64,000 nucleotides of DNA from Candidatus Saccharimonadota bacterium (lineage in GTDB: Bacteria > Patescibacteriota > Saccharimonadia > Saccharimonadales > Saccharimonadaceae). The stretch is from contig JAFQYG010000003.1 in assembly GCA_017406565.1 (NCBI GenBank), positions 65,431 through 129,430 of the forward strand. Direction: 5' to 3'. Positions within the stretch are counted from its first letter, which is position 1, and the number at the start of each line of letters is the position of its first letter. Below the pieces are notes generated by a model, which saw only the letters and a program-made list of their open reading frames with translations, had not been told where the DNA came from and ran no database searches. Shown here piece after piece: positions 1 to 64,000 of the stretch. The position numbers and the translations under genes are program-made.

Positions 1-261
1 CAACCATCTTACACGGGCACTCCAGAAGGCTCAGGTGTATCTAATACTCTAAGATCCTATCCTAATAATTTTGTCTATTCTGGGTACATGTTTAGTTCGT
101 CGGTCGGTAGCCGTGGTTCCACCAGTGATTTTTGGTCTACTTCTGCAGTTGATAAATCAGGCGCTTACAGCATGTTTATCACCAGACAAACCGTCTATCC
201 AGGCAATAGCAGCAATAGTAAATATAGCGGGAGAGAAGTACGTTGCGTTGCTGGTGTGTAG
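1..261 (+). CDS. 3' end (5'-partial) of a FISUMP-domain surface protein, paralog of 29054..30850; not in ORF track
   Basis: Frame 1 is open from base 1 to TAG at 259-261: QPSYTGTPEGSGVSNTLRSYPNNFVYSGY...FWSTS...YPG...KYSGREVRCVAGV*. Its last 67 codons are colinear with the C-terminus of the 598-aa ORF (LRAYPNNFVYSGY...YWSAS...KSFGRTARCLAGV*). Confidence 0.9.
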   Translation, partial: QPSYTGTPEGSGVSNTLRSYPNNFVYSGYMFSSSVGSRGSTSDFWSTSAVDKSGAYSMFITRQTVYPGNSSNSKYSGREVRCVAGV

Positions 262-311
262 CCTAGCATCATATAATATCAGTATCCTTTTTTCCAATTC
301 TTAAGTCCAAA

Positions 312-343
312 ATATAATGTATAGTAGCTACTATACATTATAT
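312..343. repeat. 32-bp perfect palindrome (bidirectional terminator or cruciform)
   Basis: ATATAATGTATAGTAG|CTACTATACATTATAT, between the converging FISUMP gene and uvrB. Confidence 0.85.
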
Positions 344-392
344 CTAGCGCCCCATATCTAGAATATTGTCGAACACTTCCCGAACAAAAGTG

Positions 393-2495
393 TTATTTCT
401 TCTCCCCCATAAATTCTTTAATTCGTTCTATTTCGTCTCTTAGAGCTGCTGCTTTTTCGAACTCCAAATTCGCTGCAGCTAGCTGCATCTCGGAAGATAA
501 TTGCTTAATTAGTGCTGGTAATTCATCTTTCGGGATTCGTTTCACATCTAATTGATCAGTCTTTTCTTTTTCTGGGATAATCGCCCGAAGTCCCTTAGAA
601 ATTTCTTTTTGTACTGAATGTGGTTTAATTCCGTGCTTTTCATTGTATTCTTTCTGAATCTCGCGGCGCCGATTGGTCTCTGAAATCGCTTTTTCCATAC
701 TTTCAGTAATATAATCAGCATACATAATAACTTTTCCTTCTTCATGCCGTGCTGCGCGCCCAATCGTTTGAATTAATGCTGATTCAGACCGTAGAAACCC
801 TTCCTTGTCCGCGTCAAGAATTGCTACTAAAGAAACTTCAGGCAAATCCAATCCTTCACGTAGTAGGTTAATTCCCACTAACACATCATAAACTCCTTCA
901 CGCAAATCACGTAAGATGTCACCACGCTCCAAAGTGTCAATATCGGAATGAATATACGCAGTTTTTACGCCACGTTCCTTTAAATGGTCAGATAAATCCT
1001 CCGCCATCCGTTTGGTCAAAGTCGTAATTAATGTCCTCTGCCCTTTAGCGATTCGGCGGTCTATTTCTTCCATTAAATTATCAATCTGACCTTCCGAACC
1101 ACGTACTTCTACTTCAGGATCAAGCAATCCAGTCGGACGAATTACCTGTTCTGCTGGCGCAGGTGATACCTCAAGCTCATATTCTCCCGGAGTTGCTGAT
1201 ACATAAATCGCTTGATTGATATGTTTTTGGAATTCGCCATAAGTCAAAGGGCGGTTATCTAGTGCAGACGGCAAACGAAAACCATGTTCAACCAGTGACA
1301 TTTTTCTGGCGTGGTCGCCATTGTACATTCCGCGTACCTGTGGCAAAGTCATATGCGATTCATCGACAATCAAAAGCCAATCTTTCGGGAAGAAATCAAG
1401 CAAAGTCGCCGGTGGTTCTCCCGCTCGGCGCCCATCTAAATGTCGAGAATAGTTTTCGATTCCCTTCACGAAGCCTGTCTCTTTTAACATTTCCAAGTCA
1501 TATTTAGTGCGCTGACTTAACCTCTGTGCTTCCAAGTATTTTTGATGCTTTTCGAAATATTTCAATCTTTCTTCGAATTCTGCCCTAATTGTCACCAAAG
1601 CTTTTTCTAATTGATCCATCGGCGTCGCATAGTGAGTATTTGGAAAAATATGTATATGATCAGGTTTTTCTCGAATTTCAAAAGTCAGCGGGTCCACGAT
1701 TTTCACCTCTTCCAAAGTGTCAAATCCAAATTCAAATCGATAGGCATATTCTCCGTTGGCTGGATATAAATCAATCGTATCACCCATCACTCGAAAATTA
1801 CCTCGTTCAAATGCCAAATCGTTGCGGTGGTATTGCATTGCCACTAGACGGTGGATGAATTCGAGTTGTGTCAATTTGGGATTTGAAATCGAGAGGTTCG
1901 AGGGGCTTCCGGAGGTTACGACCGAGGGTGAGGGCGCTTCGCCCGTGACGACGGTCCGAAGCGACCCGTCCCCGAGAACTTCCTGATTCAAATCCCAACC
2001 CTGTTCAGTTCGCCACATCGGTAACGACATCTCAGTATAATGGTCTGGCGAACCAATGCCGTAAATACAAGATACGGATGCAATTACGATGCAATCGCGT
2101 CGCGTGAGTAATGCTTCGGTTGCACCGTGTCTCAACCTATCAATCTCGTCATTAATCGCCGAGTCCTTTTCGATATATGTGTCAGTTGAGGCGATATAGG
2201 CCTCTGGCTGGTAATAATCAAAATATGAAACAAAATAGTGTACTTCGTTTTCTGGGAAGAATTCTCTGAACTCTGAATATAGCTGCGCAGCTAGAGTTTT
2301 GTTGTGTGCAAGCACTAGTGTAGGTCGCTGAGTCTTCTCGATAATATTAGCCATCGTGAATGTCTTACCCGAACCAGTCACACCAAGCAATGTCTGTTCG
2401 TGGACATTACGATTAATCCCATCCACGAGTTGCTTAATCGCGGATGGCTGGTCGCCAGTCGGCTGATATTTTGATACTAACTTAAATTTTGCCAT
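393..2495 (-). CDS. uvrB: Excinuclease ABC subunit B, with a ~40-aa in-frame insertion
   Basis: GVTGSGKT Walker [33 protein letters not shown] motifs. Start moved to MAKFKL (2495), which lies 7 nt after TGTTATAAT. Confidence 0.97.
1878..1996 (+). repeat. Palindromic in-frame insertion element in uvrB (type C, antisense to gene)
   Basis: Arms GGGATTTGAA / TTCAAATCCC; inner GGTTC-GA-GGGG ... CCCC-GA-GAAC; encodes [40 protein letters not shown], which is absent from canonical UvrB. Confidence 0.85.
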
Positions 2496-2571
2496 TATAT
2501 AGATTATAACATGGGTACAACAATAAGTATAAGCAACCACTTTTGATAGTTTTATACTATAATAATCATAT

Positions 2572-2790
2572 ATGGCTAAATATATAATTACCGTCAAACC
2601 AGGTTCATCTCAAGAAAAGATTGTTGAATCTACTTCGGGTGAATTAATTGTCTACCTCCGCGCTAAACCACATGATGGTGAAGCAAATACTGCTTTGATC
2701 AAGCTTCTTTCTAAGCATTTTGATATACCTAAGACATCTATCAATATTACTCGTGGTCAAAAATCTCGCGTTAAAACTATCGAATTCTAA
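2572..2790 (+). CDS. DUF167/YggU family protein
   Basis: VKPGSS...[22 protein letters not shown]...RGQKSRVK motif. Confidence 0.85.
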
Positions 2791-2808
2791 ATCACTGATT
2801 ATTTATTA

Positions 2809-4260
2809 TTAATCGTCTTTGCTCTTCATCGTTGGGAATGGCACTGCTTCACGCCCAGGTACACCTTCAAGTAGCCAGAAATTACGTTCAGAATTACCCC
2901 ATCCACATGCTGGTGGCATACCGTATTCTAGCATCTCTACGAAATCCATATCCAACATCTGAGCTTCCGCATCACCAGCATCTCGAGCCGCTTGCTGTTC
3001 TTGGAATCTTTCTAACTGATCTAACGGGTCATTAAGCTCTGAGAATCCATTTCCCATTTCAGTCCCAGCAATCACAGGATGGAACCTTTCGGTTACCAAT
3101 GGATTATCTACTGATTTCTTTGCTAGTGGTGACAAACTCAGCGGCTCTTCAATTACCCAATAAGGTCCTGCCGAAGTTTTTCGAATCAGCTTCCATACAT
3201 GATCAATTAAATGAGGTGTCGTCATATCAAAATCCGATTCGACACCGTTTTCTTTCAGAATTTTGATTAACTGTTCCCTATCTGGATTAAATACATCTAC
3301 ACCATATTTATCACGTAGTAAATCTGCATATTTATATCGTGGCCATTCACAATCCAAATCAATCTCAAAACCACCTACACTGAACTTCAGTGTGCCCCAA
3401 GTTTGCATACATACATATTTCATCATCTCTTCATAAAACTTCATTCCGTCTTCATAGTTTTCATAGGCAGCGTATGCCTCAAACGCAATATGTTCTGGTA
3501 AATGTTCATCATCTACACCTTCGTTACGGAAGCGTGGTCCAATGTCATAAACTTTTTCAAAACCACCACCAAGCAAGCGCTTCAACGGCAATTCATGCGA
3601 AATACGAAGAAAGAAATCTTCATCCAAAGCATTCATATGTGTTACGAAAGGTTCAGCATCCGCTCCACCAGTAGTATGCTCCAAAACTGGAATATTAATC
3701 TCGATAAAACCATGTTTATTCATAAAATCGCGCGTTGCTTGCCAGAATTTTGAACGCCTGACTAATCTTTCGCGGACCTCAGGATTCACATTCATATCTA
3801 CATAGCGTCGACGATAACGTTCTTCTTTATTTGTAAACTTTTCAGGTAACGGCCGGATTGATTTAGTTAACAATCGTACAAAATTACAAAATACTGAAAT
3901 CTCACCAGTTTGAGATTTATCAACCAAACCTGTCGCTTCCACAAAATCGCCGATATCCAGCAGTTTAATCTCCTTTGCCCCAAACATTCCTTCTGGGCCC
4001 GCTTCACTTACGGCCTTCATGAAAACCTGGACCTCACCAGTATAATCGCGTAACTTTAAAAACACTAGTTTACCAAATGAACGGATAGCAACAATACGGC
4101 CCACAATCGACACTTCCTGTCCTTGTTTTTCATCAAAATGATCAACAATCTCAGAAATCTTGGCTGTGCGATGGCTCTTAGCCGGATATGGGTCTATTCC
4201 GCGTGCCCTTATTTCTTCGAGTTTTCTTAATCTTTCATTTCGGTAATCTTCGAGTAACAT
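2809..4260 (-). CDS. lysS: Lysine--tRNA ligase (class II)
   Basis: OB-fold N-terminus, GGADAEPF, RISHEL, FRNEG motif 2, YGMPP motif 3. Confidence 0.97.
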   Translation of the reverse strand: MLLEDYRNERLRKLEEIRARGIDPYPAKSHRTAKISEIVDHFDEKQGQEVSIVGRIVAIRSFGKLVFLKLRDYTGEVQVFMKAVSEAGPEGMFGAKEIKLLDIGDFVEATGLVDKSQTGEISVFCNFVRLLTKSIRPLPEKFTNKEERYRRRYVDMNVNPEVRERLVRRSKFWQATRDFMNKHGFIEINIPVLEHTTGGADAEPFVTHMNALDEDFFLRISHELPLKRLLGGGFEKVYDIGPRFRNEGVDDEHLPEHIAFEAYAAYENYEDGMKFYEEMMKYVCMQTWGTLKFSVGGFEIDLDCEWPRYKYADLLRDKYGVDVFNPDREQLIKILKENGVESDFDMTTPHLIDHVWKLIRKTSAGPYWVIEEPLSLSPLAKKSVDNPLVTERFHPVIAGTEMGNGFSELNDPLDQLERFQEQQAARDAGDAEAQMLDMDFVEMLEYGMPPACGWGNSERNFWLLEGVPGREAVPFPTMKSKDD

Positions 4261-4280
4261 ATATGTACATTATAACATAA

Positions 4281-4429
4281 GATAGTAGTTTTATGAGCAT
4301 TGAACGAACCAAGTAATTTTTATTAATTTTTAGGTTTTTTGAGCGAGGGTGGTGGGTATAGTGAAAAAATCCGTAAAAAAATTATTAAAAATTACTTGAC
4401 GTGAGTGAAGCGCGAATAAAACTACTATC
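4281..4429. repeat. 149-bp nested intergenic inverted repeat between greA and lysS
   Basis: 14-bp perfect arms GATAGTAGTTTTAT (4281-4294) / ATAAAACTACTATC (4416-4429); 21-bp arms 4311-4331 / 4377-4397 with 1 mismatch; G-rich centre. Confidence 0.8.
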
Positions 4430-4434
4430 GTATG

Positions 4435-4881
4435 TTAATTGATACTAAGAATATTTATTTTTTTACCATTATGTTCAAAAGATTCATTGGCTTTATGTCC
4501 AAGTAAAGCTTTACCAATTGGCGATTCGTTTGAGATTTTGCCCTCTAATGGGTTCGCTTCTGTTGTACCAACTACAGTATAAGTAACTTTCTTACCGTTC
4601 ATATTGAGTGTAACGGTAGCACCAAGGTCAACCTTAGTTTTCTTGCCACCACGAATTACTTTAGCGTTTTTTAAGATTTCTTGGATTTCCAAAATACGGC
4701 TTTCAGCGACTTTTTGCTCGTTCCTAGCTGAACTGTATTCTTCATTTTCTGACAAATCACCAAAAGATCTCGCTATAGCAATCCGCTCAGCAATTGCGGG
4801 ACGCCCTTTAATGAGCTCATCTAGCTCCTTCTCGAGCTCTTTCTTCCCTTCTGCAGTCAAACTGATACTTTTCTTTATCAT
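4435..4881 (-). CDS. greA: Transcription elongation factor GreA
   Basis: GDLSENEEY, ISNESPIGKALLG motifs. Confidence 0.96.
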   Translation of the reverse strand: MIKKSISLTAEGKKELEKELDELIKGRPAIAERIAIARSFGDLSENEEYSSARNEQKVAESRILEIQEILKNAKVIRGGKKTKVDLGATVTLNMNGKKVTYTVVGTTEANPLEGKISNESPIGKALLGHKANESFEHNGKKINILSIN

Positions 4882-4952
4882 AAGAAATCTCCAAAATTAT
4901 CAATCTTAAGTTTACATGAAAACGCTACGCAAGTCAATACATTATTACTATT

Positions 4953-5801
4953 TTAGCTTATGCCTAAAACAAAAAGAAAATAAAATGCCAATCCGTTTTT
5001 AATCATATGCAGTAAAATCCCAGCATAAATCGTTCCAGTGAACTCGCGCATCGCGCAGGCGACTAAAGATAGAGCGAATACGTTTACTCCAACGTTCCAT
5101 TGCAAATGGACAACTCCAAATAGAACTGAGACCAATAAAGATGCAATGATCGCCGCAGTAAGTTGAGTGGTAACTCGAGAGAATTTTTCCCGCATTCTAC
5201 CATATAAATACCCCCTAAAAACTAATTCTTCTGCAATAGGTGCTATCACAACTAGTGTAATAAAAGCCAACGTCCTATCGAACCCATAAATATTCGTATT
5301 AAAAATAATATCCTGATTTTGTTCAATATTGAACCACGAGAACGCGCTAAAGATGCTAAGGAGTACTGCCCCAAGAATGAAATAAACTACTAGTCCGCCT
5401 ATCGAAAGCCCGATGTCAGTCCAAGTTACCCACCCTTCAATACCCAAGGTTCTCGGGGATACAAACTTTGTCTTTTTCCTATCCTTTGATTTTTTATCCT
5501 CTTTTTTGAAACCGCTGAGTACCAATGGTGGCAGGAACACAATCAAACAAAAAGCCAGCACATATGATAAGACCGAAAAAATTGCCGTTGGCACTGGGTT
5601 CAAAAAGTTTTCGCGTCCAACAACTAAAACCATCAAATAGCCGACAATAAACTGTGCTGCTATAAGAGAAATCAAAGCCCACAATATGAGCCCAACTGCC
5701 CAAACAACAACATTCTTAATTTGTTTCTTCTTTGCACTTAGGAGCTTCTTGTCAGCTTTTCTAGGTTTTTTGTCTGTAGCCTTCTTTTGCTTTGCCATCA
5801 C
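4953..5801 (-). CDS. CPBP (CAAX/Abi) family intramembrane metalloprotease
   Basis: APIAEELVFRG, LFGVVH, HMIKN motifs; multiple TM helices. Confidence 0.88.
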   Translation of the reverse strand: MMAKQKKATDKKPRKADKKLLSAKKKQIKNVVVWAVGLILWALISLIAAQFIVGYLMVLVVGRENFLNPVPTAIFSVLSYVLAFCLIVFLPPLVLSGFKKEDKKSKDRKKTKFVSPRTLGIEGWVTWTDIGLSIGGLVVYFILGAVLLSIFSAFSWFNIEQNQDIIFNTNIYGFDRTLAFITLVVIAPIAEELVFRGYLYGRMREKFSRVTTQLTAAIIASLLVSVLFGVVHLQWNVGVNVFALSLVACAMREFTGTIYAGILLHMIKNGLAFYFLFVLGIS

Positions 5802-7114
5802 TTTGCTATCCTAATAATATCGAGAATAGTTACAATGAAGATTAATGCTAATAACATCATCATCGCACGTGAAACGATTCTTTCTTCTATTTCTTTAGTT
5901 AGTTTCTTTTTTCGCAGTTTGTATATAGTAATAAGAAGCCATCTACCACCATCAAGCGCCGGAATAGGCAACACATTCATACAAGCTAGTGATACTGATA
6001 TTAAGGCGGTCAAAAAGGCTAAATTAGCTGGACCTGCCGAAGTAAATGCCGGGAACATTACGCCAATTATCCCTACTGGTCCAGCCACAGAATCGCCAAC
6101 CGCAGAGATCGCTTCTTGCCCATTTTGTCTCACATTGGCATCAGGACTAAACAATGAACCTACACCAGTAACTAAGTTCCAGAGCATGACACCAACCCCT
6201 TTAAATGTTTCACCTGTAATCTGTGCCGTTAAGCCAACGCCTACAATTGGTGCTGACCAAGTCGAATATGACAAAGATTGAGTCGTTGCCATTGTAACAC
6301 CGAGTAAGTATTCCGAATCAGCTGGATTTAATGTCACTAGTTGATCAAAAGTTTGTTTGCCTTCTTCGGGATGTACACAATCACACTCTGACCCTTCCGG
6401 ACATTCGCAAGAATAATTCTTACCTGCATCACGTTGAATCGTATACACTACTGTTTCGCCAGCATGGGCTTGATTATAATCACTAATATCGCTACCATGC
6501 GTGAATTCATTGCCATCAATTGCGACGATGCGATCTCCTTCAATAATTCCAGCAACAGATGCTGGGGAATTCTCCGCTACGGAGGTTATTTCTACAGGTA
6601 CTGATTCGATACGTGTATCATTAGCTATCGTAAACTGACCATCCAAAAATTCCGGCATACCAGTCCATGCTAATATCGTGAATATTATTATAGCAATTAA
6701 CCAGTTTGCTGCCACTCCGCCAAATAGTATTTTCGTTTTTGACCAATAGTTTGCATCACCAAAAGTGCCTTTCCTAGTATCGGCGTCAGATTCTCCATCC
6801 ATTTGGCAAAAGCCACCAATTGGTAGCCAATTTAAACTAAAAACCATCCCCTTTTGGGCTAAGCTTTTATCATCACCATCCGAATAAACCACCTTCGATA
6901 CTTTTTCTTTCCCCCATTCTTTGCGCGGTAGCTTTTTCCATTTTCCGGTTTTTTTGTCTTTAATCCATGCTTTGGCACGTGGCGGAAATCCAATCCCGAA
7001 TTCCAGTACATTGACGCCGTTTCGTCTAGCCATGATAAAATGACCAAACTCATGTGCCGTCACCAAAAACATTAAAACTATTAAACCTACAACAACACCT
7101 AAAAATATATCCAT
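5798..7114 (-). CDS. rseP: RseP/M50 family site-2 protease with PDZ domain
   Basis: HEFGH, NWLPIGGFC, PDZ (SPASVAGIIEGDRIVAIDG), NVLPIPALDGG motifs. Confidence 0.92.
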   Translation of the reverse strand: MDIFLGVVVGLIVLMFLVTAHEFGHFIMARRNGVNVLEFGIGFPPRAKAWIKDKKTGKWKKLPRKEWGKEKVSKVVYSDGDDKSLAQKGMVFSLNWLPIGGFCQMDGESDADTRKGTFGDANYWSKTKILFGGVAANWLIAIIIFTILAWTGMPEFLDGQFTIANDTRIESVPVEITSVAENSPASVAGIIEGDRIVAIDGNEFTHGSDISDYNQAHAGETVVYTIQRDAGKNYSCECPEGSECDCVHPEEGKQTFDQLVTLNPADSEYLLGVTMATTQSLSYSTWSAPIVGVGLTAQITGETFKGVGVMLWNLVTGVGSLFSPDANVRQNGQEAISAVGDSVAGPVGIIGVMFPAFTSAGPANLAFLTALISVSLACMNVLPIPALDGGRWLLITIYKLRKKKLTKEIEERIVSRAMMMLLALIFIVTILDIIRIAK

Positions 7115-7134
7115 AACAATAATTATATCATATA

Positions 7135-7803
7135 TTATTTGCCAAATCTACGATTGCGCTTATTGTATTCTTTTATGATAATATCTATATCTTTAGCGTC
7201 CATCTCAGGGAAGTATTTTTTAATAAACATAAATTCCGCATACGACGATCGCCATAGCATAAAACCAGATATTCTCTCTTCACCGGATGTTCTTACAACC
7301 ATATCTATATCAGGGATTTCTGGATGATATAAGTGTTTTCTGATTGTTTCAGGTGTAATTTCGCCATCAGCTTCAAGAGCGATATTTGCCGCATCAGCGA
7401 TTTCAACTTCTCCACCGTAATTAAAACAAAAACCTACCGTAATTCCATCGCAATCAGCCGTTAGTTTCTCAGCTTTTTCAATTGTGCTGATAAGCTTAGG
7501 TGAAACACGTTTTTTGGAACCAAGCACCATCAATCGTCCATTTTTAGCCTTCATTTTTTCGGCATACTTCATAATCCGCGTTTCAGCTAGTTTCATAATA
7601 TAAGAAACTTCCGCTTCGCTTCGTCCCCAGTTCTCGGTGCTAAACACATAAAAAGTAATATACTTGATGCCTGCGTCAGCTGCACCATCCACTAGTGCTT
7701 GAATAGCATCAAGCCCTTTCTTATGTCCTTCGATTGTTGGCAAGCCCTGTTCTTTCGCCCACCGTCGATTGCCATCGGCAATTATTCCGAGGTGAGTAAT
7801 CAT
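7135..7803 (-). CDS. uppS: Isoprenyl transferase / undecaprenyl diphosphate synthase
   Basis: HLGIIADGNRRWA, FSTENWGRS, RTSGEERISGF motifs. Confidence 0.95.
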   Translation of the reverse strand: MITHLGIIADGNRRWAKEQGLPTIEGHKKGLDAIQALVDGAADAGIKYITFYVFSTENWGRSEAEVSYIMKLAETRIMKYAEKMKAKNGRLMVLGSKKRVSPKLISTIEKAEKLTADCDGITVGFCFNYGGEVEIADAANIALEADGEITPETIRKHLYHPEIPDIDMVVRTSGEERISGFMLWRSSYAEFMFIKKYFPEMDAKDIDIIIKEYNKRNRRFGK

Positions 7804-8345
7804 AGCTTCATTATCTCATCAGATTTAGCTTTGAATTCCGCATCAATTTTGTCAGTGAATTCTTTAGTAAGTTCATCAATTTCTTTTTCAGCACGTTTTT
7901 TGACATCTTCACCCATTTCTTCAGCAATTTTGATTGCCTTACGAGCATCCTCACGAATATTTCGAAGTGCGACTTTAGCTTCTTCTACTTTTGCTGAAGC
8001 GGTTTTAACAATCTCCTTGCGACGTTCTTCTGTTAAGGATGGAATTGGAACACGCACTATTCGACCATCGTCAGAAGGATTTAGACCCAATGCTTGGTCG
8101 GCTCTGATAGCCGCAGCAATTGCTTGAATATTGGCTGGATCAAACGGAGTTACGACCAACAAGGTTGCATCAGCAGCAGTAATGTTCGATACTTGGTTTA
8201 ACGGCATATATTGTCCATATACTTCAACTTTAATTCCAGACAACATGTCAGGATGCGCTCGGCCAGTACGAACTTTTTTCATTTCATCCTTAAATCTTTC
8301 GACCGCTCCTTCCATTTTTTTGCGATCTTCTGATGTATCGAACAT
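7800..8345 (-). CDS. frr: Ribosome recycling factor
   Basis: RTGRAHP, NPSDDG, PSLTEERRKE, RNIR motifs. Confidence 0.96.
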   Translation of the reverse strand: MFDTSEDRKKMEGAVERFKDEMKKVRTGRAHPDMLSGIKVEVYGQYMPLNQVSNITAADATLLVVTPFDPANIQAIAAAIRADQALGLNPSDDGRIVRVPIPSLTEERRKEIVKTASAKVEEAKVALRNIREDARKAIKIAEEMGEDVKKRAEKEIDELTKEFTDKIDAEFKAKSDEIMKL

Positions 8346-8417
8346 AAAAACTCCTTTATTTATATATTTATTATACCATACAACAAAAATTCGGCCCTTT
8401 CGGACCGAACTTATCGA

Positions 8418-8759
8418 TTAGGCTTTTACTTCGTCTTCAGCTTTAGCTTTTTTCTCAGCTTCTTTTTTGACTTTTTTAGCTTTGTTACTAAGCGCAGCTT
8501 TCATCTTAGCAGCCTTAGCGGCACGAGCTTTGAAGCGATCTACACGACCTTCAGTATCGATAATCTTTTCTTCACCGGTAAAGAATGGATGAGAAGCAGA
8601 GGAAATCTGTACCTTAACGAGTGGGTATTCATTACCATCTTTCCACTTGATAGTTTCTTCACTCTTCGCTGTAGACTTAGTCAAAAACGAAAAGCCAGCC
8701 GCTTCGTCTGAAAAAACGACAAAACGATAATCTTTAGGATGTAATTCTTTTTTACTCAT
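8418..8759 (-). CDS. rpmE: 50S ribosomal protein L31 (type B) with Lys/Ala-rich tail
   Basis: [26 protein letters not shown] motifs. Confidence 0.93.
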
Positions 8760-8803
8760 AATTAGTGTTATTATATCAGAGATTGAGAAAAAAGTAAAGA
8801 AAA

Positions 8804-8825
8804 AGAGCGGACATCAGTCCGCTCT
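8804..8825 (-). terminator. Rho-independent terminator after the ClpP-like gene
   Basis: AGAGCGGAC-ATCA-GTCCGCTCT, followed by a U-tract on the minus strand. Confidence 0.8.
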
Positions 8826-8836
8826 AGCGCAGTTAT

Positions 8837-9493
8837 CTAAAATATTGTCTCAATTGATGTAACGATTTCATCTATAAAACCTCGTTCTAAAGCATCCTCA
8901 GGCAGTAAATAATATTCTACTCGAGCCAAAGCATCATATTCGGAACTGCGCATATTGCTATGTTTTAAAACATGAGCTTTGACAATTTCCTGATCGAAGC
9001 GCTTTTCGAAGTCCATTTTATCTTGAGCCTTGCTCGTAGAACCAAAGGCGAAAGTAGAACCATCATGCATCAAGAACGAGGATGCAGGCAGTGAAAAACG
9101 TCGGTGCCCAGCTATACCAATTAAGAACGCCATTGAACTCCACTGGCCAACATTAATCGTGTAAATAGGGGTTTTGCTTAGCTCAATCATTGATACTAAA
9201 GCAAATCCTTCAGTAACGCTTCCGCCCGGTGAATTAATATAGAGTCTAATCGGTTTACGCTCTTCAGACGGAATCCCCTCGTCAGCACGATTGAACTCCA
9301 GGATGTATTCTACTAAGGTAGAAGTCAACGATGCATCTGAACAGATACTGTCATCACTATCGACCGGCAGAATCTCCCCGTATAAGTAAAGACGTCTATC
9401 GTCTAATTCTTGTACGCGGCGATACTCACCAATATCGCAATTTACATGCAACGCGATCTTCTCAAGAAGCGAATCAATATTTTTGCTAGACAT
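8837..9493 (-). CDS. clpP: ClpP-family protease (divergent)
   Basis: LYINSPGGSV, catalytic Ser region GQWSSMAF, His in FLMHDG. Confidence 0.82.
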   Translation of the reverse strand: MSSKNIDSLLEKIALHVNCDIGEYRRVQELDDRRLYLYGEILPVDSDDSICSDASLTSTLVEYILEFNRADEGIPSEERKPIRLYINSPGGSVTEGFALVSMIELSKTPIYTINVGQWSSMAFLIGIAGHRRFSLPASSFLMHDGSTFAFGSTSKAQDKMDFEKRFDQEIVKAHVLKHSNMRSSEYDALARVEYYLLPEDALERGFIDEIVTSIETIF

Positions 9494-9627
9494 ATTTCCA
9501 CCCCCCTTCGTTTATTAAAGTACGAACATAGATAACTGTTGACGACTATTTTACGAAATTTTGTATTCTTTCACAAGCACAAGAGTATTACTTAGAAATC
9601 TACACTTTACTTTTTTTAAAAAAATGC

Positions 9628-9728
9628 TATAATGAAACTATTATTAATTTAACGAAACAGTTTTTGGGAGATTTCCTGGCATAGCTTATGCCTATCATAC
9701 CCAAGAACAAAGAGAAAGGAAATCATAT
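9628..9728 (+). promoter_or_regulatory. rpsB promoter (TGCTATAAT) and structured 5' leader
   Basis: -10 at 9628-9633; stem TTTTGGG...CCCAAGAA enclosing hairpin GGCATA-GCT-TATGCC; SD GAAAGGA. Confidence 0.55.
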
Positions 9729-10415
9729 ATGGCAGTAGATGTCGATATGAAAGCATTGCTGGAAGCAGGTGCTCATTTTGGGCACAAAACCAGTCGATGG
9801 CACCCTAAGATGGCGCCATACATCCATAGTAAGCGTCAAGGCGCACACATTATTAACCTTGAAAAGACTGTCGAAAGTCTAGAAAAAGCTTTACCAAAAG
9901 CTACCGAGATAGTCAAAAACGGCAAGAAAATTCTTTTCGTTGGCACTAAAAAACAAATGAAAGATATCGTTAAAGCAGCTGCTGAGTCAGTTGATATGCC
10001 TTACGTTACCGTGCGTTGGGTTGGTGGCACTTTAACCAATGTCGAAACCGTTAATCGTCAAATCAAAAAACTTAAAGATTTGGAGCGTCGCATGGCTTCA
10101 GGTGAATTAGAAAATCGCTACTCTAAGCTTGAAGTTCAAAGATTCCAAGAAGAGATTGATTTACTCAACGAACGCTATGGCGGCATTAAAGAGATGACCG
10201 ACCAACCATCTGCAATTATTGTCGTAGATGCTATTGAAGACAAGAACGCTATCAAAGAAGCAAACGTACTGCATATTCCAGTATTTGCAATTACTGATTC
10301 CAATGTTGATCCTTCAGACATCGATTACGTAATTCCAATGAACGACGATTCTATCAAAGCCACTAAATTGGTGCTCGATTATTTCGTTGAAGCAATCAAA
10401 GAAGGTAAAAAATAA
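9729..10415 (+). CDS. rpsB: 30S ribosomal protein S2
   Basis: LLEAGAHFGH, WHPKM, RWVGGTLTN motifs. Confidence 0.98.
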   Translation: MAVDVDMKALLEAGAHFGHKTSRWHPKMAPYIHSKRQGAHIINLEKTVESLEKALPKATEIVKNGKKILFVGTKKQMKDIVKAAAESVDMPYVTVRWVGGTLTNVETVNRQIKKLKDLERRMASGELENRYSKLEVQRFQEEIDLLNERYGGIKEMTDQPSAIIVVDAIEDKNAIKEANVLHIPVFAITDSNVDPSDIDYVIPMNDDSIKATKLVLDYFVEAIKEGKK

Positions 10416-10427
10416 TTAGGAGGCAAA

Positions 10428-11021
10428 ATGGCAAAAGAAATTACAATTGAATCAATTAAAAAACTCAAAGAACTTTCTGGCGCAGGCTTGACTGATGCTA
10501 AAAAAGCTCTCGTAGAAGCTAAAGGTGATTTTGATAAAGCACTCGAAGCTATGCGTAAAAAAGGCTTAACTAAAGCTGAAAAACGTGGCGATCGCGAAAC
10601 TCGCGAAGGTTTAATCGAAGCCTACGTCCACGATGGTCGTCTTGGCGCCATCGTTGAAGTTAACTGTGAAACAAGTTTTGTCGCTAAAACTGAAGAATTT
10701 AAAACTTTAGCTCACCAAATCGCTATGCAAATTGCCTCTATGAACCCACTTTATGTCAGTGAAGAGGATATTCCAGCAGCCGATAAAGAAGCTAAGATCA
10801 AAGAACTCGAATCTAACTTCAAAGGCCCTGAGAATATGAAGGACAAAATCCTTGAAGGCCAAGTCAAAAAAGCCTTCTCGGATAAAGTTTTAATGAATCA
10901 ACCTTATATCTTGGATGATTCCAAGACTGTCGAACAATTCATTAAGGAAGCTATCGCCAAAACCGGCGAAAACATCACTATCCGCCAATTTAAGCGTATA
11001 GAGCTTGGTGTTACTGAATAA
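10428..11021 (+). CDS. tsf: Elongation factor Ts (short form)
   Basis: IKKLKELSGAGLTDAKKAL, EVNCETSFVAK motifs; follows rpsB. Confidence 0.97.
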   Translation: MAKEITIESIKKLKELSGAGLTDAKKALVEAKGDFDKALEAMRKKGLTKAEKRGDRETREGLIEAYVHDGRLGAIVEVNCETSFVAKTEEFKTLAHQIAMQIASMNPLYVSEEDIPAADKEAKIKELESNFKGPENMKDKILEGQVKKAFSDKVLMNQPYILDDSKTVEQFIKEAIAKTGENITIRQFKRIELGVTE

Positions 11022-11028
11022 AAATGCT

Positions 11029-11193
11029 CTGATTTGTTTCAACGAAACAAATCAGTAATAAACAAAAAATAAGTTGGAATTTACTTCCAACTTATTTTTC
11101 TTACTGGCCTTTTCTGCTGGACTCTTTTTCCTCCGGAAAAGAGTTCAAACTATAAAATTCGGGCACCCTCGCAGTAATATCGGTGCCCGAATT
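11029..11193. repeat. Cluster of four unrelated hairpins in a convergent intergenic region
   Basis: Stems at 11029-11055 (12 bp), 11065-11099 (15 bp, A/T tails), 11121-11144 (~10 bp), 11156-11193 (12 bp). Confidence 0.8.
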
Positions 11194-11227
11194 CTTCTGT
11201 GTAAAGTATAATGTTATCTATAAATGC

Positions 11228-12175
11228 TTAGCGTCGTTTCGATGATTTCTGGTTTCTTTTTACGATAAATATTGCTCCTCCAATTCCCGCTGTAAAGAAT
11301 ATCAACAATCCCGTAATTAAATAATCAGTCTTTGAGATATTCAAACCTCCAAACAATCCACCAGTGTCAGGTGCTCCCGCATCATCACCTCCACCTGTGT
11401 CAGGAACAACGGGTTCCTCACCACCAGCAGAATATTCATAGTTAATAATATATGATCTATATAATTCATCGCCATCAGCATTCAGTGCTATCAATTCAAT
11501 TACGTAATTTCCATCTGGTAGTCCATTTTCAGAAAATGGTAAAGTTACTTGATCTGTATCTTTGTTTACGGCTATCGGCGAAATTTCATCTATCAAATTA
11601 CCATTTTCATCATATACATTAATTATAATCGTCTCTACTCCATTTGGATCAACCCCATCTCCAGGTACAAAATCCAAATCTACCACCGGGTCATTTGTTT
11701 CCGCTGCTGGTTCTGCTGTACCTCTTACTGGTATATATTCAAATACTATAGTTTCTTCGTCATAAACTCCATCCGGCCCATACCCAGTCACAGTTATCTC
11801 ATAATCACCGTACCCATACTGAATCAAATTCAAATCAATCGGAAGGCCACCGGGTTGATAGTCGTAATAATCATCCCACAAGTTAATTTCCTGTACATTG
11901 CCGTCTTTATCTGTGTACTTCAATACTACTTTTAGTTCATCTACTACTTCATATGTTATATCAATGGTTTGCCCACCATCCGTTATTATGCTACCGGATT
12001 CTATTCCGGTCACCTCCACATTGGGGGCTCGTCCAACCACCCTCACTGTGACCGTATCGGTCACACTCCCTGCTGCTGAAGCTTCAGGTCCTGGCAAACA
12101 AGCAGCAAAAGCCGTCGTAGCTACCACTAAGGACAGCCCAAACAGCCCCAAGAGTTTCTTTTGCGTTCTTTTCAT
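11228..12175 (-). CDS. Secreted Ig-like protein with PDTG motifs and a C-terminal TM plus basic tail
   Basis: Signal peptide, acidic beta-rich body, VPDTGG/APDTGG, TM, then KRNQKSSKRR (sortase-substrate-like layout). Confidence 0.7.
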   Translation of the reverse strand: MKRTQKKLLGLFGLSLVVATTAFAACLPGPEASAAGSVTDTVTVRVVGRAPNVEVTGIESGSIITDGGQTIDITYEVVDELKVVLKYTDKDGNVQEINLWDDYYDYQPGGLPIDLNLIQYGYGDYEITVTGYGPDGVYDEETIVFEYIPVRGTAEPAAETNDPVVDLDFVPGDGVDPNGVETIIINVYDENGNLIDEISPIAVNKDTDQVTLPFSENGLPDGNYVIELIALNADGDELYRSYIINYEYSAGGEEPVVPDTGGGDDAGAPDTGGLFGGLNISKTDYLITGLLIFFTAGIGGAIFIVKRNQKSSKRR

Positions 12176-12253
12176 ACTCTACACTCTCTTTTATATTTTA
12201 TTTTTATTTTGGTATTGTAAGAGCAGTCTACTCGCAATAGACTTACCACCAAT

Positions 12254-13261
12254 CTATACAGCCATCTTAGATTGGCGTACCTTACGCCTCCTAATAAACA
12301 TTATAAGCATAACTACAATAAATGTCAATAGCAAAATTGAAATAATTATTAATGGGAGTGGATTAACAAAAACAATTTTTTCGATTGTTTGGGTTTCATC
12401 TGCTGCGGTTACCGTCCAGCTCACATGATAAATACCAAAACTTGGAGAATCTTCCCATTCGTCATAAACGGATAGTTCAGATTCAGGAATTACAGACACT
12501 CTTCCTCTGTCATCTGGCGTCTCGTAGTTGCTAAAACCGATAATCGAATCTACTTTTAGTTTACCAGCAGCATTAAAATCAATATTACCAACATTTTTGA
12601 CTTTAGCGGACGCATAAAAGTCGCTTTTTACGGTTCCATTCTGATCGAAGCTTTTATCTATTTTTAAATCATTTATTTCAGCCTTAGTAATCGCCTCTCC
12701 TTCAATTGACCGACCAAATAAAACCAACCCTGGGCTGGCTTCAGTTTTAATGCCATTAGACGCAATCGTACCAGTCAATGTATGCGCAAATATCACTGCA
12801 TATTGACCACCAGCAGGAATATTATCTGGAGTAACTATTCTATATTCAATTTCTAAAGAATCTTTTGCTTTTATGTTATAAGTTGGACGGTCTTTTGTCC
12901 AATTGCCACCAGCATCCTTGAAAGAGACCCATCTAGAAATCTGGGTGAAGTTATTTTCTTTCGAAAAACCAAGCTTGTAAGAGTCCTCTTCTTCTGAATA
13001 AATGTATGAATATGGTGCAGCATAAACTTCAATCTCCATATTCGAATCACCTTCGTTTTTAACTTCGAACTTATTATTGTAAGTTGAATTCGAAGAAAGC
13101 TGCAAGACATTGCTCACTGGCGAAAGACTAATACTAGTGCCACCAACCGCTCCAGCAGACTCTGGTTCTTCTTCGGCAAAAGATGGATTTTCTAAACAAA
13201 AAACCACGCCGAGCCCAACCATCAGCGCGAGAGTTATAATTCTGCATAATATCTTCTTCAC
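12254..13261 (-). CDS. Secreted protein with C-terminal TM, DUF916/WxL-interacting-protein-like
   Basis: Signal peptide, ISLSP...FEVKNEGD..., VKNVGNIDF, C-terminal TM + RRRK; family call is by resemblance only. Confidence 0.55.
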   Translation of the reverse strand: MKKILCRIITLALMVGLGVVFCLENPSFAEEEPESAGAVGGTSISLSPVSNVLQLSSNSTYNNKFEVKNEGDSNMEIEVYAAPYSYIYSEEEDSYKLGFSKENNFTQISRWVSFKDAGGNWTKDRPTYNIKAKDSLEIEYRIVTPDNIPAGGQYAVIFAHTLTGTIASNGIKTEASPGLVLFGRSIEGEAITKAEINDLKIDKSFDQNGTVKSDFYASAKVKNVGNIDFNAAGKLKVDSIIGFSNYETPDDRGRVSVIPESELSVYDEWEDSPSFGIYHVSWTVTAADETQTIEKIVFVNPLPLIIISILLLTFIVVMLIMFIRRRKVRQSKMAV

Positions 13262-13279
13262 TTTACCTCCTTTTAAAAC

Positions 13280-13370
13280 TGGTGCGCGCGACTAGACTCG
13301 AACTAGCACAGCCGTGAATCTGGCCACTACCACCTCAAGGTAGCGTGTCTACCAATTCCACCACGCGCGC
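13280..13370 (-). tRNA. tRNA-Leu (GAG)
   Basis: Acceptor GCGCGCG/CGCGCGC-A-CCA, D-loop GGAATTGGTAGAC, anticodon arm CTACC-TTGAGGT-GGTAG, long variable arm, GTTCGAGTC. Confidence 0.95.
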
Positions 13371-13401
13371 ATGTATATATTATATCACAGTATATACTAA
13401 A

Positions 13402-15144
13402 TTATGGAGTTTTATTTTTGGTCGCTTTAGTTACTGCCCAAGAGTTGATATCAGAGAAGCGATCCAATGCGGTCACCAAACGTACATCGTTACTGAACGT
13501 TCTTACATTCTTATTATAGTAATATGTTAGATTTGGTTGATACAAACCGATTGCCGGAACATCATTAACCCAATATTCTAGGAATGATTCATATTTTTTA
13601 ATACGGAGTTCTTCGTTAAGAGTGTCTCTAGCGCCCAATAGCAAATCATCAACCAACACACTACGATAATTTGATAGATTTAACCCAGAAGTGGATGCTT
13701 GTGAAGAATGATAATATGGCAATAAGTCAGGATCGGCACCAAGTTCAATTTCATAGACCAAGATATCGTAATTGCGTTTTGAAATCACATTATTAACAAA
13801 ATCTTGGTTTTCTTCATAGGATGATACGTTCGCTTCAAATCCCAAATCTTGCAATTCGGTTTTTATTTCTTCTGCAACATTTGGTAAATATCCAGAATTA
13901 ACTGTTGCTATTTCAACTCGCAAAGGTTGTTCTCCTTTTAATTCATCAATTTTTATTCTTGAAGCTACAATATCTTGTGATGGAATTGCTGGGTAATTGT
14001 TCAATTTAATTTGGGCTTCGAGTAATGGATAATTAAGTGCCGTAGTTGCTGGCGCTGCTTCACGGATTTTATCAATATTAAGCCCCTGGCGGATTGCGGC
14101 ACGCATTTCTTTATTTTTGATTACATCTTTTGAAGTATTAAAGAAAATAAATGCTCCAGAATTTAAACTAGAATTCTTTTGAATAAAACTAGCGGCATTA
14201 ACCTTATCGACGTCGATGCCAGATAATTCTGCTGTAGCGGTTGTAGAGCCCGCGTTGAGTGAAGCAATTATATCGTCTTTTGTACTATATGTATGGACAG
14301 CAAAGCTACTAAGCATAGCCTGTCCTTTATAATAATCAGGATTTGCTGACAAATAGAATACTTTTTCTTCGCTGTTTGCACCAGCGGTTGATTGCGTAGC
14401 GTTGTAATTAAATACGCCAGAAGTAATTGGCGTAGTAGAAAAATTGTTTTCTATTAGCGTTTGTGGATCTACTTCGCCAAGTATATGTTTAGGGACAATC
14501 GGAAAATTTAGCGCGGTAATAAAATCTGAGTACGCGGCAGGCAAACTAAATACGATGTCACCGTTTTCATTTTTTTCAACCTTCACCTTAGCTAAATTTG
14601 AACCATAAACTGAACCGACTGCCGGGTTTTTGATCAACTCCGTCGTAAAAATCACGTCATCAACCGTAATTGGTTCCCCATCTGACCATTTTAATCCGTC
14701 ACGCAGTTTAACTGTCCACACTTTGCCGTCTTCATTAGGCATAATAGATTGAGCTAAGCCAATACCAGGATGGCCAGAGTAATCAATTACGGAAAGAGTA
14801 GCAAACATTAATCGACTCAGTGTCTTTTCGCTACTAGTAGTTGCAAATAATGGGTTAAGTGATTTTACATCTCCAAGTGTAGCTTCTGTGTAAGTGCCAC
14901 CATCCACAAAAACATTTTCAGCATAAGAATTACCAAACCAAAAAGCTTGAGTGAGCGCTAACATCATCAGTGCAAAAACTAATAAACCCCATTCCAGTAT
15001 CAATAATCTAATGTCCGCAATATGCGGCATGCGATCGATTAGGTTTTCTCTAATGTGCTCTTTTCCCTCTTCGCTCGCACGAATTGACGCTCGCGAGAAA
15101 CGTCTGATCAGTTTTTGCCCACGCTTTCTAGTAGTATTTTTCAT
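13402..15144 (-). CDS. ABC transporter substrate-binding protein, family 5 (OppA/DppA-like), N-terminal TM
   Basis: SLNPLFA, KLRDGLKWSDGEPITVDDVIFT motifs. Confidence 0.88.
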   Translation of the reverse strand: MKNTTRKRGQKLIRRFSRASIRASEEGKEHIRENLIDRMPHIADIRLLILEWGLLVFALMMLALTQAFWFGNSYAENVFVDGGTYTEATLGDVKSLNPLFATTSSEKTLSRLMFATLSVIDYSGHPGIGLAQSIMPNEDGKVWTVKLRDGLKWSDGEPITVDDVIFTTELIKNPAVGSVYGSNLAKVKVEKNENGDIVFSLPAAYSDFITALNFPIVPKHILGEVDPQTLIENNFSTTPITSGVFNYNATQSTAGANSEEKVFYLSANPDYYKGQAMLSSFAVHTYSTKDDIIASLNAGSTTATAELSGIDVDKVNAASFIQKNSSLNSGAFIFFNTSKDVIKNKEMRAAIRQGLNIDKIREAAPATTALNYPLLEAQIKLNNYPAIPSQDIVASRIKIDELKGEQPLRVEIATVNSGYLPNVAEEIKTELQDLGFEANVSSYEENQDFVNNVISKRNYDILVYEIELGADPDLLPYYHSSQASTSGLNLSNYRSVLVDDLLLGARDTLNEELRIKKYESFLEYWVNDVPAIGLYQPNLTYYYNKNVRTFSNDVRLVTALDRFSDINSWAVTKATKNKTP

Positions 15145-15148
15145 AATA

Positions 15149-15373
15149 TTATGGTATTAATAATAACCCCAAAATTGATAAAACAAAAATGACAGCAAAT
15201 ACAATCGTAGTAATAAATAATGACTTTTCCAAACCACGACGGGTAGTATATAATTCTCCTGAGCTCCCAAACCCTGCACCAAGTGATGCGCCGCGTTGTT
15301 GCAACAAAATCAAAATAATTGTTAGAATTGCTGAAATAAAGGTTACCATTTCTAGAAAACTTCCGATTTGCAT
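15149..15373 (-). CDS. secG: Preprotein translocase subunit SecG
   Basis: ILLQQRGASLGAGFG...TRRGLEKSL; start moved to MQIGS after SD AGGAG. Confidence 0.9.
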   Translation of the reverse strand: MQIGSFLEMVTFISAILTIILILLQQRGASLGAGFGSSGELYTTRRGLEKSLFITTIVFAVIFVLSILGLLLIP

Positions 15374-15491
15374 ATAATAACTCCTAGTACATAATATTAT
15401 AGCGGATAATTGTCTAAAAGTAAAGTCTATCACACTGCATATTGCAAGAGCTTTTTCTTGTCTTTTAAAACATAAGTGGTATAATTAACCT

Positions 15492-16025
15492 ATGGATAAT
15501 AATAATTTTGAACAACAATTCTCACAAAATGTTAAATCAACTATGCCAGCGCCAGCACCAGTTGCCGTGGGTGGAGACTCGTCTAAACTTCCACTAATTG
15601 TTGCTGCAATCCTAGGCGTAATCACATTAGTGGAGTCAATTATATTAATTGTAACTTTGATTAATTTTTTCCAAGCAGTAAATCCTGAAGAAGAGGTAAT
15701 TACGTCAGAAGATACTTATCTCGATATTGGAGAGGATGGGTTATCAGGATATGACGATGAGGGCAATCTCATTTGGCTCAATCTTACTTGCACCAATAAG
15801 GAAAGCGGAGATAAATATGTTCTCACTGAGTCTAAGAATTTCCAATTTAGCGGTTCTTCTCAAACGGATAGTGGGACCTATACCATCACTAATGATAGCT
15901 TAATTTCTCTTTCAGGTGCAAACGGCAACAAAGTCATATTCTACGATGGTTATTCTCTTGCCGACCAACTCACACTATATGATTGCGACTTCGATGTAGA
16001 GCAACCTGCCGAATCAGAAGAATGA
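15492..16025 (+). CDS. Hypothetical single-pass membrane protein
   Basis: 177-aa ORF, one TM, acidic domain with a Cys pair; TATAAT 6 nt before ATG. Confidence 0.75.
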   Translation: MDNNNFEQQFSQNVKSTMPAPAPVAVGGDSSKLPLIVAAILGVITLVESIILIVTLINFFQAVNPEEEVITSEDTYLDIGEDGLSGYDDEGNLIWLNLTCTNKESGDKYVLTESKNFQFSGSSQTDSGTYTITNDSLISLSGANGNKVIFYDGYSLADQLTLYDCDFDVEQPAESEE

Positions 16026-16028
16026 TTA

Positions 16029-17285
16029 TTATTTAAACATCCTTTTCCGTTTTAATAGTGAATGATATGTAATCGCAAAACGGTGCGCTTCTTCGTCAAT
16101 GCGAGCGATTAAGCGCGCCACATGGGAATTATTGGATAATTCTATGCTTTTTAAATCTGGAGTAATTAGTTTTGTTTTTGCGTTTCTCGAATGATCACCA
16201 GATTTATTGCGGCCGATTACGGGTATATTATATGGCTCCACTAGCGGTAAAATAGCTTTGACTTGCGTATTTCCTCCATCCAAAATGATTAAATTTGGAA
16301 AATCCCATTCTTGATGTTTCAATCTACGCGACAATACTTCTTGCATACTCTTTAAATCGTCATTTGTAGAAGTGCGTATTTTAAATTTACGATACTCGCT
16401 ACGTGCAGAGGCTCCGTTTAAAAATACTACCATACTGCCGACTGTATTTTTGCCAGCCTGGTGAGATATATCATACCCCTCAATGCGACGTGGCGGTTCA
16501 TCCAATCCAAGCATTTCTTGTAATTGCTTTAAAGCTTGGTCGGAAGATATATCAAGAAATTCTTTATCAGAAAATAAAATTTTTTTCTTCAACTCACGAA
16601 GACCAGCTAGTTGGTCTCTTGCCTCAGCGGCCAACTCGTAATTCCCTTTATCCGATTCGGCACGCATAGTTTTTTCTAAATCCTTTAACAGTTTTTCGCG
16701 GTCGCCCTCTAGATATCTAATTAGTTTTCGGAGGTTTCTCTTATAATCTTTAGGTGTGCTTTTTTCTATCTCGATACCAGGAGTTAACCCAAGATCTGTG
16801 TCTAAAGTTTTATGCCCAGTATAAGGCTTAGTATAATAAGGAAAAATCCGCCTAAGACTTCGAACGGCTTTTTCAATTGCTGATTTTCCGTAAAATGGAC
16901 CAATATAAGTTGCTTTATCATCTACAGGATTTCTGGTGAAGCTGATATATGGCACGTCCTCATTCATTGTGATTCTAACGTATGAAACTGTTTTATCATC
17001 ACGTAGTAAAATATTCCATTTTGGCATATATCTTTTAATCATTTCTGATTCTAAAAACAGCGCATCTATTTCTGTATCTACTACAATCCAATCAGTGTCC
17101 GCAATTTCGCGTACTAGTGCCTCAGTCTTGACATCTTTTTGATTTTTTTGAAAATACTGTCGCACGCGATTTTTGAGCACTGCAGCCTTGCCTACATATA
17201 TTATTTCACCAGCTGAATTTTTATGAAAATATACTCCCGGTGCACTTGGGAGTTTTTTTAGTTTTTGTTTCAAACTATCATTCAT
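16029..17285 (-). CDS. uvrC: Excinuclease ABC subunit C (short, no C-terminal HhH)
   Basis: GIY-YIG (PGVY...IIYVGKA..LKNRVRQYF), RIEGYDISH, LIILDGG, DEEAHRFAITYH motifs. Confidence 0.93.
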   Translation of the reverse strand: MNDSLKQKLKKLPSAPGVYFHKNSAGEIIYVGKAAVLKNRVRQYFQKNQKDVKTEALVREIADTDWIVVDTEIDALFLESEMIKRYMPKWNILLRDDKTVSYVRITMNEDVPYISFTRNPVDDKATYIGPFYGKSAIEKAVRSLRRIFPYYTKPYTGHKTLDTDLGLTPGIEIEKSTPKDYKRNLRKLIRYLEGDREKLLKDLEKTMRAESDKGNYELAAEARDQLAGLRELKKKILFSDKEFLDISSDQALKQLQEMLGLDEPPRRIEGYDISHQAGKNTVGSMVVFLNGASARSEYRKFKIRTSTNDDLKSMQEVLSRRLKHQEWDFPNLIILDGGNTQVKAILPLVEPYNIPVIGRNKSGDHSRNAKTKLITPDLKSIELSNNSHVARLIARIDEEAHRFAITYHSLLKRKRMFK

Positions 17286-17291
17286 ATTATA

Positions 17292-17320
17292 ATTATATCA
17301 CACTTATGGCAAAATGTCAA
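17292..17320 (-). promoter_or_regulatory. Consensus sigma70 promoter of leaderless uvrC
   Basis: TTGACA (17315-17320), 17 nt, TATAAT (17292-17297), 6 nt, ATG. Confidence 0.8.
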
Positions 17321-17326
17321 TTACAA

Positions 17327-17356
17327 CAAAAAGGTGACCCGTAGGCCACCTTTTTG
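17327..17356. terminator. Bidirectional-type terminator
   Basis: CAAAAAGGTGACC-CGTA-GGCCACCTTTTTG. Confidence 0.75.
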
Positions 17357-17376
17357 AACAATGCAACTATTTTTTG

Positions 17377-18855
17377 CTAAAAATCAGTTGTATTATCACC
17401 TGACGACAACATTAATTGCTGCAGTAAGGTCATCACATCCTGGTAATCAGTTGGTTCTGCTATATTGATGGTGCTTGGGTAAGTAAACCCGAGATCGACT
17501 TTTACATTTGCGATGTCTTTTTCGGTCTGTTCGCTCATATCGCAAGCGTCACATGCGGCGTCATCAGGACAATCGCAGTCATCGGATGTCATTTGTTTCG
17601 CAGTAGTTTCAAAGTATAATCTGCTGAAGTTATCGTCTTTATCTATTTCGACATAAATATTTGGCAATTTATTAAGTTCACCCGCTGGATCTTCGCTGAC
17701 TTCGACATTATCTTCGCCTAAGCAAGAAATTGCTTTCTTCACCATTGTAGAATCTTTGACGGCTTTGCTGTAATTTGTGAATTTTTCACGGTCAAAAATC
17801 ACTCTATAAACCGTGCTATTTTTGCTGGCAACCTTCACATCTTCAGTTGTTGAAGTAATGAAAGGATTATTACGATACATTTCCGAAATCGTATTGCTAT
17901 TATTCTTTGCTTCGTTTGCCAAATCTGTTAAACAAGTTAAAGCATTGTTAGAATCCTGAGTATCAGTCATGGACTTTAATTGGTCAAGCGATATTTTTAG
18001 CCATTTGCCATCAATCAGCTCAAGTATACCAGAAAAACCGGCAAACATATCCAAACCCGTCTCAGGCTCTTCAACTATGTCCACCATAGTATCATCGTCA
18101 CATGGGACGATATTTCCATCCGAATCCTCACAATCAGATAACACCGGTGCTTCACAGTTAGTTAAGCCACTCTCGTCGTCTATACAGTTTGTTGCCATAG
18201 TATTCTGCATCATTGTGGTGATTTTCTCAATTCCCTCAACTAATCCATCTGCTTTGAGGTATAGGTCGCCACTTTCCGAGTATATTTCCTCAACTTCTAC
18301 TTGAATGTCACCCGCCTCCTTTATAGAAGCTGTCACATTAGCAGTAGTGTGGTTAGTCATTGAATTAGAAGTGGCATCAGCCTTCAGATCAATTTTTAAC
18401 CCCGTCAATATAGAAGAACTGTCGATTGGCGTAATGTCAATCGTACCATCAAGCGCAACATTGGCCGGAGCCTTACCTTCCATTAATTTCATCACTGCTT
18501 TAGATACGGCATCACCTTGGTTCATCAACATGATTGCTACCGCTACGCCACAGCCTATCGCTACCAACAGAGCAACTACTACGCCAATAATTAAACCTGT
18601 CTTTTTCTTTTTGGGAGGTTGCACTGGTTCTTGCGCTGGGGCTTGTTCCATTGGCCTCGACATAGGATCGTTACTTGGTTGATCTGTGATGCCAGCAGTA
18701 GCTTGCATCAATGGATCTACTTGCTCAGGCTGTGCAGCATCTGCGCTTTCAACCGGACCAGATGCATTAGCATCGAATGTAGAACCATTAGAATCCGGAT
18801 TGTCTCCTGGATTTGGGTTGAGGGGATTTGGTGTTTCCCCAGGGTTTTCATTCAT
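17377..18855 (-). CDS. Hypothetical membrane-anchored protein (Pro/acidic N-terminus, TM, large extracytoplasmic domain with Cys-rich loops)
   Basis: 492-aa ORF; KKKKTG + TM; CDCPDDAACDAC motif. Confidence 0.8.
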   Translation of the reverse strand: MNENPGETPNPLNPNPGDNPDSNGSTFDANASGPVESADAAQPEQVDPLMQATAGITDQPSNDPMSRPMEQAPAQEPVQPPKKKKTGLIIGVVVALLVAIGCGVAVAIMLMNQGDAVSKAVMKLMEGKAPANVALDGTIDITPIDSSSILTGLKIDLKADATSNSMTNHTTANVTASIKEAGDIQVEVEEIYSESGDLYLKADGLVEGIEKITTMMQNTMATNCIDDESGLTNCEAPVLSDCEDSDGNIVPCDDDTMVDIVEEPETGLDMFAGFSGILELIDGKWLKISLDQLKSMTDTQDSNNALTCLTDLANEAKNNSNTISEMYRNNPFITSTTEDVKVASKNSTVYRVIFDREKFTNYSKAVKDSTMVKKAISCLGEDNVEVSEDPAGELNKLPNIYVEIDKDDNFSRLYFETTAKQMTSDDCDCPDDAACDACDMSEQTEKDIANVKVDLGFTYPSTINIAEPTDYQDVMTLLQQLMLSSGDNTTDF

Positions 18856-18913
18856 AAAAAACTCCTTATTTTAATAATACTTATGTTTATTATAACATGA
18901 TATAATAATAATT

Positions 18914-20200
18914 ATGGATAATTTTACGATTTCAAACATTAAAGCAAGGCAAGTATTGGATTCTCGAGGTAATCCTACTGTTGAAGCCGAAGTTTATTTA
19001 CAAAATGGCGTTTTTGGACGTGCTATCGTTCCGTCTGGAGCCTCAACAGGAGTTGGTGAAGCTCTTGAATTACGAGATGGCGACAAAAGCCGCTACAACG
19101 GTAAAGGCACTTTGAAGGCCGTTTGGAATATTAATTCTAAAATTCGCGATATACTAGTTGACAATTCTGCCGACCAACATACAGTCGATCAAATGATGTT
19201 AGAACTTGATGGCACCGACAATAAATCTAATCTTGGTGCTAACGCTATACTCGCTGTTTCTTTGGCTAATGCCAAGGCCAATGCAGAAGCTCGTAAAATT
19301 CCGTTCTATAAATACGTAGCAGAACTAGCTGGTACCACTGACCAAATGTCTATTCCGATGCCGATGATGAATGTTATGAATGGCGGTGCACATGCTTCAT
19401 GGGGTACGGATTTTCAAGAATATATGATTATCCCTCGCTCAGCTGGCAATATTGCTGACGCAGTTAGAATTGGTGCTGAAATTTTCCATGCCTTAAAAGA
19501 TGTGCTAAAAGAACGAGATTATCCTACAACTGTTGGTGATGAAGGCGGCTATGCTCCTAAAGTACGAGAGGGTAATAATGAGCCACTTGATTGTATCAAA
19601 ACTGCAGTTGAAAAAGCTGGATACGATTTTGGCAAAGATATTGCTCTCGCTATGGATATCGCAGCCAGTGAGTTTTATGACAAAGACCATTACGTATTAA
19701 AAACCAACGGCGATTGGAAATCATCAGAGGACATGATCAATTGGTACGATTGGATTATTAATAACTATCCAGTTGTGTCAATTGAAGATGGACTAGCTGA
19801 AGATGATTGGGAAAATTGGAAAAAATTAACCGAACGTATGGGTTCTCGTATTCAATTAGTTGGTGATGATCTATTTGTCACTAATGTTAAGCTATTAGAA
19901 AAAGGCATCAAAGAAAAATGCGCTAATTCAATTTTAATTAAGCCGAACCAAATTGGTACTTTGAGCGAAACTATCGATGCTGTTTTGCTTGCTAAACGCT
20001 CAGGCTATACAACTATTATGTCTCATCGTTCTGGTGAAACCGAAGATGTATCTATCGCCCACTTAGCCGTTGGCTTGGGCACAGGACAAATCAAAACTGG
20101 TTCCCTTTCGCGTACTGATCGTGTTTCAAAATACAACGAACTCATTCGTATTGCTGATACAAATTCCCGCCTTGGGCTTACGGACCCATTTAAAAAATAA
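18914..20200 (+). CDS. eno: Enolase
   Basis: DSRGNPTVE, VPSGASTG, ILIKPNQIGTLSET, SHRSGETED motifs. Confidence 0.98.
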   Translation: MDNFTISNIKARQVLDSRGNPTVEAEVYLQNGVFGRAIVPSGASTGVGEALELRDGDKSRYNGKGTLKAVWNINSKIRDILVDNSADQHTVDQMMLELDGTDNKSNLGANAILAVSLANAKANAEARKIPFYKYVAELAGTTDQMSIPMPMMNVMNGGAHASWGTDFQEYMIIPRSAGNIADAVRIGAEIFHALKDVLKERDYPTTVGDEGGYAPKVREGNNEPLDCIKTAVEKAGYDFGKDIALAMDIAASEFYDKDHYVLKTNGDWKSSEDMINWYDWIINNYPVVSIEDGLAEDDWENWKKLTERMGSRIQLVGDDLFVTNVKLLEKGIKEKCANSILIKPNQIGTLSETIDAVLLAKRSGYTTIMSHRSGETEDVSIAHLAVGLGTGQIKTGSLSRTDRVSKYNELIRIADTNSRLGLTDPFKK

Positions 20201-20220
20201 AAATCTGCTAATAACAAATA

Positions 20221-20928
20221 CTAATTATCGCGTGCAAGTGCTGAGGCTTCCTTAAACCCATCATAGAAGTTCTCAGAGATTTTTGGGTGGCCAATTCTAT
20301 TGGCGGCTTCTACCACTTTATTAATGTCATCAGTAATCTCAAAAATTCTAGAATCATCTACATTAATTAATTGAAGTTCTACCATTTTATTAATAGCTCC
20401 TTCAAAAGCCTCCCAATAATCAGTGCCAACAAGGAAAACCGGCATTTTTGGCATTTTGTTTTCCTGCATTAAACACAAAACTTCAGAAACTTCATCCATA
20501 GTGCCAAAACCACCTGGGAAAAATACGAAAACTTTTGCAGCCATAGCTAGCGAAACTTTTCGAGCGAAGAAATATTCAAATGTTAAACATTCTGTAAGGT
20601 ATGGATTAGGATTTTGCTCGTGTTGAAGTGTGATATTGAGCCCTACGACACGCCCACCTATTTCATAAGCCCCATGCGATGCTGCTTCCATAATCCCAGG
20701 CCCACCACCAGTAATTACTGCATGACCATTTTCTGCCAACAAATGACCTAAATCAAATGCCATTTTACAATACTTTGAATCCTGCGATAAACGTGCTGAG
20801 CCAAAAATTGTTACCCCTTGTGGAAATGAGCGTACAATCTGCAACCCACGCGTCAAATCTTTCGCGTATGCATTAGCTCGCTCCAAATCCTCAATAGTCA
20901 TTTTTTTGATTAGTTCATCTTGTAACAT
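20221..20928 (-). CDS. LOG family (TIGR00730) Rossmann-fold protein
   Basis: TIFGSAR, ITGGGPGIMEAA, FPGGFGTMDE motifs. Confidence 0.92.
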   Translation of the reverse strand: MLQDELIKKMTIEDLERANAYAKDLTRGLQIVRSFPQGVTIFGSARLSQDSKYCKMAFDLGHLLAENGHAVITGGGPGIMEAASHGAYEIGGRVVGLNITLQHEQNPNPYLTECLTFEYFFARKVSLAMAAKVFVFFPGGFGTMDEVSEVLCLMQENKMPKMPVFLVGTDYWEAFEGAINKMVELQLINVDDSRIFEITDDINKVVEAANRIGHPKISENFYDGFKEASALARDN

Positions 20929-20937
20929 GTTCCTCCT

Positions 20938-21900
20938 TTACAGTTTTTGAATTGGCATCGGATGTAGACTTTCGCGTCCAGTCAACAGTCCCTTGTTCGC
21001 GCCCAATTTTGAAACTACCGCAGTCGAATTAGCAGAAGCGAATATTAGAGAATTTCTGAAAGATCGTCCAGCAGCTAGGTGAGCTAAGAATCCAGATCCA
21101 AAAGCATCTCCAGCTCCAGTCGTATCTTTCACCTTGGTATCTTCATATACTCCGAAACGATACGCCTCTTTACCACTCTTAGTAATACCACCCATCTGCC
21201 CATCAGTGATAATTACAGTTTCTACATAGCCTTCAAGATGATAAAGCAATTCTGCTAATGTCATTCCAGGCACTAATTGCGATGCTTCTGTCTTATTCAC
21301 ATTGAGGATGTCTACATATCTAAACAATCTTAATAATTCTTCAGGGTGCTCTAGTTCCTTAACGCCTGGGTTAAACATGATTTTGGTATCTATCTTTTTT
21401 GCATACTTAAAGAAACGCTCCAACGTATCCAAATCTCCACGCAGCGTTGTTACATACAGCCAATCCGGTTGAATTAAATCTAAATCCTTTTCGGAAAAAT
21501 TACCAAATTGTTCCGATGCGCCACGGCAAGTCATAATCGTACGTTCCCCGCTCTTACTGTCAAGTAGTACTATTGAAGTGCCAGTGTTGCGTCGTTCAAG
21601 AAAATTAACATAACTACTATCAATCCCTTCTCGATCTAACACTCGAATAATTGCCGCACCAGCTGAGTCTCGTGATACGTTACCCATAAAAATTGCTTCA
21701 TGACCATGCCTTGCAAAGCAAATTGAAGAATTAATTCCGCCGCCACCAACTTCATACGAAATATGATCAATATCAACTTTTGAACCAACCGATACTTTAC
21801 CGAAAATTGCCGTATCGCCAATTGCAGTAGCGACTAAATCATCGTGATCGATTAAATAAATATCTTGCAATGCGCTACCGAGCGAGACGATACGTGCCAT
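20938..21900 (-). CDS. PfkB family carbohydrate kinase
   Basis: GGGGINS, DTTGAGDAFGSG motifs. Confidence 0.92.
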   Translation of the reverse strand: MARIVSLGSALQDIYLIDHDDLVATAIGDTAIFGKVSVGSKVDIDHISYEVGGGGINSSICFARHGHEAIFMGNVSRDSAGAAIIRVLDREGIDSSYVNFLERRNTGTSIVLLDSKSGERTIMTCRGASEQFGNFSEKDLDLIQPDWLYVTTLRGDLDTLERFFKYAKKIDTKIMFNPGVKELEHPEELLRLFRYVDILNVNKTEASQLVPGMTLAELLYHLEGYVETVIITDGQMGGITKSGKEAYRFGVYEDTKVKDTTGAGDAFGSGFLAHLAAGRSFRNSLIFASANSTAVVSKLGANKGLLTGRESLHPMPIQKL

Positions 21901-22556
21901 TATAATACTACTCCATTCTTATCAATTTCTGCTACTAGTTCTTCAAAAACTTGAGCTGGATTTTCAGCCTTTGAGATGGCAGAACCTACGTTAATCACAT
22001 CTAAATCTGCATGTGCAAGCGCACGAATATTCGACATATTTGCTCCACCGTCCCAACCAATTTCAACTTCTGGCTTCATATTTCGAATCAGTGGGATTTT
22101 TTCCATCTGCATTAAATCAGCTGGAGAACCTTGCACACCTAGTTGACCAGCAAAAATCAAAACATGATCGGCTGCGTCGATATATTGTTTTACATTTCCA
22201 GGGAAAGTTGATTGAAGCAAGGCCACACCAGTTTTGATACCAGCATTCTTCAGCACTTCAAAAATCGGCAATAAGTTCTCACTCGCTTCGGCATGAAGGA
22301 TACAAAGCGATGGACTGAGCTTCAAAATAGTGTCAAGCGACTCTGATGGCTTAGCTGCCATAAAGTGTAAATCAGCATCCCAGTTTTTCGGCCACCAAAT
22401 ATTTGTCATATCAAGTGTAGGGGTTTGTGCAAAGATGCCATCAGTCACATCAATTTGCACGCGTCTGGTAAAAATATTAATTCGCTCAGCTTGTGCGCGA
22501 TAATCTTGCTTATCATCAGTCAAGATTGACGGTACAATCGAAACGGTTCTAATCAT
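21900..22556 (-). CDS. rpe: Ribulose-phosphate 3-epimerase (divergent)
   Basis: IVPSIL, QIDVTDG, DLHFM, G.QG, WDGG motifs; next to rpiB. Confidence 0.85.
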   Translation of the reverse strand: MIRTVSIVPSILTDDKQDYRAQAERINIFTRRVQIDVTDGIFAQTPTLDMTNIWWPKNWDADLHFMAAKPSESLDTILKLSPSLCILHAEASENLLPIFEVLKNAGIKTGVALLQSTFPGNVKQYIDAADHVLIFAGQLGVQGSPADLMQMEKIPLIRNMKPEVEIGWDGGANMSNIRALAHADLDVINVGSAISKAENPAQVFEELVAEIDKNGVVL

Positions 22557-22998
22557 AATCTTCCCTTTCGTCTAAACGATTAATGCGCCTGACTCGGCGT
22601 TCTATATTCTCAAAATTAGTATTGATAAATACATCTACTAACTCGCGCATTTTTTCAAAATCTGTAAAATGAGCCGAAAGACAAATCACATTAGCGTCAT
22701 CGTGTTCGCGTGCCATTTTTGCAGACTCAACACTTTCACAATGCGCTGCACGAATTCCTTTAAAGCGATTTGCTTGAATTGTTACACCGTGAGCTGAACC
22801 ACAAATTAGGATACCAAATGAACCACGGTCTTCACGAACTTCTTTTGCTACTGCCACAGCAGGATCATTAAAGTCATCGCCCTCATGGTATTCAAAAGCC
22901 CCAACGTCCTCAACCGAATAGCCACTATCAGATAAATACTTTTCTAAAGCTTCTTTTTTTTCAAATCCGCGATAATCCGCGCCCAGATAGATTTTCAT
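22549..22998 (-). CDS. rpiB: Ribose-5-phosphate isomerase B
   Basis: LGADYRG, GILICGS, ANRFKGIRAA, AREHDDANV motifs. Confidence 0.92.
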   Translation of the reverse strand: MKIYLGADYRGFEKKEALEKYLSDSGYSVEDVGAFEYHEGDDFNDPAVAVAKEVREDRGSFGILICGSAHGVTIQANRFKGIRAAHCESVESAKMAREHDDANVICLSAHFTDFEKMRELVDVFINTNFENIERRVRRINRLDEREDYD

Positions 22999-24002
22999 TA
23001 TTGACCTTTCCCGAAATCAACAGCTAACTCAGCCAAACGATTGGAATAGCCCCACTCGTTATCATACCAAGCTACTATTTTAATCATATTACCACCTACT
23101 ACATCAATCAAAGGCAAATCTACGATACAAGAATGCGGATCACCGATGAAATCAGTCGAAACTAATTCTTCTTCAGTGACACCGATAATTCCTTCGTAGT
23201 ACGGTTCCTTAGCTACTTTTTTGAATAAGCTGACTAGCTCTTCTTTAGTGGTATCGCGATTGATAATTGCCGTAATGTCTGAAAGTGAAACCACTGGTGT
23301 TGGTACACGTATTGAAAGACCGTTAAATTTCCCCTCCAAACTAGGAATCGTTTTAGCGGCAGCTTTTGAAGCACCGGTCGTAGTTGGCACAATGTTTTCT
23401 GCAGCTGAACGTGCTTCACGCAGATCTTTAGCTGGTGCATCAAGTATTCTTTGTGAACCAGTATATGAATGTACAGTAGTCATCATAGCTTTTTCAATGC
23501 CAAATTCATCTTCAAGTACCTTCATAATTGGCGCAATACAGTTAGTAGTACAAGATGCATTAGACAAAATTTCATCTTTTTCGTCGACTACGTCTTCATT
23601 AACTCCGATAACAACAGTTTTCGCTCCTTCACCTTTAGCTGGGGCTGAAATAACTACCTTTTTTGCTCCAGCTTTGATGTGTGCTCTGGCGTCTTCTGGA
23701 TTAGTGAAGAAGCCAGTTGATTCAATTACAACATCAACTCCAAGTTTGCCCCAAGGTAGATTCGCTGGGTCTTTTTCTGCAAATACTGGTATTTCCCGTG
23801 TATTAATAATAATTGAGTTATCGGTTGCGGAAACTTTTTTATCATATGCTCCGTAGGAGGAATCATGCTTTAGAAGATGTGCCAAAGTATTAGCATCCGT
23901 AATATCATTAATACCGACTACCTGTACGTCGTGTCGGTCAAGTAATATTTTGAGCACATTACGACCAATTCTACCAAAGCCGTTGATTGCTACTTTAATC
24001 AT
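22998..24002 (-). CDS. gap: Glyceraldehyde-3-phosphate dehydrogenase (type I)
   Basis: INGFGRIGR, SNASCTTNC, AWYDNEWGY motifs. Confidence 0.98.
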   Translation of the reverse strand: MIKVAINGFGRIGRNVLKILLDRHDVQVVGINDITDANTLAHLLKHDSSYGAYDKKVSATDNSIIINTREIPVFAEKDPANLPWGKLGVDVVIESTGFFTNPEDARAHIKAGAKKVVISAPAKGEGAKTVVIGVNEDVVDEKDEILSNASCTTNCIAPIMKVLEDEFGIEKAMMTTVHSYTGSQRILDAPAKDLREARSAAENIVPTTTGASKAAAKTIPSLEGKFNGLSIRVPTPVVSLSDITAIINRDTTKEELVSLFKKVAKEPYYEGIIGVTEEELVSTDFIGDPHSCIVDLPLIDVVGGNMIKIVAWYDNEWGYSNRLAELAVDFGKGQ

Positions 24003-24017
24003 TTTTACCTCCTAAAA

Positions 24018-24051
24018 AATCTACTTATGCTAATTATAGCATAAGTAGATT
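24018..24051. terminator. 15-bp stem hairpin after rpsG, overlapping the -10 of the gap operon
   Basis: AATCTACTTATGCTA-ATTA-TAGCATAAGTAGATT; minus-strand TGCTATAAT at 24033-24041. Confidence 0.7.
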
Positions 24052-24069
24052 AAAAAATGTAGATACATT

Positions 24070-24546
24070 TTAGCGTGCAAAATGTGCAAATGCACGGTTG
24101 GCTTCGGCCATACGGTGACAATCCTCTTTCTTCTTGAAGGCTGCACCAGTTTCGTTGTAAGCATCAACAATTTCAGCTTCTAGACGCTTTGCATAAGGCA
24201 TACCTTTGCGTGCACGAGCTGATTGTACTAGCCATGAAAAAGCAAAATGAAGTTGTCGATGACCAGAAATTGGGAATGGAATCTGGTAGTTAGCACCACC
24301 AACACGGCGAGATTTAACTTCGAAATCTGGCGAAACGTTGGCGATAGCTTTTTCTAGTACCTCAACAGGATTCTCTGATTTCAATTTCTTAGCAGCACCT
24401 TCAATCGCTGAATATACAGCACGTTCTGCGACTTGGCGTTTGCCATTTAGCATAGACTTATTGATAAGTCTTTGTACTAAAATTGATTGGTATCTACGAT
24501 CTGGGTTAACTTTGCGAACCAAAGATTTAGTAGTCTTACGTGGCAT
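24070..24546 (-). CDS. rpsG: 30S ribosomal protein S7
   Basis: KSRRVGGANYQIP, HRMAEANRAFAHF motifs. Confidence 0.97.
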   Translation of the reverse strand: MPRKTTKSLVRKVNPDRRYQSILVQRLINKSMLNGKRQVAERAVYSAIEGAAKKLKSENPVEVLEKAIANVSPDFEVKSRRVGGANYQIPFPISGHRQLHFAFSWLVQSARARKGMPYAKRLEAEIVDAYNETGAAFKKKEDCHRMAEANRAFAHFAR

Positions 24547-24548
24547 AA

Positions 24549-24962
24549 TTACTTACCCTCCTTTTTGGCGCCGTATTTTGAACGGCCTTGCTTACGACCT
24601 TGTACACCTTGAAGATCAAGTGTACCACGGACAACATGGTAGCGTACACCAGGAAGATCAGGCACACGACCACCGCGTACTAATACCACTGCGTGCTCCT
24701 GCAAATTGTGGCCTTCACCACCAATATAAGCCCAAACTTCTTGACCATTAGTAAGACGCACACGAGCAACTTTACGCATAGCGGAGTTAGGCTTTTTTGG
24801 AGTTTTGGTAGTAACCTTAATACAAACACCACGCTTCAAAGGAGCTGGTCTGTCATAGCGCTTGGTTTTTAACGTATTTACAATTGAACCAAGAGCTGGA
24901 GATTTTGATTTCTTCGCAGCCTTTTTTCTGGGCTTGCGAATCAACTGATTAATAGTTGGCAT
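24549..24962 (-). CDS. rpsL: 30S ribosomal protein S12
   Basis: [27 protein letters not shown] motifs. Confidence 0.98.
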
Positions 24963-25073
24963 TAAAATTCCCTCTTAACTTTATTATTATATGGTGCCCA
25001 TTTGCTTACAGCAATAACAAACGAGCTGAAACTCTTACAATAATTATATCACACTTACCCTAAAATGTCTACA

Positions 25074-25106
25074 AAATAGCACTATATATTACATATAGTG
25101 CTATTT
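25074..25106 (-). terminator. Hairpin terminator after tig
   Basis: AAATAGCACTATAT-ATTAC-ATATAGTGCTATTT. Confidence 0.7.
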
Positions 25107-25123
25107 AATGTATTTATCGTAAA

Positions 25124-26401
25124 CTAGCTATTAACTTTCACTAGATAATCTAAAGTTGCCTCAATTATCATTCGATTTTTGATATCGATTTTGACATTTG
25201 GATCTTTGAGAGATTTCAAAGCTTCAGGCGACTTTTTATAAACATCCCTTAGTTCAGCTAATTTAGCAGCTACCAAATCATCTGAAACAGCAATCTTTTC
25301 CTTAACAGCTAAAGATTGAAGAACCAAAGAAGCTTTTACACGAGTTTCTGCAACTTTGCGAGCTTCTTTTTCCCAGCTTTCGACCGTCTCATGATTTGCT
25401 TCAAGAAATTCTTCAAAGCCCATACCTTGTGAAGCAGCATTTCTAGAAATATCATCCCGTATCATCTTCATTTGATCATCAATTAAGATTTCTGGTGCTG
25501 ATACTTTTGATTTTTTAACCAACGCGTTGATTAAATCATCTTTAAACTTTTCGTTTTGTTTATGCTCATTTTGTGCGGCTAAATTCTTTTTGATGTCTGC
25601 TTTTAGTTCGTCCAAATTCTTAAACGGACCACATTTTTTGGCTAACTCATCATCAATCTTTGCTTTTTTGACTTCATTGACTTGTTTTAGCAGAACTTCA
25701 AAGACAGTTTTAGCTCCAGCTAAATCACTTACACCATAATCTTTAGGGAAAGTGAGTTTCAGATCAAACTTGTCACCTGACTCGTGTCCTACGATTCCAT
25801 CTTCGAAACCAGGAATAAAAGTGTTGGAGCCAAGTACTAGCTTGTAATCTTTTGCCGAACCACCGTTAAAAGCTTCTCCATCTTTTTTACCAACGAAATC
25901 GATAATTACCTCGTCGCCTAATTCAGCAGCTTTTTTAGCGACTTTCTTTTCAGCAAATGAAGAAGAAATGTTTTCCAATACTTCCTTGACTTCCTTGTCG
26001 GTAACCTTAGATTCAGGTTTTTTGACACCGAGTTTTTTGTAGTCGCCTAATTTTACTTCTGGAATAATGTCAGCCGTTGCAGTGTATTCAAGCGTTTCGT
26101 CTGGTACATATTTTGTTACGTTTACGCTTGGAAGTACCAAAGGTGATTTTTCAACTTCTTTGAATGCATCAATCACTGTAGTGCGCACTGCGATATCAGC
26201 AGTTTCAGCATTTAAATCATTTTCTGGGATAAATTTCATTGCGACTTCAGCTGGCACCTTGCCCTTGCGGAAGCCTTCTACTTTTAATTCTTTTGCAAGC
26301 TTCGCGACTGCTTTTTCTTTGGCTGGCTTTAAATCTTTGGCATCCAAAGTCACAGTAAGCTCAATCCTCGAATCAGAAAGTTTTTTTGCTTTTGCTTTCA
26401 T
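25124..26401 (-). CDS. tig: Trigger factor
   Basis: GFRKGKVP signature, FKBP domain (IDFVGKKDGEAF...FIPGFEDG). Confidence 0.96.
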   Translation of the reverse strand: MKAKAKKLSDSRIELTVTLDAKDLKPAKEKAVAKLAKELKVEGFRKGKVPAEVAMKFIPENDLNAETADIAVRTTVIDAFKEVEKSPLVLPSVNVTKYVPDETLEYTATADIIPEVKLGDYKKLGVKKPESKVTDKEVKEVLENISSSFAEKKVAKKAAELGDEVIIDFVGKKDGEAFNGGSAKDYKLVLGSNTFIPGFEDGIVGHESGDKFDLKLTFPKDYGVSDLAGAKTVFEVLLKQVNEVKKAKIDDELAKKCGPFKNLDELKADIKKNLAAQNEHKQNEKFKDDLINALVKKSKVSAPEILIDDQMKMIRDDISRNAASQGMGFEEFLEANHETVESWEKEARKVAETRVKASLVLQSLAVKEKIAVSDDLVAAKLAELRDVYKKSPEALKSLKDPNVKIDIKNRMIIEATLDYLVKVNS

Positions 26402-26473
26402 ATTAACTCCTATAAATTATTCATATTATATCATAAAACTAGCTAAAATGTTAGCACAACTACTACGAAACTA

Positions 26474-28060
26474 TTACACTATCACACTGGTTCTATTTTC
26501 AGAACGAAAATGTGTCAACGTAAATTTGGAGCTTGTCCCGAGCTTAATGTCTGGGCTTAAGATATCATTACTATCAAAAATTTCTTTAAGTTTTGTATAC
26601 ATTTTTTTCTCTGGTTCAAGCATTTCAGTATTTGTAACTACGGCTTTTAATCTGCCCTCTGGTGTTCCACCAGCTAATTTGCCGCCTTGGCGATTGATGA
26701 TGAACGCCCCAGCTCTTAAGAACATAGTCGCTCTTTTATTAAACTCTTTATCTTCTAAATTGAACTTCGGTCTCAAATTATAGATTGATGAGCCAATTGA
26801 ACCGTATAGTTCTACTTTCAAATTCAGTTTTTTCTCTAAGATTGTTAAATCTTGCAAGAAGTTGGCGATGTTTTCGTTTGGTAGATAAAAATTCGTTAAA
26901 ATCGGCACACGCTCGCCGTTTTTTACATATCCAAGATAATTTTCAAGCGCATTTTCAAATTCATTTAATGTTGGGCGGTCGTTGACTGATTCGTAAATAA
27001 ATCTAGCTGAATGAGAAAATTTATCACGCATAGCTTTAATTCTTTTAATACAGGTCGCAGGACGATCGTCAAAATTTGCAAATACCACAAAACCATCTTC
27101 AAGCTTTTTAATCACTCCATCAAGATTTTTACCAGACTCGCGCGCTTCCATAATAATCTTCAAATCGAACAAATCCAACCTACGCGGTTTGAGCGGTTCG
27201 ATTGCTTTAGCATAATTTAGCGCATCTTCGACTTCTTTAAAGGTAGCAACTACGCGTTCCGGACGCTTTTTGATTGGTACAGCGCGCAATATTACTTCTG
27301 AAATAATACCAAGCGTTCCCTCTGCTCCAAAGAACAATGGCATCAAATCCATTGTTTCGCGTCGTGGTGCTTGAGCCAACATTGGGTAGCCAGATTGATC
27401 CTTATTGTTTTTACTTAGTTTATCAATTAAGTCGGCATTTTCTTTGACTAATTTCACTGTCTTTCGATAAATTTCACCTTCCGTAGTTTTTTCGGCTGCC
27501 CGTTTAGCCAAGGCATATTTTTTGAGACGTTCGGTTTGCAAACATTCACCGTTCGTGAGTACTATTTCTATTCTTTCAACGTAGGCGTATAATCCGCCGT
27601 ATTTTTTCGAACATTGACCTTTGAAGTTCTCTGAAATCAAACCACCGATAGTCCTCTCGTTGCAACCATCAATTGGGATAGTCAGCCCAGAAACAGACAG
27701 CGCAGTATTGAGCTCATGAAGGGTAATTCCAGATTGTACGCGTACTAATCTCTCGCGCGAATCAATTTCGAGTAGATGATTTAGTTTTTCAGTAGATATT
27801 ACTACACCGTTGGTTAGAGCAGCGCCACCCTCGCCTAATCCAGTACCACGCGCGGTCACAGCGACTTTGATATCCTTAGAGGCAAGTTGGTTGAAGAACT
27901 TCAATAGTTTTCTAATATCATCAGTAGATTCTGGAAAAGCTACGAATTTGGGTTTGACTCTTAGGGCTGATTGATCTACGGAGTATTTTTCAATAATTTC
28001 AGGAGAATCAAAAACGTTTCCGACCGTCAACTGATTTAAATATTTCGTAATTTTCCCCAT
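26474..28060 (-). CDS. FAD-binding oxidoreductase (GlcD/D-lactate dehydrogenase-like)
   Basis: P..VAFPEST, ARGTGLGEGG, GAEGTLGIISEV motifs. Confidence 0.8.
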   Translation of the reverse strand: MGKITKYLNQLTVGNVFDSPEIIEKYSVDQSALRVKPKFVAFPESTDDIRKLLKFFNQLASKDIKVAVTARGTGLGEGGAALTNGVVISTEKLNHLLEIDSRERLVRVQSGITLHELNTALSVSGLTIPIDGCNERTIGGLISENFKGQCSKKYGGLYAYVERIEIVLTNGECLQTERLKKYALAKRAAEKTTEGEIYRKTVKLVKENADLIDKLSKNNKDQSGYPMLAQAPRRETMDLMPLFFGAEGTLGIISEVILRAVPIKKRPERVVATFKEVEDALNYAKAIEPLKPRRLDLFDLKIIMEARESGKNLDGVIKKLEDGFVVFANFDDRPATCIKRIKAMRDKFSHSARFIYESVNDRPTLNEFENALENYLGYVKNGERVPILTNFYLPNENIANFLQDLTILEKKLNLKVELYGSIGSSIYNLRPKFNLEDKEFNKRATMFLRAGAFIINRQGGKLAGGTPEGRLKAVVTNTEMLEPEKKMYTKLKEIFDSNDILSPDIKLGTSSKFTLTHFRSENRTSVIV

Positions 28061-28086
28061 TACGCTTATGATTATAACACAAAAAT

Positions 28087-28320
28087 CTACTTTTTGTCAG
28101 GCTTAGTCTGATCGTTCTTTGGCTCTTCCTTCACTTCTTTAGGTTTCCTGAAAATCAAATCGACTTCTAGAGTTTTTCCACTCGGCCCAAATAATGTTGG
28201 GATAAAACCAACATATTCCATGCCCTTCTTTTCGACATACTCATTAATCACTTCGCGGTGCTCTCTGATATCGGAATTGATTAGCTTATTGTTAGCGTAC
28301 TTAAGTTTTACGAACTCCAT
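28087..28320 (-). CDS. Small hypothetical protein (DUF4177-like)
   Basis: SD AGGAGG before ATG 28320; YVGFIP...DLIF pattern. Confidence 0.6.
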   Translation of the reverse strand: MEFVKLKYANNKLINSDIREHREVINEYVEKKGMEYVGFIPTLFGPSGKTLEVDLIFRKPKEVKEEPKNDQTKPDKK

Positions 28321-28355
28321 CAAACCTCCTTTTCTTCATTATACACTAAATTAGG

Positions 28356-28604
28356 TTATTTCCTCAAAGAGTCTTTCTTAATGAGTTCGAATCGGTACTT
28401 TTGTTTTATATCGGGATACTTTTTTGTGTCCACTAATTCAAGAAACATTTTTTTAGGTCTCGCGTATAATTTACCTTCACCATAAAGCGCGCGATAAATT
28501 ACTAATTCTTCTCCGGTTTCAGAATGAATAGCTACATCTTCCACGATATATAAATCGCCTTTAAAGTGTCGATAAATTCCGTGAATCTTTAATCTATCTT
28601 CCAT
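28356..28604 (-). CDS. DUF1653 domain protein
   Basis: GIYRHFKG..Y....[18 protein letters not shown]...ARP..MF motif. Confidence 0.9.
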
Positions 28605-28948
28605 AGTTTTGCCGTATAGTCATATAGTCCTTGGATATGATTCTCTAAGAAATAATAATGCTTGACATAAAAAACGGTTAGAATTAATAATACTAAAGTT
28701 AAAGCATAAAGCGGCACTACGGCTGACTGAAAATCACACGTTGCCGTCACCCAAGTTGTGACGAATAAGAAAACAATCGTCATCAAAACAAAGAAAAACA
28801 TCACAATGAGATGAATCAACCTTTCATGTTGGAAACTTTCCATCATTTCAAAGTGATAACGCGCTAAGCGTTCTCGTTCACTTTCACTAAGTTTTTTGCT
28901 GGCAGCTTGTTTGATAAATTTTTCATAAGCCCGAATGCGTTTTTCCAT
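28589..28948 (-). CDS. Hypothetical two-TM protein
   Basis: [11 protein letters not shown]...HYYFLEN; start moved to MEKRI, 6 nt after TATAAT. Confidence 0.7.
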
Positions 28949-29053
28949 ATTTTGATTATACCAAATCCAAAACAAATTATGCTAAAATCGTAATCCGCTA
29001 AATTTGGAAAAGACTCTGTAAAGGATGGTTGCTAGGAATGAAGAATGCTATGA

Positions 29054-30850
29054 CTATACGCCAGCGAGGCAACGCGCCGTTCTCCCAAAGCTTTTGTTAG
29101 AGTAATTTGTGCCTGGATTAACGCTATCTATAGAAAAGTATAAATAGTAGGAGCTAAAAGTATTCCCACCAGAAGCGGACCAATAAGTACTATAGTAATT
29201 ACGGGTGTATATCGACGAATTACCCGCATACCCAGAATAGACAAAGTTATTAGGATAGGCTCTCAGGATATTAGATACTGTGGCACCTTCATCACCTGTG
29301 TAATATGGTGTACTGGAGCTGTCATAGTTGGCAGGATCGACCCCATTGTTTATGCCTGTGACAATGAGTTGCCAAAATTCATTAGTAGATTCTTGAGATT
29401 TATTGCCGCCTTTCGGTAGATGCCAACCTGCCGGACAAATATCACCTGGAGCAGTATAATTGGAGCCATCACCATCACCATATTTGCCATGGCCGCCTGT
29501 TATAGAATACCAGTTGTAATAGTTGCCATAGCTATAGACGTTACTAGATGTACTATAGTTAGAGCTAGTATTATTAGTGAAGAGCGTAGTATTATTGGTA
29601 GCTAGCATGGACTGGTCATAACAGTTGGCCGAAAGACTACTACACCAGCCAGCAGTAGCTGGGTCCGTAGTGCGTGAGAGATGATTTGAAGTTGGCTTAG
29701 TATCACTATCATTGTCTGCACTAAACCACCATGAATTAGTGAGAGGGAGAGATGGATTGTGAGTGTTATCAGATGAAAGAATTGGTGAATCATTTAATCT
29801 CAAGTTTTCAATCATCCAACATTTACCATCTGCTAATTTAGCGACAGCATAAGTATTACCGTCTCTTTCATCCGTAAGAGCAGTAGTTGTTCCTTGCACT
29901 AGTGAACTACATCCATTCCAGTCCTGAAGTGAACCAGTAGATTTAATCCAGACTGCATAGAGACTTAACCCATTGGTTTGTACGTCTGCTGGAGCTATGA
30001 TAGTTTCATTAGGCCCATAAATATTAGCATTTGGATTAGTCTCATAATCATATTTTTCAGACCAACCAGCAAAACCGTAGCCTTGTTTTTTAAGGTTAGA
30101 AGCATAGAGAGTGGCAGATGCATTATTGTATGCAGATTGAGTTCCCATCTGCCCTTCAACTATAGCAGTATTAGGATTATAGCAAATCTTGCCTGCAGCG
30201 CATGCGATTTCATGCGGCACAAACTCATTAGCCGGATGCACCATAGTATATTTAACTTTACCTGCATAGTTACCAGCTCTTTGTGTTTTAGATACGAAAG
30301 CAGCATAAGTAGTTTGGTATGTAGAGCCAGTAGCATTATTCCCAGCATCAGTAGTAGAATTATAATGAGCTACTTTAGTATATTCATTTGGAACAGCATG
30401 ATAGTTGCCAAAGCTATTATCTATCGTACCAACAAAATTAGATCCACTTGTAGATATCTTCATCGCCCAGTTAGAAGTATTGCCACTTGTAGCTGTACCA
30501 GTATTTATACTACTTGATGGTCCTACTAACTTAGCACTATTAGTTCCACCAATCTTATTTCCAGTATAACCAACTGCATAAATAGCATAGCCTTGACTAT
30601 CATTACATATTACATTAATGGTAGTAGTACCAATATCAGCTTGATAAGTACCATTAGGTATAGTAGCAGTATGTGGTGTAGTGATAGTAGAGTTCATAGT
30701 ACAAGCTTCTTCTACATTTACTGTAGCTTGAGCTAAAGTAGATACTGCATCTACTTTAATTGAGTTTAAAAGAGCTCCAGTGATAATAGTTACTGAAGTC
30801 AAAATACTAACTCCTAGAACATTCTTACTACACAATATATGATTCCCCAT
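29054..30850 (-). CDS. Secreted surface protein: shared N-terminal domain + InlB-B-like repeat + FISUMP (Fib_succ_major) domain
   Basis: Signal peptide; LTDERDGNTY...GKCWMIENL, YGNYYNW, ICPAGWHLP, YWSAS, RCL motifs. Confidence 0.88.
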   Translation of the reverse strand: MGNHILCSKNVLGVSILTSVTIITGALLNSIKVDAVSTLAQATVNVEEACTMNSTITTPHTATIPNGTYQADIGTTTINVICNDSQGYAIYAVGYTGNKIGGTNSAKLVGPSSSINTGTATSGNTSNWAMKISTSGSNFVGTIDNSFGNYHAVPNEYTKVAHYNSTTDAGNNATGSTYQTTYAAFVSKTQRAGNYAGKVKYTMVHPANEFVPHEIACAAGKICYNPNTAIVEGQMGTQSAYNNASATLYASNLKKQGYGFAGWSEKYDYETNPNANIYGPNETIIAPADVQTNGLSLYAVWIKSTGSLQDWNGCSSLVQGTTTALTDERDGNTYAVAKLADGKCWMIENLRLNDSPILSSDNTHNPSLPLTNSWWFSADNDSDTKPTSNHLSRTTDPATAGWCSSLSANCYDQSMLATNNTTLFTNNTSSNYSTSSNVYSYGNYYNWYSITGGHGKYGDGDGSNYTAPGDICPAGWHLPKGGNKSQESTNEFWQLIVTGINNGVDPANYDSSSTPYYTGDEGATVSNILRAYPNNFVYSGYAGNSSIYTRNYYSTYWSASGGNTFSSYYLYFSIDSVNPGTNYSNKSFGRTARCLAGV

Positions 30851-30928
30851 GTGCTTATATTATAGCATACATATTATTATAATAAATATGGTATAATGGT
30901 TATGCAAAGGTAATACCAGAAAAAGTCA

Positions 30929-33631
30929 ATGTCGTTAAAAAGAAACCTATTAATCGCTCCGTTAGGACTACTTAGCCTTACAGTTCTTTCTGGAGCCTTT
31001 TTAATGTCTTCTTATTCTCATGCAGATGATTCTACGGTAGATAACATTAACATCACCGTCCCAGTCTCTTGTTCTCTAGAAGGCACTGGTATGACTTCAC
31101 ACAATGCCAATATGATGAATGGTACCTATCAGAATAATATAGGTACTACTACCATGAAAGCCTATTGTAATGATAATAATGGCTTTTCTATCTATGCAAT
31201 AGGCTATTCTGATGATACTTATGGTGAAACTCATCTAAGTAGCTCAGCAGATCCTACTTATAATATCGCCACTGGTACTGCTACGTCAGGAGATACATCC
31301 AATTGGGCTATGAAACTATCTACTCCTACTTCTCCTACTCCAACCTACCCATTGACCATAGATTCAGATACTAATGGCAGTTTCTCTTCTTATCATATTG
31401 TACCAAGTAATCACACTAAAGTAGCTCATAGAGATTCTGCTACTGATATAGGTACTAATGCAGAAGGCTCTACTCTCACTTCTACCTATGCAGCATTTGT
31501 CAGTCTAACTCAACCAGCTGGTACCTATACTGGTAAAGTCTTATACACTCTAGTTCATCCAGTAGATAAAAGACCTGCTATCCCCTATACTATTAATTAC
31601 AACAAGAATACTACTGCTTCAGTAAGCAACCTACCTTCCCCTAACCCTCAAGTTGGTATGACTTCTGAAGATACTGTAGATATCTTTGATAATCTACCAA
31701 CCCGTAATGGCTATGCCTTTAAAGGTTGGTGTACTGTTGAAGTAGCTGATGATGCTACTTGTACTGGTACCACCTATAATCCTGATGGAAGACGTATTAA
31801 TCTGGCTCTACCTATAGACCATACTAAAGCTTCTAACACCATCACCCTTCATGCTGTGTGGGAAAAAGCTGCTCTTCTAGATACTGGTCAAAACGTAAAC
31901 CAAAAACTTAAAAGATTAGCCGGTAATAGTTCAGCTACTTATTCAACTACTGATAACACCATCACTGCTTTAACTCGCGCTAACTCTTTACCTAGTGGCT
32001 TTACTCCTACATCAAACAACACCATCTCAACCAGCTCTTCTATAAGTCCCATTTATGCTTGGTTTGATTCCGGTACCATCTACTATTACTCTGATGTCTC
32101 TACCATTATGATGAATAAAAGTTCTAGCAATTTCTTCTACAACATGCGAGCTCTATCTGATCTATCTACTATTTCTTCCTGGAATACTTCTAGTGTGACA
32201 GATATGTCTTACATGTTTAGTACTGCCGGCTACAATGTCACCACCTTCAACTTAAACCTCTCCTCCTGGAATACTTCTAGTGTGACGAGTATAAAGAGTT
32301 TATTCGCCTCTGCCGGCTACAATGCTACTACCTGGTCTGTAGGCGATCTTTCCTCCTGGGATACTTCTAGCATGACGGATATGAGCGGCACGTTTTACTC
32401 TGCCGGCCGCAATACTACCACTTGGTCCGTAGGAGATCTCTCTTCTTGGGATACATCTAGCGTAACGAGTATGTCTAACATGTTCGACTCTGCCGGCTAC
32501 AGTGCTACTACTTGGTCTGTAGGCGATCTTTCCTCCTGGGATACTTCTAGCGTGACGAATATGTCTAGCATGTTCAACTCTGCCGGCCTCAATGCTACCA
32601 TTTGGTCTGCAGGTGACCTCTCTTCCTGGGATACATCTAGTGTAACGAATATGTTTTTCATGTTTTATTGTACCGGCTACAGCACCACTTCCTGGTCTAT
32701 AGGAGATCTTTCCTCCTGGGATACTTCTAACGTGACGAATATGTCTAATATGTTCGTCTCTGCCGGCTACAGCACCACTTCCTGGTCTATAGGCGATCTT
32801 TCCTCCTGGGATACTTCTAGCGTGACGAATATGTCTAGCATGTTCAACTCTGCCGGCTACAATACTACAACTTGGTCTGTAGGTGACCTCTCCTCCTGGA
32901 ATACATCTAGCGTGACAAGTATGTCTAGTATGTTCAGCTCTGCCGGCTACAATGCCACTTCCTGGTCTATAGGCGATCTTTCCTCCTGGGATACTTCTAG
33001 CGTGACGAGTATGTATAACATGTTCTACTATGCCGGCTACAATGCCACCACCTTTAATTTGAACCTCTCTTCCTGGAATACTTCTAGTGTGACTAATATG
33101 TCTAGTATGTTCAGATCTGCCGGCTACAGCGCCACCTCCTGGTCTATAGGAGACCTTTCCTCCTGGGATACTTCTAGCGTGACGAATATGTTCTTCATGT
33201 TTGATTCTGCCGGCTACAATGCCACTTCCTGGTCTATAGGCGACATTTCTTCCTGGAATACTTCTAGTGTGACAAGTATGTCTAGCATGTTCTCTTATAC
33301 CGGTTACAATGCCAACACCTTTAACCTTAATCTTTCCTCCTGGAATACTTCTAGCGTGACGAATATGTCTGATATGTTCAGAAATGCCGGCTACAATGCT
33401 ACTACCTTCACCTTGAACCTTTCTTCTTGGGATACTTCAAGTGTGACGAATATGAATAACATGTTCTACTTGGCCGGCTACAGTGCCACCGCCTGGTCTG
33501 TCACTATTCCAAAGACTAACAATGGTACCACTACCGGTCCAATCACCAACACTACAACCAATCTCTATGGCAATTCTACTTCAGTTACTGCTATTCCACC
33601 TTCAGGTAGATCATTTACACTTGCAAACTAA
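30929..33631 (+). CDS. Secreted surface protein: shared N-terminal domain + InlB-B repeat + 15 BspA/DUF285-type repeats
   Basis: N-terminus paralogous to 29054..30850 (TGTATSGDTSNWAMK); PTRNGYAFKGW; repeats LSSWDTSSVTNMSSMF. Confidence 0.9.
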   Translation: MSLKRNLLIAPLGLLSLTVLSGAFLMSSYSHADDSTVDNINITVPVSCSLEGTGMTSHNANMMNGTYQNNIGTTTMKAYCNDNNGFSIYAIGYSDDTYGETHLSSSADPTYNIATGTATSGDTSNWAMKLSTPTSPTPTYPLTIDSDTNGSFSSYHIVPSNHTKVAHRDSATDIGTNAEGSTLTSTYAAFVSLTQPAGTYTGKVLYTLVHPVDKRPAIPYTINYNKNTTASVSNLPSPNPQVGMTSEDTVDIFDNLPTRNGYAFKGWCTVEVADDATCTGTTYNPDGRRINLALPIDHTKASNTITLHAVWEKAALLDTGQNVNQKLKRLAGNSSATYSTTDNTITALTRANSLPSGFTPTSNNTISTSSSISPIYAWFDSGTIYYYSDVSTIMMNKSSSNFFYNMRALSDLSTISSWNTSSVTDMSYMFSTAGYNVTTFNLNLSSWNTSSVTSIKSLFASAGYNATTWSVGDLSSWDTSSMTDMSGTFYSAGRNTTTWSVGDLSSWDTSSVTSMSNMFDSAGYSATTWSVGDLSSWDTSSVTNMSSMFNSAGLNATIWSAGDLSSWDTSSVTNMFFMFYCTGYSTTSWSIGDLSSWDTSNVTNMSNMFVSAGYSTTSWSIGDLSSWDTSSVTNMSSMFNSAGYNTTTWSVGDLSSWNTSSVTSMSSMFSSAGYNATSWSIGDLSSWDTSSVTSMYNMFYYAGYNATTFNLNLSSWNTSSVTNMSSMFRSAGYSATSWSIGDLSSWDTSSVTNMFFMFDSAGYNATSWSIGDISSWNTSSVTSMSSMFSYTGYNANTFNLNLSSWNTSSVTNMSDMFRNAGYNATTFTLNLSSWDTSSVTNMNNMFYLAGYSATAWSVTIPKTNNGTTTGPITNTTTNLYGNSTSVTAIPPSGRSFTLAN
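32170..33500 (+). repeat. 15 tandem 87-90 bp coding repeats
   Basis: Recurrent TCCTGG(G/A)ATAC(T/A)TCTAG...ATGTT(C/T)...GCCGGCTAC units. Confidence 0.92.
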
Positions 33632-33636
33632 TGTTA

Positions 33637-33702
33637 TTTTAAAACACAAAAAATACCCCTGTTAGAGGTTAATTTTTGTGACCCTCCACAAAAATGGTAT
33701 TT
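33637..33702 (+). repeat. ~66-bp direct repeat, copy 1 (double hairpin/terminator)
   Basis: Nearly identical to 34837-34902, offset exactly 1200 bp. Confidence 0.88.
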
Positions 33703-33842
33703 TTGCCAGTCCTCTCTTTGCTTGAGCGTCGTTTTTTTGCCGTCCCTATAAAGTGTGTGCAAAAACACTCCCGTCTCTTTTTGGGTGTGTGCAAAAACCC
33801 TGCCGTCCTATAAACAAGACGCAATGCAAATTTTTTTGAGAA

Positions 33843-34796
33843 CTAATCTTTTCTTCTGGTAATTTTCTTAATGGCTTTCTTCATTTTGCTTGCCAGCTCT
33901 GAAGAGACATCATAGCTTGCGTCGGCGAGTCTAGTTACAGCATTATCAACATTCTCGGTATTCTGCGGTTTATTATGTGTTTTAGTTTGGCTTTTTATTA
34001 TCGCCTCAGGTGTAGGGTCAACACCGAAATCTGCTTTAATATCGGCTGAGATTTCGAGTAATTTTCCTTTTTCTATTTTACTAAAATCAAATACATCTTT
34101 ACCTGCGACTACCTTTAGTGTTCCCAAGAAACAATCTACATCTATAATGGAAAATTCTACTTTATATTTAGTAAGTTTTACTTTAACATCCTTGATGTCA
34201 ATGACTTTGCCTAAGAAAAGAGTAAAGGGGGCATCCCCATAGTCATCTTGTATCATTGCAAATTCACTATTAAAACCAGCGACTTGCCCATTTGGGGTAT
34301 CGATTGGAAAGAAATCAAATTGCTTATTAAAATCTTCTATATTATCATAAACCCCAATCTTAAAAGCGAAAGCAGATAGCTCGACATTAACATCTTTATT
34401 CTCCAACTTTTCATCCCATAATGCATAACGGTTTACGGTTTCAATTACAAATCGTTGAGTGCCACCATCTGAAACTGTTGCAGAATAATGTTCATTTGCT
34501 TCACCTGAAGCGGGCAAACGTTCTATTAAGTGTATCTTTTTTGGTTTCGCATCAATGGTCAGGTCACAATCGTATAATGTAAGTCTGTCGTTTTCGACTT
34601 TTAATAGCGCAGTGATTAGCCCAAACTTCTTTTTTGTGGATTGATCTTTCAGGGGATATTCAGTTGTAAGATAGTTTCCATCTTTAGATATAAATGACAT
34701 CTTTCCCATCGAAGAACTAGTAACGACAAAATCACTTACGAGTTTATTTTCGTTTTTGTCGCCATCTTTTATGAATGATTGATGTCGTATTGGCAT
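33843..34796 (-). CDS. Hypothetical protein between the direct repeats
   Basis: 317-aa ORF with its own TGCTATAAT 6 nt before ATG; no motif confidently recognised. Confidence 0.75.
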   Translation of the reverse strand: MPIRHQSFIKDGDKNENKLVSDFVVTSSSMGKMSFISKDGNYLTTEYPLKDQSTKKKFGLITALLKVENDRLTLYDCDLTIDAKPKKIHLIERLPASGEANEHYSATVSDGGTQRFVIETVNRYALWDEKLENKDVNVELSAFAFKIGVYDNIEDFNKQFDFFPIDTPNGQVAGFNSEFAMIQDDYGDAPFTLFLGKVIDIKDVKVKLTKYKVEFSIIDVDCFLGTLKVVAGKDVFDFSKIEKGKLLEISADIKADFGVDPTPEAIIKSQTKTHNKPQNTENVDNAVTRLADASYDVSSELASKMKKAIKKITRRKD

Positions 34797-34836
34797 ACTA
34801 TGATTATAGCATATACTGTATTTACCCTTGTAATTG

Positions 34837-34902
34837 TTTTAAATCATAAAAAATACCCTTGTTAAGGGTTAATTTTTGTGGCCCTCCACAAAAATGGTAT
34901 TT
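34837..34902 (+). repeat. ~66-bp direct repeat, copy 2; includes tRNA-Leu terminator hairpin 34872-34895
   Basis: ATTTTTGTGG-CCCT-CCACAAAAAT and ACCCTT-GTT-AAGGGT immediately 3' of the tRNA CCA. Confidence 0.88.
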
Positions 34903-34903
34903 A

Positions 34904-34987
34904 TGGTGCCCGGGACAGGATTTGAACCTGCACGCTTGAGGCATATGCTCCTAAGGCATACGTGTCTACCAATTCCACCACCCGGGC
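34904..34987 (-). tRNA. tRNA-Leu (TAG)
   Basis: Acceptor GCCCGGG/CCCGGGC-A-CCA; anticodon arm TATGC-CTTAGGA-GCATA; GGTTCAAATCC. Confidence 0.95.
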
Positions 34988-35029
34988 GGGTGTCTTATGG
35001 ACGTGTACTCATTATATCATAAAACCACC

Positions 35030-35057
35030 AAAAAGCGAGGGCATAGCCTCGCTTTTT
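35030..35057. terminator. Bidirectional-type terminator
   Basis: AAAAAGCGAGG-GCATAG-CCTCGCTTTTT. Confidence 0.8.
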
Positions 35058-35070
35058 ATTCGAATTCTAT

Positions 35071-35565
35071 TTAAGCATCTCTTTTTGCAAGGACAGCTGA
35101 TGCAAGATAAGTAGTCAAACATCCAGCAATCAAAGCAATCGGCAAGGCATCTTCTGGACCAGTAGTTGGCATTGGATTGTCTGCCTTAGCTACAGTACTT
35201 TCAGTTTTGTTTGAATTATTCGAACTGTTGGAATTATTATTTTTGTTCGAATCATTCGACAAAGTACCTACTGAATTTGAATTTTCCTTTTCGGAATTCT
35301 TATTAGAATCCTTTTCGGAATCCTTATTACTAGATTCTTTGTTCTCTGACTTAGACTTATCGTCGTTACCAGATTGGCTATTAGAATCAACAGCAGTTTG
35401 CGAAGTTTGCTCAGAATTATTGTTGCTGATATTCGTCCTGCTACTCTTCTTAGTTGCAACAACGATAATTGCTACTACCAAAATCAAAATGATAATCGCA
35501 GTAATAGTCGAAACCGCAATAATCCTACGACGCTCCTTCTTCTCTTTATCTCCCTGATAATACAT
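35071..35565 (-). CDS. Small membrane protein with Ser/Asn-rich linker and LPxTG-like MPTTG + TM
   Basis: N-terminal TM, low-complexity linker, MPTTGP then hydrophobic tail and KR. Confidence 0.7.
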   Translation of the reverse strand: MYYQGDKEKKERRRIIAVSTITAIIILILVVAIIVVATKKSSRTNISNNNSEQTSQTAVDSNSQSGNDDKSKSENKESSNKDSEKDSNKNSEKENSNSVGTLSNDSNKNNNSNSSNNSNKTESTVAKADNPMPTTGPEDALPIALIAGCLTTYLASAVLAKRDA

Positions 35566-35619
35566 ATTAATAAACTCCTTATATTACCATTATATCACAC
35601 TTTTGCTAAAAATGCAAGA

Positions 35620-36135
35620 TTATAACTTAACATAAACGGAAATATGCGCATTTGCATATTTTCGACTACTTTTTAGCACGGTTTCGGAGAATTCTGGTGC
35701 TACATTTGGATGCGATAAAACTAGCAATCCACCCTGTTTTATGCTACCAATTAATTCCTTAATTTCATTTGCATCAAATTTATCATATGGTGGATCCGCC
35801 ACGATGATATCAAAAGGACTATTTGTTGTAAAATTTACAACATTGTCACAAATTACTTCTGCAGAAAGCCCCAATTTAGCTAAGTTACCTCTGATTACTT
35901 TACATACCTTAGCATTTTTCTCAATAAAAACTACTTCATTTGCTCCCCGTGATAAAGCCTCTATTCCTAGAGCTCCAGAACCAGCATAAGCATCTAGTAC
36001 TCTTGCCCCTGATAAATTTCCCGCAATCATATTAAAAAGCGCCAGTTTTTCCCTTGCACCCATCGGATGAGTCGACTTAGAATTTGGTGACTCTATATTT
36101 GTCCCGCGATATTTACCAGATGTAATCTTTATCAT
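35620..36135 (-). CDS. rsmD: 16S rRNA m2G966 methyltransferase RsmD family
   Basis: ITSGKYRG, VLDAYAGSGALGIEALSRGA, ADPPY motifs. Confidence 0.9.
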   Translation of the reverse strand: MIKITSGKYRGTNIESPNSKSTHPMGAREKLALFNMIAGNLSGARVLDAYAGSGALGIEALSRGANEVVFIEKNAKVCKVIRGNLAKLGLSAEVICDNVVNFTTNSPFDIIVADPPYDKFDANEIKELIGSIKQGGLLVLSHPNVAPEFSETVLKSSRKYANAHISVYVKL

Positions 36136-36136
36136 A

Positions 36137-38149
36137 TTAGTTTAAAGTCGTTATTTGTTGATATTTCGTGATGCCTGACATCAATTCTTTATATTTTACC
36201 ATATTTTCAGGATTTTTCAAGAATACTTCCACGTCATGTTGCGCTCGGTGGATCAATTTCGTATCTGTAAGCGAAGCAATTCTTAAATCCATTGCACCGT
36301 GTTGCAAAGCCCCATAAATCTCTCCCGGACCTCTTAATTTTAAATCTACCTCTGCCAGATAAAACCCATCGGTAGATTTTTCAATTTCACGGAGTCGCCT
36401 CGAAGGTCTAGTATCACCAGAGGTTAGCAAGAAACACGAAGAAGCTACCGTTCCTCGCCCTACGCGTCCGCGTAACTGATGTAATTGCGCCAAACCGTAT
36501 GATTCGGCGTTTTCGATTATCATCATTGTGGCATTTGGTACATCTACTCCGACCTCAATTACCGTAGTCGACACCAGAATTTGAATTTCTCCTTGAGAAA
36601 AACGTTCCATAATCTCGTCTTTTTCGGCTGGTTTCATCCGCCCATGCAAAAATTCTACCCTAGAACTACTAAATTCTTGTTTTAGTTTCGAAGCACGTGT
36701 TTTAACAGAGGTAGTCTCGGTACGAGGATCTTCATCGATAGCCTTGCATACCCAATAGATTTGATTTCCATTTTTTAAGGTTTCTCGCATTTTGGGGTAT
36801 AGCTTTTCTCTAGTTTCAATCTCCGTTAGGATAGAAGTATTAATCGGTTGACGCCCTTTAGGCAGTTCATTTAAAATCGATACATCCAAATCCCCAAATA
36901 CCGTCAATTGCAGAGAGCGTGGAATAGGGGTGGCAGTCATAGCCAATAAGTGAGGCGCCAGTCCGTCCGGTGATTTTAGCATTAGTTTTTGTCGTTGCTC
37001 TACACCGAAACGGTGTTGTTCATCAATTACTACAAGCGTTAAATCTTGAAAAACTGTGTCATCAGTTAGCAGCGCATGAGTGCCAATCACTAAATCAATT
37101 TCCCCATTTGCTACCCTGGTTTTCAATTCAGTCTTTTTCTTAGTCGCCCCAGTTAGTAGCGCCATTTTTACCCCTAATGGCTCTAAAATCTGTTTTAAGC
37201 CCTCATAGTGTTGAGTTGCCAAAATGGCCGTAGGGGCTAGAACTGCTACCTGTTTACCATACGAAGCCACCTCATATGCACTCATTGCCGCCACCATGGT
37301 TTTACCAGCACCCACGTCACCCTGCAATAATCTATTCATTGGCACTGGTTTTTCTAAATCCTGAAAGATTTCCCAAGCCGCCAGTCTCTGAGCGTTAGTC
37401 AGTCTAAAGGGCAATTTAGCTACAAATTCCTGTATTTTTTCCTTCTGAAACGGTATCGGTGTAGACTTTAGTTTCTCATTTTCGCTACGATTTAGTTTTG
37501 AAGCAAGAATTAACTCAAATAACTCCTCATATGCTAGATACTCTCTCCCATTTTCGGCTGATTTGACTGAATCTGGAAAATGCACATAGTAGAGGGCTTT
37601 TTTGCGTACCCCAGTTGCTACTGTAGGTAATAAATCTGGAATTAAGTCAAATTTATCCCGTGACTTATTCATCAGACGTTTAAAATCGTGTGATTTTAGC
37701 TTGCCGTGGGATACATAAATAGGACTTATCCCAGTCCTAGGGTCTACGTCGGTTACCTCAGTACAAGATGGCGATATCAGGCTGTAGCGTCCATTTTTAA
37801 ATTCATAATTACCAGTAAAAAAGTATTCTTTTTCAGGTGAAAACTGCTTCGCACGGTAGCTCTGATTAAACCAAATCGTCTTAATCGCCCCCGTATCATC
37901 TCGAATTACCCCCTCTGTCACCGATAGATTACATCGTCTCGCTCGCCTTGTGCTAATAGAGTCAATCTTTCCTCGTACCACGACTTTTCCCGGCCTAATA
38001 TTGTTAATAGAGGTGGGCGTTTCGTAATTCTCATAATCACGCGGTAAATTGTAAAAAAAATCTCGCACTGTACGGATGCCGTATTTTTTTAGTGTTTCCG
38101 CCGTTTTGTCACCTATACCTCTTAAGTATTCGACCGGTTCATCTAACAT
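36137..38149 (-). CDS. recG: ATP-dependent DNA helicase RecG
   Basis: RLLQGDVGAGKT, VIDEQHRFG, MTATPIPR, QLHQLRGRVGRG motifs; start moved to MLDEP. Confidence 0.97.
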   Translation of the reverse strand: MLDEPVEYLRGIGDKTAETLKKYGIRTVRDFFYNLPRDYENYETPTSINNIRPGKVVVRGKIDSISTRRARRCNLSVTEGVIRDDTGAIKTIWFNQSYRAKQFSPEKEYFFTGNYEFKNGRYSLISPSCTEVTDVDPRTGISPIYVSHGKLKSHDFKRLMNKSRDKFDLIPDLLPTVATGVRKKALYYVHFPDSVKSAENGREYLAYEELFELILASKLNRSENEKLKSTPIPFQKEKIQEFVAKLPFRLTNAQRLAAWEIFQDLEKPVPMNRLLQGDVGAGKTMVAAMSAYEVASYGKQVAVLAPTAILATQHYEGLKQILEPLGVKMALLTGATKKKTELKTRVANGEIDLVIGTHALLTDDTVFQDLTLVVIDEQHRFGVEQRQKLMLKSPDGLAPHLLAMTATPIPRSLQLTVFGDLDVSILNELPKGRQPINTSILTEIETREKLYPKMRETLKNGNQIYWVCKAIDEDPRTETTSVKTRASKLKQEFSSSRVEFLHGRMKPAEKDEIMERFSQGEIQILVSTTVIEVGVDVPNATMMIIENAESYGLAQLHQLRGRVGRGTVASSCFLLTSGDTRPSRRLREIEKSTDGFYLAEVDLKLRGPGEIYGALQHGAMDLRIASLTDTKLIHRAQHDVEVFLKNPENMVKYKELMSGITKYQQITTLN

Positions 38150-38236
38150 ATTTCTATTATACACTACTAGGCCACCCATCCTATTGACAAAATAGCATAA
38201 GTATGATACAATATAAGCATAAGGGAGGTGTACATT

Positions 38237-38536
38237 ATGGCAATAATAAATTCGATCAAAGCAAGATCAATCTATAAGAAGGCGGATAGAATTCTGAAAA
38301 CTTATGGCAGCACAAGCTGCAAGCTTATGGGAATCAATTCCCCGTCCTTCAAAGGATTTGAAACAGTCGACATCGACAAACATCACGAATCAGGAAGCAT
38401 CCCTAGAGATAGAATGGTTATCAAGGTCGACGGCTCGCTCGTATTTCTAGTTGAAAAAAATCTTTCCTTCGAGGTAGTAAAATATATCTCGGGCAACTGG
38501 GAAAAAGTCTTGAACGATAAGGATTTTTTAAACTAA
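38237..38536 (+). CDS. Hypothetical solo gene with own promoter, SD and terminator
   Basis: TTGACA (38184)-17-TACAAT; SD GGGAGGTG; terminator CCCCTCC...GGAGGGG-CATTTTTT at 38543-38568. Confidence 0.7.
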   Translation: MAIINSIKARSIYKKADRILKTYGSTSCKLMGINSPSFKGFETVDIDKHHESGSIPRDRMVIKVDGSLVFLVEKNLSFEVVKYISGNWEKVLNDKDFLN

Positions 38537-38602
38537 GACTATCCCCTCCAACCGGAGGGGCATTTTTTGCGAAAAATGCAAAAATATAGTATAATATCAA
38601 AC

Positions 38603-39361
38603 ATGATTAAGTTTACTATTATCACTCTGTTCCAAGAGGCTCTGAAGCCTTATTTAGAGTCCTCAATGATGTACAAGGCTGCTCATAAAGGTCTTGTGGA
38701 GTTTAATTTTGTAGACTTACGCGAATTTGGTCTTGGCCCTCACAAATCTGTCGATGATACGCCTTACGGTGGTGGTGATGGGATGTTACTTAGATGCGAA
38801 CCAGTTTTTAATGCTATCGAATCGGTAAAAAAGAAAGATTCTAAGGCCAAAGTCATCCTTCCTACTCCTGTGGGTGATATCTGGAACCAAGATATGGCTA
38901 GAAAGTTTGCGAATGGGCAAGCAGAATCTTTTTCGAGGAGCATATTTTCCGACGTGGAAAATACGGAACGACCGAGCCCCTTAGGCGAGGGTGCGAGGGA
39001 GCGTTCCGAGAAAAACGATTCTTCTTGCCACTATGTAATCCTCTGCCCTCATTATGAGGGGTACGATGAACGTATCTTAAGCATTGTAGACTATAAAGTA
39101 TCCCTGGGTAAATATGTTCTTACTGGCGGCGAATTGCCAGCTCTTATCATCATTGATTCGGTTGTTCGCTTAATACCAGGGGTGCTTGGTGGCGAAAACT
39201 CAGCTGCGATTGAAAGCTTTTCTGATGGAGATAATTTAGAGTATCCTCAGTACACCAAACCATATGATTTTCGCGGCATGACAGTGCCAGACGTGCTACT
39301 CTCTGGTAATCATGGCGAAATCGCTAAATGGCGCAAACAACACTCCGGCAAAGCAAAATAA
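38603..39361 (+). CDS. trmD: tRNA (guanine37-N1)-methyltransferase with in-frame insertion
   Basis: VDDTPYGGGDGM, CPHYEGYDER, SLGKYVLTGGELPA, VPDVLLSGNH motifs; start moved to MIKF. Confidence 0.97.
   Translation: MIKFTIITLFQEALKPYLESSMMYKAAHKGLVEFNFVDLREFGLGPHKSVDDTPYGGGDGMLLRCEPVFNAIESVKKKDSKAKVILPTPVGDIWNQDMARKFANGQAESFSRSIFSDVENTERPSPLGEGARERSEKNDSSCHYVILCPHYEGYDERILSIVDYKVSLGKYVLTGGELPALIIIDSVVRLIPGVLGGENSAAIESFSDGDNLEYPQYTKPYDFRGMTVPDVLLSGNHGEIAKWRKQHSGKAK
38917..39028 (+). repeat. Palindromic in-frame insertion element in trmD (type A, sense)
   Basis: 78-nt core 38933-39010 TCGAGGAGCATATTTTCCGACGTGGAAAAT...GAGCGTTCCGAG; arms GCAAG.AGAATC.TTTT / AAAAA.GATTCT.CTTGC. Confidence 0.92.
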
Positions 39362-39363
39362 AC

Positions 39364-39505
39364 CAGTAAAAGACGGCCTTTCGACCGTCTTTTCGCTGTT
39401 ACGCGCCCACCCTTGGGGCACATTGTTTTGTTTTAATCCGCTGTTTGTTTTTATGAGTCTCCACACTCCACCTTTCAGTGGAACCCCTGTGAAGCGTACC
39501 AGCTT
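39364..39505 (-). ncRNA. Candidate novel structured small RNA (~140 nt)
   Basis: TTGACA (39535-40)-17-TATTAT (39512-17) promoter; 5' GCTGGTACGC pairs with GCGTAACAGC; two GAAA-tetraloop hairpins; A-rich linker; ends in terminator 39368-39393. Confidence 0.65.
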
Positions 39506-39594
39506 ATAAATATAATAAAGCATAAGCGTGGGACTGTCAAGCGATTTCTGGCACAAAATTTGACAAAATTGTAAAAAATGACTTTTCCACAGAA

Positions 39595-39619
39595 AAATCC
39601 CTGGCGAGGCCAGGGATTT
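39595..39619 (-). terminator. Terminator of 39619..40122
   Basis: AAATCCCTGGC-GAG-GCCAGGGATTT. Confidence 0.8.
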
Positions 39620-40122
39620 CAGAATACCCCCTCATTCTGATAATCCGGATGCACGTAGTAATATTTATTCAGATTGAGGTTGTTACCGTTTTGTAAATCC
39701 CAAAGAAGAATTGCCGTACATAGATTAAACTGATCACTGTTTAAAAAATATGTTTCACCAGTATCGGTTTTTATTCTGAATATGTCTCTCGGGAAACGGT
39801 TTGTACGTGGCTCACCGTGGGTAAGCCTTGTCACAGATGTAATATATGATGTAACAACAGGGTCACCGTTGCGATGCCCATGGCATCCATACATTTTACC
39901 ACCTAATTTCATCTTACCACGAAGCTGAATTTCTATCAGATTAGGATGGCTCCAAAAATGATAAAAATCTCTAATCGCTGTTTCGCGGTTATCGATCCCA
40001 TCATCTTCCATAAAAAGTGGCAACCATTCGACTAACTGTCTAGTCTCATCAGCATAAAGTTTATTCGGAATTTTCCAACTCGGACGAGCATGATTTCCGC
40101 CCCTTCCATTCGTAGTTCTCAT
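39619..40122 (-). CDS. Hypothetical solo protein
   Basis: ORF with SD GAAAGGGGGTG, upstream TTGACT/TGCTATAAT promoter and own terminator. Confidence 0.7.
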   Translation of the reverse strand: MRTTNGRGGNHARPSWKIPNKLYADETRQLVEWLPLFMEDDGIDNRETAIRDFYHFWSHPNLIEIQLRGKMKLGGKMYGCHGHRNGDPVVTSYITSVTRLTHGEPRTNRFPRDIFRIKTDTGETYFLNSDQFNLCTAILLWDLQNGNNLNLNKYYYVHPDYQNEGVF

Positions 40123-40232
40123 TTGACTCACCCCCTTTCGTTCCACGTATCGATCTTAAAGTACTTGTCTAGAAGACGCTATATCCTCATATTATAGCAC
40201 AAACTTTATAAAAAGTCAATATTATGCTTTAA

Positions 40233-41726
<1,494 letters not shown>

Positions 41727-41733
41727 TAATAGT

Positions 41734-42801
41734 TTAGTGAATATAGTTGAATCTACCTACCTCGCTAGCAGGGATAGTTGAGAACATCACACCATAACAA
41801 CCAGCGTAGTTACGTTCAGATACATTAATTGAACCATCAGCATTGACTGATTCAACATAACCGACGTGACCATACCAACCAGAGTCGGTTTGGAAAATTG
41901 CACCAGCCGCAGGTGAGTGGTCTACCAATACGCCTGCAGATCTTGCAACATCATCCCAGCGGTTTGCGTTAGCCTTGATAAAGCCTAAATCTGGGCGTTT
42001 TAACCAACCCCACGTAGTACATTGCCCTGCCCCAAGACTTCTGTTACATGATACATTTGTACGAGAAGAAGCATTACCGAGGTAAGTGTAAGTATAATTG
42101 GTATTAGTATAGTAGCGCCTAACTGGTGCTACATATTCTGGACGTTCTGTCTCTGGTAGACTACCGTCTTTAATTACGATTACCATCCCCTCAGATATAC
42201 CTGATACCTCAAGGTCGTTTAAGGCGATAATTTCATTGGCATTAGAACCATATTTTTCTACGATTGAATCAATCGTATCACCAGCTTTAACGGTATAAAC
42301 AATACCAGGTGTGCTTGGAATATTAATAATCGTGCCTGCCGCTACTTCTACGGTTTTTAAACCATTAGACCAACGGATTTGATCAGCTGAAGCACCGTAC
42401 CTAGCAGCGATTATATCAATGTTTTCACCCTCTTTTACTTCGTATTTAATTACACCACGCGAAGCGTCAACATTGGTAATACTTGGTTTTTCTAATTTAC
42501 CAGAGGAAGCAATACCAGAGTTATAGATCGAAGTTGCTGACACATAATTCGAAGCCACATCAGATGCACTAGCGAGCCCCAAAACATCAGATAAGTCAGC
42601 CACCACATATAATTCGGACATTTGGTCCACTGATACATTCGCTGTCTCGTCGGTAGCAAAAGTATCGAGGCTGAGGCTGGTTTCTTGTTTGTGTTTGTCG
42701 AGCGAACCCACAAAAACCAGAGTTAAAACTAAGCCACCGCTCAAAACGTAAGGCAAAATGTGCCCGAATCGCTCCATAAATTTACTTCGTTTTCTTGTCA
42801 T
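41734..42801 (-). CDS. LysM x2 + CHAP domain peptidoglycan hydrolase
   Basis: YEVKEGENI, YTVKAGDTI; GQCTTW, NANRW, YGHVGYVE, ERNY motifs. Confidence 0.9.
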   Translation of the reverse strand: MTRKRSKFMERFGHILPYVLSGGLVLTLVFVGSLDKHKQETSLSLDTFATDETANVSVDQMSELYVVADLSDVLGLASASDVASNYVSATSIYNSGIASSGKLEKPSITNVDASRGVIKYEVKEGENIDIIAARYGASADQIRWSNGLKTVEVAAGTIINIPSTPGIVYTVKAGDTIDSIVEKYGSNANEIIALNDLEVSGISEGMVIVIKDGSLPETERPEYVAPVRRYYTNTNYTYTYLGNASSRTNVSCNRSLGAGQCTTWGWLKRPDLGFIKANANRWDDVARSAGVLVDHSPAAGAIFQTDSGWYGHVGYVESVNADGSINVSERNYAGCYGVMFSTIPASEVGRFNYIH

Positions 42802-44417
42802 AGTGATACATTACAGAGTTGCTGGCAATGGCTGTAAATATTCTGGATATGCTCAGACTCTGTATAACTATAATACATCATACCATCGTCTCCTGTCAAG
42901 AAATATAGATAAGAAGTATCAGATGGCTCCGCTACGGCTAGCAGGGCCGAAAGGCTAGGATTAGAGATGGGACCACAGGGTAAACCACCATTTTGCCGCG
43001 TATTATAGCAAGAATCAATCGTTAGAGCCGATTGATTATCGACATACGTCTGTCTATCAGGATCTACCTTATCGATTGCGTAAGACACCGTTACGTCGCT
43101 TCCAAGGGGTATTCCGTTAGCTAGACGTGTCAAAAATACCTGTGCAACGGTCGGTTGTTCAGAGGCGGCAGCCTCTTTTTGGACTACCGATGCTAGGGTA
43201 ATTCCTTCAAACAGGGATAACCCTCTAGCCTCGTATTTGGTTTTTAGGTCATTTTGAGCAATTACTTCCCCCATTCCTTCTAAATATTTTTCAAATATCT
43301 CTTTTACCGTCACATCGTTGTAGAATTCATGCGTTTCCCCGTATAAATACCCCTCTATAGTGGCTCCTTCTGGCCGGTCTTTCAAAAAGTCAAAATCATA
43401 GTCCGCAATTAGTGCCGCATCAATATCTTCCTCTAAGTAATGTAAATCAACTAACTTCTTTTTTATGTCAAAGATATTCTCCCCTGGTAAAATCGTAAAA
43501 GAAAAAGTGTTCTCATCATCTACCCCTTTGGCTAATCTATCGATAATATCATCTGCTGACATACCTTTGTTTAAGAGGTAATTACCAGATTTTAGATTAA
43601 CATCCGAGCGAAACACCTGCATGTAGGCCTTAAACACAAAAGCATTCTTAATCAAACCATTTTGTTCAAGATTTGTAGCAATAATTGATTTTGATTCACC
43701 GTCGCTTACAGTGAACTTCACTTCTTCACAGGTCCCTTCAGTGCAAATCCCGTCTACAGGGGCAAGCATCGATTTAGCCCAAAAAAATCCGCCAATTCCT
43801 CCTAGTATAATCAAGGCAAAAAGCGGCAAAATCACAAAACCTAAAACCTTTTTTAGTTTAGATTTGGCTTTTTTGGTATTTAATTTCACTTTATCGGCTT
43901 CCTTTTTGGTTAAATTTGTTACATTATCTTTTGCATCAGTTACAGCGGCTTTTACAGTGTCCGCTACCCCAGATGGGGCTGTCTCCTCTAATTCCGTTTC
44001 TTTCATCATATTCCCAACTGTAAAACTCTCAAGGAAATCTTGTAAGATGATTGAGGCGGCTTCAGCATCAATCTCACCTTTTTCATAGTTTCGTTTACGA
44101 GATTTTAATCTTTCTTCCGCCTCAACAGAGGTAAACGATTCATCTTGGAACTTAATTCTCGCCTCTGGAATCTTTTCTATTAAGATTTTAGCGAAATTCC
44201 GCACATACATGGACTGTTTTGTTTCGTTACCCTCATTACTGCGCGGAAGGCCTAGTACGAAGAAGTTAGTATTGTTCATATTTGCGATTCTAGCGATTTT
44301 TTGCCATTCAGAACCGTCTACCGCATAAAACCCGACTGGTATGGCTATTCTAGTACTTGAATCCGCCTTGGCCACGCCAATGCGTTTTTCGCCCACATCT
44401 AATCCAATTACTCGCAT
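42798..44417 (-). CDS. ruvX-mltG: Fusion of RuvX/YqgF nuclease and endolytic transglycosylase MltG
   Basis: N-terminus IGLDVGEKRIGVA, VLGLP, QDESFTS, IDAEAASIILQDFL; then TM; EGYLYGET, LASVVQKE, YNTRQNGGLPCGPISNP, YLYF motifs in one ORF. Confidence 0.9.
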   Translation of the reverse strand: MRVIGLDVGEKRIGVAKADSSTRIAIPVGFYAVDGSEWQKIARIANMNNTNFFVLGLPRSNEGNETKQSMYVRNFAKILIEKIPEARIKFQDESFTSVEAEERLKSRKRNYEKGEIDAEAASIILQDFLESFTVGNMMKETELEETAPSGVADTVKAAVTDAKDNVTNLTKKEADKVKLNTKKAKSKLKKVLGFVILPLFALIILGGIGGFFWAKSMLAPVDGICTEGTCEEVKFTVSDGESKSIIATNLEQNGLIKNAFVFKAYMQVFRSDVNLKSGNYLLNKGMSADDIIDRLAKGVDDENTFSFTILPGENIFDIKKKLVDLHYLEEDIDAALIADYDFDFLKDRPEGATIEGYLYGETHEFYNDVTVKEIFEKYLEGMGEVIAQNDLKTKYEARGLSLFEGITLASVVQKEAAASEQPTVAQVFLTRLANGIPLGSDVTVSYAIDKVDPDRQTYVDNQSALTIDSCYNTRQNGGLPCGPISNPSLSALLAVAEPSDTSYLYFLTGDDGMMYYSYTESEHIQNIYSHCQQLCNVSL

Positions 44418-44442
44418 TATTCTCCTACACTCTATTTGTTAA

Positions 44443-46269
44443 TTACTCTTTTTTATCGCTAGATTCTTCTTTGTTTTCTTCGCTTTTTTCTTCGTCATCG
44501 CCTTCTTCTTGCTGCTCTTCATCTTTTGGCTTGATATCATTACCATCTTGATCTTTAACTTCAAACTTTACTGAAATCTTATTAGTATTGCCTGGAATTG
44601 CCATTACCCAAGGATAAGAAGCGTCAATTCTCACATCTGACACACCGTTAATATCCGAAATCTCACGACGAGCGTCACCAATTCCTTTACCCTTAATCTT
44701 GTCCATCAATTCTTCTGAAGTTAGCCTTGGACCAACAAAGTATTGAGCTTTCAATTTTGTGGTAGCCCCTACGGCGATATGGGTCATATTTTCAATATAG
44801 ATATCTTTGATATCATATACTTTTTGGTTATCTTCGAGTTTTGCTTTATTATCGACGTACTCTTCCAATTTAACTTTATCAATCACATAAACTGTGGAAG
44901 TAGTTTTGACTTCTAGGGATGGCTTAGTCCCCTCTTTAACTTCTTCGTCGACAGCAGGCGTTACTATATCATTAGAAGTTGATTGTTCAAAACTCGATTC
45001 AATAATGTAGTATTTATCACCGCTCTCTTCTTTGATCTTTTCGAAGAGTTTGGTTTTATTTTCCTCTTCTTTCGAAGATTTAATTTGATTTTGAGCGGCA
45101 ATCACATCAGATTGCTGAACCACAGTAATCAAATTATCGGTCCCACCAGCCATTGCTCTATCAGAGTATACGCCGTCTACACGTGCAACTGCAGTCCAGC
45201 CGGTATTAGAAGCAAGTATATTATACTTTTCACCTGCACCGCCAGCAGTGACCTTAACTCGACCAGAGATTAAACAGCCAGAACGAATTAAACTTACAAC
45301 ATTTTCTGCATTATCACATTTGTCGCTACCATTGCCTTTATATGATAATGTAATATTTTCATCGGCGTAGAATGATAAATTGTCATAAGAAAAGGCTGTT
45401 CCTGCATTAATTGGCACATTACCAGGTTCTTCAAAATAAGCGTATACTACTAAGTCGCCAGTTGCCTTCTCTCCGATATTCTTTTTACCTGTCGCTTCAA
45501 ATTCGACTTTTTGAGTTTCCTCGATTTTCTTTTGTTCTAAGAAGAATTTACCCTCCTCAGCATTTTCATCTTCTAACTTATCAACAAAAGTCACATTTTC
45601 GGAGAAATTCTTCTTCTCCGTCTTAATTGAAACCGTAATATCTACAGCCGGAGCAATGAAGATCATCCAAATTAGAAGTCCAACAATACCAAGTGCACAA
45701 ATACCTGCTAAAATCGATAGTTTTTTATGCTCTTTTATCCACTTCTTCAAACCACCAGATTTTTTGGATTTTTTCTTATCTTTCTTCTTTGGTTTCTCTT
45801 CTTCCTCTCCCTCATCTTCGTCATCGTCTTCATCCTCATCGTCTTCATCAGCTTCTTCATCCTCTTCCTCTTCTTCATTTTTTTTCTTCTTCTTTGACTT
45901 TTCTTCTTCCTCTTCTTCGGCTTCAATATCACCATCTTTATCTTCGACTAATTCAGCTTTTTCGGAAGTGTCATCAGAATCTTCTTCGTCTATTTTTGGT
46001 ACTGATGGTGCAGACTGTAAATTCTTAGCTACGGGTAATTTGGTCGCCGCAGCTAGTTTCGTAATAGACGGATCCACAGTTACTAACACTACAGATTTCT
46101 CAGACGATACTCCAGCTTTTGCAATCAACTTAATATTCACCACGCTCCTAAAAACGCCAGCCTTTTTTGGCGGTACGAGCGCCACGATTTTTTCTTTTGA
46201 GTTTTCAATTTTAAGGATGATATCAGTAATGTCATCCTCAGGCTCAATATAAATCACGTCTTTATTCAT
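44443..46269 (-). CDS. Membrane protein with acidic/basic low-complexity tract; baseplate J-like C-terminal region
   Basis: VIYIEPEDDITDII N-terminus; E/D/K tract; TM; KATG.L.VY, V.A...GEKYNI, GG.D motifs typical of proteins annotated baseplate J/gp47-like. Confidence 0.55.
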   Translation of the reverse strand: MNKDVIYIEPEDDITDIILKIENSKEKIVALVPPKKAGVFRSVVNIKLIAKAGVSSEKSVVLVTVDPSITKLAAATKLPVAKNLQSAPSVPKIDEEDSDDTSEKAELVEDKDGDIEAEEEEEEKSKKKKKNEEEEEDEEADEDDEDEDDDEDEGEEEEKPKKKDKKKSKKSGGLKKWIKEHKKLSILAGICALGIVGLLIWMIFIAPAVDITVSIKTEKKNFSENVTFVDKLEDENAEEGKFFLEQKKIEETQKVEFEATGKKNIGEKATGDLVVYAYFEEPGNVPINAGTAFSYDNLSFYADENITLSYKGNGSDKCDNAENVVSLIRSGCLISGRVKVTAGGAGEKYNILASNTGWTAVARVDGVYSDRAMAGGTDNLITVVQQSDVIAAQNQIKSSKEEENKTKLFEKIKEESGDKYYIIESSFEQSTSNDIVTPAVDEEVKEGTKPSLEVKTTSTVYVIDKVKLEEYVDNKAKLEDNQKVYDIKDIYIENMTHIAVGATTKLKAQYFVGPRLTSEELMDKIKGKGIGDARREISDINGVSDVRIDASYPWVMAIPGNTNKISVKFEVKDQDGNDIKPKDEEQQEEGDDEEKSEENKEESSDKKE

Positions 46270-46317
46270 ATATAAATTTTACCACATTTTTTAATGCTTG
46301 TGTTAAAATATATGTAG

Positions 46318-47991
46318 ATGAGCTTATTTAAGTCCAAAAATCAGTCTGGAAAGTCCGCTGGTAATCATGCGGCCTTAGCTGAGATTGCTTTAAATAGTAT
46401 CCACGACGGAGTAGTAATGACCGACGGTAGAGGCACTATTCAGTTTATCAATCCTGCTGCTGTTACTATGACCGAATGCGAAACAGCTGACAAGGCCATC
46501 GGACTAGATTATGGCTTGATTATTCGGATTGAATCCAAAGAAGGACGTGAATTACCCGATAACGAAAACCCGCTCATTCGAGCTATGAAGACCAACCAGC
46601 CACTCGAAAAAGCCCAAGTAGCTTTAATTTGCACAAAATCTAATAAGCGTATCCCAATTGCCATTTCTGTACACTCGGTTGAGGGCTCTACGGATAGTCA
46701 TATTATTACTTTTCGCGATATTGCCCGTGAATTAGAAGAAGAAGGCGAACAGGCTGAGTTTATCTCTACAGCTTCGCATGAAATGCGTACACCAGTAGCC
46801 ACGATCGATGGTTACCTATCTCTAGCACTTAATCCCAAGACATCAACTATTGATGAACGTGCCCGCGGTTATCTCTCTTCAGCACAAGCCGCTTCCAAAC
46901 ACCTCGGTAAATTATTCCAAAATCTGCTCGACATCACCAAACTCGATGATGGCAGGATAAGACCTCATTTTGTGCCGGTTGAAATGATAGAAGAAATCAA
47001 AGTAATCACTGATGATTATATTGAACGTGCCAAAGAGAATAAGATTACTTTCAACTATGGTTCTAGCCAGAAACTTTCTTTCGATAGCAATCGTCGTCTC
47101 GCACAAGTAGTTTATAGTTTTGTCGATCGTGATTTCCTACGCGAAGTAATGGACAATTTGATTGAAAATGCCCTAAAATATACTCCAGAAGGTGGTTCAG
47201 TTTATGTTAACGTTCGTGGTGATGGAGATAGAGTTGTAATCAATGTGACAGACACTGGCATTGGCATATCCGCTGATGACCTTGGCCACATTTTCCAAAA
47301 ATTCTATCGAGCAGATAATTCTGATACTAGAGAAATAGGCGGTACTGGCCTTGGCTTGTACTTAGTCAAACAACGTGTTGAAGCAATGGGTGGTAAAGTT
47401 TGGGCTGAGTCCGCTTTTGGTGATGGTTCAACGTTTTATGTCTCTTTGCCTAGACTTACAGAAGACGAATATAATAAAAGGATGATTGCTGTGCAAAATC
47501 AAGATATGATTGAAGACAAAAAACCTCCAGTCATTCCACCAATCACGGTGGCTCCAGCAGCTGAGCCGGCTGCACCAACAACTCCTACTACACCCACTGA
47601 ACCAGCTGCGCCTGTAGCACCTGTAGAACAGGCTAATCCCACACCTACGCCAACCCCTACACCTGTACCAACAACTCCTCCAGCCCCTGTCGCTCCAACG
47701 GCTTCAGCTACGCCTGCCGCTCCAAAACCAGCGGCTACGACACCTACGCCTGTGAACCCTAGCCCCGCTCCAACGCCAAACGCAACCCCAACTCCAACCC
47801 CAGCCCCTGTCTCTACCACGGCTCAGGCTGTTGCGACCCCACCTGCATCATCAACCGCAAATCCTACCCCTATACCACCACCTCAGCCAAGTGCAGGGCA
47901 AAATACAATCTCTTCCCCTCCACCTGCACCACCAACTACTAACCCAGTACAACAAAATATTAATAATAACGTAAACGGAGAAGCAAAATGA
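46318..47991 (+). CDS. Soluble PAS sensor histidine kinase with Pro/Thr/Ala-rich tail
   Basis: PAS (DGVVMTDGRGTIQFINPAA), ASHEMRTP, NLIENALKYT, DTGIGI, GTGLGL motifs. Confidence 0.93.
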   Translation: MSLFKSKNQSGKSAGNHAALAEIALNSIHDGVVMTDGRGTIQFINPAAVTMTECETADKAIGLDYGLIIRIESKEGRELPDNENPLIRAMKTNQPLEKAQVALICTKSNKRIPIAISVHSVEGSTDSHIITFRDIARELEEEGEQAEFISTASHEMRTPVATIDGYLSLALNPKTSTIDERARGYLSSAQAASKHLGKLFQNLLDITKLDDGRIRPHFVPVEMIEEIKVITDDYIERAKENKITFNYGSSQKLSFDSNRRLAQVVYSFVDRDFLREVMDNLIENALKYTPEGGSVYVNVRGDGDRVVINVTDTGIGISADDLGHIFQKFYRADNSDTREIGGTGLGLYLVKQRVEAMGGKVWAESAFGDGSTFYVSLPRLTEDEYNKRMIAVQNQDMIEDKKPPVIPPITVAPAAEPAAPTTPTTPTEPAAPVAPVEQANPTPTPTPTPVPTTPPAPVAPTASATPAAPKPAATTPTPVNPSPAPTPNATPTPTPAPVSTTAQAVATPPASSTANPTPIPPPQPSAGQNTISSPPPAPPTTNPVQQNINNNVNGEAK

Positions 47992-48545
47992 GTAAAATAA
48001 TGGTAGTCGAAGACGACGCAAACCTACGAGAAATCTACAGTGTCCGCATTACCGCCGAAGGCTACGATGTGGTGCCAGCAGGTGATGGCGAGGAGGCTCT
48101 TGCCATTGCGGTGCGTGAGAAACCAGATTTAATTTTGTCAGACGTTATGATGCCTAAAATCTCCGGCTTTGATATGCTAGATATTTTGCGCTCCACACCA
48201 GAGACCGCCAGCATTAAAGTCGTCATGATGACCGCTCTTTCTGGCGATGATCAACGCCAACGTGGCGAACGCTTAGGCGCCGACCGCTATCTTGTTAAAT
48301 CCCAAGTCGGCATCGAAGATGTAATTAGTACTATCCACGAAGTGCTTGGCGATGCTCCAGCTACTGCTTCTGCGGATGCATCGTCCACCACTTCCTCCGT
48401 CTCCTCAACTTCTACGTCTACACCAACAGAAGCCCCGACAACCCCACCAACTCCAACCACTACAGCATATACCCCACCACCAGTACTTTCAGGTGAACCA
48501 ATCCCCCAGGTAAATAATGGACAATCAGTCGCTCCGGCTCAATAA
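47988..48545 (+). CDS. Response regulator receiver protein with low-complexity tail
   Basis: IMVVEDD, PDLILSDVMMP..SGF, YLVK motifs. Confidence 0.92.
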   Translation: MSKIMVVEDDANLREIYSVRITAEGYDVVPAGDGEEALAIAVREKPDLILSDVMMPKISGFDMLDILRSTPETASIKVVMMTALSGDDQRQRGERLGADRYLVKSQVGIEDVISTIHEVLGDAPATASADASSTTSSVSSTSTSTPTEAPTTPPTPTTTAYTPPPVLSGEPIPQVNNGQSVAPAQ

Positions 48546-49323
48546 ATTTCTTGCCGAACGCCTTGGTGTTTCACGTCGCGAAGCCGACGAGTTAATTAGT
48601 GTCGGAAAAATTACGGTAAATGGTGAAAAAGCTGTTTTGGGTGTTCGTATTGACAAAAAAAGCAAAGTATGCTATAATAACAAGATAGTTCCGTTTGATA
48701 CGGAATTTTCTTATTTTGCATTTAATAAACCGGTTGGATATGTTTGCTCACGGCGCGCTCAAGGTCAAGCTCCTACTATTTACACATTATTACCTGAGAA
48801 ATTCCAAAAACTAAAAACCGTCGGTCGTCTCGATAAAGACAGTTCCGGTCTGATTTTACTTACCAATGACGGTGATTTTGCTTTCCAAATGACGCACCCC
48901 AAATTCCGCAAAACCAAAACCTATCAAGTTGAACTCGATAAGCCATTAGAACCACTCCACCGACAGATGATCTCGGATTTCGGTGTTATGCTTGACGACG
49001 GCCCCAGCCGATTTAAGATAATAAAAGATGTATTCCCCGAAGCTAATAAAACTTCTTTTGAAGGGGATCCGGAGCCTGGCAAGGCGAGGAGTAGCGCCAC
49101 AACCCCTGTGTCGACAGGGGTTGTGGACGCGCCCCGAAAAAGAAGTTTTTTAGCTAAAGCAAAAAATGCATATACGGTTATATTGACCGAAGGCCGTAAT
49201 CGTCAAATTCGCCGAACTTTTGCTGCACTTGGTTATAAAGTCACCAAGCTTCATCGTATCAGCTTCGGAAAATACGAATTAAACGATTTAAAGCCCGGTA
49301 AATATGTTATAATTGAACCATGA
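48517..49323 (+). CDS. RsuA/RluB-family rRNA pseudouridine synthase with in-frame insertion
   Basis: S4 domain (RLNKFLAE.LGVSRREAD), VGRLDKDSSGLILLTNDG, EGRNRQIRR motifs. Confidence 0.93.
   Translation: MDNQSLRLNKFLAERLGVSRREADELISVGKITVNGEKAVLGVRIDKKSKVCYNNKIVPFDTEFSYFAFNKPVGYVCSRRAQGQAPTIYTLLPEKFQKLKTVGRLDKDSSGLILLTNDGDFAFQMTHPKFRKTKTYQVELDKPLEPLHRQMISDFGVMLDDGPSRFKIIKDVFPEANKTSFEGDPEPGKARSSATTPVSTGVVDAPRKRSFLAKAKNAYTVILTEGRNRQIRRTFAALGYKVTKLHRISFGKYELNDLKPGKYVIIEP
49041..49155 (+). repeat. Palindromic in-frame insertion element in the pseudouridine synthase (type B, sense)
   Basis: 81-nt core 49058-49138, nearly identical to the obgE element 1 core; hairpin CCACAACCCCTGT-GTCG-ACAGGGGTTGTGG; arms AGCTAA.AAAACTTCTTTT / AAAAGAAGTTTTTTAGCT. 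Confidence 0.92.
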
Positions 49324-50558
49324 GCACAATTTTAGGGCTAGATATTGGTACCGAATTTGTTAAAGCTGTTCTTGCCAAACCTACGAAGAATGGCAATCTT
49401 GAAATACTAGGCGTAGGTAAAGCTAGACAAGTCGAAGGCAATATGCACGCGGGTGCTGTTGCTGATATCCCTGCTGTGGTTAATGTTTGTGAAGAAGCTT
49501 TAGTGCAAGTTGAAGAACAAGCCGGCGAACGTGCAAATCTCACTATAGTTGGTATTGCTGGTGAACTTATCAAAGGCAACACTACGACAGTTAATTATAC
49601 TCGCAAAAATCCCAACCGACCAATTACCGAATCAGAAATGGAAGAAATCATTCACAAAGTTCAGCAAAAATCCGGCGAAGTAGCTAAAAAAACCGTTGCG
49701 CTTGAAACCGACAATGACAATGTTGAAGTCAGGCTGATAAACTCAGCTATTGTTTCGCTCACCATTGATGGCTACAAAATCAGCAACCCAATTGGTTTTA
49801 AGGGTTCAGATGTCGTAATTCAATTTTATACTGCCTTTGCTCCGCTCATTCATGTGGCTGCGATTGAAAAAGTTTGCGCAGAACTTAATTTAGATTTACT
49901 CACTGTCGCAGTTGAGCCATTTGCTGTGTGTCGAGCCTGTCTAGGTAATGACATAAGCTCTTCTTTCTCTGGTATCGTCATGGATATTGGCGGTGGCACT
50001 ACAGATATAGCCGTAGTCGAAGATGGTGGCGTTGAAGGTACTAAAATGTTCTCAATCGGCGGTCGTAGTTTCACTCATCAGATTGCAGAATCGCTTGGTG
50101 TCGAATTTGAAACTGCCGAAGAATATAAATTAGATTTCGACACGGGCAAGCTTGACGATCGTGTTAAATCCAAAGTTGATACTGCTATAGATCGTAATCT
50201 GTCTGTTTGGTTGACTGGCGTAGAAGTGGCCCTTGAAGAATTTGGCAACATGGGTAGTTTGCCCCGTAATGTTTTATTGTGTGGTGGCGGTGCTAGCCTT
50301 TCATCTCTCCAAGAAAAATTAGCAATTTCTGATTGGTATAAAGGCTTACCATTTTCACGTCGTCCGATTATTCATCTAATTGACGTAGAGGACTTGCCAA
50401 ACCTCAAAACAGACCACCTAAATGCTGAAGGTCTAGGTATGCTTGACCATTCCTTTGCGACTGCACTCGGTCTTCTCCGTGTCGGTATTGATACTTTAGC
50501 TAGCGCCCCTGAAGAAACTGGTATTCGTGCTAAGATTTCTAAGTTACTTCAAAAATAG
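49320..50558 (+). CDS. ftsA: FtsA-like actin-family ATPase
   Basis: LGLDIGTEFVKA, VEPFA, MDIGGGTTD, IGGRSFT, LCGGGA motifs. Confidence 0.78.
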   Translation: MSTILGLDIGTEFVKAVLAKPTKNGNLEILGVGKARQVEGNMHAGAVADIPAVVNVCEEALVQVEEQAGERANLTIVGIAGELIKGNTTTVNYTRKNPNRPITESEMEEIIHKVQQKSGEVAKKTVALETDNDNVEVRLINSAIVSLTIDGYKISNPIGFKGSDVVIQFYTAFAPLIHVAAIEKVCAELNLDLLTVAVEPFAVCRACLGNDISSSFSGIVMDIGGGTTDIAVVEDGGVEGTKMFSIGGRSFTHQIAESLGVEFETAEEYKLDFDTGKLDDRVKSKVDTAIDRNLSVWLTGVEVALEEFGNMGSLPRNVLLCGGGASLSSLQEKLAISDWYKGLPFSRRPIIHLIDVEDLPNLKTDHLNAEGLGMLDHSFATALGLLRVGIDTLASAPEETGIRAKISKLLQK

Positions 50559-50617
50559 TATAAAAAAGTAAATAATTTTTATCATTTAATAGTATTTTTA
50601 TTGTATAATATATTAAT

Positions 50618-52708
50618 ATGATAACCATAAGGAGGTTACGATTCGCTACAAAGCGATTATCGTTCCCAGCAGTTTATTTATTTGTTTTTACCCTTTGTTT
50701 TTTATTCTCTCCTTCCACTTCTGCTATTTCAAGCACGATAACTCTAACTGTTGCGAATAATATTTCGCTAAACATTGTAGCCACTCAAAGTGGTGCGTTT
50801 TCTAGTACCGACACTTCGACGCCTAACGTCAGTATTACCACCAATCATGCTACCGGGTATACATTAGGCATTCTTGCAAGTGTTAATGATAATTCATTAG
50901 TTAACACAAGCGATAATACTAAAACAATTCCATCAATTTCAAACCAAATCTCACCGACGGATTATGCTAATGATTCAACTTTAAACAATACTTATGGCTA
51001 TATGCCAAGCAAGTATCATTCTAGCGACAACCTCAACTATTTGCCAACTCCAACTGACACTACGTCATTTGATATTCTAGATTCTACTTCTTCAGCAAAT
51101 TCTAGTACAGCCAATGATTATAATATTGCTATTGGTGCCAGAGTAGACGACACTATAACCCCAGGCTCATACACTAATACTTTTATTATCAGCGCTATCG
51201 CGAATCCTACGACATACAGCATTACATATAATCAAAACACTACTGACACTGTCACCAATATGCCAACAAATGTCAGCGATGATTCGACTTACGATGAAAC
51301 AGTTACATTGTCTGATACTGTCCCTGCTCGTAGCGGTCTTAATTTTGGCGGATGGTGTACAGTACAAGTTGCTGATGACGGAGCATGCACAGGAACAACA
51401 TATAATCCAAACGGCACAGGAACAGATTTAAACTGGCAACTTGATCAGACCGCCAGTAGCAACGTATTGACTCTCTATGCTATGTGGTCCACGAGCACCA
51501 GCACATGTACAAATGGCTCAACAGAACTATATTGTATGGTTGAGAGTGTTAGCAAGGGTACACAATCTGTAGACGACCTTAAAGCTGATCTCACTGCAAC
51601 GAATTCTGGAGTTTTTGAATACGACAGCAGCGTGTTTGGCCAAGCCAGCGACATCAGCAATAGTCGCAGTATTTATTATTTCCGTGGTATCCTAGATAGC
51701 AACGTGGATAGCACTACTAGCACCTATGGCTCTAGGGGCGATGGACTAGTTTGGCAAAACTATGTCAGATTAGGAAACACTTGTTGGCGTATCGTCAGAA
51801 CTACCGGTTCGGGTGGCGTAAAGATGATTTACAACGGTATATACGGTGACACTTTTGCGGGCTCATGCGCTAATGCTACCTCCAAAGCTCAGACTAGATA
51901 TAATAACGCTGAATTAAAGATAGAATATAATGTTTCCACTACTTCGAAGGCCGGTAAAACTTATACAGGTATAGGAAGCGGTATACATGCATCGGGTTAT
52001 ACATATAGCAATGTATCTGATACTTCTACTTGGTCTACTGCATACAGCAATTTATTTGGCGCTACCGGAAACGATACTACCACCAACGGTAACTCTTCGG
52101 TAATCAAAAAATACATTGACGATTGGTACACGAGTAATCTAGCTAGCTACACATCCATACTAGAAACAGGCGCAGGCTACTGTAATGACCGTACGCTAAA
52201 CACCAGCAACAACTGGACCACACCAGTAGCAGATAATACTTTGATACAACCATATAAGTCAACCGGCTCTACAGTTTATTATTTCGGCCCTTATGTACGC
52301 AATGTTTCCAATACTACTCATCCTACCCTAACTTGCAGTCGTGGTACTGTTGATACATATAGTACAACTACTAGTGATGGTGGCAATGGCCAACTGACTA
52401 ATCCAATAGCACTGCTAACTTTAGATGAAGCCGTCTTCGCTGGTTCTGGAGTTTCTGAAGTTAACGCTGGCCCGACTTATAATTTCAATAGTTTCCTACA
52501 TTCCAAAAATGGTTTTTGGTTGATGTCACCATCTCACAGAACAGGTGCACCGCAAATGTTCTATCTTGGTCCTAATGGAAAACCAGAAATGAGTACGGTT
52601 AACTATACCCCATACGGCGTGCGCCCAGTAATATCATTGGCACCAGGCACAGAATATAACAGTGGCACTGGTACGGCTACTAACCCATGGATAGTCAACG
52701 CCCCTTAA
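50618..52708 (+). CDS. Secreted surface protein: shared N-terminal domain + InlB-B repeat + C-terminal domain ending FWLMSP...GVRPVISL
   Basis: Signal peptide; ITTNHATGYTL; PARSGLNFGGWCTV; YVRLGNTCWRIVR...VKMIY. Confidence 0.8.
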   Translation: MITIRRLRFATKRLSFPAVYLFVFTLCFLFSPSTSAISSTITLTVANNISLNIVATQSGAFSSTDTSTPNVSITTNHATGYTLGILASVNDNSLVNTSDNTKTIPSISNQISPTDYANDSTLNNTYGYMPSKYHSSDNLNYLPTPTDTTSFDILDSTSSANSSTANDYNIAIGARVDDTITPGSYTNTFIISAIANPTTYSITYNQNTTDTVTNMPTNVSDDSTYDETVTLSDTVPARSGLNFGGWCTVQVADDGACTGTTYNPNGTGTDLNWQLDQTASSNVLTLYAMWSTSTSTCTNGSTELYCMVESVSKGTQSVDDLKADLTATNSGVFEYDSSVFGQASDISNSRSIYYFRGILDSNVDSTTSTYGSRGDGLVWQNYVRLGNTCWRIVRTTGSGGVKMIYNGIYGDTFAGSCANATSKAQTRYNNAELKIEYNVSTTSKAGKTYTGIGSGIHASGYTYSNVSDTSTWSTAYSNLFGATGNDTTTNGNSSVIKKYIDDWYTSNLASYTSILETGAGYCNDRTLNTSNNWTTPVADNTLIQPYKSTGSTVYYFGPYVRNVSNTTHPTLTCSRGTVDTYSTTTSDGGNGQLTNPIALLTLDEAVFAGSGVSEVNAGPTYNFNSFLHSKNGFWLMSPSHRTGAPQMFYLGPNGKPEMSTVNYTPYGVRPVISLAPGTEYNSGTGTATNPWIVNAP

Positions 52709-52740
52709 ATAGATAAACAAAACTAATGCTATTAATCAGT

Positions 52741-54621
52741 TTATTCTAAAACTGCTTTAATTCTACGAACACCAGCCGACGAGGACTCTTCTTTTTTAAT
52801 TTTGAAGTGCCCGATTACACCGGTATGTTCTACGTGTGGACCGCCACATACTTCACGCGATACTGGATTATCAAAATCACCTATCGTATAAACTTTAAGC
52901 TTGTCTGGATACTTATCCCAGAATTCACCATGTGCTTTCAAAGTGTTTCGCGCGTATTCTTTATCATATTCATCAAACACAACTGGTAAATCTGCTTCAA
53001 TCCATTCGTTAACTTGGTCTTCGACTGCTTTCTTCTCTTCATCGGTTAGCTTATGGTCCACATTGAAATCGAAACGTACGCGCTCCGAAGTAATGTTTGA
53101 ACCTTTCTGACAAATATCTGGCGAAATAATCTTTTGTAAGGCCGCTAATAATAAGTGGCAAGATGTATGATATTTAACGGTTTGCTCGCCATGGTCTTCT
53201 AGGCCGCCCTTAAACATACCTTTAGATGCTGTTTGTGAACGTTTGCGCTGCTCAGCTAGAGCATTTTCAAATTCTTTTACATAATCTTTCGATAGTTCGA
53301 TTCCTTGTCTATAGCATTCCTCAACCGATAACTCCATCGGAAAACCATATGTATCTTGCAGCATGAAAATATCTTTACCATCTAAAATCTTATTGTTTTT
53401 AGTAATCTTCGATAACTCCTTAAGCCCACGATTCAAAGTTTTTCTAAAGGCATTTTCCTCGCGTAACATAGTTTCAAGTGCAGATTCACGATGTGTCAGA
53501 ATCGAATCCGGTAAGTCGGCATAGTTGTCAGCCACAATCGGTACAATCTCAGCTAAGAAGTTGGAAGAAATCCCCAAATCTAAAGCGCGTAGAATCGCTC
53601 TTCTAAGCAAACGTCGCATCGCGTATCCGTGTGCTTTGTTGGAAGGAACTAAACCCTGCGCTGCTAATAAATATGCACCACGAATATGATCTGCAATCAC
53701 GCGCATTTCATCGGTATTATTGTCATAAGACTTCCCAGAAATTTTCTCCAAATGATCAATAATCGGCTTCATCAGAGAAATCTTAAATACATCAAACGAA
53801 TCGATTGCTGCTGCTGCAATACGCTCCAAACCACCGCCAAAGTCTACATTTTTCTTTTCGAGTGGTTCAAAAGTACCATCTTCCAAACGTCGATATTGCA
53901 TAAACACCGAATTACCAATTTCCATAAATCTTGCACCATCCGAAGCTGGATGTGCAAGGCCGTACTTTTCTACATCTTGTTTGTCTTCACCAAAATCATA
54001 AAACACTTCCGAATCTGGCCCACATGGGTCACCAATCGGGGTAGATTCGCAGCCACCACCACGCGACCACCAGTTTTCGTGATCATCATAGAAGAAGATT
54101 CGTTCACCTTCCTTAATACCGCGTTTATCACCTTCGGCCGCAGTACCAATTTCAGCAACTTTTGCATCAATTCCGACTTCAGTAAAAACTTTTTTCCAAA
54201 TCTCTGCCGCTTCGGTATCTTTTGGAATGCCATATTTTTCGTTACCAATAAAACAAGTCACATAAATTCTTTTTGGGTCTAAACCAACGGTTTCAGTCAA
54301 AAATTTGAAGAAATTACGGATTTGTTCTTCCTTAAAGTAATCACCCAAAGACCAGTTTCCTAACATTTCGAAAACTGTCGTGTGGCGTGGGTCACCTACA
54401 TCATCGATATCTTGCATGCGCATTGAAGGCTGAGAATCGCAAAGTCTTGTGCCATCTGGGTGGTCTTTACCTAGTAAGTAAGGCAAAAGTGGTTGCATCC
54501 CCGAGCCAGTAAACAAAGTGGTTGGATCACCTTCGAGCACCAACGGTGCCGGCTGAATCACTTTGTGTCCATTTTTAACTTGAAATTCAAAAAATTTTTT
54601 TCTTATTTCATTCGTATCCAT
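52741..54621 (-). CDS. alaS: Alanine--tRNA ligase (C-terminally short)
   Basis: LFTGSGMQP, HTTVFEMLGNWSLGDYFKE, DFGGGLER, HTSCHLL, EVCGGPHV motifs; start moved to MDTNE. Confidence 0.97.
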   Translation of the reverse strand: MDTNEIRKKFFEFQVKNGHKVIQPAPLVLEGDPTTLFTGSGMQPLLPYLLGKDHPDGTRLCDSQPSMRMQDIDDVGDPRHTTVFEMLGNWSLGDYFKEEQIRNFFKFLTETVGLDPKRIYVTCFIGNEKYGIPKDTEAAEIWKKVFTEVGIDAKVAEIGTAAEGDKRGIKEGERIFFYDDHENWWSRGGGCESTPIGDPCGPDSEVFYDFGEDKQDVEKYGLAHPASDGARFMEIGNSVFMQYRRLEDGTFEPLEKKNVDFGGGLERIAAAAIDSFDVFKISLMKPIIDHLEKISGKSYDNNTDEMRVIADHIRGAYLLAAQGLVPSNKAHGYAMRRLLRRAILRALDLGISSNFLAEIVPIVADNYADLPDSILTHRESALETMLREENAFRKTLNRGLKELSKITKNNKILDGKDIFMLQDTYGFPMELSVEECYRQGIELSKDYVKEFENALAEQRKRSQTASKGMFKGGLEDHGEQTVKYHTSCHLLLAALQKIISPDICQKGSNITSERVRFDFNVDHKLTDEEKKAVEDQVNEWIEADLPVVFDEYDKEYARNTLKAHGEFWDKYPDKLKVYTIGDFDNPVSREVCGGPHVEHTGVIGHFKIKKEESSSAGVRRIKAVLE

Positions 54622-54704
54622 TTTTCTATTATACCATAATATGAGCTTGACTAAATCAAACGCACGTGTTACTATAACCATAAGAATTATAAAAAGGATA
54701 ATAT

Positions 54705-54908
54705 ATGGCACAAGCAAAGAAGAAAACATCAACTAAAACTGCAAAAAAGTCTGGTGCAGCTCAAGGCGCGCATCGCAAGGCTGCTAGCAAGACAACAAAA
54801 TACAAGCAAGTTTCTGCAGAAGAACGCATGCATCTATTTCTTGTTATTGCAATGAGTATGATTGCAGGCATCCTTCTCTGTGCTGATGTAGCAATGATGA
54901 TTGTCTAA
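54705..54908 (+). CDS. Small Lys-rich protein with C-terminal TM
   Basis: SD AAGGA, 67 aa, followed by terminator 54921-54952. Confidence 0.7.
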   Translation: MAQAKKKTSTKTAKKSGAAQGAHRKAASKTTKYKQVSAEERMHLFLVIAMSMIAGILLCADVAMMIV

Positions 54909-54920
54909 TTTAAAGTATAT

Positions 54921-54952
54921 AAAAATGGCCAGCATTTTTGCTGGCCTTTTTG
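54921..54952. terminator. Bidirectional terminator
   Basis: AAAAATGGCCAGCA-TTTT-TGCTGGCCTTTTT between convergent genes. Confidence 0.82.
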
Positions 54953-54960
54953 CATGTATA

Positions 54961-55227
54961 CTAAAGAAGTTTTACCGAACGATGTGCAACGATAGTTGCA
55001 ATTTCATCAAGGACATCATTGGAAATATTCTTAGTAAACACAGGATCAATCTTGCTGAGAGCTACACCGATTTTAGTTCTTTCGGTTTCGTCCAGGCTAT
55101 CTGCCCCGAACGTTACTAATGCGCCAAATGCGCGATCTTTTGCAATACCTTTTATCACTCTCGAATGAAAGTCAGTTTTAGACATTCCACGGATGATTTC
55201 AATCATCCGAGCCTCCTCCTTGTTCAT
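54961..55227 (-). CDS. Hypothetical solo protein
   Basis: SD AGGAAGGGGGC before MNKEE; TTGACT/TGATATAAT promoter upstream. Confidence 0.65.
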   Translation of the reverse strand: MNKEEARMIEIIRGMSKTDFHSRVIKGIAKDRAFGALVTFGADSLDETERTKIGVALSKIDPVFTKNISNDVLDEIATIVAHRSVKLL

Positions 55228-55316
55228 AATACGCCCCCTTCCTAGCTCAAAAAGCAAGATATCTACATTATATCACAAAATTGCAAAAAAGTCAATAGTA
55301 AACATAGCCATTTTGG

Positions 55317-56132
55317 CTACATGAAGTTCCATCTCATATCACGTTCTTGCTTGGCTTTGCGGCGCTTCACCTCGCTCGAAAAAGCTATCTCGTAGTACTC
55401 TTCTACCACGTCACGGTCAAAACGCATCACTTTAGAAATAGCAGGTGTTTGAGCACTCATTCTGACCAGATCACTACTCCAAAAATTACGTACCGTCAAA
55501 GGTCTTACATGGTATTTTCTTGCCAAATCATTTACGCCATTTAGATGCTTAATTACGTTATTGTGAACACGTGTTCTTTTGCTTTCATATTCGTCGTAGC
55601 CATAGTCCCTTACGTCATCCGGAGACATATACTTAAAATCTAAATGTTCCACCACGGCAGGATAAAAACCCTTCAAATAGTCTAAACTTTCTTTTTTATC
55701 TTCATCGTCTGATTTTTCAATTGCTTGTCTTAAAGCATCCATTCTTTCATAATAATAATTCCCCGCCTGTGCTTCTATGGTTTTATGTAGTTCAGCATCA
55801 TTAGTGGAGGTTACCATCATTTGTGCGCATTCCGCGGTTTGTTCAATTCCGAAATTACCTTTTTCCCCTTCTTTTTCTGCCAGGGCTAATTCATCTGCTA
55901 CCAAATCTTCCCACGTTTCGAATTCTTTTTGGCTCATACGTTCTCCATTTGCCTTAATGGTTGCTGAGCGCTTTTCAAAACTTTTCTGATATTCGTAAAC
56001 ATTGCGATAAAAAGTCTTGGCATTTTCAGGAGCTTTATTAATCTGCTCTTTTCTAAAATCCTTCGCCATTTTGGCGACTTCGTTCCATTCTGAATTGTCA
56101 TCCTTCGACCTCAGCTTTTCGTGATTTGCCAT
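55317..56132 (-). CDS. Hypothetical protein (C-terminus weakly DUF3232-like)
   Basis: Start moved to MANHEK after SD GGAG; RTRVHNNVIKHLNGVNDLARKY; family call tentative. Confidence 0.6.
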   Translation of the reverse strand: MANHEKLRSKDDNSEWNEVAKMAKDFRKEQINKAPENAKTFYRNVYEYQKSFEKRSATIKANGERMSQKEFETWEDLVADELALAEKEGEKGNFGIEQTAECAQMMVTSTNDAELHKTIEAQAGNYYYERMDALRQAIEKSDDEDKKESLDYLKGFYPAVVEHLDFKYMSPDDVRDYGYDEYESKRTRVHNNVIKHLNGVNDLARKYHVRPLTVRNFWSSDLVRMSAQTPAISKVMRFDRDVVEEYYEIAFSSEVKRRKAKQERDMRWNFM

Positions 56133-56176
56133 GATAATAATTACTCCGCTTATGGAATAATTATAGCATATTAATT

Positions 56177-57334
56177 TTACACAATTATCCCACCACCGAG
56201 GCAAACCTCGCCATCATACAATACGGCAGATTGTCCGCTTGCGGGGCGTTTGATTTCTTTTCCAAAATGCAATGTCTTGCCATCAAAAGTTGCTGGGATT
56301 AGCGGTGCTCGATGGCGTAATCTAACTTGCACACTACTATTTACATCTTGATGTAGCAATATATCTTTCAATTCCAACTCTTTCGTCCAGATTGCTTCAT
56401 GATTTAAGTTTTTTGATACGTAAACAATATTATTTTTGATGTCTTTCTTTACCACATAATACGGCATTCCATCATTCACGGTGCCTTTTTCACCATTTAA
56501 GTATAAGCCATGCCTTTGTCCGATCGTATAAAACACCGCACCTTCGTGATATCCTAATACTTTTTCACTTTCAATTTCACGAATCTCACCAGGCTCAATA
56601 TCGATGTATTCTTTAAGAAAATCTTTCATCCCAACTTCACCCACAAAACATACACCCATAGATTCTTTTTTATAAGCATTGTGCAGCCCATGTTTCTCAG
56701 CTAGTTTCTTCACTTCTGGTTTCAACATTTCTCCAATCGGAAAAATCGTATGTGCCAATGCCTCATCTGAAATACGGTATAAAAAATACGTTTGATCTTT
56801 ATTTTCGTCTACTGCACGCATGAGTAGGGTCTGTTCAGATAATTCTTGGCTCGGGGTATTCCGGAGCGCGGCAGCGCGAGGGTTAGCGCGCTCGCCCCGT
56901 GGCGACGGGCGCGAGCGACGCGACCCCGAGTAAGAATTATCTGATAGAGTTTTAATGCGAGCATAATGTCCAGTAGCAATATAATCAGCCCCCGCCTCCA
57001 TAGCTTTTTCATAAAACAGTTTAAACTTAATTTCTTGATTACACATAATGTCGGGATTTGGTGTATTGCCTTTTTTAAATTCATCTAACATATATTCCAC
57101 AACTTTTTCACGATATGCATTTTCAAAATCCCAAACTTCAAAATCAATGCCAAGTTTTACTGCCACGCGTTTTGCATCAGCTAAATCTTCTGCCCAAGGA
57201 CACTTCATCCCGGGTAAATCTTGTGACCAGTTTTTCATATAAACACCAATCACGCAATATCCTTGCTCCTTCAAAAGTAAAGCCGAGACACTCGAATCAA
57301 CACCGCCACTCATCCCCACATATACTTTTTTCAT
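56177..57334 (-). CDS. mnmA: tRNA-specific 2-thiouridylase with in-frame insertion
   Basis: GMSGGVDSSV, NPDIMCNQEIKF, ATGHYAR, KDQTYFL, KKESMGVCFVG, GQSAVLY motifs. Confidence 0.97.
   Translation of the reverse strand: MKKVYVGMSGGVDSSVSALLLKEQGYCVIGVYMKNWSQDLPGMKCPWAEDLADAKRVAVKLGIDFEVWDFENAYREKVVEYMLDEFKKGNTPNPDIMCNQEIKFKLFYEKAMEAGADYIATGHYARIKTLSDNSYSGSRRSRPSPRGERANPRAAALRNTPSQELSEQTLLMRAVDENKDQTYFLYRISDEALAHTIFPIGEMLKPEVKKLAEKHGLHNAYKKESMGVCFVGEVGMKDFLKEYIDIEPGEIREIESEKVLGYHEGAVFYTIGQRHGLYLNGEKGTVNDGMPYYVVKKDIKNNIVYVSKNLNHEAIWTKELELKDILLHQDVNSSVQVRLRHRAPLIPATFDGKTLHFGKEIKRPASGQSAVLYDGEVCLGGGIIV
56835..56944 (+). repeat. Palindromic in-frame insertion element in mnmA (type C, antisense)
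   Basis: 13-bp perfect arms TCAGATAATTCTT / AAGAATTATCTGA; CTCGGGG / CCCCGAG; inner GCTCGC.CCCGT-GGCG-ACGGG.GCGAGC. Confidence 0.92.
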
Positions 57335-57452
57335 AAAAAATATTATAACATAAATCGAATAATAATGGAAATGCTAATGATAAGCACTCTGTGTTATTAT
57401 TAATATAAGCGTGTTGCGCCTTAGCATCATACGTATAGAACAAGGAGACTAG

Positions 57453-58919
57453 TTGGAAGCAAGAATGCAGGTATTTGTTAGATTTGTAGCATCTTTAGTT
57501 TTTCTAATGAGTGGACCAATTATCTTTGGTACACCTGTTTTTGGTATCGATAGTTCCACCATTAGTATTAATTTAGGTACTCTTCCCTCGCTAGATTTGA
57601 CTCCCGGTAGTTTTGGCTCCGTATCACAGTCAATAGATATAAACACTAATAATTTCACCGGATATACAGTTAGTCTTTCAAATCCTATTGATTCTACAGA
57701 TATGATTAACTCTGTTGACGATAGTTTAACCATTCCAACTATCACTTTGCCAGGTGACAGCACGTCAATTACTGAAGATGATTTTGAATCTGGGTATGGC
57801 ATCAGTGTAGACGGCACTAATTATTTACCCGCTCCAAATTCTACGAATAAAATTCTAATTGGTTCTAGTAATACGTCTGCCGCAAGTTCTTATAACCTTA
57901 CTTTCGGGGCCAAGCTAAATCCAAATACTGCGGCAGGTTCTTATTCTAAAACCTTCGTCGTTGAAGCTATTGTAAAAAGCCCCCAATTTTCAATTACCTA
58001 TGACGCTAATGCTGATAGCGACACAGTCACTGGTATGCCGAGTAATCAAAGCGTTACGGTATCTGACACTGGTATAGCTACTTTGCCCAACGACGTGCCT
58101 ACGCGTACTGGATATATTTTTCTTGGTTGGGACGAAGACGGTAACGCTACTACCCCAACCTATACTATCGACGGTACCAATACCATTACTTTAGACCCTA
58201 CCCAAGCGAACAATATTTCATTATATGCGATATGGCAATCCGATTCTGCCCCAGGTACTAGTGAAGTGGTTCATCCAGACGGCTCACGGACTCGTACTAC
58301 TATAGATGAAGATGGGAATAAATTTATTCAAGAAATCTCTGCCTCAGATGTAGTTACCGAATATCATATTGATACTACGGCCTCCGGTGGCTATACTATC
58401 ACTTATGGTAACAGTCTTGACACTGAGCTAATTCCTTTTGATGGAAATGCTTTTACTATACACATCGTATTTAAGGCCGACTTAAGCCAAAACAATAACA
58501 AGTTTATTGTGGGTGCTATGAGTAAAGACGGAAACTATTATAATGGTATGTCGCTCTTCGCTTTTAATAGCAATTATTTTAGAACTGCTATTTATAAAAA
58601 CCGTACTAGGAGTTCGGCTACTGGGCTGATCACAGCAAATTTGTATATTGGGCTTAATGCTTCGGCAATGAGCGGTGATACATTTGATATCACTATTACA
58701 TATGACCCAAAGGGCTACAACAATAATTACGCTGAACTTACGGCTTCTCTTGTTGGTGGGAATTCTGGTTCTCAGCACAATTCATCTTCATCAAGCAATA
58801 TCCCCACCAATTTGCCAGACGCCACCATTACGCTTGGTGGAAACGGGATTGACTTGTCTGACGATGTTAGTTCAATTACGATTATGAGTTTTGAAGTAAT
58901 TAAGACAATTTCAGAATAA
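57453..58919 (+). CDS. Secreted surface protein: shared N-terminal domain + InlB-B repeat + beta-rich (LamG-like) C-terminus
   Basis: INTNNFTGYTV, GAK...AAGSYSKTF, PTRTGYIFLGW; C-terminal fold call is inference. Confidence 0.75.
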   Translation: MEARMQVFVRFVASLVFLMSGPIIFGTPVFGIDSSTISINLGTLPSLDLTPGSFGSVSQSIDINTNNFTGYTVSLSNPIDSTDMINSVDDSLTIPTITLPGDSTSITEDDFESGYGISVDGTNYLPAPNSTNKILIGSSNTSAASSYNLTFGAKLNPNTAAGSYSKTFVVEAIVKSPQFSITYDANADSDTVTGMPSNQSVTVSDTGIATLPNDVPTRTGYIFLGWDEDGNATTPTYTIDGTNTITLDPTQANNISLYAIWQSDSAPGTSEVVHPDGSRTRTTIDEDGNKFIQEISASDVVTEYHIDTTASGGYTITYGNSLDTELIPFDGNAFTIHIVFKADLSQNNNKFIVGAMSKDGNYYNGMSLFAFNSNYFRTAIYKNRTRSSATGLITANLYIGLNASAMSGDTFDITITYDPKGYNNNYAELTASLVGGNSGSQHNSSSSSNIPTNLPDATITLGGNGIDLSDDVSSITIMSFEVIKTISE

Positions 58920-58992
58920 ATCTAAGTTTTTTCAAACAACAGCACAGTACAACACGGCACTGGCACTTGACACATCTATAAAATTATTATGA

Positions 58993-60231
58993 TTATTTAC
59001 TAATCCTTTTTTGTTCGTTTTTGATTACGGAATTAATAATTGAAGCTGCTTCGTGGATTTGTTCTTCATTATTCATTTCACCAAAAGTGATTCTTAGTGA
59101 CCCAGTAATTTGTTCTTCTGTCAATCCAATTGCTTTTAGTACATGTGATTTTTCACCTTTAGATGCTGCACAGGCTGCACCAGTTGCCACATATACGCCC
59201 TCTTCTTCAAGCAGAAATATCAATCTTTCTGCATCCAAACCCGGGAAGCTTACCACTACGAAATTATCCAAGCAATGCTTTTTATTAATTAATTCATAAC
59301 CACTAAGTTCTGATAGTAGTATCTTACGCCAAGATGCATATTTTTTGCGATTTCCATTTAAATGCTCTTTGGCAAGTTCTATAGCTTTCGCAAACCCAAT
59401 CACGCCAGGCACATTTTCCGTACCCGAGCGTAAGCCCTTCTCCTGTCCGCCGCCCAAAGTCAAGGGTTTTAGTTTTGCGTCATGTGAAACATACAGAGCT
59501 CCCACACCTTTCGGCCCATAGACTTTTGCTGCATTTAAAGTTAAAAGGTCCACTCCAAGTCTAGCCACGTTTATATCCAGTAGATTTAAAGCTTGCGAAG
59601 CATCGGAATGAAGTAATAATTGTGTTTTTATCCCTCTTTTCATTCGGTCGATTTTGATTTCGCGAATAATACTAGCAATTTCTGCCATAGGTTGGATTGT
59701 ACCGAGCTCGTTATTAGCTAAAGATACCGAAATCATTTGCGTATCATCGGTAATTTTTGCTTTCAAATCATCCAAATCAATTAGCCCATTAGATAAAACC
59801 TTCACCGCTTGACCACCGTAACTATCTGCTACCGCTCTGACCGATTCATGTTCCGTTTCCAAGTACAATAGACGCGAAGGATGCCCTCGTTCGAGGAGCA
59901 TATTTTCCGACGTGGAAAATACGGAGCGACCGAGCCCCGTAACGACGGGCGCGAGGGAGCGTTCCGAGAACGATGGGCAACTTCGTGTCTGTATAGCTGT
60001 AAACGCAAGATTATTCGCTTCTGTCGCTCCAGCCGTTATCACGAGATCTGATGCTTTAGCACCTACCGCATGTGCAATCACACCCTTAGCGTTTTCGTAA
60101 TCAGCTGCTACTTTTTTAGCCGGCAAATAAGCTGCAGAAGGATTAAAGAAATCAACCGAAAAATACGGCCTCATCGCCTCTAAAACTTTATCAGAAACTG
60201 GCGTAGCCGCCGCATGGTCAAGGTAAATCAT
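58993..60231 (-). CDS. iscS: Cysteine desulfurase IscS/NifS with in-frame insertion
   Basis: IYLDHAAATP, TAGATEANN, HSDASQA, AAKVYGPKGVG, RSGTENV, TGAACA motifs. Confidence 0.95.
   Translation of the reverse strand: MIYLDHAAATPVSDKVLEAMRPYFSVDFFNPSAAYLPAKKVAADYENAKGVIAHAVGAKASDLVITAGATEANNLAFTAIQTRSCPSFSERSLAPVVTGLGRSVFSTSENMLLERGHPSRLLYLETEHESVRAVADSYGGQAVKVLSNGLIDLDDLKAKITDDTQMISVSLANNELGTIQPMAEIASIIREIKIDRMKRGIKTQLLLHSDASQALNLLDINVARLGVDLLTLNAAKVYGPKGVGALYVSHDAKLKPLTLGGGQEKGLRSGTENVPGVIGFAKAIELAKEHLNGNRKKYASWRKILLSELSGYELINKKHCLDNFVVVSFPGLDAERLIFLLEEEGVYVATGAACAASKGEKSHVLKAIGLTEEQITGSLRITFGEMNNEEQIHEAASIINSVIKNEQKRISK
59870..59990 (+). repeat. Palindromic in-frame insertion element in iscS (type A, antisense)
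   Basis: 78-nt core 59891-59968; arms AGAC.CGAAG..TGCCC.TCGTTC / GAACGA.GGGCA.CTTCG.GTCT. Confidence 0.93.
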
Positions 60232-60249
60232 AAGAATATTATAACATAT

Positions 60250-60720
60250 TTATTCTTGTACGACAAATTTATGTTCTTCCCCATCAGCAGAGAGTACTAA
60301 TTCGCCCTTATCTTGATCGAGTTTGTAATCATATTCATTCTCGAGATCATATAACCACTTTGTTTCTATTTTTAGCTTTCCGTCTTCGATTGCCCAAATA
60401 AAATCATAATCGTTCTCGTGCGCATTGGTGGTTAGAGTCCCTTTACCAATCTCTGTAAAATCCCATACTACCCTATCAGTCATTACTGTCGCTTCACCCT
60501 CCTCAGGCCCACAATTAGAATCAGGGTAATTATCTGTACAGTTGCGTATAGGGACCTCATCTGCTAATACCCATTTACCCGCTGACACCAAGTATTCTCC
60601 ATCAGCTACGTCGGCTTTGCGTGTGAGATTAAGTATCAAAAAAACCGCGCCTGCGATTAGAGTAGCCAACCCCACTGCAAACACGGACATAAAAATGATT
60701 TTCTTTTTCTTATTATCCAT
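60250..60720 (-). CDS. Hypothetical membrane-anchored protein (lipocalin-like beta domain)
   Basis: KKKK + TM; GKWVL...WDFTEIGKG.L...WAIEDGKL. Confidence 0.7.
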   Translation of the reverse strand: MDNKKKKIIFMSVFAVGLATLIAGAVFLILNLTRKADVADGEYLVSAGKWVLADEVPIRNCTDNYPDSNCGPEEGEATVMTDRVVWDFTEIGKGTLTTNAHENDYDFIWAIEDGKLKIETKWLYDLENEYDYKLDQDKGELVLSADGEEHKFVVQE

Positions 60721-60729
60721 ACCTCTATT

Positions 60730-61086
60730 TTAGCAATAGAGTTTTGTTTTGACAAGGTTCAGATAACCTTTAGCGGCTTTACGAAAATTATCCAATTCCT
60801 CGCCAGTGATTTTTTCATAATTACCACCAGCTGGTTTTTTGAATACACCAGTGGGACGAACCTCGTAACGCACAGTCATCTCTTCTAACTTACCAGCGTT
60901 ATTTACGAAACTTTCATGCCAAATCCATACATTACGGCGCGATTCAAAAAATTCTCGTCGATGTCCTTCTGGGATTGGACCAAACAAAGTCCTACCAAGT
61001 GCAGACTCAGCGTTGATCAAATCTTCATAGCTAAAACCATTGTTATAGCGTCCAGAACTAAAACCTAGCAATTTCGTAAGCGACAT
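60730..61086 (-). CDS. Conserved-looking hypothetical protein
   Basis: LINAESALGRTLFGPIPEGHRREFF...WIWHE; overlaps the upstream small ORF. Confidence 0.72.
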   Translation of the reverse strand: MSLTKLLGFSSGRYNNGFSYEDLINAESALGRTLFGPIPEGHRREFFESRRNVWIWHESFVNNAGKLEEMTVRYEVRPTGVFKKPAGGNYEKITGEELDNFRKAAKGYLNLVKTKLYC

Positions 61087-61205
61087 TCTTCAATCTCCTC
61101 TGCAATGGCATTTAACTCTTTGTACACTTCAAAAGTATCATTCGTAGCACCAAAATCATAGGTGTTACGATTTCCAAATGATGGTACAATAAACTCAGTA
61201 TTCAT
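61065..61205 (-). CDS. 46-aa small ORF absent from ORF track
   Basis: MNTEFIVPSFGNRNTYDFGATNDTFEVYKELNAIAEEIEECRLRNC*; TGCTATAAT 6 nt before ATG; fills the gap between tatD and the 60730 ORF. Confidence 0.6.
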   Translation of the reverse strand: MNTEFIVPSFGNRNTYDFGATNDTFEVYKELNAIAEEIEECRLRNC

Positions 61206-61236
61206 AATCTAATTATAGCACAAAAAGTTTAAAAAG

Positions 61237-62148
61237 TCAATGCTTATAATCAAAACTATTTAGTCTGTAAAGGTTTTCAACATTTTCAGAGGTAATAGCA
61301 GCAACTTCTTCCTGGGGCATATCAAGCTTCTCAGCTAACCATTTTGCGATATCAGCAATATAAGCCGGCTCATTAGTACTACCCCTGTGAGGAATCGGCG
61401 CCAAAAACGGCGCATCGGTCTCTAATAATATTCTTTCCAGGGGTGGAGTAGGTAAAGTCGAATAAGTCGCCAATCCATTTACGCCGACATAGAACTCTGT
61501 TTCATTCAAAATACGCTTCAGCACCTTTTTGCTATCTGTAAAAGAATGCACTACGCCACGAACCTTCGGGAAATTCTCTATAATAGGGAAAAAATCTGCA
61601 AATGCTTCTCTGATATGAAAAGACACCGGTAAGTCATTATCGACAGTCAATTGTAGCATCTGTTCGAACAATTTAATCTGTGCTTCTCGATTGTAGCCGT
61701 CATAATGGTAATCTAGGCCAACTTCTCCGATTGCTACAAGGCGAGAAAAAAGTCCTTTCTCGGAACGCTCCCTCGCGCCCTCGCCTAAGGGGCTCGGTCG
61801 CTCCGTATTTTTCACGTCGGAAAATATGCTCCTCGAAAGGACATTTTCTTCTCGCCCTGTTTCCTCTGGATGAATACCATACGTCCAATACACTCCATCA
61901 TGGGTCATTGCGAAATCTCGTGCCACCAAAGAATCTTCTGGATCTGTCCCGATACAAATAATTTTCTCAACTCCCGCTTCATGTGCTCGTTTTACGCAGG
62001 CTTCAGCTTCCTCAGCGCTAAAGAATTGTGGGTCATGTAAATGACAATGGCTATCAATAAGAATCGGGAAACCCTCTTTTGAGGACCGTAAGCTCGGCCG
62101 AACGGCCTTGAGTGTGTCCGAGGAAGAGGGCTTTTGATCCTCAGGCAT
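61237..62148 (-). CDS. tatD: TatD family hydrolase with two palindromic insertions
   Basis: IDSHCHL, GIHP, AIGEVGLDY, FHIREA, GVVHSF, LETDAPFLAP motifs. Confidence 0.95.
   Translation of the reverse strand: MPEDQKPSSSDTLKAVRPSLRSSKEGFPILIDSHCHLHDPQFFSAEEAEACVKRAHEAGVEKIICIGTDPEDSLVARDFAMTHDGVYWTYGIHPEETGREENVLSRSIFSDVKNTERPSPLGEGARERSEKGLFSRLVAIGEVGLDYHYDGYNREAQIKLFEQMLQLTVDNDLPVSFHIREAFADFFPIIENFPKVRGVVHSFTDSKKVLKRILNETEFYVGVNGLATYSTLPTPPLERILLETDAPFLAPIPHRGSTNEPAYIADIAKWLAEKLDMPQEEVAAITSENVENLYRLNSFDYKH
61740..61856 (-). repeat. Palindromic in-frame insertion element in tatD (type A, sense)
   Basis: 78-nt core 61759-61836 is the reverse complement of the trmD core with few changes; arms GCGAGAA..AAAGTCCTTTC / GAAAGGAC.TTT..TTCTCGC. 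Confidence 0.93.
62063..62138 (+). repeat. Short palindromic element forming the tatD N-terminal extension (type D, antisense)
   Basis: CCCTCTTTT-GA-GGAC ... GTCC-GA-GGAAGAGGG enclosing GGCCG-AA-CGGCC; same tandem GA signature. Confidence 0.7.
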
Positions 62149-63958
62149 TACGATTTTCTCGCTTCCTTTTAATTGGATCCAGTTGACGCTTACGAAGACG
62201 CAACGATTTAGGGGTTACTTCTAACAATTCATCATCTAGTAAGAAATCCAAACACTGTTCTAGAGAAAGCTGTGTATAAGGTGTTAGCTGAATTGCACCA
62301 TCTGATGCGTGTGTGCGCATATTGGTGAGTTGTTTTTCACGGCAGATATTAATATCAATATCATCCTTTTTATTGGACAACCCCACAATCATACCTTGAT
62401 ATACTGAAACTCCAGGCGGAATAAAAAGCGTCCCACGAGCCTGCGCCGAATCAAGGGCATAGGCCGTAGAAACTCCATTTTCAAACGCAATCAATGCTCC
62501 GTTTCGTTCGGGTTTGTAGCGTCCCTCTACTGGACGATATCCAGATGGGATAGATGACATAATTACTGTACCTTTAGTTGCGGTTAATAAATTATTACGT
62601 AACCCAATCAGCGCCGCAGTCGATATTTCATATACGAATCTAGTTGATCCAGATGCGGTAATATCTTGAGTTTTGAGCTCCGCTTTGCGTATACCAAGTT
62701 CCTGCGACACTGCTCCTACATATTCACTTTCAACCTCAATCGTAAGATCTTCAATCGGCTCACATTTTACACCGTCAATTTCACGATATACTACTTCAGG
62801 ACGTCCTGCTTCTAACTCGTAACCTTCGCGGCGCATCGTTTCAATCAAAACCGACAAATGTAATTCTCCGCGTCCAGATACTTTATAGCCTAATCCATCA
62901 GGCTTAATTTTGAGTGCAATATTAGTTTCTAATTCTCGCTCTAGCCTCTCCGCAATTTGTCGTGAAGTCGTATAATCACCTTCACGTCCCTTCAGCGGTG
63001 AAGTATTTGGCCCAATATAAATCGATAGAGTCGGCGCTTCAAGTTCAATTCCAGGCAAAGCTTCGGGGTTATCGCCAGTTGCAATCGTATCTCCAATATT
63101 GGCTTCTGCCACTCCCGTAATTGCTACAATATCACCTGCCGACGCTTCTGACACTTCCTCTTTGCCTAGACCTTTATAGATAAACAAATTATCAATCTTA
63201 CTGTTTTTTATAGAATTATCATGTAGTATTTTTACGCTTTGACCTTTTTTCAGTTTTCCTCTAAAAATCTTGCCGATGCAATATTTACCAAGATAATTAT
63301 CTCCAGCTAGTGCTGCGACTAAAAGTTGTGCAGAATCCGAATCGGAATCTACCGATGGTGCCGGAATATCGTTAATGATCGACTCAAAAATCACATGTAA
63401 GTCATTGTCGAGCTCAGTGGTTTTACCCGCCTTCCCTTCACGCGCGATAGAATAATACACCGGATAAAATAGCTGTGACTCATCCGTTGCTAATTCCAAA
63501 AACAAACTTTCAATTTCACTTAAAACTTCAGGAATCCTTGCTGCCGGCTTATCGATTTTATTGATTATTACTACAGGCTTCAATCCCAACGCCAAAGCCT
63601 TAGACAAAACAAACTTGGTTTGTGGCATCGGTCCCTCTTGTGCGTCCACGATCAAAAGCACCCCGTCCGCCATATTCAAAGTTCTTTCTACTTCACCCGA
63701 AAAATCTGCGTGTCCCGGTGTATCAATGATATTAATTTTATAGCCGTCATAATACACGCAAGTCTGCTTAGCAGTGATTGTAATTCCCCGCTCGTGTTCC
63801 TGATCCATCGAATCCATGATGAGAGTTTGGCTCATCTCGGCTTGATTGTCACGAAAAGTATGTGATTGCTTCAAAAGCCCATCGACCAGCGTAGTTTTAC
63901 CATGGTCGACGTGTGCAATAATTGCCACATTCCGGATCCTGTCTTTTTCAAAAGTCAT
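62141..63958 (-). CDS. typA: Translational GTPase TypA/BipA
   Basis: [60 protein letters not shown] motifs; start moved to MTFEK. Confidence 0.98.
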
Positions 63959-64000
63959 AAGTGCTATTATAATATAAAACCTCCTAAAAAACAAGAGTAT

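Follow-up and report, generated by a model that had tools for sequence, protein, structure and literature searches.

Our analysis of a 64,000-nucleotide stretch of a Candidatus Saccharimonadota genome (hereafter the window) suggests that the gene tail at its left edge (positions 1-261) and the tail of a 598-aa paralog inside it are a variable region born of a diversity-generating retroelement (DGR), now apparently without a template and preserved as frozen variants; we put the probability of this reading at roughly 0.6. The family to which both genes belong is a genuine DGR target in related Saccharibacteria. The DGR reading offered in the preliminary description of this DNA is therefore partly supported: the family is a target, and the two window genes were not shown to be present-day targets.

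The edge gene enters the window from the left, and the frame-1 translation of positions 1-261 yields 86 residues with the C terminus ...KYSGREVRCVAGV*. The rest of the gene was recovered on L003, a stretch of a 129,935-base ENA contig encoding the exact UvrB protein of the window. L003 shows 0 mismatches to the window across 12,495 bases (1-12495), reaches 9.6 kb farther left and contains the full 573-aa gene at L003:12235-13956. The window contig also exists as ena:ERZ27256819:k141_1158947. The paralog lies complete within the window (Table 1) and ends in ...KSFGRTARCLAGV*. Both proteins match the NCBIfam model TIGR02145 (FISUMP) over their C-terminal 170 residues, with scores of 59.2 bits for the 573-aa protein and 50.5 bits for the 598-aa protein (cut-off, 41.65), in keeping with the earlier designation of the edge as an unannotated FISUMP paralog end. 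Scores for Pfam PF09603 (Fib_succ_major) are sub-threshold (29.0 and 17.4 bits versus a gathering score of 33.9), the 598-aa protein being without a match. From its sequence, the edge gene is predicted to encode a secreted or surface FISUMP protein.

The two proteins are 55% identical overall, with about 71% identity in the middle and 42% in both the N-terminal domain and the last 66 codons. Their tails align over 67 codons without indels (window 61-261, plus strand, against 29054-29254, minus strand), and our codon-by-codon comparison reproduced exactly the counts of the preliminary description: 23 codons are identical, 6 synonymous and 38 nonsynonymous, with C or T as the third base in both copies at 26 of the 38. 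Nucleotide identity amounts to 61% (123/201), and the differences are spread as 23, 27 and 28 over codon positions 1, 2 and 3. The scaffold codons listed as fixed (TCG TCG, CGT, TGG, CCA GGC, GGG AGA, CGT TGC) are indeed common to both genes. BLASTN also detected a conserved 109-nt stretch at window positions 37-145 (E = 5.5e-15), with no third copy of it in the window.

Table 1. Features of the two window genes, their flanks and the neighboring paralog (positions refer to the window unless a locus is named).
Feature	Position	Strand	Description
Edge gene, 3' end	1..261	+	Last 86 codons and stop of the 573-aa FISUMP-domain gene; remainder left of the window
Edge gene, equivalent of the DGR variable region	70..261	+	Starts TTTGTCTATTCTGG (NFVYSG); placed by comparison with homologous template/variable pairs in related genomes
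Edge gene, hypervariable core	85..228	+	Columns 541-588; about 20 variable codons among fixed scaffold codons
Edge gene, 3' flank	262..300	+	CCTAGCA at 262-268, TTTTCCAA at 290-297; homologous to the flank of the 598-aa paralog
AT-rich perfect palindrome	312..343		14-bp stem with 4-nt loop; located where the FISUMP gene and uvrB converge
598-aa gene, 3' flank	29004..29036	-	Contains CCTAGCA (complement of 29030-29036) and TTTTCCAA (complement of 29004-29011)
598-aa paralog	29054..30850	-	Complete; signal/anchor segment, N-terminal domain, FISUMP domain
598-aa paralog, hypervariable core	29087..29230	-	Residues 541-588
Third paralog, 568 aa	L083:6384-8090		Starts about 60 bases past the right end of the window (about 60-1,770 bases beyond)

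A C-type lectin fold may be proposed for the C-terminal domain; this assignment rests on the grouping in the literature of Fib_succ_major/DUF1566 variable regions as CLec2 (PMC5758913). A PDB profile search of the sequences returned no match for the C-terminal domain, and an AlphaFold2 model of residues 311-598 (288 residues, 52-sequence alignment) had a mean pLDDT of 45 and was unusable.

Other predicted surface proteins are encoded in the window. Seven DUF285 repeats together with a Listeria-Bacteroides repeat occur in a 900-aa protein (30929-33631, plus strand) whose gene is divergent from the 598-aa FISUMP gene, the pair forming a small cluster of predicted surface proteins. A 696-aa N/S/T/G-rich protein with no Pfam match (50618-52708, plus strand) and an N/S/K-rich low-complexity ORF (35071-35565, minus strand) are further candidates. 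The palindrome 51 nt past the stop of the edge gene (-9.7 kcal/mol, z = -4.7; a self-match in BLASTN) is a candidate bidirectional terminator. After it, at 344-372, stands a repeated motif, ATATCTAGCG / CATATCTAG, which recurs downstream of family genes in L008, L076 and L080 and is possibly a conserved signal for termination or regulation.

Members of the family are numerous and occur only in gut Candidatus Saccharibacteria. The family comprises more than 2,751 proteins at E ≤ 1e-5, the best 120 of which are 41-100% identical to the query. All of the recovered genome loci (79/79) belong to Candidatus Saccharibacteria/Nanosyncoccus MAGs, and wherever the record title of one of them names a source, it is the ruminant gut (sheep, goat, yak, water buffalo). 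At least 14 family copies occur in a single MAG. The window proteins are at best 60% identical to the genome collection of these 79 loci, and the window genome carries at least five copies, namely, the two window genes, the paralog at the right end and at least two more on metagenome contigs. The right-end paralog has a more degenerate tail (..NLYNTSVSSRNSTGDYWSSSASNSTAAKFLRISSSSVQPSIGISLSKYTGAEVRCIAGV) and is followed by an unrelated 68-aa ORF, with no template nearby.

Variation within this family is sharply located. In an alignment of 121 members, the mean column entropy is 0.3 to 1.4 bits along most of the protein and 1.7 to 2.3 bits in the last 60 residues. There, about 20 discrete columns (541, 543, 548, 549, 553, 555, 562, 563, 565, 566, 569, 571, 573, 576, 578, 582-585, and 588) each reach about 2.8 to 3.5 bits, which bears out the hypervariable C terminus first noticed at the window edge. 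They are filled by Y/N/S/G/D/F/H/R/L/T and interleaved with nearly invariant scaffold residues.

The evidence that the family is a DGR target comes from related genomes. A motif scan of the 79 loci recovered an RT ORF with IGNLTSQLLSNIYL...YGRYVDD at most 2.5 kb from a family member in L039, L047 and L072, the L039 ORF matching RVT_1, and each of these loci contains a template repeat of the 3' end of the family gene, 214 to 235 nt long. Template and variable region differ at 22, 21 and 21 template adenines, respectively, versus 2, 2 and 1 other bases. Mismatches lying almost entirely at adenines, beside an RT, confirm at the family level the DGR-target idea of the preliminary description. The homology starts at TT(C/T)(G/C)T(T/C)TA(T/C)TCCGGC (..FVYSG) and reaches 17 to 45 nt beyond the stop codon, and the cognate templates, which share the stop codon and these downstream bases with their targets, are 89 to 91% identical to them. 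Read as codons, the templates give NVNxxSVNNRGSNGNYWS..NNNAYNLNLNS.NVNPGTNNNNKYNGR, and their Asn codons (AAC/AAT) coincide with the hypervariable columns of the family. Just 3' of the end of the homology, the L039 and L047 targets carry a hairpin of -15 to -19 kcal/mol (z = -3.9 to -5.3), as does a similar gene in L040, for which no template was seen. In L039, L047 and L072, only the template-adjacent copy matches the template cleanly; other paralogs sampled in the L072 genome mismatch it at 44 to 53% of A sites and at about 10 to 21% of non-A sites. In this family, diverged copies without a template are therefore typical.

In the usual DGR layout, template and RT share a strand, with the template upstream. 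In the present loci (L039:12187-13592, L047:12404-13876, and L072:13192-14617), the template is instead found on the other strand, at the RT gene 3' end, and the two are convergent; in L039 they overlap by 26 nt. An ORF of 259 to 339 aa lies directly upstream of each RT (L039:13589-14395, minus; L047:13886-14665, minus; L072:12176-13195, plus) and may encode an accessory protein; two of these ORFs have no Pfam or NCBIfam match, that of L072 has an N-terminal HTH_3, and no Avd-like match was seen. Most contigs with related Saccharibacteria DGR RTs (P0127-P0245) are only 1.4 to 4 kb long, and assemblies seem to break routinely at template/variable repeats. DGRs are therefore probably underrepresented in the MAGs of this group.

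The hypervariable columns also carry a codon footprint. Four-fold codons end in C or T at 87.6% in these columns versus 68.6% in the upstream 300 codons (p = 1e-19), figures that include the three template-adjacent copies; the third base is C in 58% and T in 29% of cases, compared with 25% and 44% upstream. Of the residues in these columns, 95.5% are among the 15 that can be reached from AAY. With the three template-adjacent copies excluded, serine is encoded by AGC at 55% in the hypervariable columns versus 15% upstream (p = 4e-46). Each window gene has NNY codons at 18 of the 20 variable columns and AAY-reachable residues at 20 of 20, and the footprint in the two window genes taken alone is weak (p = 0.04 and 0.07). 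For the family as a whole, these codons point to sequence that would derive, historically, from AAY mutagenesis by a DGR. The AAY-template pattern originally proposed from the two tails holds in a further respect: template AAY codons sit on the columns where the window copies differ, with differences at 19 of the 20 template-Asn columns versus 19 of the 41 others (p = 2e-4).

The two window copies are themselves far apart. The tail (42%) has no more third-position differences than the rest of the gene (47-60%), and the copies are therefore old duplicates, with 46% synonymous change among conserved codons outside the tail. The scaffold codons of the tail have 6/28 synonymous differences versus 97/213 in the rest of the gene (p = 0.015), a low silent divergence consistent with a reset from related templates once the two genes had separated. 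Of the differences between the copies, half of the replacements and 28 at third positions fall outside template-adenine positions. The window copies are therefore not two outputs of one template, and the preliminary description was correct in warning that a single template cannot explain the third-position C/T differences.

A related strain, present in runs X6 and X8 and differing from the window by about 2% in the flanks, gives a view of more recent change. In the variable region of the edge gene, we counted 18 base differences in 14 codons, all 14 replacements and none silent. Codon positions 1 and 2 account for 16 of the 18, an A is involved in one allele in 15, 12 are transitions, and 8 of the 14 changed codons stand at hypervariable columns. 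Divergence of the edge gene between strains is 9 to 10% in the variable region versus 2% in the flanks (p = 0.0015 and 0.0002) and includes multi-base codon changes (GAT>TCA, AAT>GTT, and AAA>AGG). With 14 replacements and no silent change, the edge gene was therefore diversified recently in this lineage, by a DGR or by strong selection, and its differences look like recent targeted diversification, against a long-frozen copy. The 3' part of the variable region of the 598-aa gene (29054-29139), read in X6, has two differences, both synonymous; where visible, this gene is not recently diversified between strains. In the low-depth runs X5-X7, contigs break at the core boundaries; we rejected this as a sign of heterogeneity, since at 3-4x, breaks occur throughout and contigs are about 300 nt long.

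Could these patterns have arisen with no DGR ever, through ordinary diversifying selection on the ligand-binding loops of old lectin-like paralogs? We consider this unlikely, although much of the above agrees with it: the paralogs are old (42-60% third-position differences, besides their synonymous change), half of their replacements lie off the template-Asn columns, and the differences between strains are rich in transitions. No template was found for the window genes. The whole protein is rich in N/S/T/Y, and binding sites rich in Tyr, Ser, Asn and Gly can arise by selection. However, the shift to AGC and to C-ending four-fold codons would be hard to obtain through amino acid selection alone, and genuine templates in relatives place AAY exactly on the variable columns. 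The unusual conservation of the tail scaffold codons at silent sites and the multi-base codon changes between strains only 2% apart also argue against it.

A cognate template with adenine-only mismatches, as the relatives have, was found for neither window gene. The window was already described as having no RT and no template, and this was confirmed and extended to 9.6 kb on its left and 8 kb on its right: no plausible ORF in these approximately 82 kb contains an RT motif, and neither the window nor its 17.6 kb of flanks contains an AAY-rich template-like stretch. We also searched X1-X4, four runs of one gut-metagenome study in which the window genome is present at about 25x, 42x, 253x, and 49x. 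No second contig appeared at ≥80% likeness on either core or on either 3' end with its flank. Each core, 3' end and flank is covered solely by the contig of its own gene, without differences, as read from assembled Logan contigs, in which rare variants would be missed. Since cognate templates are 89 to 91% identical to their targets and share their 3' end, a template for either window gene should have appeared in these runs. The suggestion that the window genes are present-day targets is therefore not upheld over the 82 kb and the X1-X4 contigs.

The window genome may nonetheless carry a DGR. A 2,232-nt contig in X1-X4, aligned on L072:13885-14015, encodes an RT (..GIVIGNLTSQ..YGRYVDD..), the reconstructed part of which (191 nt) reads KSLFYQPRAFGIVIGNLTSQ..YGRYVDD..PEDELEILL. 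Its depths of 46.7, 80.1, 505.9, and 89.4 are 1.84 to 2.0 times that of the window genome in every run, whereas other RT-like and template-like contigs do not covary with the genome; it is because this contig tracks the depth of the genome that we consider a resident DGR. The approximately 1.9-fold depth could reflect two copies, a two-copy element or a tightly linked partner. None of 120 RT relatives contains the 63-aa reconstructed peptide (the best is about 82% identical), and a search with this peptide returned short unrelated fragments only. A 30-mer scan of viral and JGI metagenome contigs was uninformative for the RT, as the 3' end of the edge gene, used as a control, was also unmatched.

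This RT contig speaks for the view that a DGR located elsewhere in the genome still rewrites both genes, or the edge gene at least, in trans, as remote targets. The purely nonsynonymous change of the edge-gene variable region between strains would agree with such rewriting, and for some DGRs such targets have been documented (Wu et al. 2018, PMC5758913). We hold this to be improbable, somewhat more so than selection, because runs of 24-250x show solely the genes' own contigs at ≥80% likeness on cores and 3' ends, because the 598-aa gene has only silent strain differences in the visible part of its variable region, and because run X7, from another study and with a related strain, contains no RT-like contig, at a depth of only 3-4x. 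In addition, both window genes lack the hairpin element of true targets: fold analysis found no such post-target element after either of them, the 3' flank of the 598-aa gene having no significant hairpin (-3 kcal/mol, z = 0.13) and that of the edge gene only the AT-rich palindrome.

The flank motifs pointed out in the preliminary description, CCTAGCA and then TTTTCCAA, are present after both stop codons in the same order and with a spacing of 25 to 28 nt. We examined them as a DGR recognition element and rejected them, since true targets have the reversed order (TTCCAG, then CCCTAGGAA, then the hairpin). They are also rare in the family, where CCTAGCA and TTTTCCAA occur in 5/82 and 9/82 members, respectively. 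This is ordinary flank homology between paralogs.

Gene conversion among paralogs, which would make the C termini mosaics of variable segments shuffled between fixed anchors, could draw on the five or more family copies of the window genome, on the conserved 26- to 50-nt anchors flanking the core and on several unitigs that end exactly at the anchor/core boundary, but it is highly improbable because a paralog donor would have imported silent differences (paralogs differ at 40-50% of silent sites), of which the edge gene has none between strains, and because no paralog in X1-X4 is ≥80% alike across either core.

Invariance across assemblies might be taken as evidence against a DGR, and we rejected it as such. 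The exact 598-aa protein is found on 37 contigs and the 573-aa protein on 42, and clusters at 90% show no C-terminal variants. The cognate L039 target, our positive control, behaves alike (two cluster members on eight contigs, with identical variable regions), and the invariance of the window proteins is therefore given little weight.

We thus return to the reading of the two tails as DGR-born and since frozen. It would start from a family copy that adjoins an RT and an AAC/AAT-rich template, as in the related genomes. Error-prone copying of the template adenines would rewrite about 20 ligand-contacting codons, and the adenine-poor scaffold codons would stay fixed. The window copies would descend from sequence diversified in this way, would have no matching template now and would have drifted since by ordinary mutation, which may account for the many third-position and scaffold differences between them. 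We infer the writing of the window copies themselves by a DGR, the time at which it would have stopped and the binding of ligands on the cell surface.

A more specific version of these events can be put forward only tentatively, and we doubt it more than we believe it. One copy would be kept at the DGR and rewritten, and useful variants would be duplicated away and fixed as paralogs, forming an archive; on this view, the edge gene would have left or lost its template recently, and its strain-level replacements would fit such a recent departure or loss. If true, this duplication and freezing would equip epibionts that have reduced genomes with an inherited set of DGR-designed binding proteins. 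More broadly, most family copies per genome are template-less and yet bear the codon scar of adenine mutagenesis, and if they are archived DGR products, they show how short-lived hypermutation can give rise to a lasting multigene repertoire in tiny genomes dependent on host attachment. For annotation, a DGR-like variable end alone does not imply an active target.

Several known systems bear comparison with the one described here. In Treponema denticola, a single DGR serves the several remote paralogous targets of the TvpA family, and these paralogs match one template with A-to-N differences only. The Saccharibacteria family is likewise a paralogous surface-protein family with putative lectin-fold variable C termini. 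Unlike the TvpA paralogs, its members show mismatches at 10 to 25% of non-A sites or above, and the window copies have no matching template.

DUF1566/DUF823/Fib_succ_major variable regions ("CLec2") make up 14% of DGRs (Wu et al. 2018, PMC5758913). As in such category "d"/CLec2 targets, for example, Legionella LdtA (PMC5758913), the variable region lies at the C terminus, in a FISUMP/DUF1566-type domain of a predicted secreted protein, and template-AAY variable codons are set in a scaffold (..YWSS..A..L.F....V.PG....K..G..VRC). A cognate template, an RT and adenine-only mismatches complete the likeness to the LdtA type, but in relatives of the window genome. Unlike CLec2 targets, the window copies have no detectable template and differ from each other at many non-adenine positions, and in their family, genomes hold many copies without a template.

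DGRs of CPR bacteria generally have a single target (Wu et al. 2018, PMC5758913), and a DGR clade restricted to Patescibacteria (clade 2) was described by Roux et al. 2021 (PMC8144416). Like these CPR/Patescibacteria DGRs (PMC8144416, PMC5758913), those of the Candidatus Saccharibacteria relatives are cell encoded, and only the adjacent copy is clean in L039, L047 and L072. The host here is a ruminant-gut Saccharibacteria lineage, unlike aquatic CPR, and the opposite-strand position of the template at the RT gene 3' end, seen in all three loci, may be another difference. The mechanism itself is not new, as DGRs in CPR and FISUMP/DUF1566-type targets have already been described; what is useful is the link between a large paralog family of gut-Saccharibacteria surface proteins and DGR-written variable tips.

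Follow-up and report, generated by a model that had tools for sequence, protein, structure and literature searches.

GC-rich palindromic elements lying in frame in conserved genes of Saccharibacteria: a family resembling mobile DNA

Introduction

Rickettsia palindromic elements (RPEs) are short palindromic repeats of a reduced genome that lie in frame in a large number of unrelated housekeeping genes and also occur between genes, and they are presumably translated and tolerated at surface positions of the proteins (PMC10969869). The elements described here, which belong to Saccharibacteria, resemble RPEs in each of these respects. Bacterial MITEs (such as Correia, ERIC, BOX and RUP) share with them a small size, a non-coding and repeated nature and an occasional intragenic position (PMC10969869).

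A preliminary description of a 64 kb stretch of DNA from a Saccharibacteria genome (hereafter the window, always meaning the whole stretch that was analysed) had proposed that nine GC-rich hairpin elements are inserted in frame in seven conserved enzyme genes, and had read them as a non-autonomous mobile-element family that might be undescribed. Here, we follow up this proposal in the window and in relatives' windows of at most ~20 kb. The mobile-element reading is supported by empty alleles, by further copies and by the RPE-like behaviour, and no earlier description of the family was found in the literature. The word non-autonomous, in turn, holds insofar as 75-125 bp are too short to code for an enzyme, and is supported in no wider sense.

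Results

All nine elements were found at the positions given for them and in the frame of their hosts, and they are one family. Their GC content is 52-65%, as compared with 40% for the window, and each of them folds into a long hairpin, with z-scores from -3.6 to -10.2 relative to dinucleotide shuffles, none of which (0/200) folded as well. The identity of the seven host genes was confirmed by their Pfam domains, namely UvrB, TrmD, Obg, S4 with PseudoU_synth_2 (RsuA/RluB-type), MnmA, class-V aminotransferase (IscS/NifS-type) and TatD; apart from the domains of the host enzymes, Pfam detected nothing in the element-bearing proteins. All host ORFs stay open through their elements and gain 26-42 residues (~25-40 had been estimated), and the division into five sense and four antisense copies proved correct.

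In each copy, a conserved, GC-rich core of ~80 nt is enclosed by an outer stem that is variable (median length, ~19 bp). The element junction, T-T-C-G-A-G ... C-C-G-A-G-A-A, forms tandem G.A pairs, and inward of it a short closing helix is followed by two inner hairpins that make up the rest of the core. The equal core lengths reported before were reproduced: the four type-A cores measure 80 nt (TTCGAGG to CCGAGAA) and the two type-B cores 83 nt, the earlier values of 78 and 81 nt reflecting a boundary that differs by one base trimmed per side. The cores in uvrB and mnmA, regarded previously as related to type B, are by alignment homologous to both B and A via a common inner hairpin. The tandem G.A motifs and the loop sequences are kept in all core types. 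The P4 stem is 93.8% paired, with changes on both sides in 82 cells versus 23 in shuffles and wobble pairs in 7 of 465 cells; generally, the stems switch among Watson-Crick pairs and wobble intermediates are nearly absent. Moreover, in 31 of 32 copies one strand folds ~10 kcal/mol better than its complement, owing to the conserved tandem G.A pairs and purine-rich loops.

The uvrB gene (393-2597, minus strand) carries a type-U element at 1878-1996, on the plus strand and thus antisense, which adds ~40 aa in frame after the conserved Trp of domain 2; its fold has a z-score of -4.7, the covariance model matches it at 1892-1982 (63.5 bits, E = 1.4e-12), and the uvrB orthologues of two relatives (L043 and L039) are without it. 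Within trmD (38567-39361, plus strand), a sense type-A copy on the plus strand at 38917-39028 (covariance model E = 1.3e-11) has a left arm (38917-38935) that is the inverted copy of its right arm (39010-39028). The site is empty in the relative L001 (94% aa identity), where the gap amounts to 96 nt and the right arm is already present. Two sense copies, both on the plus strand, lie in obg (40263-41726, plus strand). At site 1, the right arm (40653-40675) of a type-B element (40552-40675; E = 1.9e-17) corresponds to the native Obg codons ERIFLADL and the left arm (40552-40574) to their inverted copy; an empty allele occurs in L002, and on B. subtilis Obg (1LNZ) the insert maps between residues 101 and 103. 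The structure model of Obg was poor (mean pLDDT 47). At site 2, which is the linker after the G domain, a type-A element (41335-41459) shows a 25 bp outer stem, a fold z-score of -9.2 and E = 2.5e-16, and in other species this linker is occupied by type A, C, U or M, or is empty.

The gene of the RsuA/RluB-type pseudouridine synthase (48517-49323, plus strand) contains a sense type-B copy at 49041-49155 on the plus strand, 92% identical over 108 nt to the copy at obg site 1; in L001, the right third of the element alone remains at this site. In mnmA (56177-57334, minus strand), an antisense type-M element on the plus strand (56835-56944; E = 1.5e-17) occupies a beta-hairpin turn ahead of the LLRAVD motif. 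This site is polymorphic in the sampled populations, measuring 18-25 nt in related strains (runs X13, X5 and X21) versus 135-142 nt in the window. The IscS/NifS-type class-V aminotransferase gene (58993-60231, minus strand) has an antisense type-A copy on the plus strand at 59870-59990 (E = 7.2e-16), whose core is, in the alignment rows, of the same type A as the obg site-2 copy of L003; the outer stems of these two copies are related as judged by eye. Finally, tatD (61237-62148, minus strand) holds two elements. The sense type-A copy at 61740-61856 (minus strand; E = 6.1e-13) is the sole copy of the window with its G-rich strand on the minus strand, and shows 90% complementarity, across 99 nt, to the copy in trmD. 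The other, a short type-T derivative at 62063-62138 (plus strand, antisense), spans codons 4-29 of the ORF and has the same junction motif, one inner hairpin and a fold z-score of -3.6. It is the only one of the nine that the covariance model misses, the remaining eight being detected with E = 1e-11 to 1e-17; nhmmer relatives of the type-T element are found in frame in other genes (L007 at 18634 and L012 at 3103).

Scanning relatives with the covariance model yielded ~140 further copies in related genomes and metagenomes. The first search covered the window and 82 Saccharibacteria obg loci; it returned 44 copies from the window and the 42 closer loci (L001-L042), and none from the 40 more distant lineages. 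The second gave 99 matches in 80 metagenome loci and two loci of the window organism (L203 and L206), the metagenome scan contributing ~80 additional copies, and 61 of 79 metagenome copies fall within ORFs of at least 100 aa. Altogether, 98 genic copies represent ~48 sites in 42 host gene families, among them the DNA-repair genes uvrB (in the window) and uvrC (L101 and L119), and intergenic copies are also present. At the same sites, comparison of the host genes with their orthologues revealed alleles that are empty, nested, hybrid or reduced to a deletion remnant; obg site 1, followed through 120 orthologues, is found empty, with several core types, and as hybrids, remnants and nested forms. 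Some copies are old and inherited, for example type B at obg site 1. An assembly artefact is excluded by the presence of the elements in NCBI, ENA, JGI and Logan assemblies that are independent of one another; read depth over them is 3-8 times that of their flanks, and metagenome contigs break off at them.

The copies use both orientations and five of the six frames, in line with the earlier statement that the inserts lie in different frames, and every genic copy is in frame and free of stops. No conserved peptide is encoded when the five frames and both orientations are compared; as one core serves in five frames, the peptide that results is arbitrary filler. Copies occur solely where they are tolerated, either in intergenic DNA or, within genes, in frame at positions that correspond to surface loops and beta-hairpin turns of the protein. 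Their intact frames suggest that the inserts are translated. Inteins were considered and rejected, as they need conserved splicing blocks and at least ~130 aa, and the inserts are variable low-complexity peptides of 26-42 aa. Whether the inserts are spliced out, a question raised by the preliminary description, was addressed with RNA-run contigs of one metatranscriptome, which may contain DNA: they keep the elements joined to the flanking coding sequence, one of them (59946-60173) running from the IscS/NifS-type element into its flank, and no splicing was seen. The sole apparent skips in these contigs carry the filler sequence of other strains' empty DNA alleles. Rfam gave no match at the gathering threshold, nor at E up to 10.

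The outer stem includes native codons of the host, which pair with their own inverted copy. In obg and trmD, native codons of the right flank reappear in the left arm as their reverse complement. The copy follows each species' own codons: five species have the same pair of 1-nt indels in the left arm at obg site 1, and every left arm still mirrors the codons of its own species. The two arms undergo concerted evolution. The pseudouridine-synthase copy contains the native ERxFLA(D) codons of Obg: its right arm, GAAAAAGAAGTTTTTTAGCT, matches the native Obg sequence GAAAGAATCTTTTTAGCTGA and is not derived from its own gene. The presence of the Obg flank in this copy indicates that the whole hairpin moves, and is copied to new sites, as a unit. 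Filled and empty alleles of trmD and of obg site 1, when compared, show no target-site duplication, the flank copy being inverted and not direct, nor is any common flanking tetranucleotide apparent. Conserved terminal repeats are likewise absent, as the termini (the outer stem) vary by copy and are partly host sequence, the interior alone being conserved. In all four resolvable cases (a fifth, L138, is ambiguous), it is the arm 3' of the G-rich strand that is native, on the side that the fork reaches first.

The orientation of the elements tracks GC skew (79 vs 12 overall), irrespective of the direction of transcription. The bias is seen per gene family (27 vs 5, p = 1e-4), is equal for sense and antisense copies, and appears in the metagenome copies as a G-rich strand lying on the C-rich genome strand (47 vs 7, p = 2e-8). 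Since orientation follows the replication strand and ignores transcription, the elements act at the DNA level and not at the RNA level. The bias could reflect differential survival of copies rather than their insertion.

The absence of a transposase from the window, noted previously, was upheld by Pfam and NCBIfam, which found no transposase, integrase, HUH or RT domain in the window ORFs examined, several of which had no match at all. Transposase domains are also missing from the 10 kb past the right-hand end of the window and from the L001 and L002 gene tables, and no full-length parent IS occurs in any of these or in the window. The element motif was found in 0 of 2.9 million viral contigs.

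Discussion

Taken together, our results lead us to favour, with a probability of about 0.55, the view that the elements are translated selfish DNA palindromes ('foldback' mini-elements) of animal-gut Saccharibacteria, which are spread and homogenised by replication template switching. A nascent strand that has just copied the hairpin would fold back or switch template during replication. Arm mismatches would thereby be corrected, and we propose that the free arm consequently tracks the arm constrained by host coding; the palindrome would also grow outward, as an inverted copy of the first-replicated flank is added, and a switch to another locus or element would produce new insertions and chimeric cores without target-site duplication. 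Such a model would need no dedicated enzyme, but would leave room for one. Template switching makes and repairs hairpin stems (PMC8794818), and quasipalindrome correction in E. coli is strand-biased (PMC7202029). Pure template-switch correction should, however, erase the G.A mismatches; hence, their conservation, and that of the loop sequences, points to selection for a specific folded strand or for a protein partner. We put forward only tentatively the stricter version, in which the family is a transposase-free mobile DNA palindrome that uses nothing but template switching at the fork. A palindrome of this kind would propagate, repair itself, grow into its flanks and ferry pieces of essential genes between genes, with the host replisome as its 'enzyme', and new loops would continually be seeded in conserved proteins.

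A REPIN- or IS200/IS605-like process, in which a single-copy HUH transposase (Y1/RAYT-type) encoded elsewhere recognises the folded single strand of the core, seems rather unlikely to us. The core would then be moved via single-stranded DNA at the fork, and template switching would explain the later arm correction alone. Such an enzyme would account for the strong replication-strand bias and the missing target-site duplications, as well as for the lack of conserved terminal inverted repeats and the retention of the junction motif in all core types; furthermore, the better-folding strand is what a structure-specific protein would read. However, neither an HUH nor any other transposase domain turned up in the window, to its right or in the two gene tables, the viral contigs lack the motif, and the strand expected on the lagging-strand template is the poorer folder. 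Besides, the ends of HUH elements are fixed by enzyme cleavage sites, whereas the mobile unit here has a variable, partly host-derived outer stem.

The hairpins might instead be retained for the benefit of the host, either as useful DNA signals (replication-oriented signals like the polar motifs that direct chromosome handling, signals for uptake or recombination in cells that naturally scavenge DNA, or sites at which replication pauses) or since the added loops serve the proteins. Architecture-imparting sequences typically show strict strand polarity, stem pairing is kept across long divergence at orthologous sites, and copies reside in the repair genes uvrB and uvrC. Nevertheless, we give this idea little credence: mutational bias can keep pairing without selection (PMC8794818), the elements are patchy among close relatives, with empty alleles and decaying remnants, the family is missing from most Saccharibacteria lineages, and the peptides change with frame and orientation. 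It is highly improbable, in our judgement, that the elements operate at the RNA level, be it through removal from the message (small introns or translational bypass elements) or through regulation by hairpins in the mRNA. Their compact three-way-junction folds, tandem G.A pairs, tetraloops and covarying stems would suit such a role, and yeast mitochondria do have bypassed GC-rich hairpins; yet frames kept open in all genic copies would be needless in a sequence removed from the message, and the better-folding strand is the mRNA strand in just 16 of 29 copies. Moreover, orientation tracks replication and not transcription, the stems are nearly without wobble pairs, Rfam yields no match, and the elements are still present in the RNA-run contigs. 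Ordinary vertically inherited, lineage-specific loops would agree with the clearly old type-B copies at obg site 1, but this explanation, like that of an assembly artefact, is refuted by the same core recurring in 42 unrelated gene families and between genes, by empty alleles, by the many independent assemblies and by the raised read depth, which leaves both with practically no probability.

Bacteria of the Candidate Phyla Radiation have tiny genomes and are thought to be poor in mobile DNA. Nine elements per 64 kb would correspond to the order of a hundred copies in a genome of this size, and hosts such as obg, trmD, uvrB, uvrC and mnmA are essential or highly conserved in other bacteria. The host-derived, co-evolving stems and the replication-strand polarity offer a concrete and testable model of how palindromes may spread and persist without classical transposition. 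The same process would make new surface loops in conserved proteins, and thus provide a natural experiment in the gain of insertions by enzymes. In practical terms, metagenome assemblies break at the elements and protein lengths are inflated by them; in Saccharibacteria, orthology, phylogenetic markers and the design of primers could also be confused.

Among known systems, REPIN/REP-RAYT elements share with the Saccharibacteria family ~100 nt multi-copy hairpins, a conserved structure, the lack of target-site duplications and an expected strand specificity. REPs are extragenic and have a conserved stem with GTAG or CGTC heads (PMC3733652), whereas the elements described here have a conserved interior and a variable stem and are mostly intragenic, with no RAYT seen in the sequence examined. 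Strand-specific orientation without target-site duplication is also common to IS200/IS605-type elements; this fits other mechanisms too and is not sufficient alone, and that type has fixed left and right ends with subterminal hairpins and inserts next to a specific 4-5 nt target, in contrast to variable ends with transduced host sequence. MITEs, as deletion derivatives of DDE insertion sequences, share terminal inverted repeats that are conserved, carry target-site duplications and have a parent IS; nothing of the kind was found in the sequence examined. The elements depart from a classical MITE, as the interior alone is conserved, terminal inverted repeats are not shared and the flank copy is inverted and not direct. 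Mitochondrial GC clusters, double-hairpin elements and repetitive hairpin-forming elements are likewise GC-rich mobile hairpins of AT-rich compact genomes, and these also merge, shuffle and nest, conserve stem pairing and have an unknown transposition mechanism (PMC4478555, PMC2800124); they differ in being organellar, mostly intergenic and unrelated in sequence, with putative target-site duplications (PMC4478555).

Quasipalindrome template-switch mutagenesis makes reverse-complement copies and perfects imperfect palindromes in a strand-biased manner (PMC8794818, PMC7202029). It matches both the arm tracking and the inverted flank copies of the Saccharibacteria elements. To our knowledge, it has been known as point mutation at fixed loci and not as the spread of a repeat family. 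RPEs belong to a different phylum, and the Saccharibacteria family is compared with them here by their described features. RPEs are ~150 bp long and each of their families reportedly has a conserved peptide, whereas the Saccharibacteria core is read in five frames; unlike RPEs, the Saccharibacteria elements have a variable outer stem that is partly of host origin, two arms that evolve in concert, an orientation biased by replication strand and a core that is rich in GC within an AT-rich genome.

Results

The preliminary description had claimed nine GC-rich segments with palindromic structure, equal core lengths within types A and B and open host frames in the window, the overall GC content of which is 40%. 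All nine were found where it had placed them, and each contains a long hairpin (z = -3.6 to -10.2 versus shuffled controls); between fixed junction motifs, the four type-A cores measure 80 nt and the two type-B cores 83 nt, and the inserts are read through in every ORF, adding 26-42 residues. By Pfam, the hosts are UvrB, TrmD, Obg, a protein with S4 and PseudoU_synth_2 domains, MnmA, a class-V aminotransferase and TatD. The closest named relatives of the window Obg protein are Candidatus Saccharibacteria, and the window occurs in sequencing runs of gut metagenomes, several of which bear a sheep or bovine label.

Each copy is composed of four parts: an outer stem (P1), a junction, a short GC closing helix adjoining it, and two inner hairpins that complete the core. 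P1 is variable (median of ~19 paired bases, maximum of ~35); the junction, TTCGAG...CCGAGAA, is conserved and includes two tandem G.A pairs, and the short tatD copy retains it with a single hairpin. Since core types A, B, M, U and C can be aligned via the second inner hairpin (P4), they constitute one family. Pairing in P4 reached 93.8%, 82 cells were changed on both sides versus 23 in shuffles (0/500 shuffles as high), and the covariation score was 0.47 versus 0.02-0.08 in slid controls. Wobble pairs occupy only 7 of 465 P4 cells; such intermediates would be expected to be commoner if P4 were a selected RNA helix. An Rfam search at the gathering threshold yielded two tRNAs and nothing else, and relaxing it to E = 10 added no credible match; hence, no known RNA family matches. 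In some elements, a second GC-rich hairpin of ~36-40 nt (e.g., CGCTCGCCCCTTGGGACGCGAATTGCCGAAGGCAAAC) is nested in the P4 loop, as in the Saccharibacteria obg loci L005 (10309-10434 and 19054-19179) and L007 (9298-9423); it encodes the peptide DRPLGRGRP in two Obg proteins (P0056, P0094) and may represent a separate mini-element family targeting hairpin loops.

A covariance model of the family matched 44 copies in the window together with the closer 42 of 82 Saccharibacteria obg loci, which are mostly animal-gut MAGs, many from sheep, goat and yak, and zero copies in the 40 more distant loci. One of the closer loci, L040 (CAZLOX010000347.1), is a contig of 1.3 kb that carries the label of an uncultured Lachnospiraceae MAG and the Obg of which is of Saccharibacteria type (66% identity to that of the window); it is probably mis-binned. 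In a pattern scan of metagenome contigs, the family was carried by at least 75 loci (75 of the 80 listed), all on low-GC contigs, whereas a scan of viral contigs with the inner-hairpin pattern yielded zero matches. Four pattern matches at 66-73% GC (L107, L135, L142 and L158), with neither the architecture nor a covariance-model match, were dismissed as chance, and L134 (58% GC) was treated likewise, its architecture being absent and its score just 24 bits (E = 0.002).

The 98 genic copies are distributed over 42 host gene families at about 48 sites, as clustered with the elements masked, because element-encoded peptides otherwise link unrelated proteins; several further copies are intergenic. 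Among 120 orthologues, obg site 1 (40552-40675 in the window) is empty in some and otherwise holds at least three core types, a hybrid of B and A, remnants of internal deletions, or copies that are nested or duplicated; type A at this site is known from protein alone and was left out of arm comparisons. The trmD copy is absent from the closely related locus L001 (94% amino acid identity), the pseudouridine-synthase copy is reduced there to its right third, and element-free mnmA alleles occur in related strains. Moreover, contigs end at elements, where read depth is several-fold above that of the flanks. The repeats are thus a single mobile family with hybrid and nested copies, and the earlier inference of a mobile-element family is supported by the empty trmD, mnmA and obg site-1 alleles and the 42 host gene families.

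Depending on the core, three to five of the six frames lack stop codons; hosts use five of the six, and the metagenome copies lie in both sense (37) and antisense (24) orientation to the host gene. The family thus encodes no conserved peptide. Given that many frames and both orientations are used, the in-frame state is best regarded as a survivorship filter. Insertion positions are permissive where they can be mapped: obg site 1 is flanked by residues 101 and 103 of the B. subtilis protein (1LNZ), and obg site 2 (41335-41459) just past the last aligned G-domain residue. The AlphaFold model of Obg is poor (mean pLDDT of 47), with low-confidence inserts and no predicted secondary structure in them, and at this low confidence both inserts are predicted to be unstructured and placed between flanking strands. 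In tatD, the short hairpin within 62063-62148 fills codons 4-29 of the ORF, directly 3' of the sole in-frame ATG and upstream of the canonical conserved TatD start, LIDSHCHL; either it is a translated N-terminal extension or a non-canonical start codon 3' of the hairpin is used.

In 31 of 32 copies, the purine-rich core strand is more stably folded than its complement, by ~10 kcal/mol, but it serves as the mRNA strand in just 16 of 29. Element orientation follows the local GC skew, not the mRNA strand. The G-rich strand of the element coincides with the C-rich strand of the genome in 34 of 40 copies counted from the table of genome loci, in 47 versus 7 copies of an independent metagenome set (p = 2e-8) and in 79 versus 12 overall; the bias persists by gene family (27 versus 5, p = 1e-4) and is present in the sense and antisense classes alike. 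In L013 and L014, where the skew of the obg locus is opposite, the element in obg is flipped. GC skew is negative across the whole window and, by our own count, the minus strand holds about 45 of its 59 large ORFs, so the plus strand is assigned as the lagging strand; element orientation is coupled to replication. In RNA-run contigs, elements are joined to flanking coding sequence and no splicing was seen, a weak negative because the run may contain DNA. Apparent 'skips' of the mnmA element in RNA run X21 were rejected as splice junctions: their filler is identical to that of empty DNA alleles in other strains, which makes them allelic variants. Hence, the repeats behave as DNA.

Host sequence makes up part of the stems. 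In the related locus L002, the empty obg allele reads TATAAAGTCAAC directly followed by CAAGAAAGAATCTTTTTAGCTGATTTA; in the window, the right arm at obg site 1 consists of the native codons ERIFLADL, generally conserved in Obg, and the left arm is the reverse complement of these codons. Similarly, the trmD insert (96 nt) consists of the core and a 19-nt inverted copy of the flank, and inverted-flank arms also accompany the obg site-1 copy of L006, which has another core type (a left arm), and an antisense type-M copy in trmD. Filled versus empty comparisons at obg site 1 and trmD revealed no direct target duplication, indicating insertion without target-site duplication. The native arm is on the 3' side of the G-rich strand in 4/4 cases that can be resolved; with the lagging-strand assignment, this is the side first reached by the fork. 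For type B at obg site 1, an identical pair of 1-nt left-arm indels common to five species argues for a single ancestral insertion; the left arms nevertheless mirror the right-arm codons of their own species (ATCTTTTTGGCTGAT, ACCCTTTTGGCTGAC, TCCCTTCTGGCTGAT, ATTCTAATTGCTGAC), so the free arm tracks the coding-constrained arm and the two co-evolve.

Stem and core also move together. Over 108 nt that take in the stem, the copies in the pseudouridine synthase and at obg site 1 share 92% identity, and the right arm of the synthase copy and the L001 remnant GAAGCTTTTTAGCTGA match native Obg GAATCTTTTTAGCTGA. Synthase orthologues without the element lack this arm sequence; a fragment of the Obg coding sequence thus moved into another gene. 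We claim flank transduction for this case only. The type-A copies at obg site 2 and iscS have a related stem of ~20 bp, as judged by eye, and a BLAST search for further flank transduction, with outer-stem arms as queries and masked loci as targets, recovered the same copies from other samples and otherwise just near-noise matches of 14-16 nt. The tatD copy, the short arms of which are ~75% similar to those of the trmD copy, might possibly descend from it. In a type-M copy at obg site 2 (L011, 1263-1389), the outer stem contains GAAGCTGAAAACGGC, an exact match to the native Obg codons EAENG (window 40455-40469) ~290 codons upstream in the same gene; with 15 nt and E = 0.009, the match is either fortuitous or the product of a short-range template switch inside this gene.

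Other features of the window

A GC-rich stretch at 47.5-47.9 kb was rejected as an element, being the Pro/Thr/Ala-rich tail of a histidine kinase. This low-complexity tail (47500-47990, 3' end of ORF 46318-47991; ~150 aa, ~60% GC) is 47 aa longer than in L001, which marks it as a rapidly evolving region with no relation to the hairpin family. ORF 44443-46269 (-) encodes an acidic Glu/Asp-rich low-complexity product of 608 aa with no Pfam match on record; long runs of 9-nt period, TCTTCTTCA on the plus strand, extend over 44464-45918.

ORF 30929-33631 (+) contains a tandem repeat (32172-33499; 14.9 copies of a 90-nt unit, 75% matches), and its 900-aa product carries seven DUF285 repeats (Mycoplasma-type) and one Listeria-Bacteroides repeat, making it probably a variable surface protein. 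Diverged inverted repeats at 30234-30403 and 31391-31560 (170 nt, 70%) link this gene to the oppositely oriented surface-protein gene 29054-30850, and another pair (37-145 and 29170-29278; 109 nt, 74%) links the window start to 29.2 kb; both are probably paralogous repeat domains on opposite strands. A 72-nt direct repeat (33634-33705 and 34834-34905, 89% identical), the second copy of which adjoins tRNA-Leu(TAG), brackets a 1.2-kb segment whose sole ORF (33843-34796, -; 317 aa) has no Pfam or NCBIfam match. This segment may be a small integrated island or, alternatively, a duplication of intergenic sequence. Finally, an AT-rich intergenic motif, ATTATA[G/T]CACAAA ... AAAAGTCAAT, recurs upstream of many genes on both strands (sites include 17284-17325, 25035-25076, 35581-35622, 40183-40224, 55259-55300 and 61210-61241) and is probably the promoter or leader consensus of the organism.

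Discussion

We infer that replication template switching accounts for most features of the family at once. The nascent strand, having passed the hairpin, would fold back on itself or, alternatively, switch to another element copy. Template switching makes reverse-complement copies and perfects stems (PMC8794818), and it is strand-biased in E. coli (PMC7202029). A serious rival is mobilization by a HUH-type enzyme encoded elsewhere in the genome: the conservation of the G.A motifs and loops points to one folded strand that matters, either for stability or to a protein. However, domain searches detected no transposase in the window, in agreement with the preliminary description, nor in the 10 kb past its right end or the gene tables of L001 and L002.

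We found no description of the family in the literature on Saccharibacteria or the Candidate Phyla Radiation. The family differs from MITEs, as tests for their conserved terminal repeats and target-site duplication revealed neither, from REP/REPIN sequences in lacking their extragenic location and conserved stem, and from IS200/IS605 elements in lacking fixed ends. Nearest in behaviour are the GC-rich hairpin repeats found in AT-rich mitochondrial genomes (PMC4478555, PMC2800124) and the Rickettsia palindromic elements (PMC10969869), although, unlike the latter, the present family uses many frames. Host-flank stems, flank transduction and replication-strand polarity are not mentioned for such elements in the literature consulted.

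Follow-up and report, generated by a model that had tools for sequence, protein, structure and literature searches.

Ruminant-gut Candidatus Saccharibacteria (TM7, Patescibacteria; Saccharimonadota) carry a family of palindromic elements which reside inside protein-coding genes and whose helix is interrupted by a conserved, strand-specific box of opposed GA dinucleotides. In the explanation that we hold to be, on balance, probable, these are non-autonomous GC-rich intragenic elements with a conserved G.A box and a single-stranded DNA hairpin as their active form. We found no published description of them.

The window, i.e. the whole stretch of 64 kb of DNA that was analysed, comes from a genome of about 40% GC and contains nine copies of 75-127 nt each, all present at the positions given by an earlier sequence-only reading (Table 1). 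Another 175 copies at 67 insertion sites were collected from 2.2 Mb of related DNA (related genomes and metagenomes); since they were retrieved by an inner-arm pattern, types A and C are over-represented among them. All 80 Obg loci compared belong to Saccharibacteria, those of sheep and goat gut MAGs being the closest, and the sequencing runs likewise derive from ruminant gut. Read depth over the elements is 10-20 times that of their flanks, and contigs break at them.

Table 1. Palindromic elements in the window, with their host genes and the opposed positions at the base.
Element	Coordinates (strand)	Type	Host gene and site	Relation to gene	Interruption or base	Remarks
1	1880..1994 (+)	Y-shaped, type C-like	uvrB (ORF 393..2597, minus strand)	antisense	basal GA/GA 1900-1901 / 1974-1975	
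2	38916..39029 (+)	A	trmD (38567..39361, plus strand)	sense	basal GA/GA 38935-36 / 39008-09	two extra GA/GA loops, long arm
3	40552..40676 (+)	B	obg (40263..41726), beta-hairpin tip of N-terminal Obg fold		basal GAA/GA 40575-77 / 40651-52	GGA/GA loop in hairpin 1
4	41335..41461 (+)	A	obg, linker before C-terminal OCT domain		basal GA/GA 41360-61 / 41433-34	
5	49041..49158 (+)	B	pseudouridine synthase gene (48517..49323), beta-hairpin tip		basal GAA/GA 49060-62 / 49136-37	
6	56835..56945 (+)	C	mnmA (56177..57334, minus strand)	antisense	Watson-Crick base, TC 56851-52 / GA 56928-29	GGA/GA loop retained in hairpin 1
7	59869..59993 (+)	A	iscS-like cysteine desulfurase gene (58993..60231, minus strand)	antisense	basal GA/GA 59893-94 / 59966-67	5 of 6 reading frames open
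8	61736..61860 (-)	A	tatD, middle (61237..62148, minus strand)	sense	basal GA/GA 61834-33 / 61761-60	only window copy with motif on minus strand
9	62063..62138 (+)	D, simple hairpin	tatD, near N-terminus	antisense	basal GA/GA 62081-82 / 62120-21	

Each element folds into a hairpin or a Y-shape, in which a GC-rich core (a three-way junction or a simple hairpin) sits on an AT-rich outer stem of about 22 bp whose sequence varies while its pairing is kept. The conserved box of the family reads TTY-GA-GR...YC-GA-RAA. Sizes range over about 60-185 nt across the family, the upper value coming from related loci. Minimum free energies of the RNA folds lie between -54 and -77 kcal/mol for the eight larger window elements and at -35 kcal/mol for the small tatD N-terminal hairpin; with DNA parameters, folding z-scores are -5 to -9, and -1.7 for the small type D hairpin. 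The GA motif had been proposed to link otherwise dissimilar types A-D. It is indeed common to all four; the types, however, are not dissimilar, as they have in common the Y-shaped architecture, an apical CCCGT-RRCG-ACGGG arm and a TCCGGAG...CGAGG hairpin, and part of the motif sharing is therefore due to common descent.

An opposed GA mismatch had been counted in eight of the nine window copies, and this count holds: six copies have strict GA/GA and two GAA/GA, the ninth (mnmA) being Watson-Crick paired as TC/GA. The pattern TTCGARG-N{50,80}-CCGAGAA matched six times, whereas 100 dinucleotide shuffles led to an expectation of 0.02 and none of them reached six. Enrichment extends to the additional 175 copies, where GA-type loops outnumber every other internal loop by a wide margin and GA/GA is the dominant 2x2 loop, RNAfold structures containing 97 GA/GA loops and at most four of any other 2x2 type. 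In a separate scan, GA/GA occurred in 74 copies at 37 insertion sites, and the runner-up in 15 copies (7 sites). Of 60 site representatives, 55 have one or more GA-type loops (120 loops in total, about two per element). An element has the motif at 2-4 positions, and GA/GA, GGA/GA and GAA/GA loops are found in both arms too, not at the base alone. Its context is always Py-GA-Pu. Flanked by C-G/G-C or T-A pairs, this context favours sheared tandem G.A pairing in RNA as well as in DNA, and we infer that the two opposed GAs form sheared G.A pairs in tandem.

In about a quarter of the copies the base is Watson-Crick paired, most often with TC on the 5' side and GA on the 3' side (29 TC/GA, 11 GA/TC). 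As the TC/GA subfamily occupies many independent insertion sites, the basal G.A bubble is not essential for spread. Because of this, and since no mobilising enzyme was found, the proposal of the sequence-only reading that GA/GA is the recognition site of a mobilising or processing enzyme is unproven.

Comparison of orthologous copies revealed that GA-loop bases change in 12% of cases, other unpaired bases in 29% and paired bases in about 24%, so that the GA loops change at 0.4 times the rate of other unpaired bases and 0.5 times that of paired ones. They are conserved beyond descent alone. Double changes kept the pair in 208 cases and broke it in 52; these compensatory changes need not reflect selection and could stem from homogenisation by template switching or from re-insertion events.

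The motif was also said to define the strand of the element, and it does: the GA strand folds better than its complement by a median of 8.6 kcal/mol, at 54 of 60 sites, an asymmetry that is no independent test because the motif strand of each copy was set by its homology to seeds that carry GA. With DNA parameters the GA strand is more stable by 3-4 kcal/mol. G.A loops are confined to this strand, its complement carrying C.T/T.C mismatches. Relative to the host gene, the GA strand is sense at 28 and antisense at 23 of 51 sites (p=0.58). On short contigs from metagenomes, GC skew had to serve as a proxy for the direction of replication; it is negative on the motif strand at 39 sites versus 11 (p=9e-5), and by the same proxy at 27 sites versus 8 after removal of the transcription component (p=0.002). 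In the window, eight of nine copies have the motif on the negative-skew strand. Judged by GC skew, then, the GA strand is at most sites the C-rich, lagging strand, and orientation tracks replication and not transcription. Lagging-strand bias together with the lack of sense or antisense preference points to single-stranded DNA rather than mRNA as the active form.

All nine window elements lie in frame within open reading frames that have Pfam domains on either side, and alignments to PDB entries also support the identity of the host genes and the continuity of frame. Similarly, 155 of the 175 further copies lie within open frames of at least 300 nt. One element family is read in at least five of the six frames. 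The elements occupy beta-hairpin tips and linkers of housekeeping proteins. Among 5.8e9 proteins, the only named source of matches to element peptides was Saccharibacteria, and the matches were spread over about 14 families of housekeeping proteins. The host genes are essential, their reading frames are intact and RNA contigs keep the element, which suggests that the elements are read through in frame and that the host protein probably still functions. Element-bearing contigs occur in metatranscriptomes, some extending from the element interior into the flank, and the elements are co-transcribed with their host genes. No element-removing joint was found in the metatranscriptome contigs. Since, in addition, the frames are open and the motif strand is antisense at 23 of 51 sites, the processing at RNA level suggested by the sequence-only reading is unlikely. 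The elements had no Rfam match at the gathering threshold or at E<=5; with neither such a match nor a removal joint, a self-splicing intron, a ribozyme or another curated RNA family was rejected.

Numerous filled/empty orthologous pairs demonstrate presence/absence polymorphism, and insert-free orthologues exist. The mnmA site, for instance, is empty in relatives, measuring about 40 nt there and 157 nt here (117 nt difference). The same beta-hairpin tip of pseudouridine synthase holds differing element types in differing orientations across species, and elements 3 and 5 are 92% identical though their host genes are unrelated. Insertions are also nested in apical loops; in one locus (L004), removal of the 75 nt insert restores the host loop exactly. 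Near-identical cores carry unrelated outer stems, the common part being the TTY|GA...GA|RAA junction. A classical bacterial MITE, with conserved terminal inverted repeats that stem from a parent IS, was rejected on this ground, as the arms pair while their sequences are unrelated between near-identical cores and the conserved part is internal. No filled/empty pair is closer than about 85% flank identity and element ends are therefore approximate; with ends that are fuzzy in this way, no signal of target-site duplication emerged, the longest flanking direct repeat averaging 3.4 nt as compared to 3.0 nt in shuffled controls. Inspection by eye of 31 aligned ends found no conserved flanking tetranucleotide or tag. 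The window contains no transposase, HUH, RT or integrase genes, and among 6216 ORF segments from the 2.2 Mb of related loci no phmmer match to E. coli RayT was obtained at E<=10.

The GA/GA loops might be ancestral relics, passively inherited under mutational bias, with sheared G.A pairs cheap in stability and no molecule reading the motif. Arm complementarity would then come from intrastrand template switching (quasi-palindrome correction) or from re-insertion, many times over, into loops that tolerate it. A single architecture and a number of motifs, present in all types, do speak for a common origin, the Watson-Crick bases counted above are what template-switch correction predicts, and no mobilising enzyme was found; one site can hold different elements, and apparent orthologous covariation may be replacement. 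We nevertheless regard this reading as rather unlikely, given that GA-loop bases change less than both paired and other unpaired bases and that the motif persists at several positions, always as Py-GA-Pu, while the flanking stem is saturated with change. Frequent homogenisation should moreover have removed the mismatches, and the replication-strand bias requires a strand-specific process. The opposed GAs might also be a scar of insertion. Such a scar would have formed if a GC-rich core had entered the loop of a pre-existing AT-rich hairpin at a GA target, the two GAs being a direct target-site duplication that cannot pair. Nested apical-loop insertions, the exactly restored loop of L004 and the junction shared by near-identical cores with unrelated stems agree with this. 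Yet GA/GA recurs in the core arms only 2 bp apart (GC-GA-CC-GA-GCCC.../...GC-GA-GG-GA-GC), where nested insertion is implausible, and type A outer stems are recognisably homologous within one genome, so the stems move with the core. Filled versus empty comparisons likewise assign the arms to the inserted DNA, and stem-only hairpins with a GA loop were not seen at empty sites. A scar is thus highly improbable.

A motif acting in RNA also has to be weighed, since tandem sheared G.A pairs are a classic protein-recognition motif there. In the transcript, the tandem G.A loops would bind a protein (k-turn/L7Ae-like) or let the mRNA escape RNase III, and such duplex breaking or protein binding would explain why only these elements are tolerated inside genes. 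Their transcription with host genes, their presence in metatranscriptome contigs and their strong RNA folds are in keeping with it, as is the retention of a 2x2 interruption in both orientations, as GA/GA or UC/UC. On the other hand, the GA strand is the mRNA strand at just 28 of 51 sites, orientation follows replication and not transcription, long uninterrupted duplexes remain in the outer stems, and Rfam offers no family even at the relaxed threshold. Identity with an RNA k-turn was rejected, because the loops are 2x2 or 3x2 and have no 3-nt bulge, the feature that defines a k-turn, and because the RNA corresponds to the GA strand at only 55% of sites. Overall we judge an RNA-level motif to be quite unlikely.

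In the explanation that we prefer, palindromic elements insert inside protein-coding genes and would behave like Rickettsia palindromic elements (RPEs), the G.A loops being the characteristic helix interruption of the family, present both at the base and within the arms. As the GA strand follows replication and not transcription, the element would matter as a single-stranded DNA hairpin. Either a putative hairpin-reading enzyme mobilises the single-stranded DNA form, or copies might persist more readily if the G.A hairpin, the more stable of the two, is kept off the lagging-strand template. A bolder version, which we offer only tentatively and consider doubtful, is that the elements form a novel class of single-stranded DNA transposons living inside the genes of candidate-phyla-radiation bacteria; a putative enzyme would read the G.A bubbles and insert the element at replication forks. 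Its reading of the Y-shaped DNA hairpin would resemble that of parvoviral or IS200/IS605 hairpins by HUH nickases. If true, this would explain the strand bias, the missing terminal repeats, the apparent lack of target duplications and the insertion into other hairpin loops, and RPE-type palindromes that invade genes would have their first mechanistic model.

To our knowledge, the mode of movement of protein-coding palindromes such as RPEs has been unknown since 2000. With hundreds of copies, a strand-specific G.A box and a replication-linked bias, the present family supplies a handle on how gene-invading palindromes work, and testable predictions follow as to which molecule is active (single-stranded DNA) and which feature a partner enzyme would be expected to recognise. 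For annotation, inserts of 25-40 residues in Obg, TrmD, MnmA, IscS, QueA, TsaD and others are mobile DNA and not lineage-specific protein domains, a consequence that extends to genomes of Saccharibacteria and other Patescibacteria. Metagenome assemblies are fragmented by these repeats.

The closest analogue of the elements is the Rickettsia palindromic element. RPE-1 to RPE-8 (Ogata et al. 2000, 2002; reviewed in PMC2229807, with related protein-coding palindromes in Wolbachia) are long stem-loop repeats of 100-150 bp that lie in frame in conserved housekeeping genes, where they are translated and tolerated; they are intergenic too, and their mobilising enzyme is not known (PMC2229807). Like them, the elements described here are multi-copy repeats with a predicted long stem-loop, inserted in frame in conserved genes: hairpins of 75-127 nt at loop or linker positions of uvrB, trmD, obg, mnmA, iscS and tatD, in a reduced-genome, host-dependent bacterium such as RPE hosts are. 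Unlike RPEs, they occur in another phylum (Saccharimonadota), combine a GC-rich core with a genome of 40% GC, have a Y-shaped three-way junction, conserve the core and the G.A box instead of the termini, are read in at least five of six frames and are biased in orientation to replication. The likeness is probably one of functional class; since the core is GC-rich and the phylum another one, sequence homology is unlikely.

The mobile GC clusters in yeast mitochondria are also short GC-rich palindromes that spread in a compact, AT-richer genome, sometimes in coding sequence. They differ from the Saccharibacteria elements in being organellar, shorter and of different sequence, and we know of no G.A box in them. 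Known tandem sheared G.A pairs, which occur in k-turns and loop motifs of RNA and in hairpins of DNA, have the same opposed 5'-GA-3'/5'-GA-3' context, which here is repeated 2-4 times along coaxial helices.

REP/REPIN elements, served by RAYT (Y1 HUH) transposases, and IS200/IS605-type elements function strand-specifically on single-stranded DNA, without target-site duplication, and the orientation of IS608/ISDra2 is related to replication. The Saccharibacteria elements resemble both systems in that an imperfect hairpin, and not terminal inverted repeats, is conserved, and IS200/IS605 in that the hairpin is strand-specific and its orientation goes with the replication strand (27:8 to 39:11). 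Membership in IS200/IS605, which have a fixed tetra- or pentanucleotide and TnpA, was rejected, as there is no conserved flanking motif, nor a transposase in the window. REPs are extragenic, 20-40 bp long and carry a GTAG or CGTC tag (PMC3733652). Compared to them, our elements are 3-5 times longer (75 to about 185 nt), mostly intragenic and, at the 31 aligned ends, untagged, and REP/REPIN identity was rejected on these grounds.

A further parallel comes from minute virus of mice, whose Y-shaped terminal hairpin of about 120 nt has two small arms and an asymmetric stem bubble with GAA opposite GA, used by the NS1 HUH nickase. That hairpin is a viral replication origin, whereas ours is an intragenic repeat for which no HUH protein was found here. 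Elements 3 and 5 carry exactly GAA/GA at the base of the Y, a likeness which we offer, claiming no link in sequence or evolution, as a lead.

Nine islands of 65-79% GC lie in the window (overall GC content 40%), all inside long ORFs: uvrB, trmD, obg (twice), a pseudouridine synthase gene, mnmA, an iscS-like gene and tatD (twice). Pfam domains run on past both sides of every insert; that of Obg maps between residues 101 and 103 of B. subtilis Obg in an alignment with the solved structure, and that of IscS likewise falls in an alignment gap relative to a solved structure. Each element folds into a long hairpin: an outer stem, AT-rich and about 20-25 bp long, leads through an internal loop to a GC-rich core, which is a three-way junction in types A, B and C and a simple hairpin in type D. 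The sequence-only reading had placed opposed GA dinucleotides at the base of eight of the nine copies, with mnmA as the exception, and both statements were borne out: six copies carry GA/GA, two (obg N-site and pseudouridine synthase) carry GAA/GA, and mnmA has TC opposite GA in Watson-Crick pairing. The box TTCGARG-N50-80-CCGAGAA occurs six times in the window, against 0.02 occurrences expected from dinucleotide shuffles. Because inner stems contain G.T pairs, a strict scan for GA between stems of four Watson-Crick pairs recovered element 1 alone, and the criteria were then relaxed. GA opposition also recurs within the elements, beyond the base, which the earlier reading had missed: the long arm of type A reads GC-GA-CC-GA-GCCC... 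/ ...GGGC-GC-GA-GG-GA-GC, and hairpin 1 of types B and C reads TCC-GGA-GCNN...NNGC-GA-GGA.

Next, we gathered related DNA from 80 Obg loci, each extended by 10 kb both ways, and from 120 metagenome loci found through an inner-arm pattern that excluded the basal loop. Iterated nhmmer, which replaced a GC-content search unselective in loci of 45-53% GC, retrieved 175 copies, assigned by flank clustering to 67 insertion sites. Among the relatives sampled through Obg, L003-L042 alone yielded elements. Among the internal loops of the enclosing stem, as folded by RNAfold, GA/GA was the most frequent (97 occurrences, any other 2x2 type reaching at most four). A separate scan, requiring at least four outer and at least three inner pairs, found it at 37 sites, in 74 copies altogether; the next most frequent loop was seen at 7 sites, in 15 copies. 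A count of all loops, with each site represented by a single copy (n=60), gave 85 GA/GA, 23 GGA/GA, 8 GA/GAA and 4 GAA/GA, with any other multi-nucleotide loop occurring at most four times; at least one GA-type loop was present in 55 of these 60 representatives. The loop context is Py-GA-Pu (5' C/T-GA-G, 3' C-GA-G/A) and the three pairs directly outside are conserved as well, giving TTY-GA-GR...YC-GA-RAA. Since MAFFT misplaced the basal GA in several rows when 38 type A copies were aligned, counts were made in GA-anchored ungapped windows. Four matches of two core motifs to viral contigs, all in DNA of 51-68% GC without element architecture, were dismissed as chance.

The state of the base varies among copies. 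Approximate counts, from a scan that included a few false internal pairings, are 74 GA/GA, 6 GAA/GA, 29 TC/GA and 11 GA/TC (both Watson-Crick), 8 ambiguous, 3 of other GA type (two AGA/GAA, one GGA/GA) and 44 others, including truncated and nested copies. The subfamily with a Watson-Crick base (5' TC, 3' GA) is present at many independent sites, and the basal bubble is therefore dispensable for spread. Such copies usually retain the GGA/GA loop in hairpin 1.

Constraint was assessed in 37 comparisons of same-site copies, drawn from 28 multi-copy site clusters. Bases of GA loops had changed in 45 of 378 instances (12%), other unpaired bases in 332 of 1162 (29%) and paired ones in about 24%. Where both sides of a pair were altered, 208 pairs still form and 52 do not. 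Copies with near-identical cores have outer stems that differ entirely in sequence but still pair, and in the orthologous Obg insertion the arm reaching the host A-D-L codons co-varies between species (AAATCAGC/GCTGATTT, AGGTCAGC/GCTGACCT, ATTGGCC/GGCCGAT). Selection on the hairpin, homogenisation by template switching and re-insertion could each contribute to this co-variation and to the conservation of GA.

Several results indicate that the elements are mobile. Read depth at elements is 10-20 times that of their flanks in related metagenomes, and contigs break there; elements 3 and 5 of the window are 92% identical in unrelated genes; elements nest within one another; and insert-free orthologues are common, Obg reading GTVV-KKDGE-ILADL in most species, as against 36 extra residues in the window protein. 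The empty mnmA site of relatives measures about 40 nt, compared with 157 nt in the window, and other filled and empty site pairs were found too. The tip of the pseudouridine synthase beta-hairpin, with differing element types and orientations across seven species, is a hot spot of insertion or replacement. Nested elements suggest that hairpin loops serve as insertion targets, and at the Obg N-site one copy is a chimera of two types, implying that element types recombine. One intergenic copy, which might act as a terminator, shows that the elements are not strictly intragenic.

No empty site was found at 88% flank identity or more, so no close pair fixes the element ends or a target-site duplication; a test for such duplications at element flanks was null, and no conserved flanking tag was seen in aligned element ends. 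We rejected an origin of the outer stem by inverted copying of host flank during insertion: its arms are inserted DNA, homologous between copies of one genome, and only the outermost pairs extend into host codons. A mobilising enzyme was found neither in the window, where ORFs include no transposase, integrase, HUH or RT genes, nor among the ORFs of related loci searched for RayT.

Open frames of at least 300 nt hold 155 of the 175 copies, and between them the copies of one family use at least five of the six reading frames. Taken whole, the hairpin has stops in some of the six (2.5 open frames vs 1.7 in shuffles); the GC core of type A is open in five. When peptides from all six frames were searched against 5.8 billion proteins, there were 60 matches, the named ones all from Saccharibacteria, in IscS, ArgRS, TrmD, Obg, MnmA, RsmD, QueA, TsaD, FemAB, TatD, Dus, TruB, an exonuclease and a HAD protein. 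Hosts are mostly associated with tRNA or rRNA modification and translation (TrmD, MnmA, IscS, QueA, TsaD, Dus, TruB, RsmD, pseudouridine synthase, Obg, ArgRS). Among the hosts of peptide matches and of the window, no ribosomal protein gene or other highly expressed gene was seen to carry a copy; possibly the hairpins are tolerated only by weakly expressed genes, an impression from the host list. Metatranscriptome contigs, which were of low share and open to DNA carry-over, contained no joint from which an element had been removed, and one of them passes from within the iscS element into its flank; both observations are weak. The elements had no Rfam match, even at E<=5.

Which strand, and which molecule, carries the motif was approached through orientation. 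The strand with opposed GA dinucleotides folds better than its complement, by a median of 8.6 kcal/mol, at 54 of 60 sites (3-4 kcal/mol with DNA parameters), a comparison that is not independent because orientation had been assigned by homology. Orientation itself gives independent evidence. With respect to host genes, the motif strand is sense at 28 sites and antisense at 23 (p=0.58), and the orientation data argue against a role in mRNA. Relative to local GC skew, it is the C-rich strand at 39 sites vs 11 (p=9e-5), and at 27 vs 8 (p=0.002) when skew is averaged over genes of both orientations, which removes the transcription component. Plus-strand GC skew is negative throughout the window, and eight of its nine motifs lie on this C-rich, minority-gene strand. 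The leading strand is usually G-rich; the weaker hairpin, with C.T/T.C mismatches, therefore falls on the lagging-strand template. The strand bias would fit strand-specific mobilisation of single-stranded DNA, like that of IS200/IS605 and REP/RAYT; it would also fit a survival advantage for copies that keep their stronger hairpin from being exposed on the lagging-strand template. The sequence-only reading had taken the motif as defining the strand of the element and as a possible recognition site for a mobilising or processing enzyme. It is indeed conserved and strand-defining, probably at the level of DNA, but the base is neither a unique nor an essential site, and recognition by an enzyme is unproven.

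Judged by its Obg relatives, the host belongs to Candidatus Saccharibacteria (Saccharimonadota), the nearest being sheep and goat intestinal MAGs and 'Ca. Nanosyncoccus'; the window sequence is present in ruminant gut metagenome sequencing runs. Its ORFs are housekeeping genes, including uvrB, a class II aminoacyl-tRNA synthetase gene, greA, uppS, frr, rpsB, tsf, uvrC, eno, gap, rpsG, rpsL, tig, recG, trmD, obg, ruvX-yceG, ftsA, alaS, mnmA, the iscS-like gene, tatD and bipA, together with a two-component pair, and two tRNA-Leu genes are its sole Rfam families. Further features are collected in the table. A small RNA of about 140 nt, without Rfam match, is a candidate product of the minus strand at about 39365-39500. 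The layout of the 72-nt repeats resembles att sites, though without an integrase. By its sequence, the recurrent box is a predicted sigma-70 promoter with extended -10, upstream of minus-strand genes. DUF285 is the PARCEL family of palindromic amphipathic repeats (PMC2996958).

Features of the window and of related Saccharibacteria loci (L-numbers, gathered around Obg)
Feature	Location	Particulars
AT-rich nested palindrome	4273-4437	Between class II aminoacyl-tRNA synthetase gene and greA; sequence unrelated to the GC-rich elements
Arms of nested palindrome	4273-4294/4416-4437 and 4310-4331/4377-4398	Each 22 nt, 95% complementary
Recurrent box	17284-17325, 25035-25076, 35581-35622, 40183-40224, 55259-55300, 61212-61241	Minus strand ATTGAC(T/A)TTTT...TGTGATATAAT
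DUF285 protein	30929-33631	900 aa; seven DUF285 stretches, from 90-nt tandem repeats (32168-33499)
Direct repeats	33634-33705 and 34834-34905	72 nt, 89% identical, 1200 bp apart; bracket one unannotated ORF 33843..34796 (minus); second adjoins tRNA-Leu(tag) 3' end
Intergenic region, trmD to ORF 39619..40146	39362-39618	Minus-strand promoter TTGACA-17 nt-TATTAT; strong terminator (AAAAGACGG...CCGTCTTTT), fold z-score -4.3; top metatranscriptome depth of region mapped, 87 vs 0-15
Low-complexity coding stretches	44443-46269 and 47523-47901	One an acidic Glu/Asp-rich repeat protein without Pfam match; the other a Pro/Thr/Ala-rich C-terminal tail (~125 residues) of a histidine kinase (46318..47991)
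Pseudouridine synthase site	49041-49158	Orthologous in L003, L004, L005, L006, L012, L015; insert-free species read ..GLERLDD-GRKRW..
Second Flg_new-domain protein	57453-58919	
Elements nested in another's apical loop (GTGGCG^AC)	L004 14413-14583; L005 10289-10459; L005 19004-19174 + L007 9244-9414; L015 20686-20856	In L004, taking out the 75-nt hairpin restores the uninterrupted loop exactly
Chimeric copy, Obg N-site	L003 10267-10437	5' half type B (TTCGAAGGGGGTCCGGAGCC...), 3' half type A (...GGCGCGAGGGAGCGTTTCGAAAACGA)
Intergenic copy downstream of rpsG	L007 978-1094	Fully Watson-Crick base; window 24056-24067 (between rpsG and gap) empty

Elements of this kind in Saccharibacteria were not described in any paper that full-text literature searches turned up. 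Among known systems, REPs were ruled out as short, extragenic and tagged, classical MITEs because the elements lack conserved terminal repeats, and k-turns because the GA loops lack a 3-nt bulge; PARCEL / DUF285 palindromic coding repeats, a tandem 25-residue repeat of surface proteins, are unrelated. An HUH nickase reportedly reads the telomere of the parvovirus MVM, a Y-shaped hairpin whose bubble is GAA/GA; this telomere resembles the Y-shaped element hairpins that carry such a bubble and is offered as a lead only. Rickettsia palindromic elements are the functional counterpart: they likewise are long-hairpin repeats that lie within housekeeping genes of a reduced genome and keep the frame, and have no known mobilising agent (PMC2229807). 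The Saccharibacteria elements differ from them in belonging to another phylum, in their GC-rich Y-shaped core, in the conservation of an internal box instead of the termini, in the use of many reading frames and in a strand bias linked to replication.

What the first reader, a model, noticed from the sequence alone, without database searches (positions are those of the whole stretch)
39364..39505. Candidate novel small RNA convergent with trmD
A near-consensus sigma70 promoter (TTGACA-17-TATTAT) points into a 140-nt region with no credible ORF that ends in a terminator. The predicted 5' end immediately forms a 10-bp closing stem (GCTGGTACGC/GCGTAACAGC, one G.A mismatch) enclosing a GAAA-capped hairpin (TTCCACT-GAAA-GGTGGAG), an unpaired A/C-rich tract (AAAAACAAACAGCGGATTAAAACAAAACAA) and GCCC...GGGC. 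The terminator also has a GAAA loop. I do not recognise it as SRP, 6S, tmRNA, RNase P or a riboswitch. Its proximity to a palindromic element is notable, but any link is speculation.
Basis: partly seen in the sequence, partly recalled or inferred. Interest (0 to 1): 0.65.

Follow-up and report, generated by a model that had tools for sequence, protein, structure and literature searches.

The report
Conserved pseudoknotted small RNA of Saccharibacteria
The flagged stretch is a real, separately transcribed gene for a folded RNA of about 110-140 bases. Nearly all Saccharibacteria of this order keep it as a single copy, it matches no described RNA family, and its function is still unknown.

Summary
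On the minus strand there is a TTGACA-17-TATTAT promoter, a ~110-nt structured core (39505-39395) and a terminator shared with trmD.

The unit occurs once per genome in 167 of 169 genomes sampled from its own family. It also occurs in 80 genomes from many other families of the order, with one weak hit outside the order. Rfam 15 has no match.

Comparative analysis corrects the fold. The closing stem P1 and a hairpin P2 are real. The P2 loop or bulge (GGGG here) pairs with the segment just 5' of an invariant GGGUGGGC, which makes a pseudoknot with very strong covariation. A 25-75-nt A/C-rich linker spans it. The GAAA loop and the proposed GCCC/GGGC hairpin are not conserved.

It is not an SRP RNA, because the genome has no Ffh/FtsY-type GTPase. 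tmRNA and RNase P RNA lie elsewhere. It is not 6S-shaped, not coding, and not a leader of a fixed gene.

Rumen metatranscriptome contigs cover only this unit and several end at the predicted start.

Function is inferred only. GGGUGGGC is exactly complementary to the invariant loop UGCCCACCC in the terminator hairpin of a second order-wide ~320-nt orphan RNA. I favour RNA-RNA docking over protein binding, at modest confidence.

The parts
39535..39540 (-). -35 hexamer TTGACA
   Evidence: TTGAC(A/G/T) is kept at the same distance in 31 same-genus genomes. TTG-type -35 boxes are present in most distant homologues.
39512..39517 (-). -10 hexamer TATTAT, 17-nt spacer
   Evidence: A TAnnAT box is conserved 6-8 nt upstream of the RNA 5' end in relatives.
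39395..39505 (-). Conserved structured RNA core (about 110 nt), from the predicted start AAGCUGG to the end of P1
   Evidence: Model R1 scores 123 bits and model R2 68.6 bits on it. Metatranscriptome contigs span 39393/39395-39503/39505, and several end at 39503 or 39505.
39494..39503 (-). P1 5' strand GCUGGUACGC
   Evidence: It pairs with 39395-39404. In 78 sequences, 7 of 9 pairs change on both sides and 0 of 500 shuffles reach the observed score.
39459..39494 (-). P2 hairpin. P2a is CUUCACA/UGUGGAG. P2b is UUCCACU-GAAA-GGUGGAG, a genus-specific extension. The bulge GGGG lies at 39484-39487.
   Evidence: P2b shows compensatory changes (CCGCU/CGG in G019, CCAUUAG/CUAGUGG in G022). In distant homologues P2 is a short stem that covaries, for example CUCC/GGAG, CGCU/GGCG, UACGCAA/UUGCGUA, UAAC/GUUA.
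39484..39487 (-). Pseudoknot 5' strand GGGG(U)
   Evidence: It pairs with CCCC at 39415-39418. The GGGG>AGGG change goes with CCCC>CCCU in four genomes. There are 25 different helix sequences among 78 homologues.
39420..39458 (-). A/C-rich single-stranded linker (ACUCAUAAAAACAAACAGCGGAUUAAAACAAAACAAUGU)
   Evidence: Linkers in 78 homologues are 25-75 nt long, with 55% A, 20% C and 9% G. They carry the recurring blocks RAAAAYAAACA and AAAACAAA.
39415..39419 (-). Pseudoknot 3' strand (G)CCCC
39405..39412 (-). Invariant unpaired strand GGGUGGGC between the pseudoknot and P1
   Evidence: Identical in 76 of 78 homologues. Exactly complementary to the invariant loop GCCCACCC of the second orphan RNA.
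39395..39404 (-). P1 3' strand GCGUAACAGC
39364..39393 (.). Intrinsic terminator hairpin with GAAA loop and U-tract. It works in both directions and also ends trmD on the + strand.
   Evidence: Relatives have hairpins of unrelated sequence plus a U-run at the same place.

Best explanation
SHOWN. This is an independent gene for a structured non-coding RNA. It is transcribed from its own sigma70-type promoter and ended by an intrinsic terminator, with a core of about 110 nt and about 140 nt including the terminator. It belongs to an undescribed RNA family that is specific to one order of Saccharibacteria and present as one copy per genome.

The fold has four parts:
- a 10-bp closing stem P1 formed by the two ends;
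- a hairpin P2 whose loop or bulge pairs with a downstream segment (hairpin-loop-outside pseudoknot);
- a long A/C-rich strand bridging the pseudoknot;
- an invariant unpaired GGGUGGGC between the pseudoknot and P1.

In many members the lower part of P2 (UGCGC/GCGCA) and the inner part of P1 (UGCGC/GCGCA at the 3' end) exclude each other, so two conformers are possible.

INFERRED. The RNA acts in trans. P1 and the pseudoknot form a rigid frame that presents GGGUGGGC to a conserved partner. My preferred partner is the invariant loop UGCCCACCC of the terminator hairpin of a second order-wide orphan RNA. That RNA is about 320 nt and lies at contig C3, about 5445-5125, minus strand, outside the window. 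The two would form an 8-9-bp G/C-rich loop-strand duplex, 11 bp in this genome. That duplex could compete with the big RNA's own internal GGGGUGGG strand for the same loop.
For: Gene status:
- The promoter and terminator are conserved while the terminator sequence changes.
- It is single copy in 33 of 36 same-genus genomes.
- R2 finds it in 167 of 169 genomes of its own family and in 80 other genomes of the order.
- Short rumen metatranscriptome contigs lie only on 39393-39505, with zero depth on the flanks in run X4, and several end at 39503/39505.
- RNA-seq contigs of a cultured relative hold the homologue and stop about 53 nt after its P1.

Structure:
- P1: 7 of 9 pairs have double-sided changes and 0 of 500 shuffles reach the score.
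- Pseudoknot: 25 helix types, including GGGGU/GCCCC, GGCUCUU/AAGAGCC, GCGGCG/CGCCGC, GAGGCU/AGCCUC and GGGUUCA/UGAACCC. The pseudoknot was not part of model R2, so this test is independent of the model.
- P2 covaries.
- Own-genus counts: 95.6% of cells are paired.

Partner:
- GGGUGGGC is invariant in 76 of 78.
- The big RNA's 3' hairpin is found in 260 of 301 genomes of the order. Its loop GCCCACCC is invariant in 50 of 50 aligned genomes over covarying stems.
- It is also present in genomes first scored as negative.
- In the own genome, the only GCCCACCC site found in a hairpin loop is that terminator.
Against: - No direct evidence of RNA-RNA contact.
- Both motifs are invariant, so covariation between them cannot be seen.
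- The two small-RNA variants (GGGUGAGC in G052, AGGUGGGC in G049) are not compensated in the big-RNA loops of those genomes.
- The loop stays invariant in families where R2 finds no small RNA (f23, f46, f68). The big RNA has its own GGGGUGGG partner for it. Loop conservation therefore does not need the small RNA.
- I found the complementarity by following an earlier AI note. My rough estimate for such a match arising by chance is about 1 in 100, and it is post hoc.
- The flanks of the duplex do not covary.
- The long A/C-rich strand has no role in this model.
Confidence: 0.4

Rival explanations
1. Protein-binding RNA (RNP core, decoy or sponge). The invariant GGGUGGGC strand and/or the A/C-rich tract are binding sites for a conserved protein. 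The related GGGUGGG strands in the big RNA bind the same factor.
For: - Conservation runs along the whole length, as in RNP RNAs, rather than in a short seed.
- It is single copy and almost universal in the family.
- Abundance in metatranscriptomes is high relative to the flanks.
- GGGUGGG recurs in the big RNA as GAGGUGGGUCACGC and CGGGUGGGUUGAAGGG.
- The A/C-rich, G-poor 25-75-nt strand is otherwise unexplained.
Against: - No conserved neighbouring protein gene. The flanks vary: ligA, a Mur ligase, obg, trmD, recG and unknowns.
- The RRM protein gene that sits next to the RNA in 5 loci is absent from the own genome.
- No candidate partner was identified.
Confidence: 0.3
2. Base-pairing regulatory sRNA. 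The unstructured A/C-rich tract (AAAACAAACA...AAAACAAA) is the seed and pairs with G/U-rich stretches of mRNAs. The pseudoknot and P1 only stabilise the RNA.
For: - Stand-alone promoter and terminator.
- An accessible single strand with conserved blocks in all lineages.
Against: - The paired parts and GGGUGGGC are better conserved than the tract. The tract varies in length (25-75 nt) and in its middle sequence.
- No targets were identified.
- Many genes in these genomes seem to be leaderless, which leaves no 5' UTR to target.
- Presence of Hfq was not tested.
Confidence: 0.12
3. Ligand-sensing aptamer (riboswitch-like). The pseudoknot plus the invariant junction form a pocket. The P1-inner versus P2-lower alternative is the switch. 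In some lineages it would control the gene behind it.
For: - Helices covary while the junction is invariant, which is the usual aptamer pattern.
- Two mutually exclusive helices are both kept.
- In three to four lineages (L044, L055, L063) an ORF starts 10-13 nt after P1 without a terminator.
Against: - In this genome the RNA runs into the end of the convergent trmD.
- In the genus, the downstream gene has its own TGnTATAAT promoter placed 6-7 nt before its ATG, after the terminator.
- Downstream genes differ between lineages.
- The terminator stem does not overlap P1, so there is no expression platform.
- No Rfam riboswitch match.
Confidence: 0.08
4. A 6S-like RNA that binds RNA polymerase holoenzyme. 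No 6S RNA is detectable in this genome, which is why the idea arises.
For: - RF00013 finds nothing in the genome, so the 6S role is unfilled.
- The RNA is abundant and has a large unpaired region enclosed by helices.
Against: - The size is 76-127 nt, against about 180 nt for 6S.
- It is not a rod with a central bubble. The unpaired strand is one-sided and sits inside a pseudoknot.
- No CM match.
Confidence: 0.04
5. A divergent SRP (4.5S) RNA, or a small protein gene.
For: - RF00169 is absent from the genome and from 60 relatives. The size and the paired ends resemble 4.5S RNA.
- An 86-aa ORF (39556-39296) and a 37-aa ORF overlap the unit.
Against: - There is no SRP54-type GTPase (Ffh or FtsY) in the genome by HMM or by motif.
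- The apical loop is variable and there is no GNRA plus symmetric-loop motif.
- Length differences between relatives are not multiples of three, and the ORFs run through the terminator.
Confidence: 0.01

Closest known systems
Orphan lineage-specific structured ncRNAs found by comparative genomics (for example the raiA motif RNA, ROOL, OLE)
   Same: - Stand-alone gene with strong covariation.
- Invariant junction nucleotides.
- Restricted to one lineage.
- No known function at discovery.
   Different: - It matches none of them in Rfam 15.
- It is much smaller (76-127 nt).
- It is confined to one order of Saccharibacteria.
Hairpin-loop-outside (H-type) pseudoknot aptamers such as the preQ1-II/III and SAM-II riboswitches (comparison from my own knowledge)
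   Same: - A hairpin loop pairs with a downstream strand.
- An A-rich strand crosses the pseudoknot.
- Conserved junction nucleotides.
   Different: - Not placed in front of a constant gene and no expression platform.
- The linker is far longer (25-75 nt).
- No CM match.
6S RNA (RF00013)
   Same: An abundant, stand-alone, housekeeping-type small RNA with paired ends and a large unpaired region.
   Different: Wrong size and shape, and no CM match.
Bacterial small SRP RNA (RF00169)
   Same: About 100 nt, ends paired, one copy per genome.
   Different: - No domain IV motif.
- No Ffh or FtsY in the genome.
- No CM match.
Loop-strand or kissing RNA-RNA pairs such as RNA I/RNA II of ColE1 or CopA/CopT of plasmid R1 (comparison from my own knowledge). 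This is what I think it may work like.
   Same: A short G/C-rich complementarity between a hairpin loop of one RNA and an exposed strand of another, both encoded separately.
   Different: - Here both RNAs are chromosomal, trans-encoded and order-wide.
- No contact has been shown.
- No replication or antisense context.

Membership tests
Bacterial small SRP RNA (RF00169) | Match to the Rfam covariance model | tested here: not met
   No hit on the locus at E <= 10, none in the whole genome, and none above cut-off in 60 relatives.
Bacterial small SRP RNA (RF00169) | Conserved domain IV: GNRA tetraloop closing a short stem, next to symmetric and asymmetric internal loops | tested here: not met
   The apical loop is 4-12 nt and variable in the genus, and the hairpin is replaced by a short pseudoknotted stem in other families.
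Bacterial small SRP RNA (RF00169) | Partner protein Ffh (SRP54 GTPase with M domain) encoded in the genome | tested here: not met
   PF00448 finds nothing in six frames, while 14 of 14 control genomes are positive. No ORF carries the DT[AS]GR motif, and no P-loop ORF carries D[TS][AS]G.
6S RNA (RF00013) | Match to the Rfam covariance model | tested here: not met
6S RNA (RF00013) | A rod of about 180 nt with a large central bubble flanked by a closing stem and a terminal stem | tested here: not met
   The core is 76-127 nt, with a pseudoknot and a one-sided A/C-rich strand.
6S RNA (RF00013) | Binds sigma70-RNA polymerase and templates product RNAs | not testable with these tools
   Needs biochemistry.
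Riboswitch / cis-regulatory leader | Sits in the 5' UTR of a recurrent gene or gene class | tested here: not met
   It is convergent with trmD here. Downstream genes differ between lineages, and in the genus they have their own promoter after the terminator.
Riboswitch / cis-regulatory leader | Expression platform (terminator or SD-sequestering helix) that overlaps the aptamer | tested here: not met
   The terminator stems start 2-6 nt after P1 and share no nucleotides with it. A few lineages lack a terminator, so the result is not uniform.
Riboswitch / cis-regulatory leader | Binds a small-molecule ligand | not testable with these tools
   Needs in-line probing or ITC.
tmRNA / RNase P RNA | This locus is the genome's copy of the family | tested here: not met
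   tmRNA is at C6:122637-122988 (95 bits). RNase P RNA is at C6:118884-119218 (238 bits).
New family: Saccharimonadales pseudoknotted small RNA (this report) | P1 closing stem, P2 with loop-to-downstream pseudoknot, A/C-rich linker, and invariant GGGUGGGC before the P1 3' strand | tested here: met
   All 78 aligned homologues show these parts. GGGUGGGC is exact in 76 of 78. The window copy scores 123 bits with R1 and 68.6 bits with R2.

The most novel reading that the evidence does not exclude
Saccharibacteria of this order carry a dedicated two-RNA system. The small pseudoknotted RNA docks with its invariant GGGUGGGC on the invariant UGCCCACCC loop of the terminator hairpin of a second, universal ~320-nt orphan RNA. 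It displaces that RNA's own internal GGGGUGGG strand and so switches its conformation or activity. This would be a chromosomal, housekeeping-level RNA-RNA switch with no described counterpart, in bacteria that, at least in this genome, have lost the whole SRP system.
Probability: 0.2. Interest if true: 0.8.

Novelty: new variant of a known kind. Interest (0 to 1): 0.62.

Why it matters
Saccharibacteria (TM7) are ultra-small epibionts with genomes of 0.6-1.1 Mb in which almost everything dispensable has been lost. An RNA that stays single copy, nearly invariant and highly expressed across a whole order is therefore likely to do something central. Yet it is absent from Rfam and from the papers I could search.

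It adds a well-defined new family, with a covariation-backed pseudoknot, to the very short list of non-coding RNAs known in the candidate phyla radiation.

Its perfect complementarity to the invariant loop of a second orphan RNA gives a concrete hypothesis. That hypothesis can be tested in the cultured, genetically tractable members.

Tried and rejected
1. SRP RNA. This looked attractive because RF00169 is missing from the genome and from 60 relatives. I rejected it because there is no SRP54-type GTPase and no domain IV motif.

2. 6S RNA. No CM hit and the wrong architecture.

3. Coding ORFs (86 aa and 37 aa). Indels between relatives are not in threes and the ORFs cross the terminator.

4. 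Comparative data replace them with the pseudoknot.

5. An alternative 'extended rod' fold (UUCAC with GUGGG). Distant homologues, in which P2 covaries, do not support it.

6. Complementarity to the palindromic element inserted in trmD. It is no better than shuffled sequences. Full-length duplexfold against the big RNA was also uninformative.

7. RRM protein as partner. Its gene is adjacent in 5 loci but absent from the own genome.

8. Compensatory-change test between the small-RNA variants and the big-RNA loops in G052 and G049. The loops are unchanged, so the test is uninformative.

9. Phage copies. The small-RNA pattern gives only two weak 62-nt R2 hits (25.8 bits) in viral contigs. Of the first 80 viral hits to the loop 14-mer, only 1 is a matching hairpin.

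10. RNA-seq contigs of a cultured relative show presence and a 3' end but no 5' end, because the contigs merge with upstream genes.

11. MAFFT could not align the pseudoknot columns across families. I therefore scored the pseudoknot with my own script rather than with the count of structure pairs.

Full report
**What is there**

On the minus strand of the gap between trmD (+, stop at 39361) and a 175-aa ORF (-, 40146-39619, with its own terminator at about 39618-39590) lies a complete transcription unit.
- Promoter: TTGACA (39540-39535), a 17-nt spacer, then TATTAT (39517-39512).
- Predicted start: AAGCUGG at 39505.
- Core: about 110 nt, ending at 39395.
- Terminator: hairpin at 39393-39368 with a U-run. 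It is bidirectional and also ends trmD.

The Pfam scan confirmed trmD, obg and recG around the unit and gave nothing for the 175-aa ORF. Rfam 15 finds only two tRNAs in the window at gathering thresholds. On the locus it finds nothing meaningful even at E <= 10.

**Is it more than chance?**

A single promoter-like site and a single-sequence fold (z = -4.3) are weak evidence. Conservation decides the question.
- BLASTN finds the unit once per genome in 33 of 36 same-genus genomes.
- In 31 full-length copies, the -35 and -10 boxes and the core are kept. The terminator is a hairpin of different sequence each time.
- Length differences of 1-2 nt in loops rule out the overlapping ORFs.
- A model built from the genus (R1) finds one hit per genome in other genera and families.
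- A second model (R2) was built from 29 diverse hits with only P1 as structure. It finds exactly one copy in 248 of 401 genomes sampled from the class. That is 167 of 169 genomes from its own family, 80 genomes from many other families of the order, and one weak hit outside the order.
- A pattern scan of 185,579 species genomes returns mostly records named Candidatus Saccharibacteria, Saccharimonadales, Nanosynbacter, Nanosyncoccus or TM7 oral taxon 348. The hits in other phyla look like chance matches of the short pattern.

**Expression**

Rumen and gut metatranscriptome assemblies hold relatives of the RNA.
- In runs X3 and X4, short contigs (48-93 nt) lie only on 39393-39505, with summed depth up to about 130. 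Depth is zero on the flanks in X4 and close to zero in X3.
- Several contigs end exactly at 39503 or 39505, the predicted start, and at 39393-39402.
- These are contigs of related strains, not reads of this strain, so they support but do not prove the transcript ends.
- RNA-seq contigs from cultures of a related genus contain the homologue and stop about 53 nt after its P1, consistent with its terminator.

**Structure**

Within the genus the structure P1 + P2a + P2b + pseudoknot is 95.6% paired, and no shuffle reaches its covariation score. The pseudoknot first showed up as GGGG>AGGG going together with CCCC>CCCU.

In 78 diverse homologues every sequence has the same plan:
- a 5' strand AGCUnGUGCGC;
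- a short P2 stem;
- a 5-10-nt loop segment that is perfectly complementary to the segment lying 0-3 nt before GGGUGGGC;
- an A/C-rich linker;
- GGGUGGGC;
- the 3' strand GCGCAnnAGC.

The supporting counts are as follows.
- The loop-downstream helix exists in 25 sequence versions, including GGGGU/GCCCC, GGCUCUU/AAGAGCC, GCGGCG/CGCCGC, GAGGCU/AGCCUC, GGGUUCA/UGAACCC and GGCCC/GGGCC. The helix was not in model R2, so this is an unbiased test.
- P1 has double-sided changes at 7 of 9 pairs, and 0 of 500 shuffles reach the score.
- P2 covaries too (CUCC/GGAG, CGCU/GGCG, UACGCAA/UUGCGUA, UAAC/GUUA, GCAAAA/UUUUGC).
- In many members the lower P2 pairs use the same UGCGC that forms the inner P1 pairs. 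The P2 3' strand and the 3' end both read GCGCA (or GCGUA when the 5' strand is UACGC). Two exclusive conformers are therefore both maintained.
- The long P2b hairpin with the GAAA loop is an expansion specific to this genus and a few relatives. Its loop is variable.
- GGGUGGGC is identical in 76 of 78 sequences. Linkers are 25-75 nt, with 55% A and 20% C.

**What it is not**

*SRP RNA.* This was my first suspicion, because RF00169 is missing from the genome and from 60 relatives. One weak hit in G038 lies inside an ORF. However, the genome (97% complete) has no SRP54-type GTPase at all, by HMM over six frames or by motif. The RNA also lacks the domain IV motif.

*tmRNA and RNase P RNA.* Both are present elsewhere. 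ARAGORN missed the tmRNA.

*6S RNA.* RF00013 gives nothing, and the shape is not a 6S rod.

*A leader of a fixed gene.* The neighbours vary: ligA upstream in 14 loci, with a Mur ligase or unknown genes downstream, and obg, trmD or recG in the own genus. In the genus, the gene behind the terminator has its own TGnTATAAT box 6-7 nt before the ATG, which suggests a leaderless mRNA. A few lineages lack a terminator and have an ORF 10-13 nt after P1, so a cis role there cannot be excluded.

*A partner of the palindromic element.* The element inserted in trmD shows no special complementarity.

**Function**

Nothing here shows function, so what follows is inference. The pattern of covarying helices framing an invariant unpaired strand suggests that GGGUGGGC is the recognition element.

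- In the own genome the complement GCCCACCC occurs 8 times, about the chance number. Only one of these sites sits in a hairpin loop.
- That loop belongs to the terminator of a second promoter-to-terminator unit at C3:~5445-5125 (minus strand, outside the window). This unit is about 320 nt long and has no Rfam match.
- Its 3' domain is conserved across families.
- A model of the hairpin (R3) hits 260 of 301 genomes of the order.
- The loop GCCCACCC is invariant in 50 of 50 aligned copies over strongly covarying stems.
- Genomes scored negative at first have the hairpin behind an inserted stem.
- The two invariant strands would form 8 Watson-Crick pairs plus a G.U. In this genome the duplex is 11 bp (AAGGGUGGGCG with UGCCCACCCUU).

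There are limits to this inference.
- Both strands are invariant, so no covariation between them can be seen.
- The two small-RNA variants are not compensated.
- The loop stays invariant where no small RNA is detected.
- The big RNA has its own GGGGUGGG strand that can pair with the loop.
- I therefore give docking, possibly in competition with that internal pairing, about 0.2-0.3. A protein partner is about equally likely.
- The RRM protein gene next to the RNA in five loci is not in this genome.

**Novelty**

There is no Rfam family and no paper in the searchable library. Other agents of this scan reached the same 'conserved unknown small RNA' reading on other genomes.

It is a new RNA family of a familiar general kind, a stand-alone structured bacterial ncRNA. 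It has an unusually clear pseudoknot, an order-wide distribution, and a concrete partner hypothesis.

Noticed in passing
Whole genome G000 (not a window feature): The genome (97% complete) has no SRP54-type GTPase (neither Ffh nor FtsY) and no SRP RNA. RF00169 is also absent above cut-off from all 60 sampled relatives of the order. SRP is regarded as nearly universal, so an order-wide loss would be remarkable.
   Followed up: partly
G000 contig C3:~5125-5445, minus strand (about 60 kb before the window start; locus L135): This is a second orphan RNA gene of about 320 nt with a TTGACA...TGTGCTATAAT promoter and no Rfam match. Its terminator-hairpin loop GAUGCCCACCCUU is invariant, and the hairpin is found in 260 of 301 genomes of the order. 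The RNA also contains GAGGUGGGU and, in most families, GGGGUGGGUUGAAGGG, which can pair with its own loop.
   Followed up: partly
window 39364-39393: A single hairpin serves as a bidirectional terminator for trmD (+) and the small RNA (-).
   Followed up: yes
Loci L002, L003, L005, L006, L007, L010, L016, L018, just 3' of the RNA terminator: Downstream genes in relatives start 6-9 nt (6-7 nt in seven of the eight loci) after an extended -10 box (TGnTATAAT) with no Shine-Dalgarno sequence, which suggests leaderless mRNAs.
   Followed up: no
window 38567-39361 (trmD): The Pfam match to tRNA_m1G_MT comes in two stretches.
   Followed up: no
window 39619-40146 (-): The 175-aa ORF directly upstream of the RNA has no Pfam match. 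In same-genus relatives its position is taken by non-homologous ORFs of similar size, so this is a variable slot.
   Followed up: no
50 nt upstream of the RNA in 78 homologues (window 39519-39526 = GCTTATGC): The 7-mer CATAAGC or its complement GCTTATG lies in or near the promoter spacer in 24 of 78 homologues, against about 0.007 expected per 50 nt. It may be a regulator site, or it may partly reflect -10-like TATGCT boxes.
   Followed up: partly
Loci L038, L041, L045, L051, L053: A small RRM-type RNA-binding protein gene lies divergently about 150-200 nt upstream of the RNA in five genomes. It is absent from the own genome by tblastn.
   Followed up: yes
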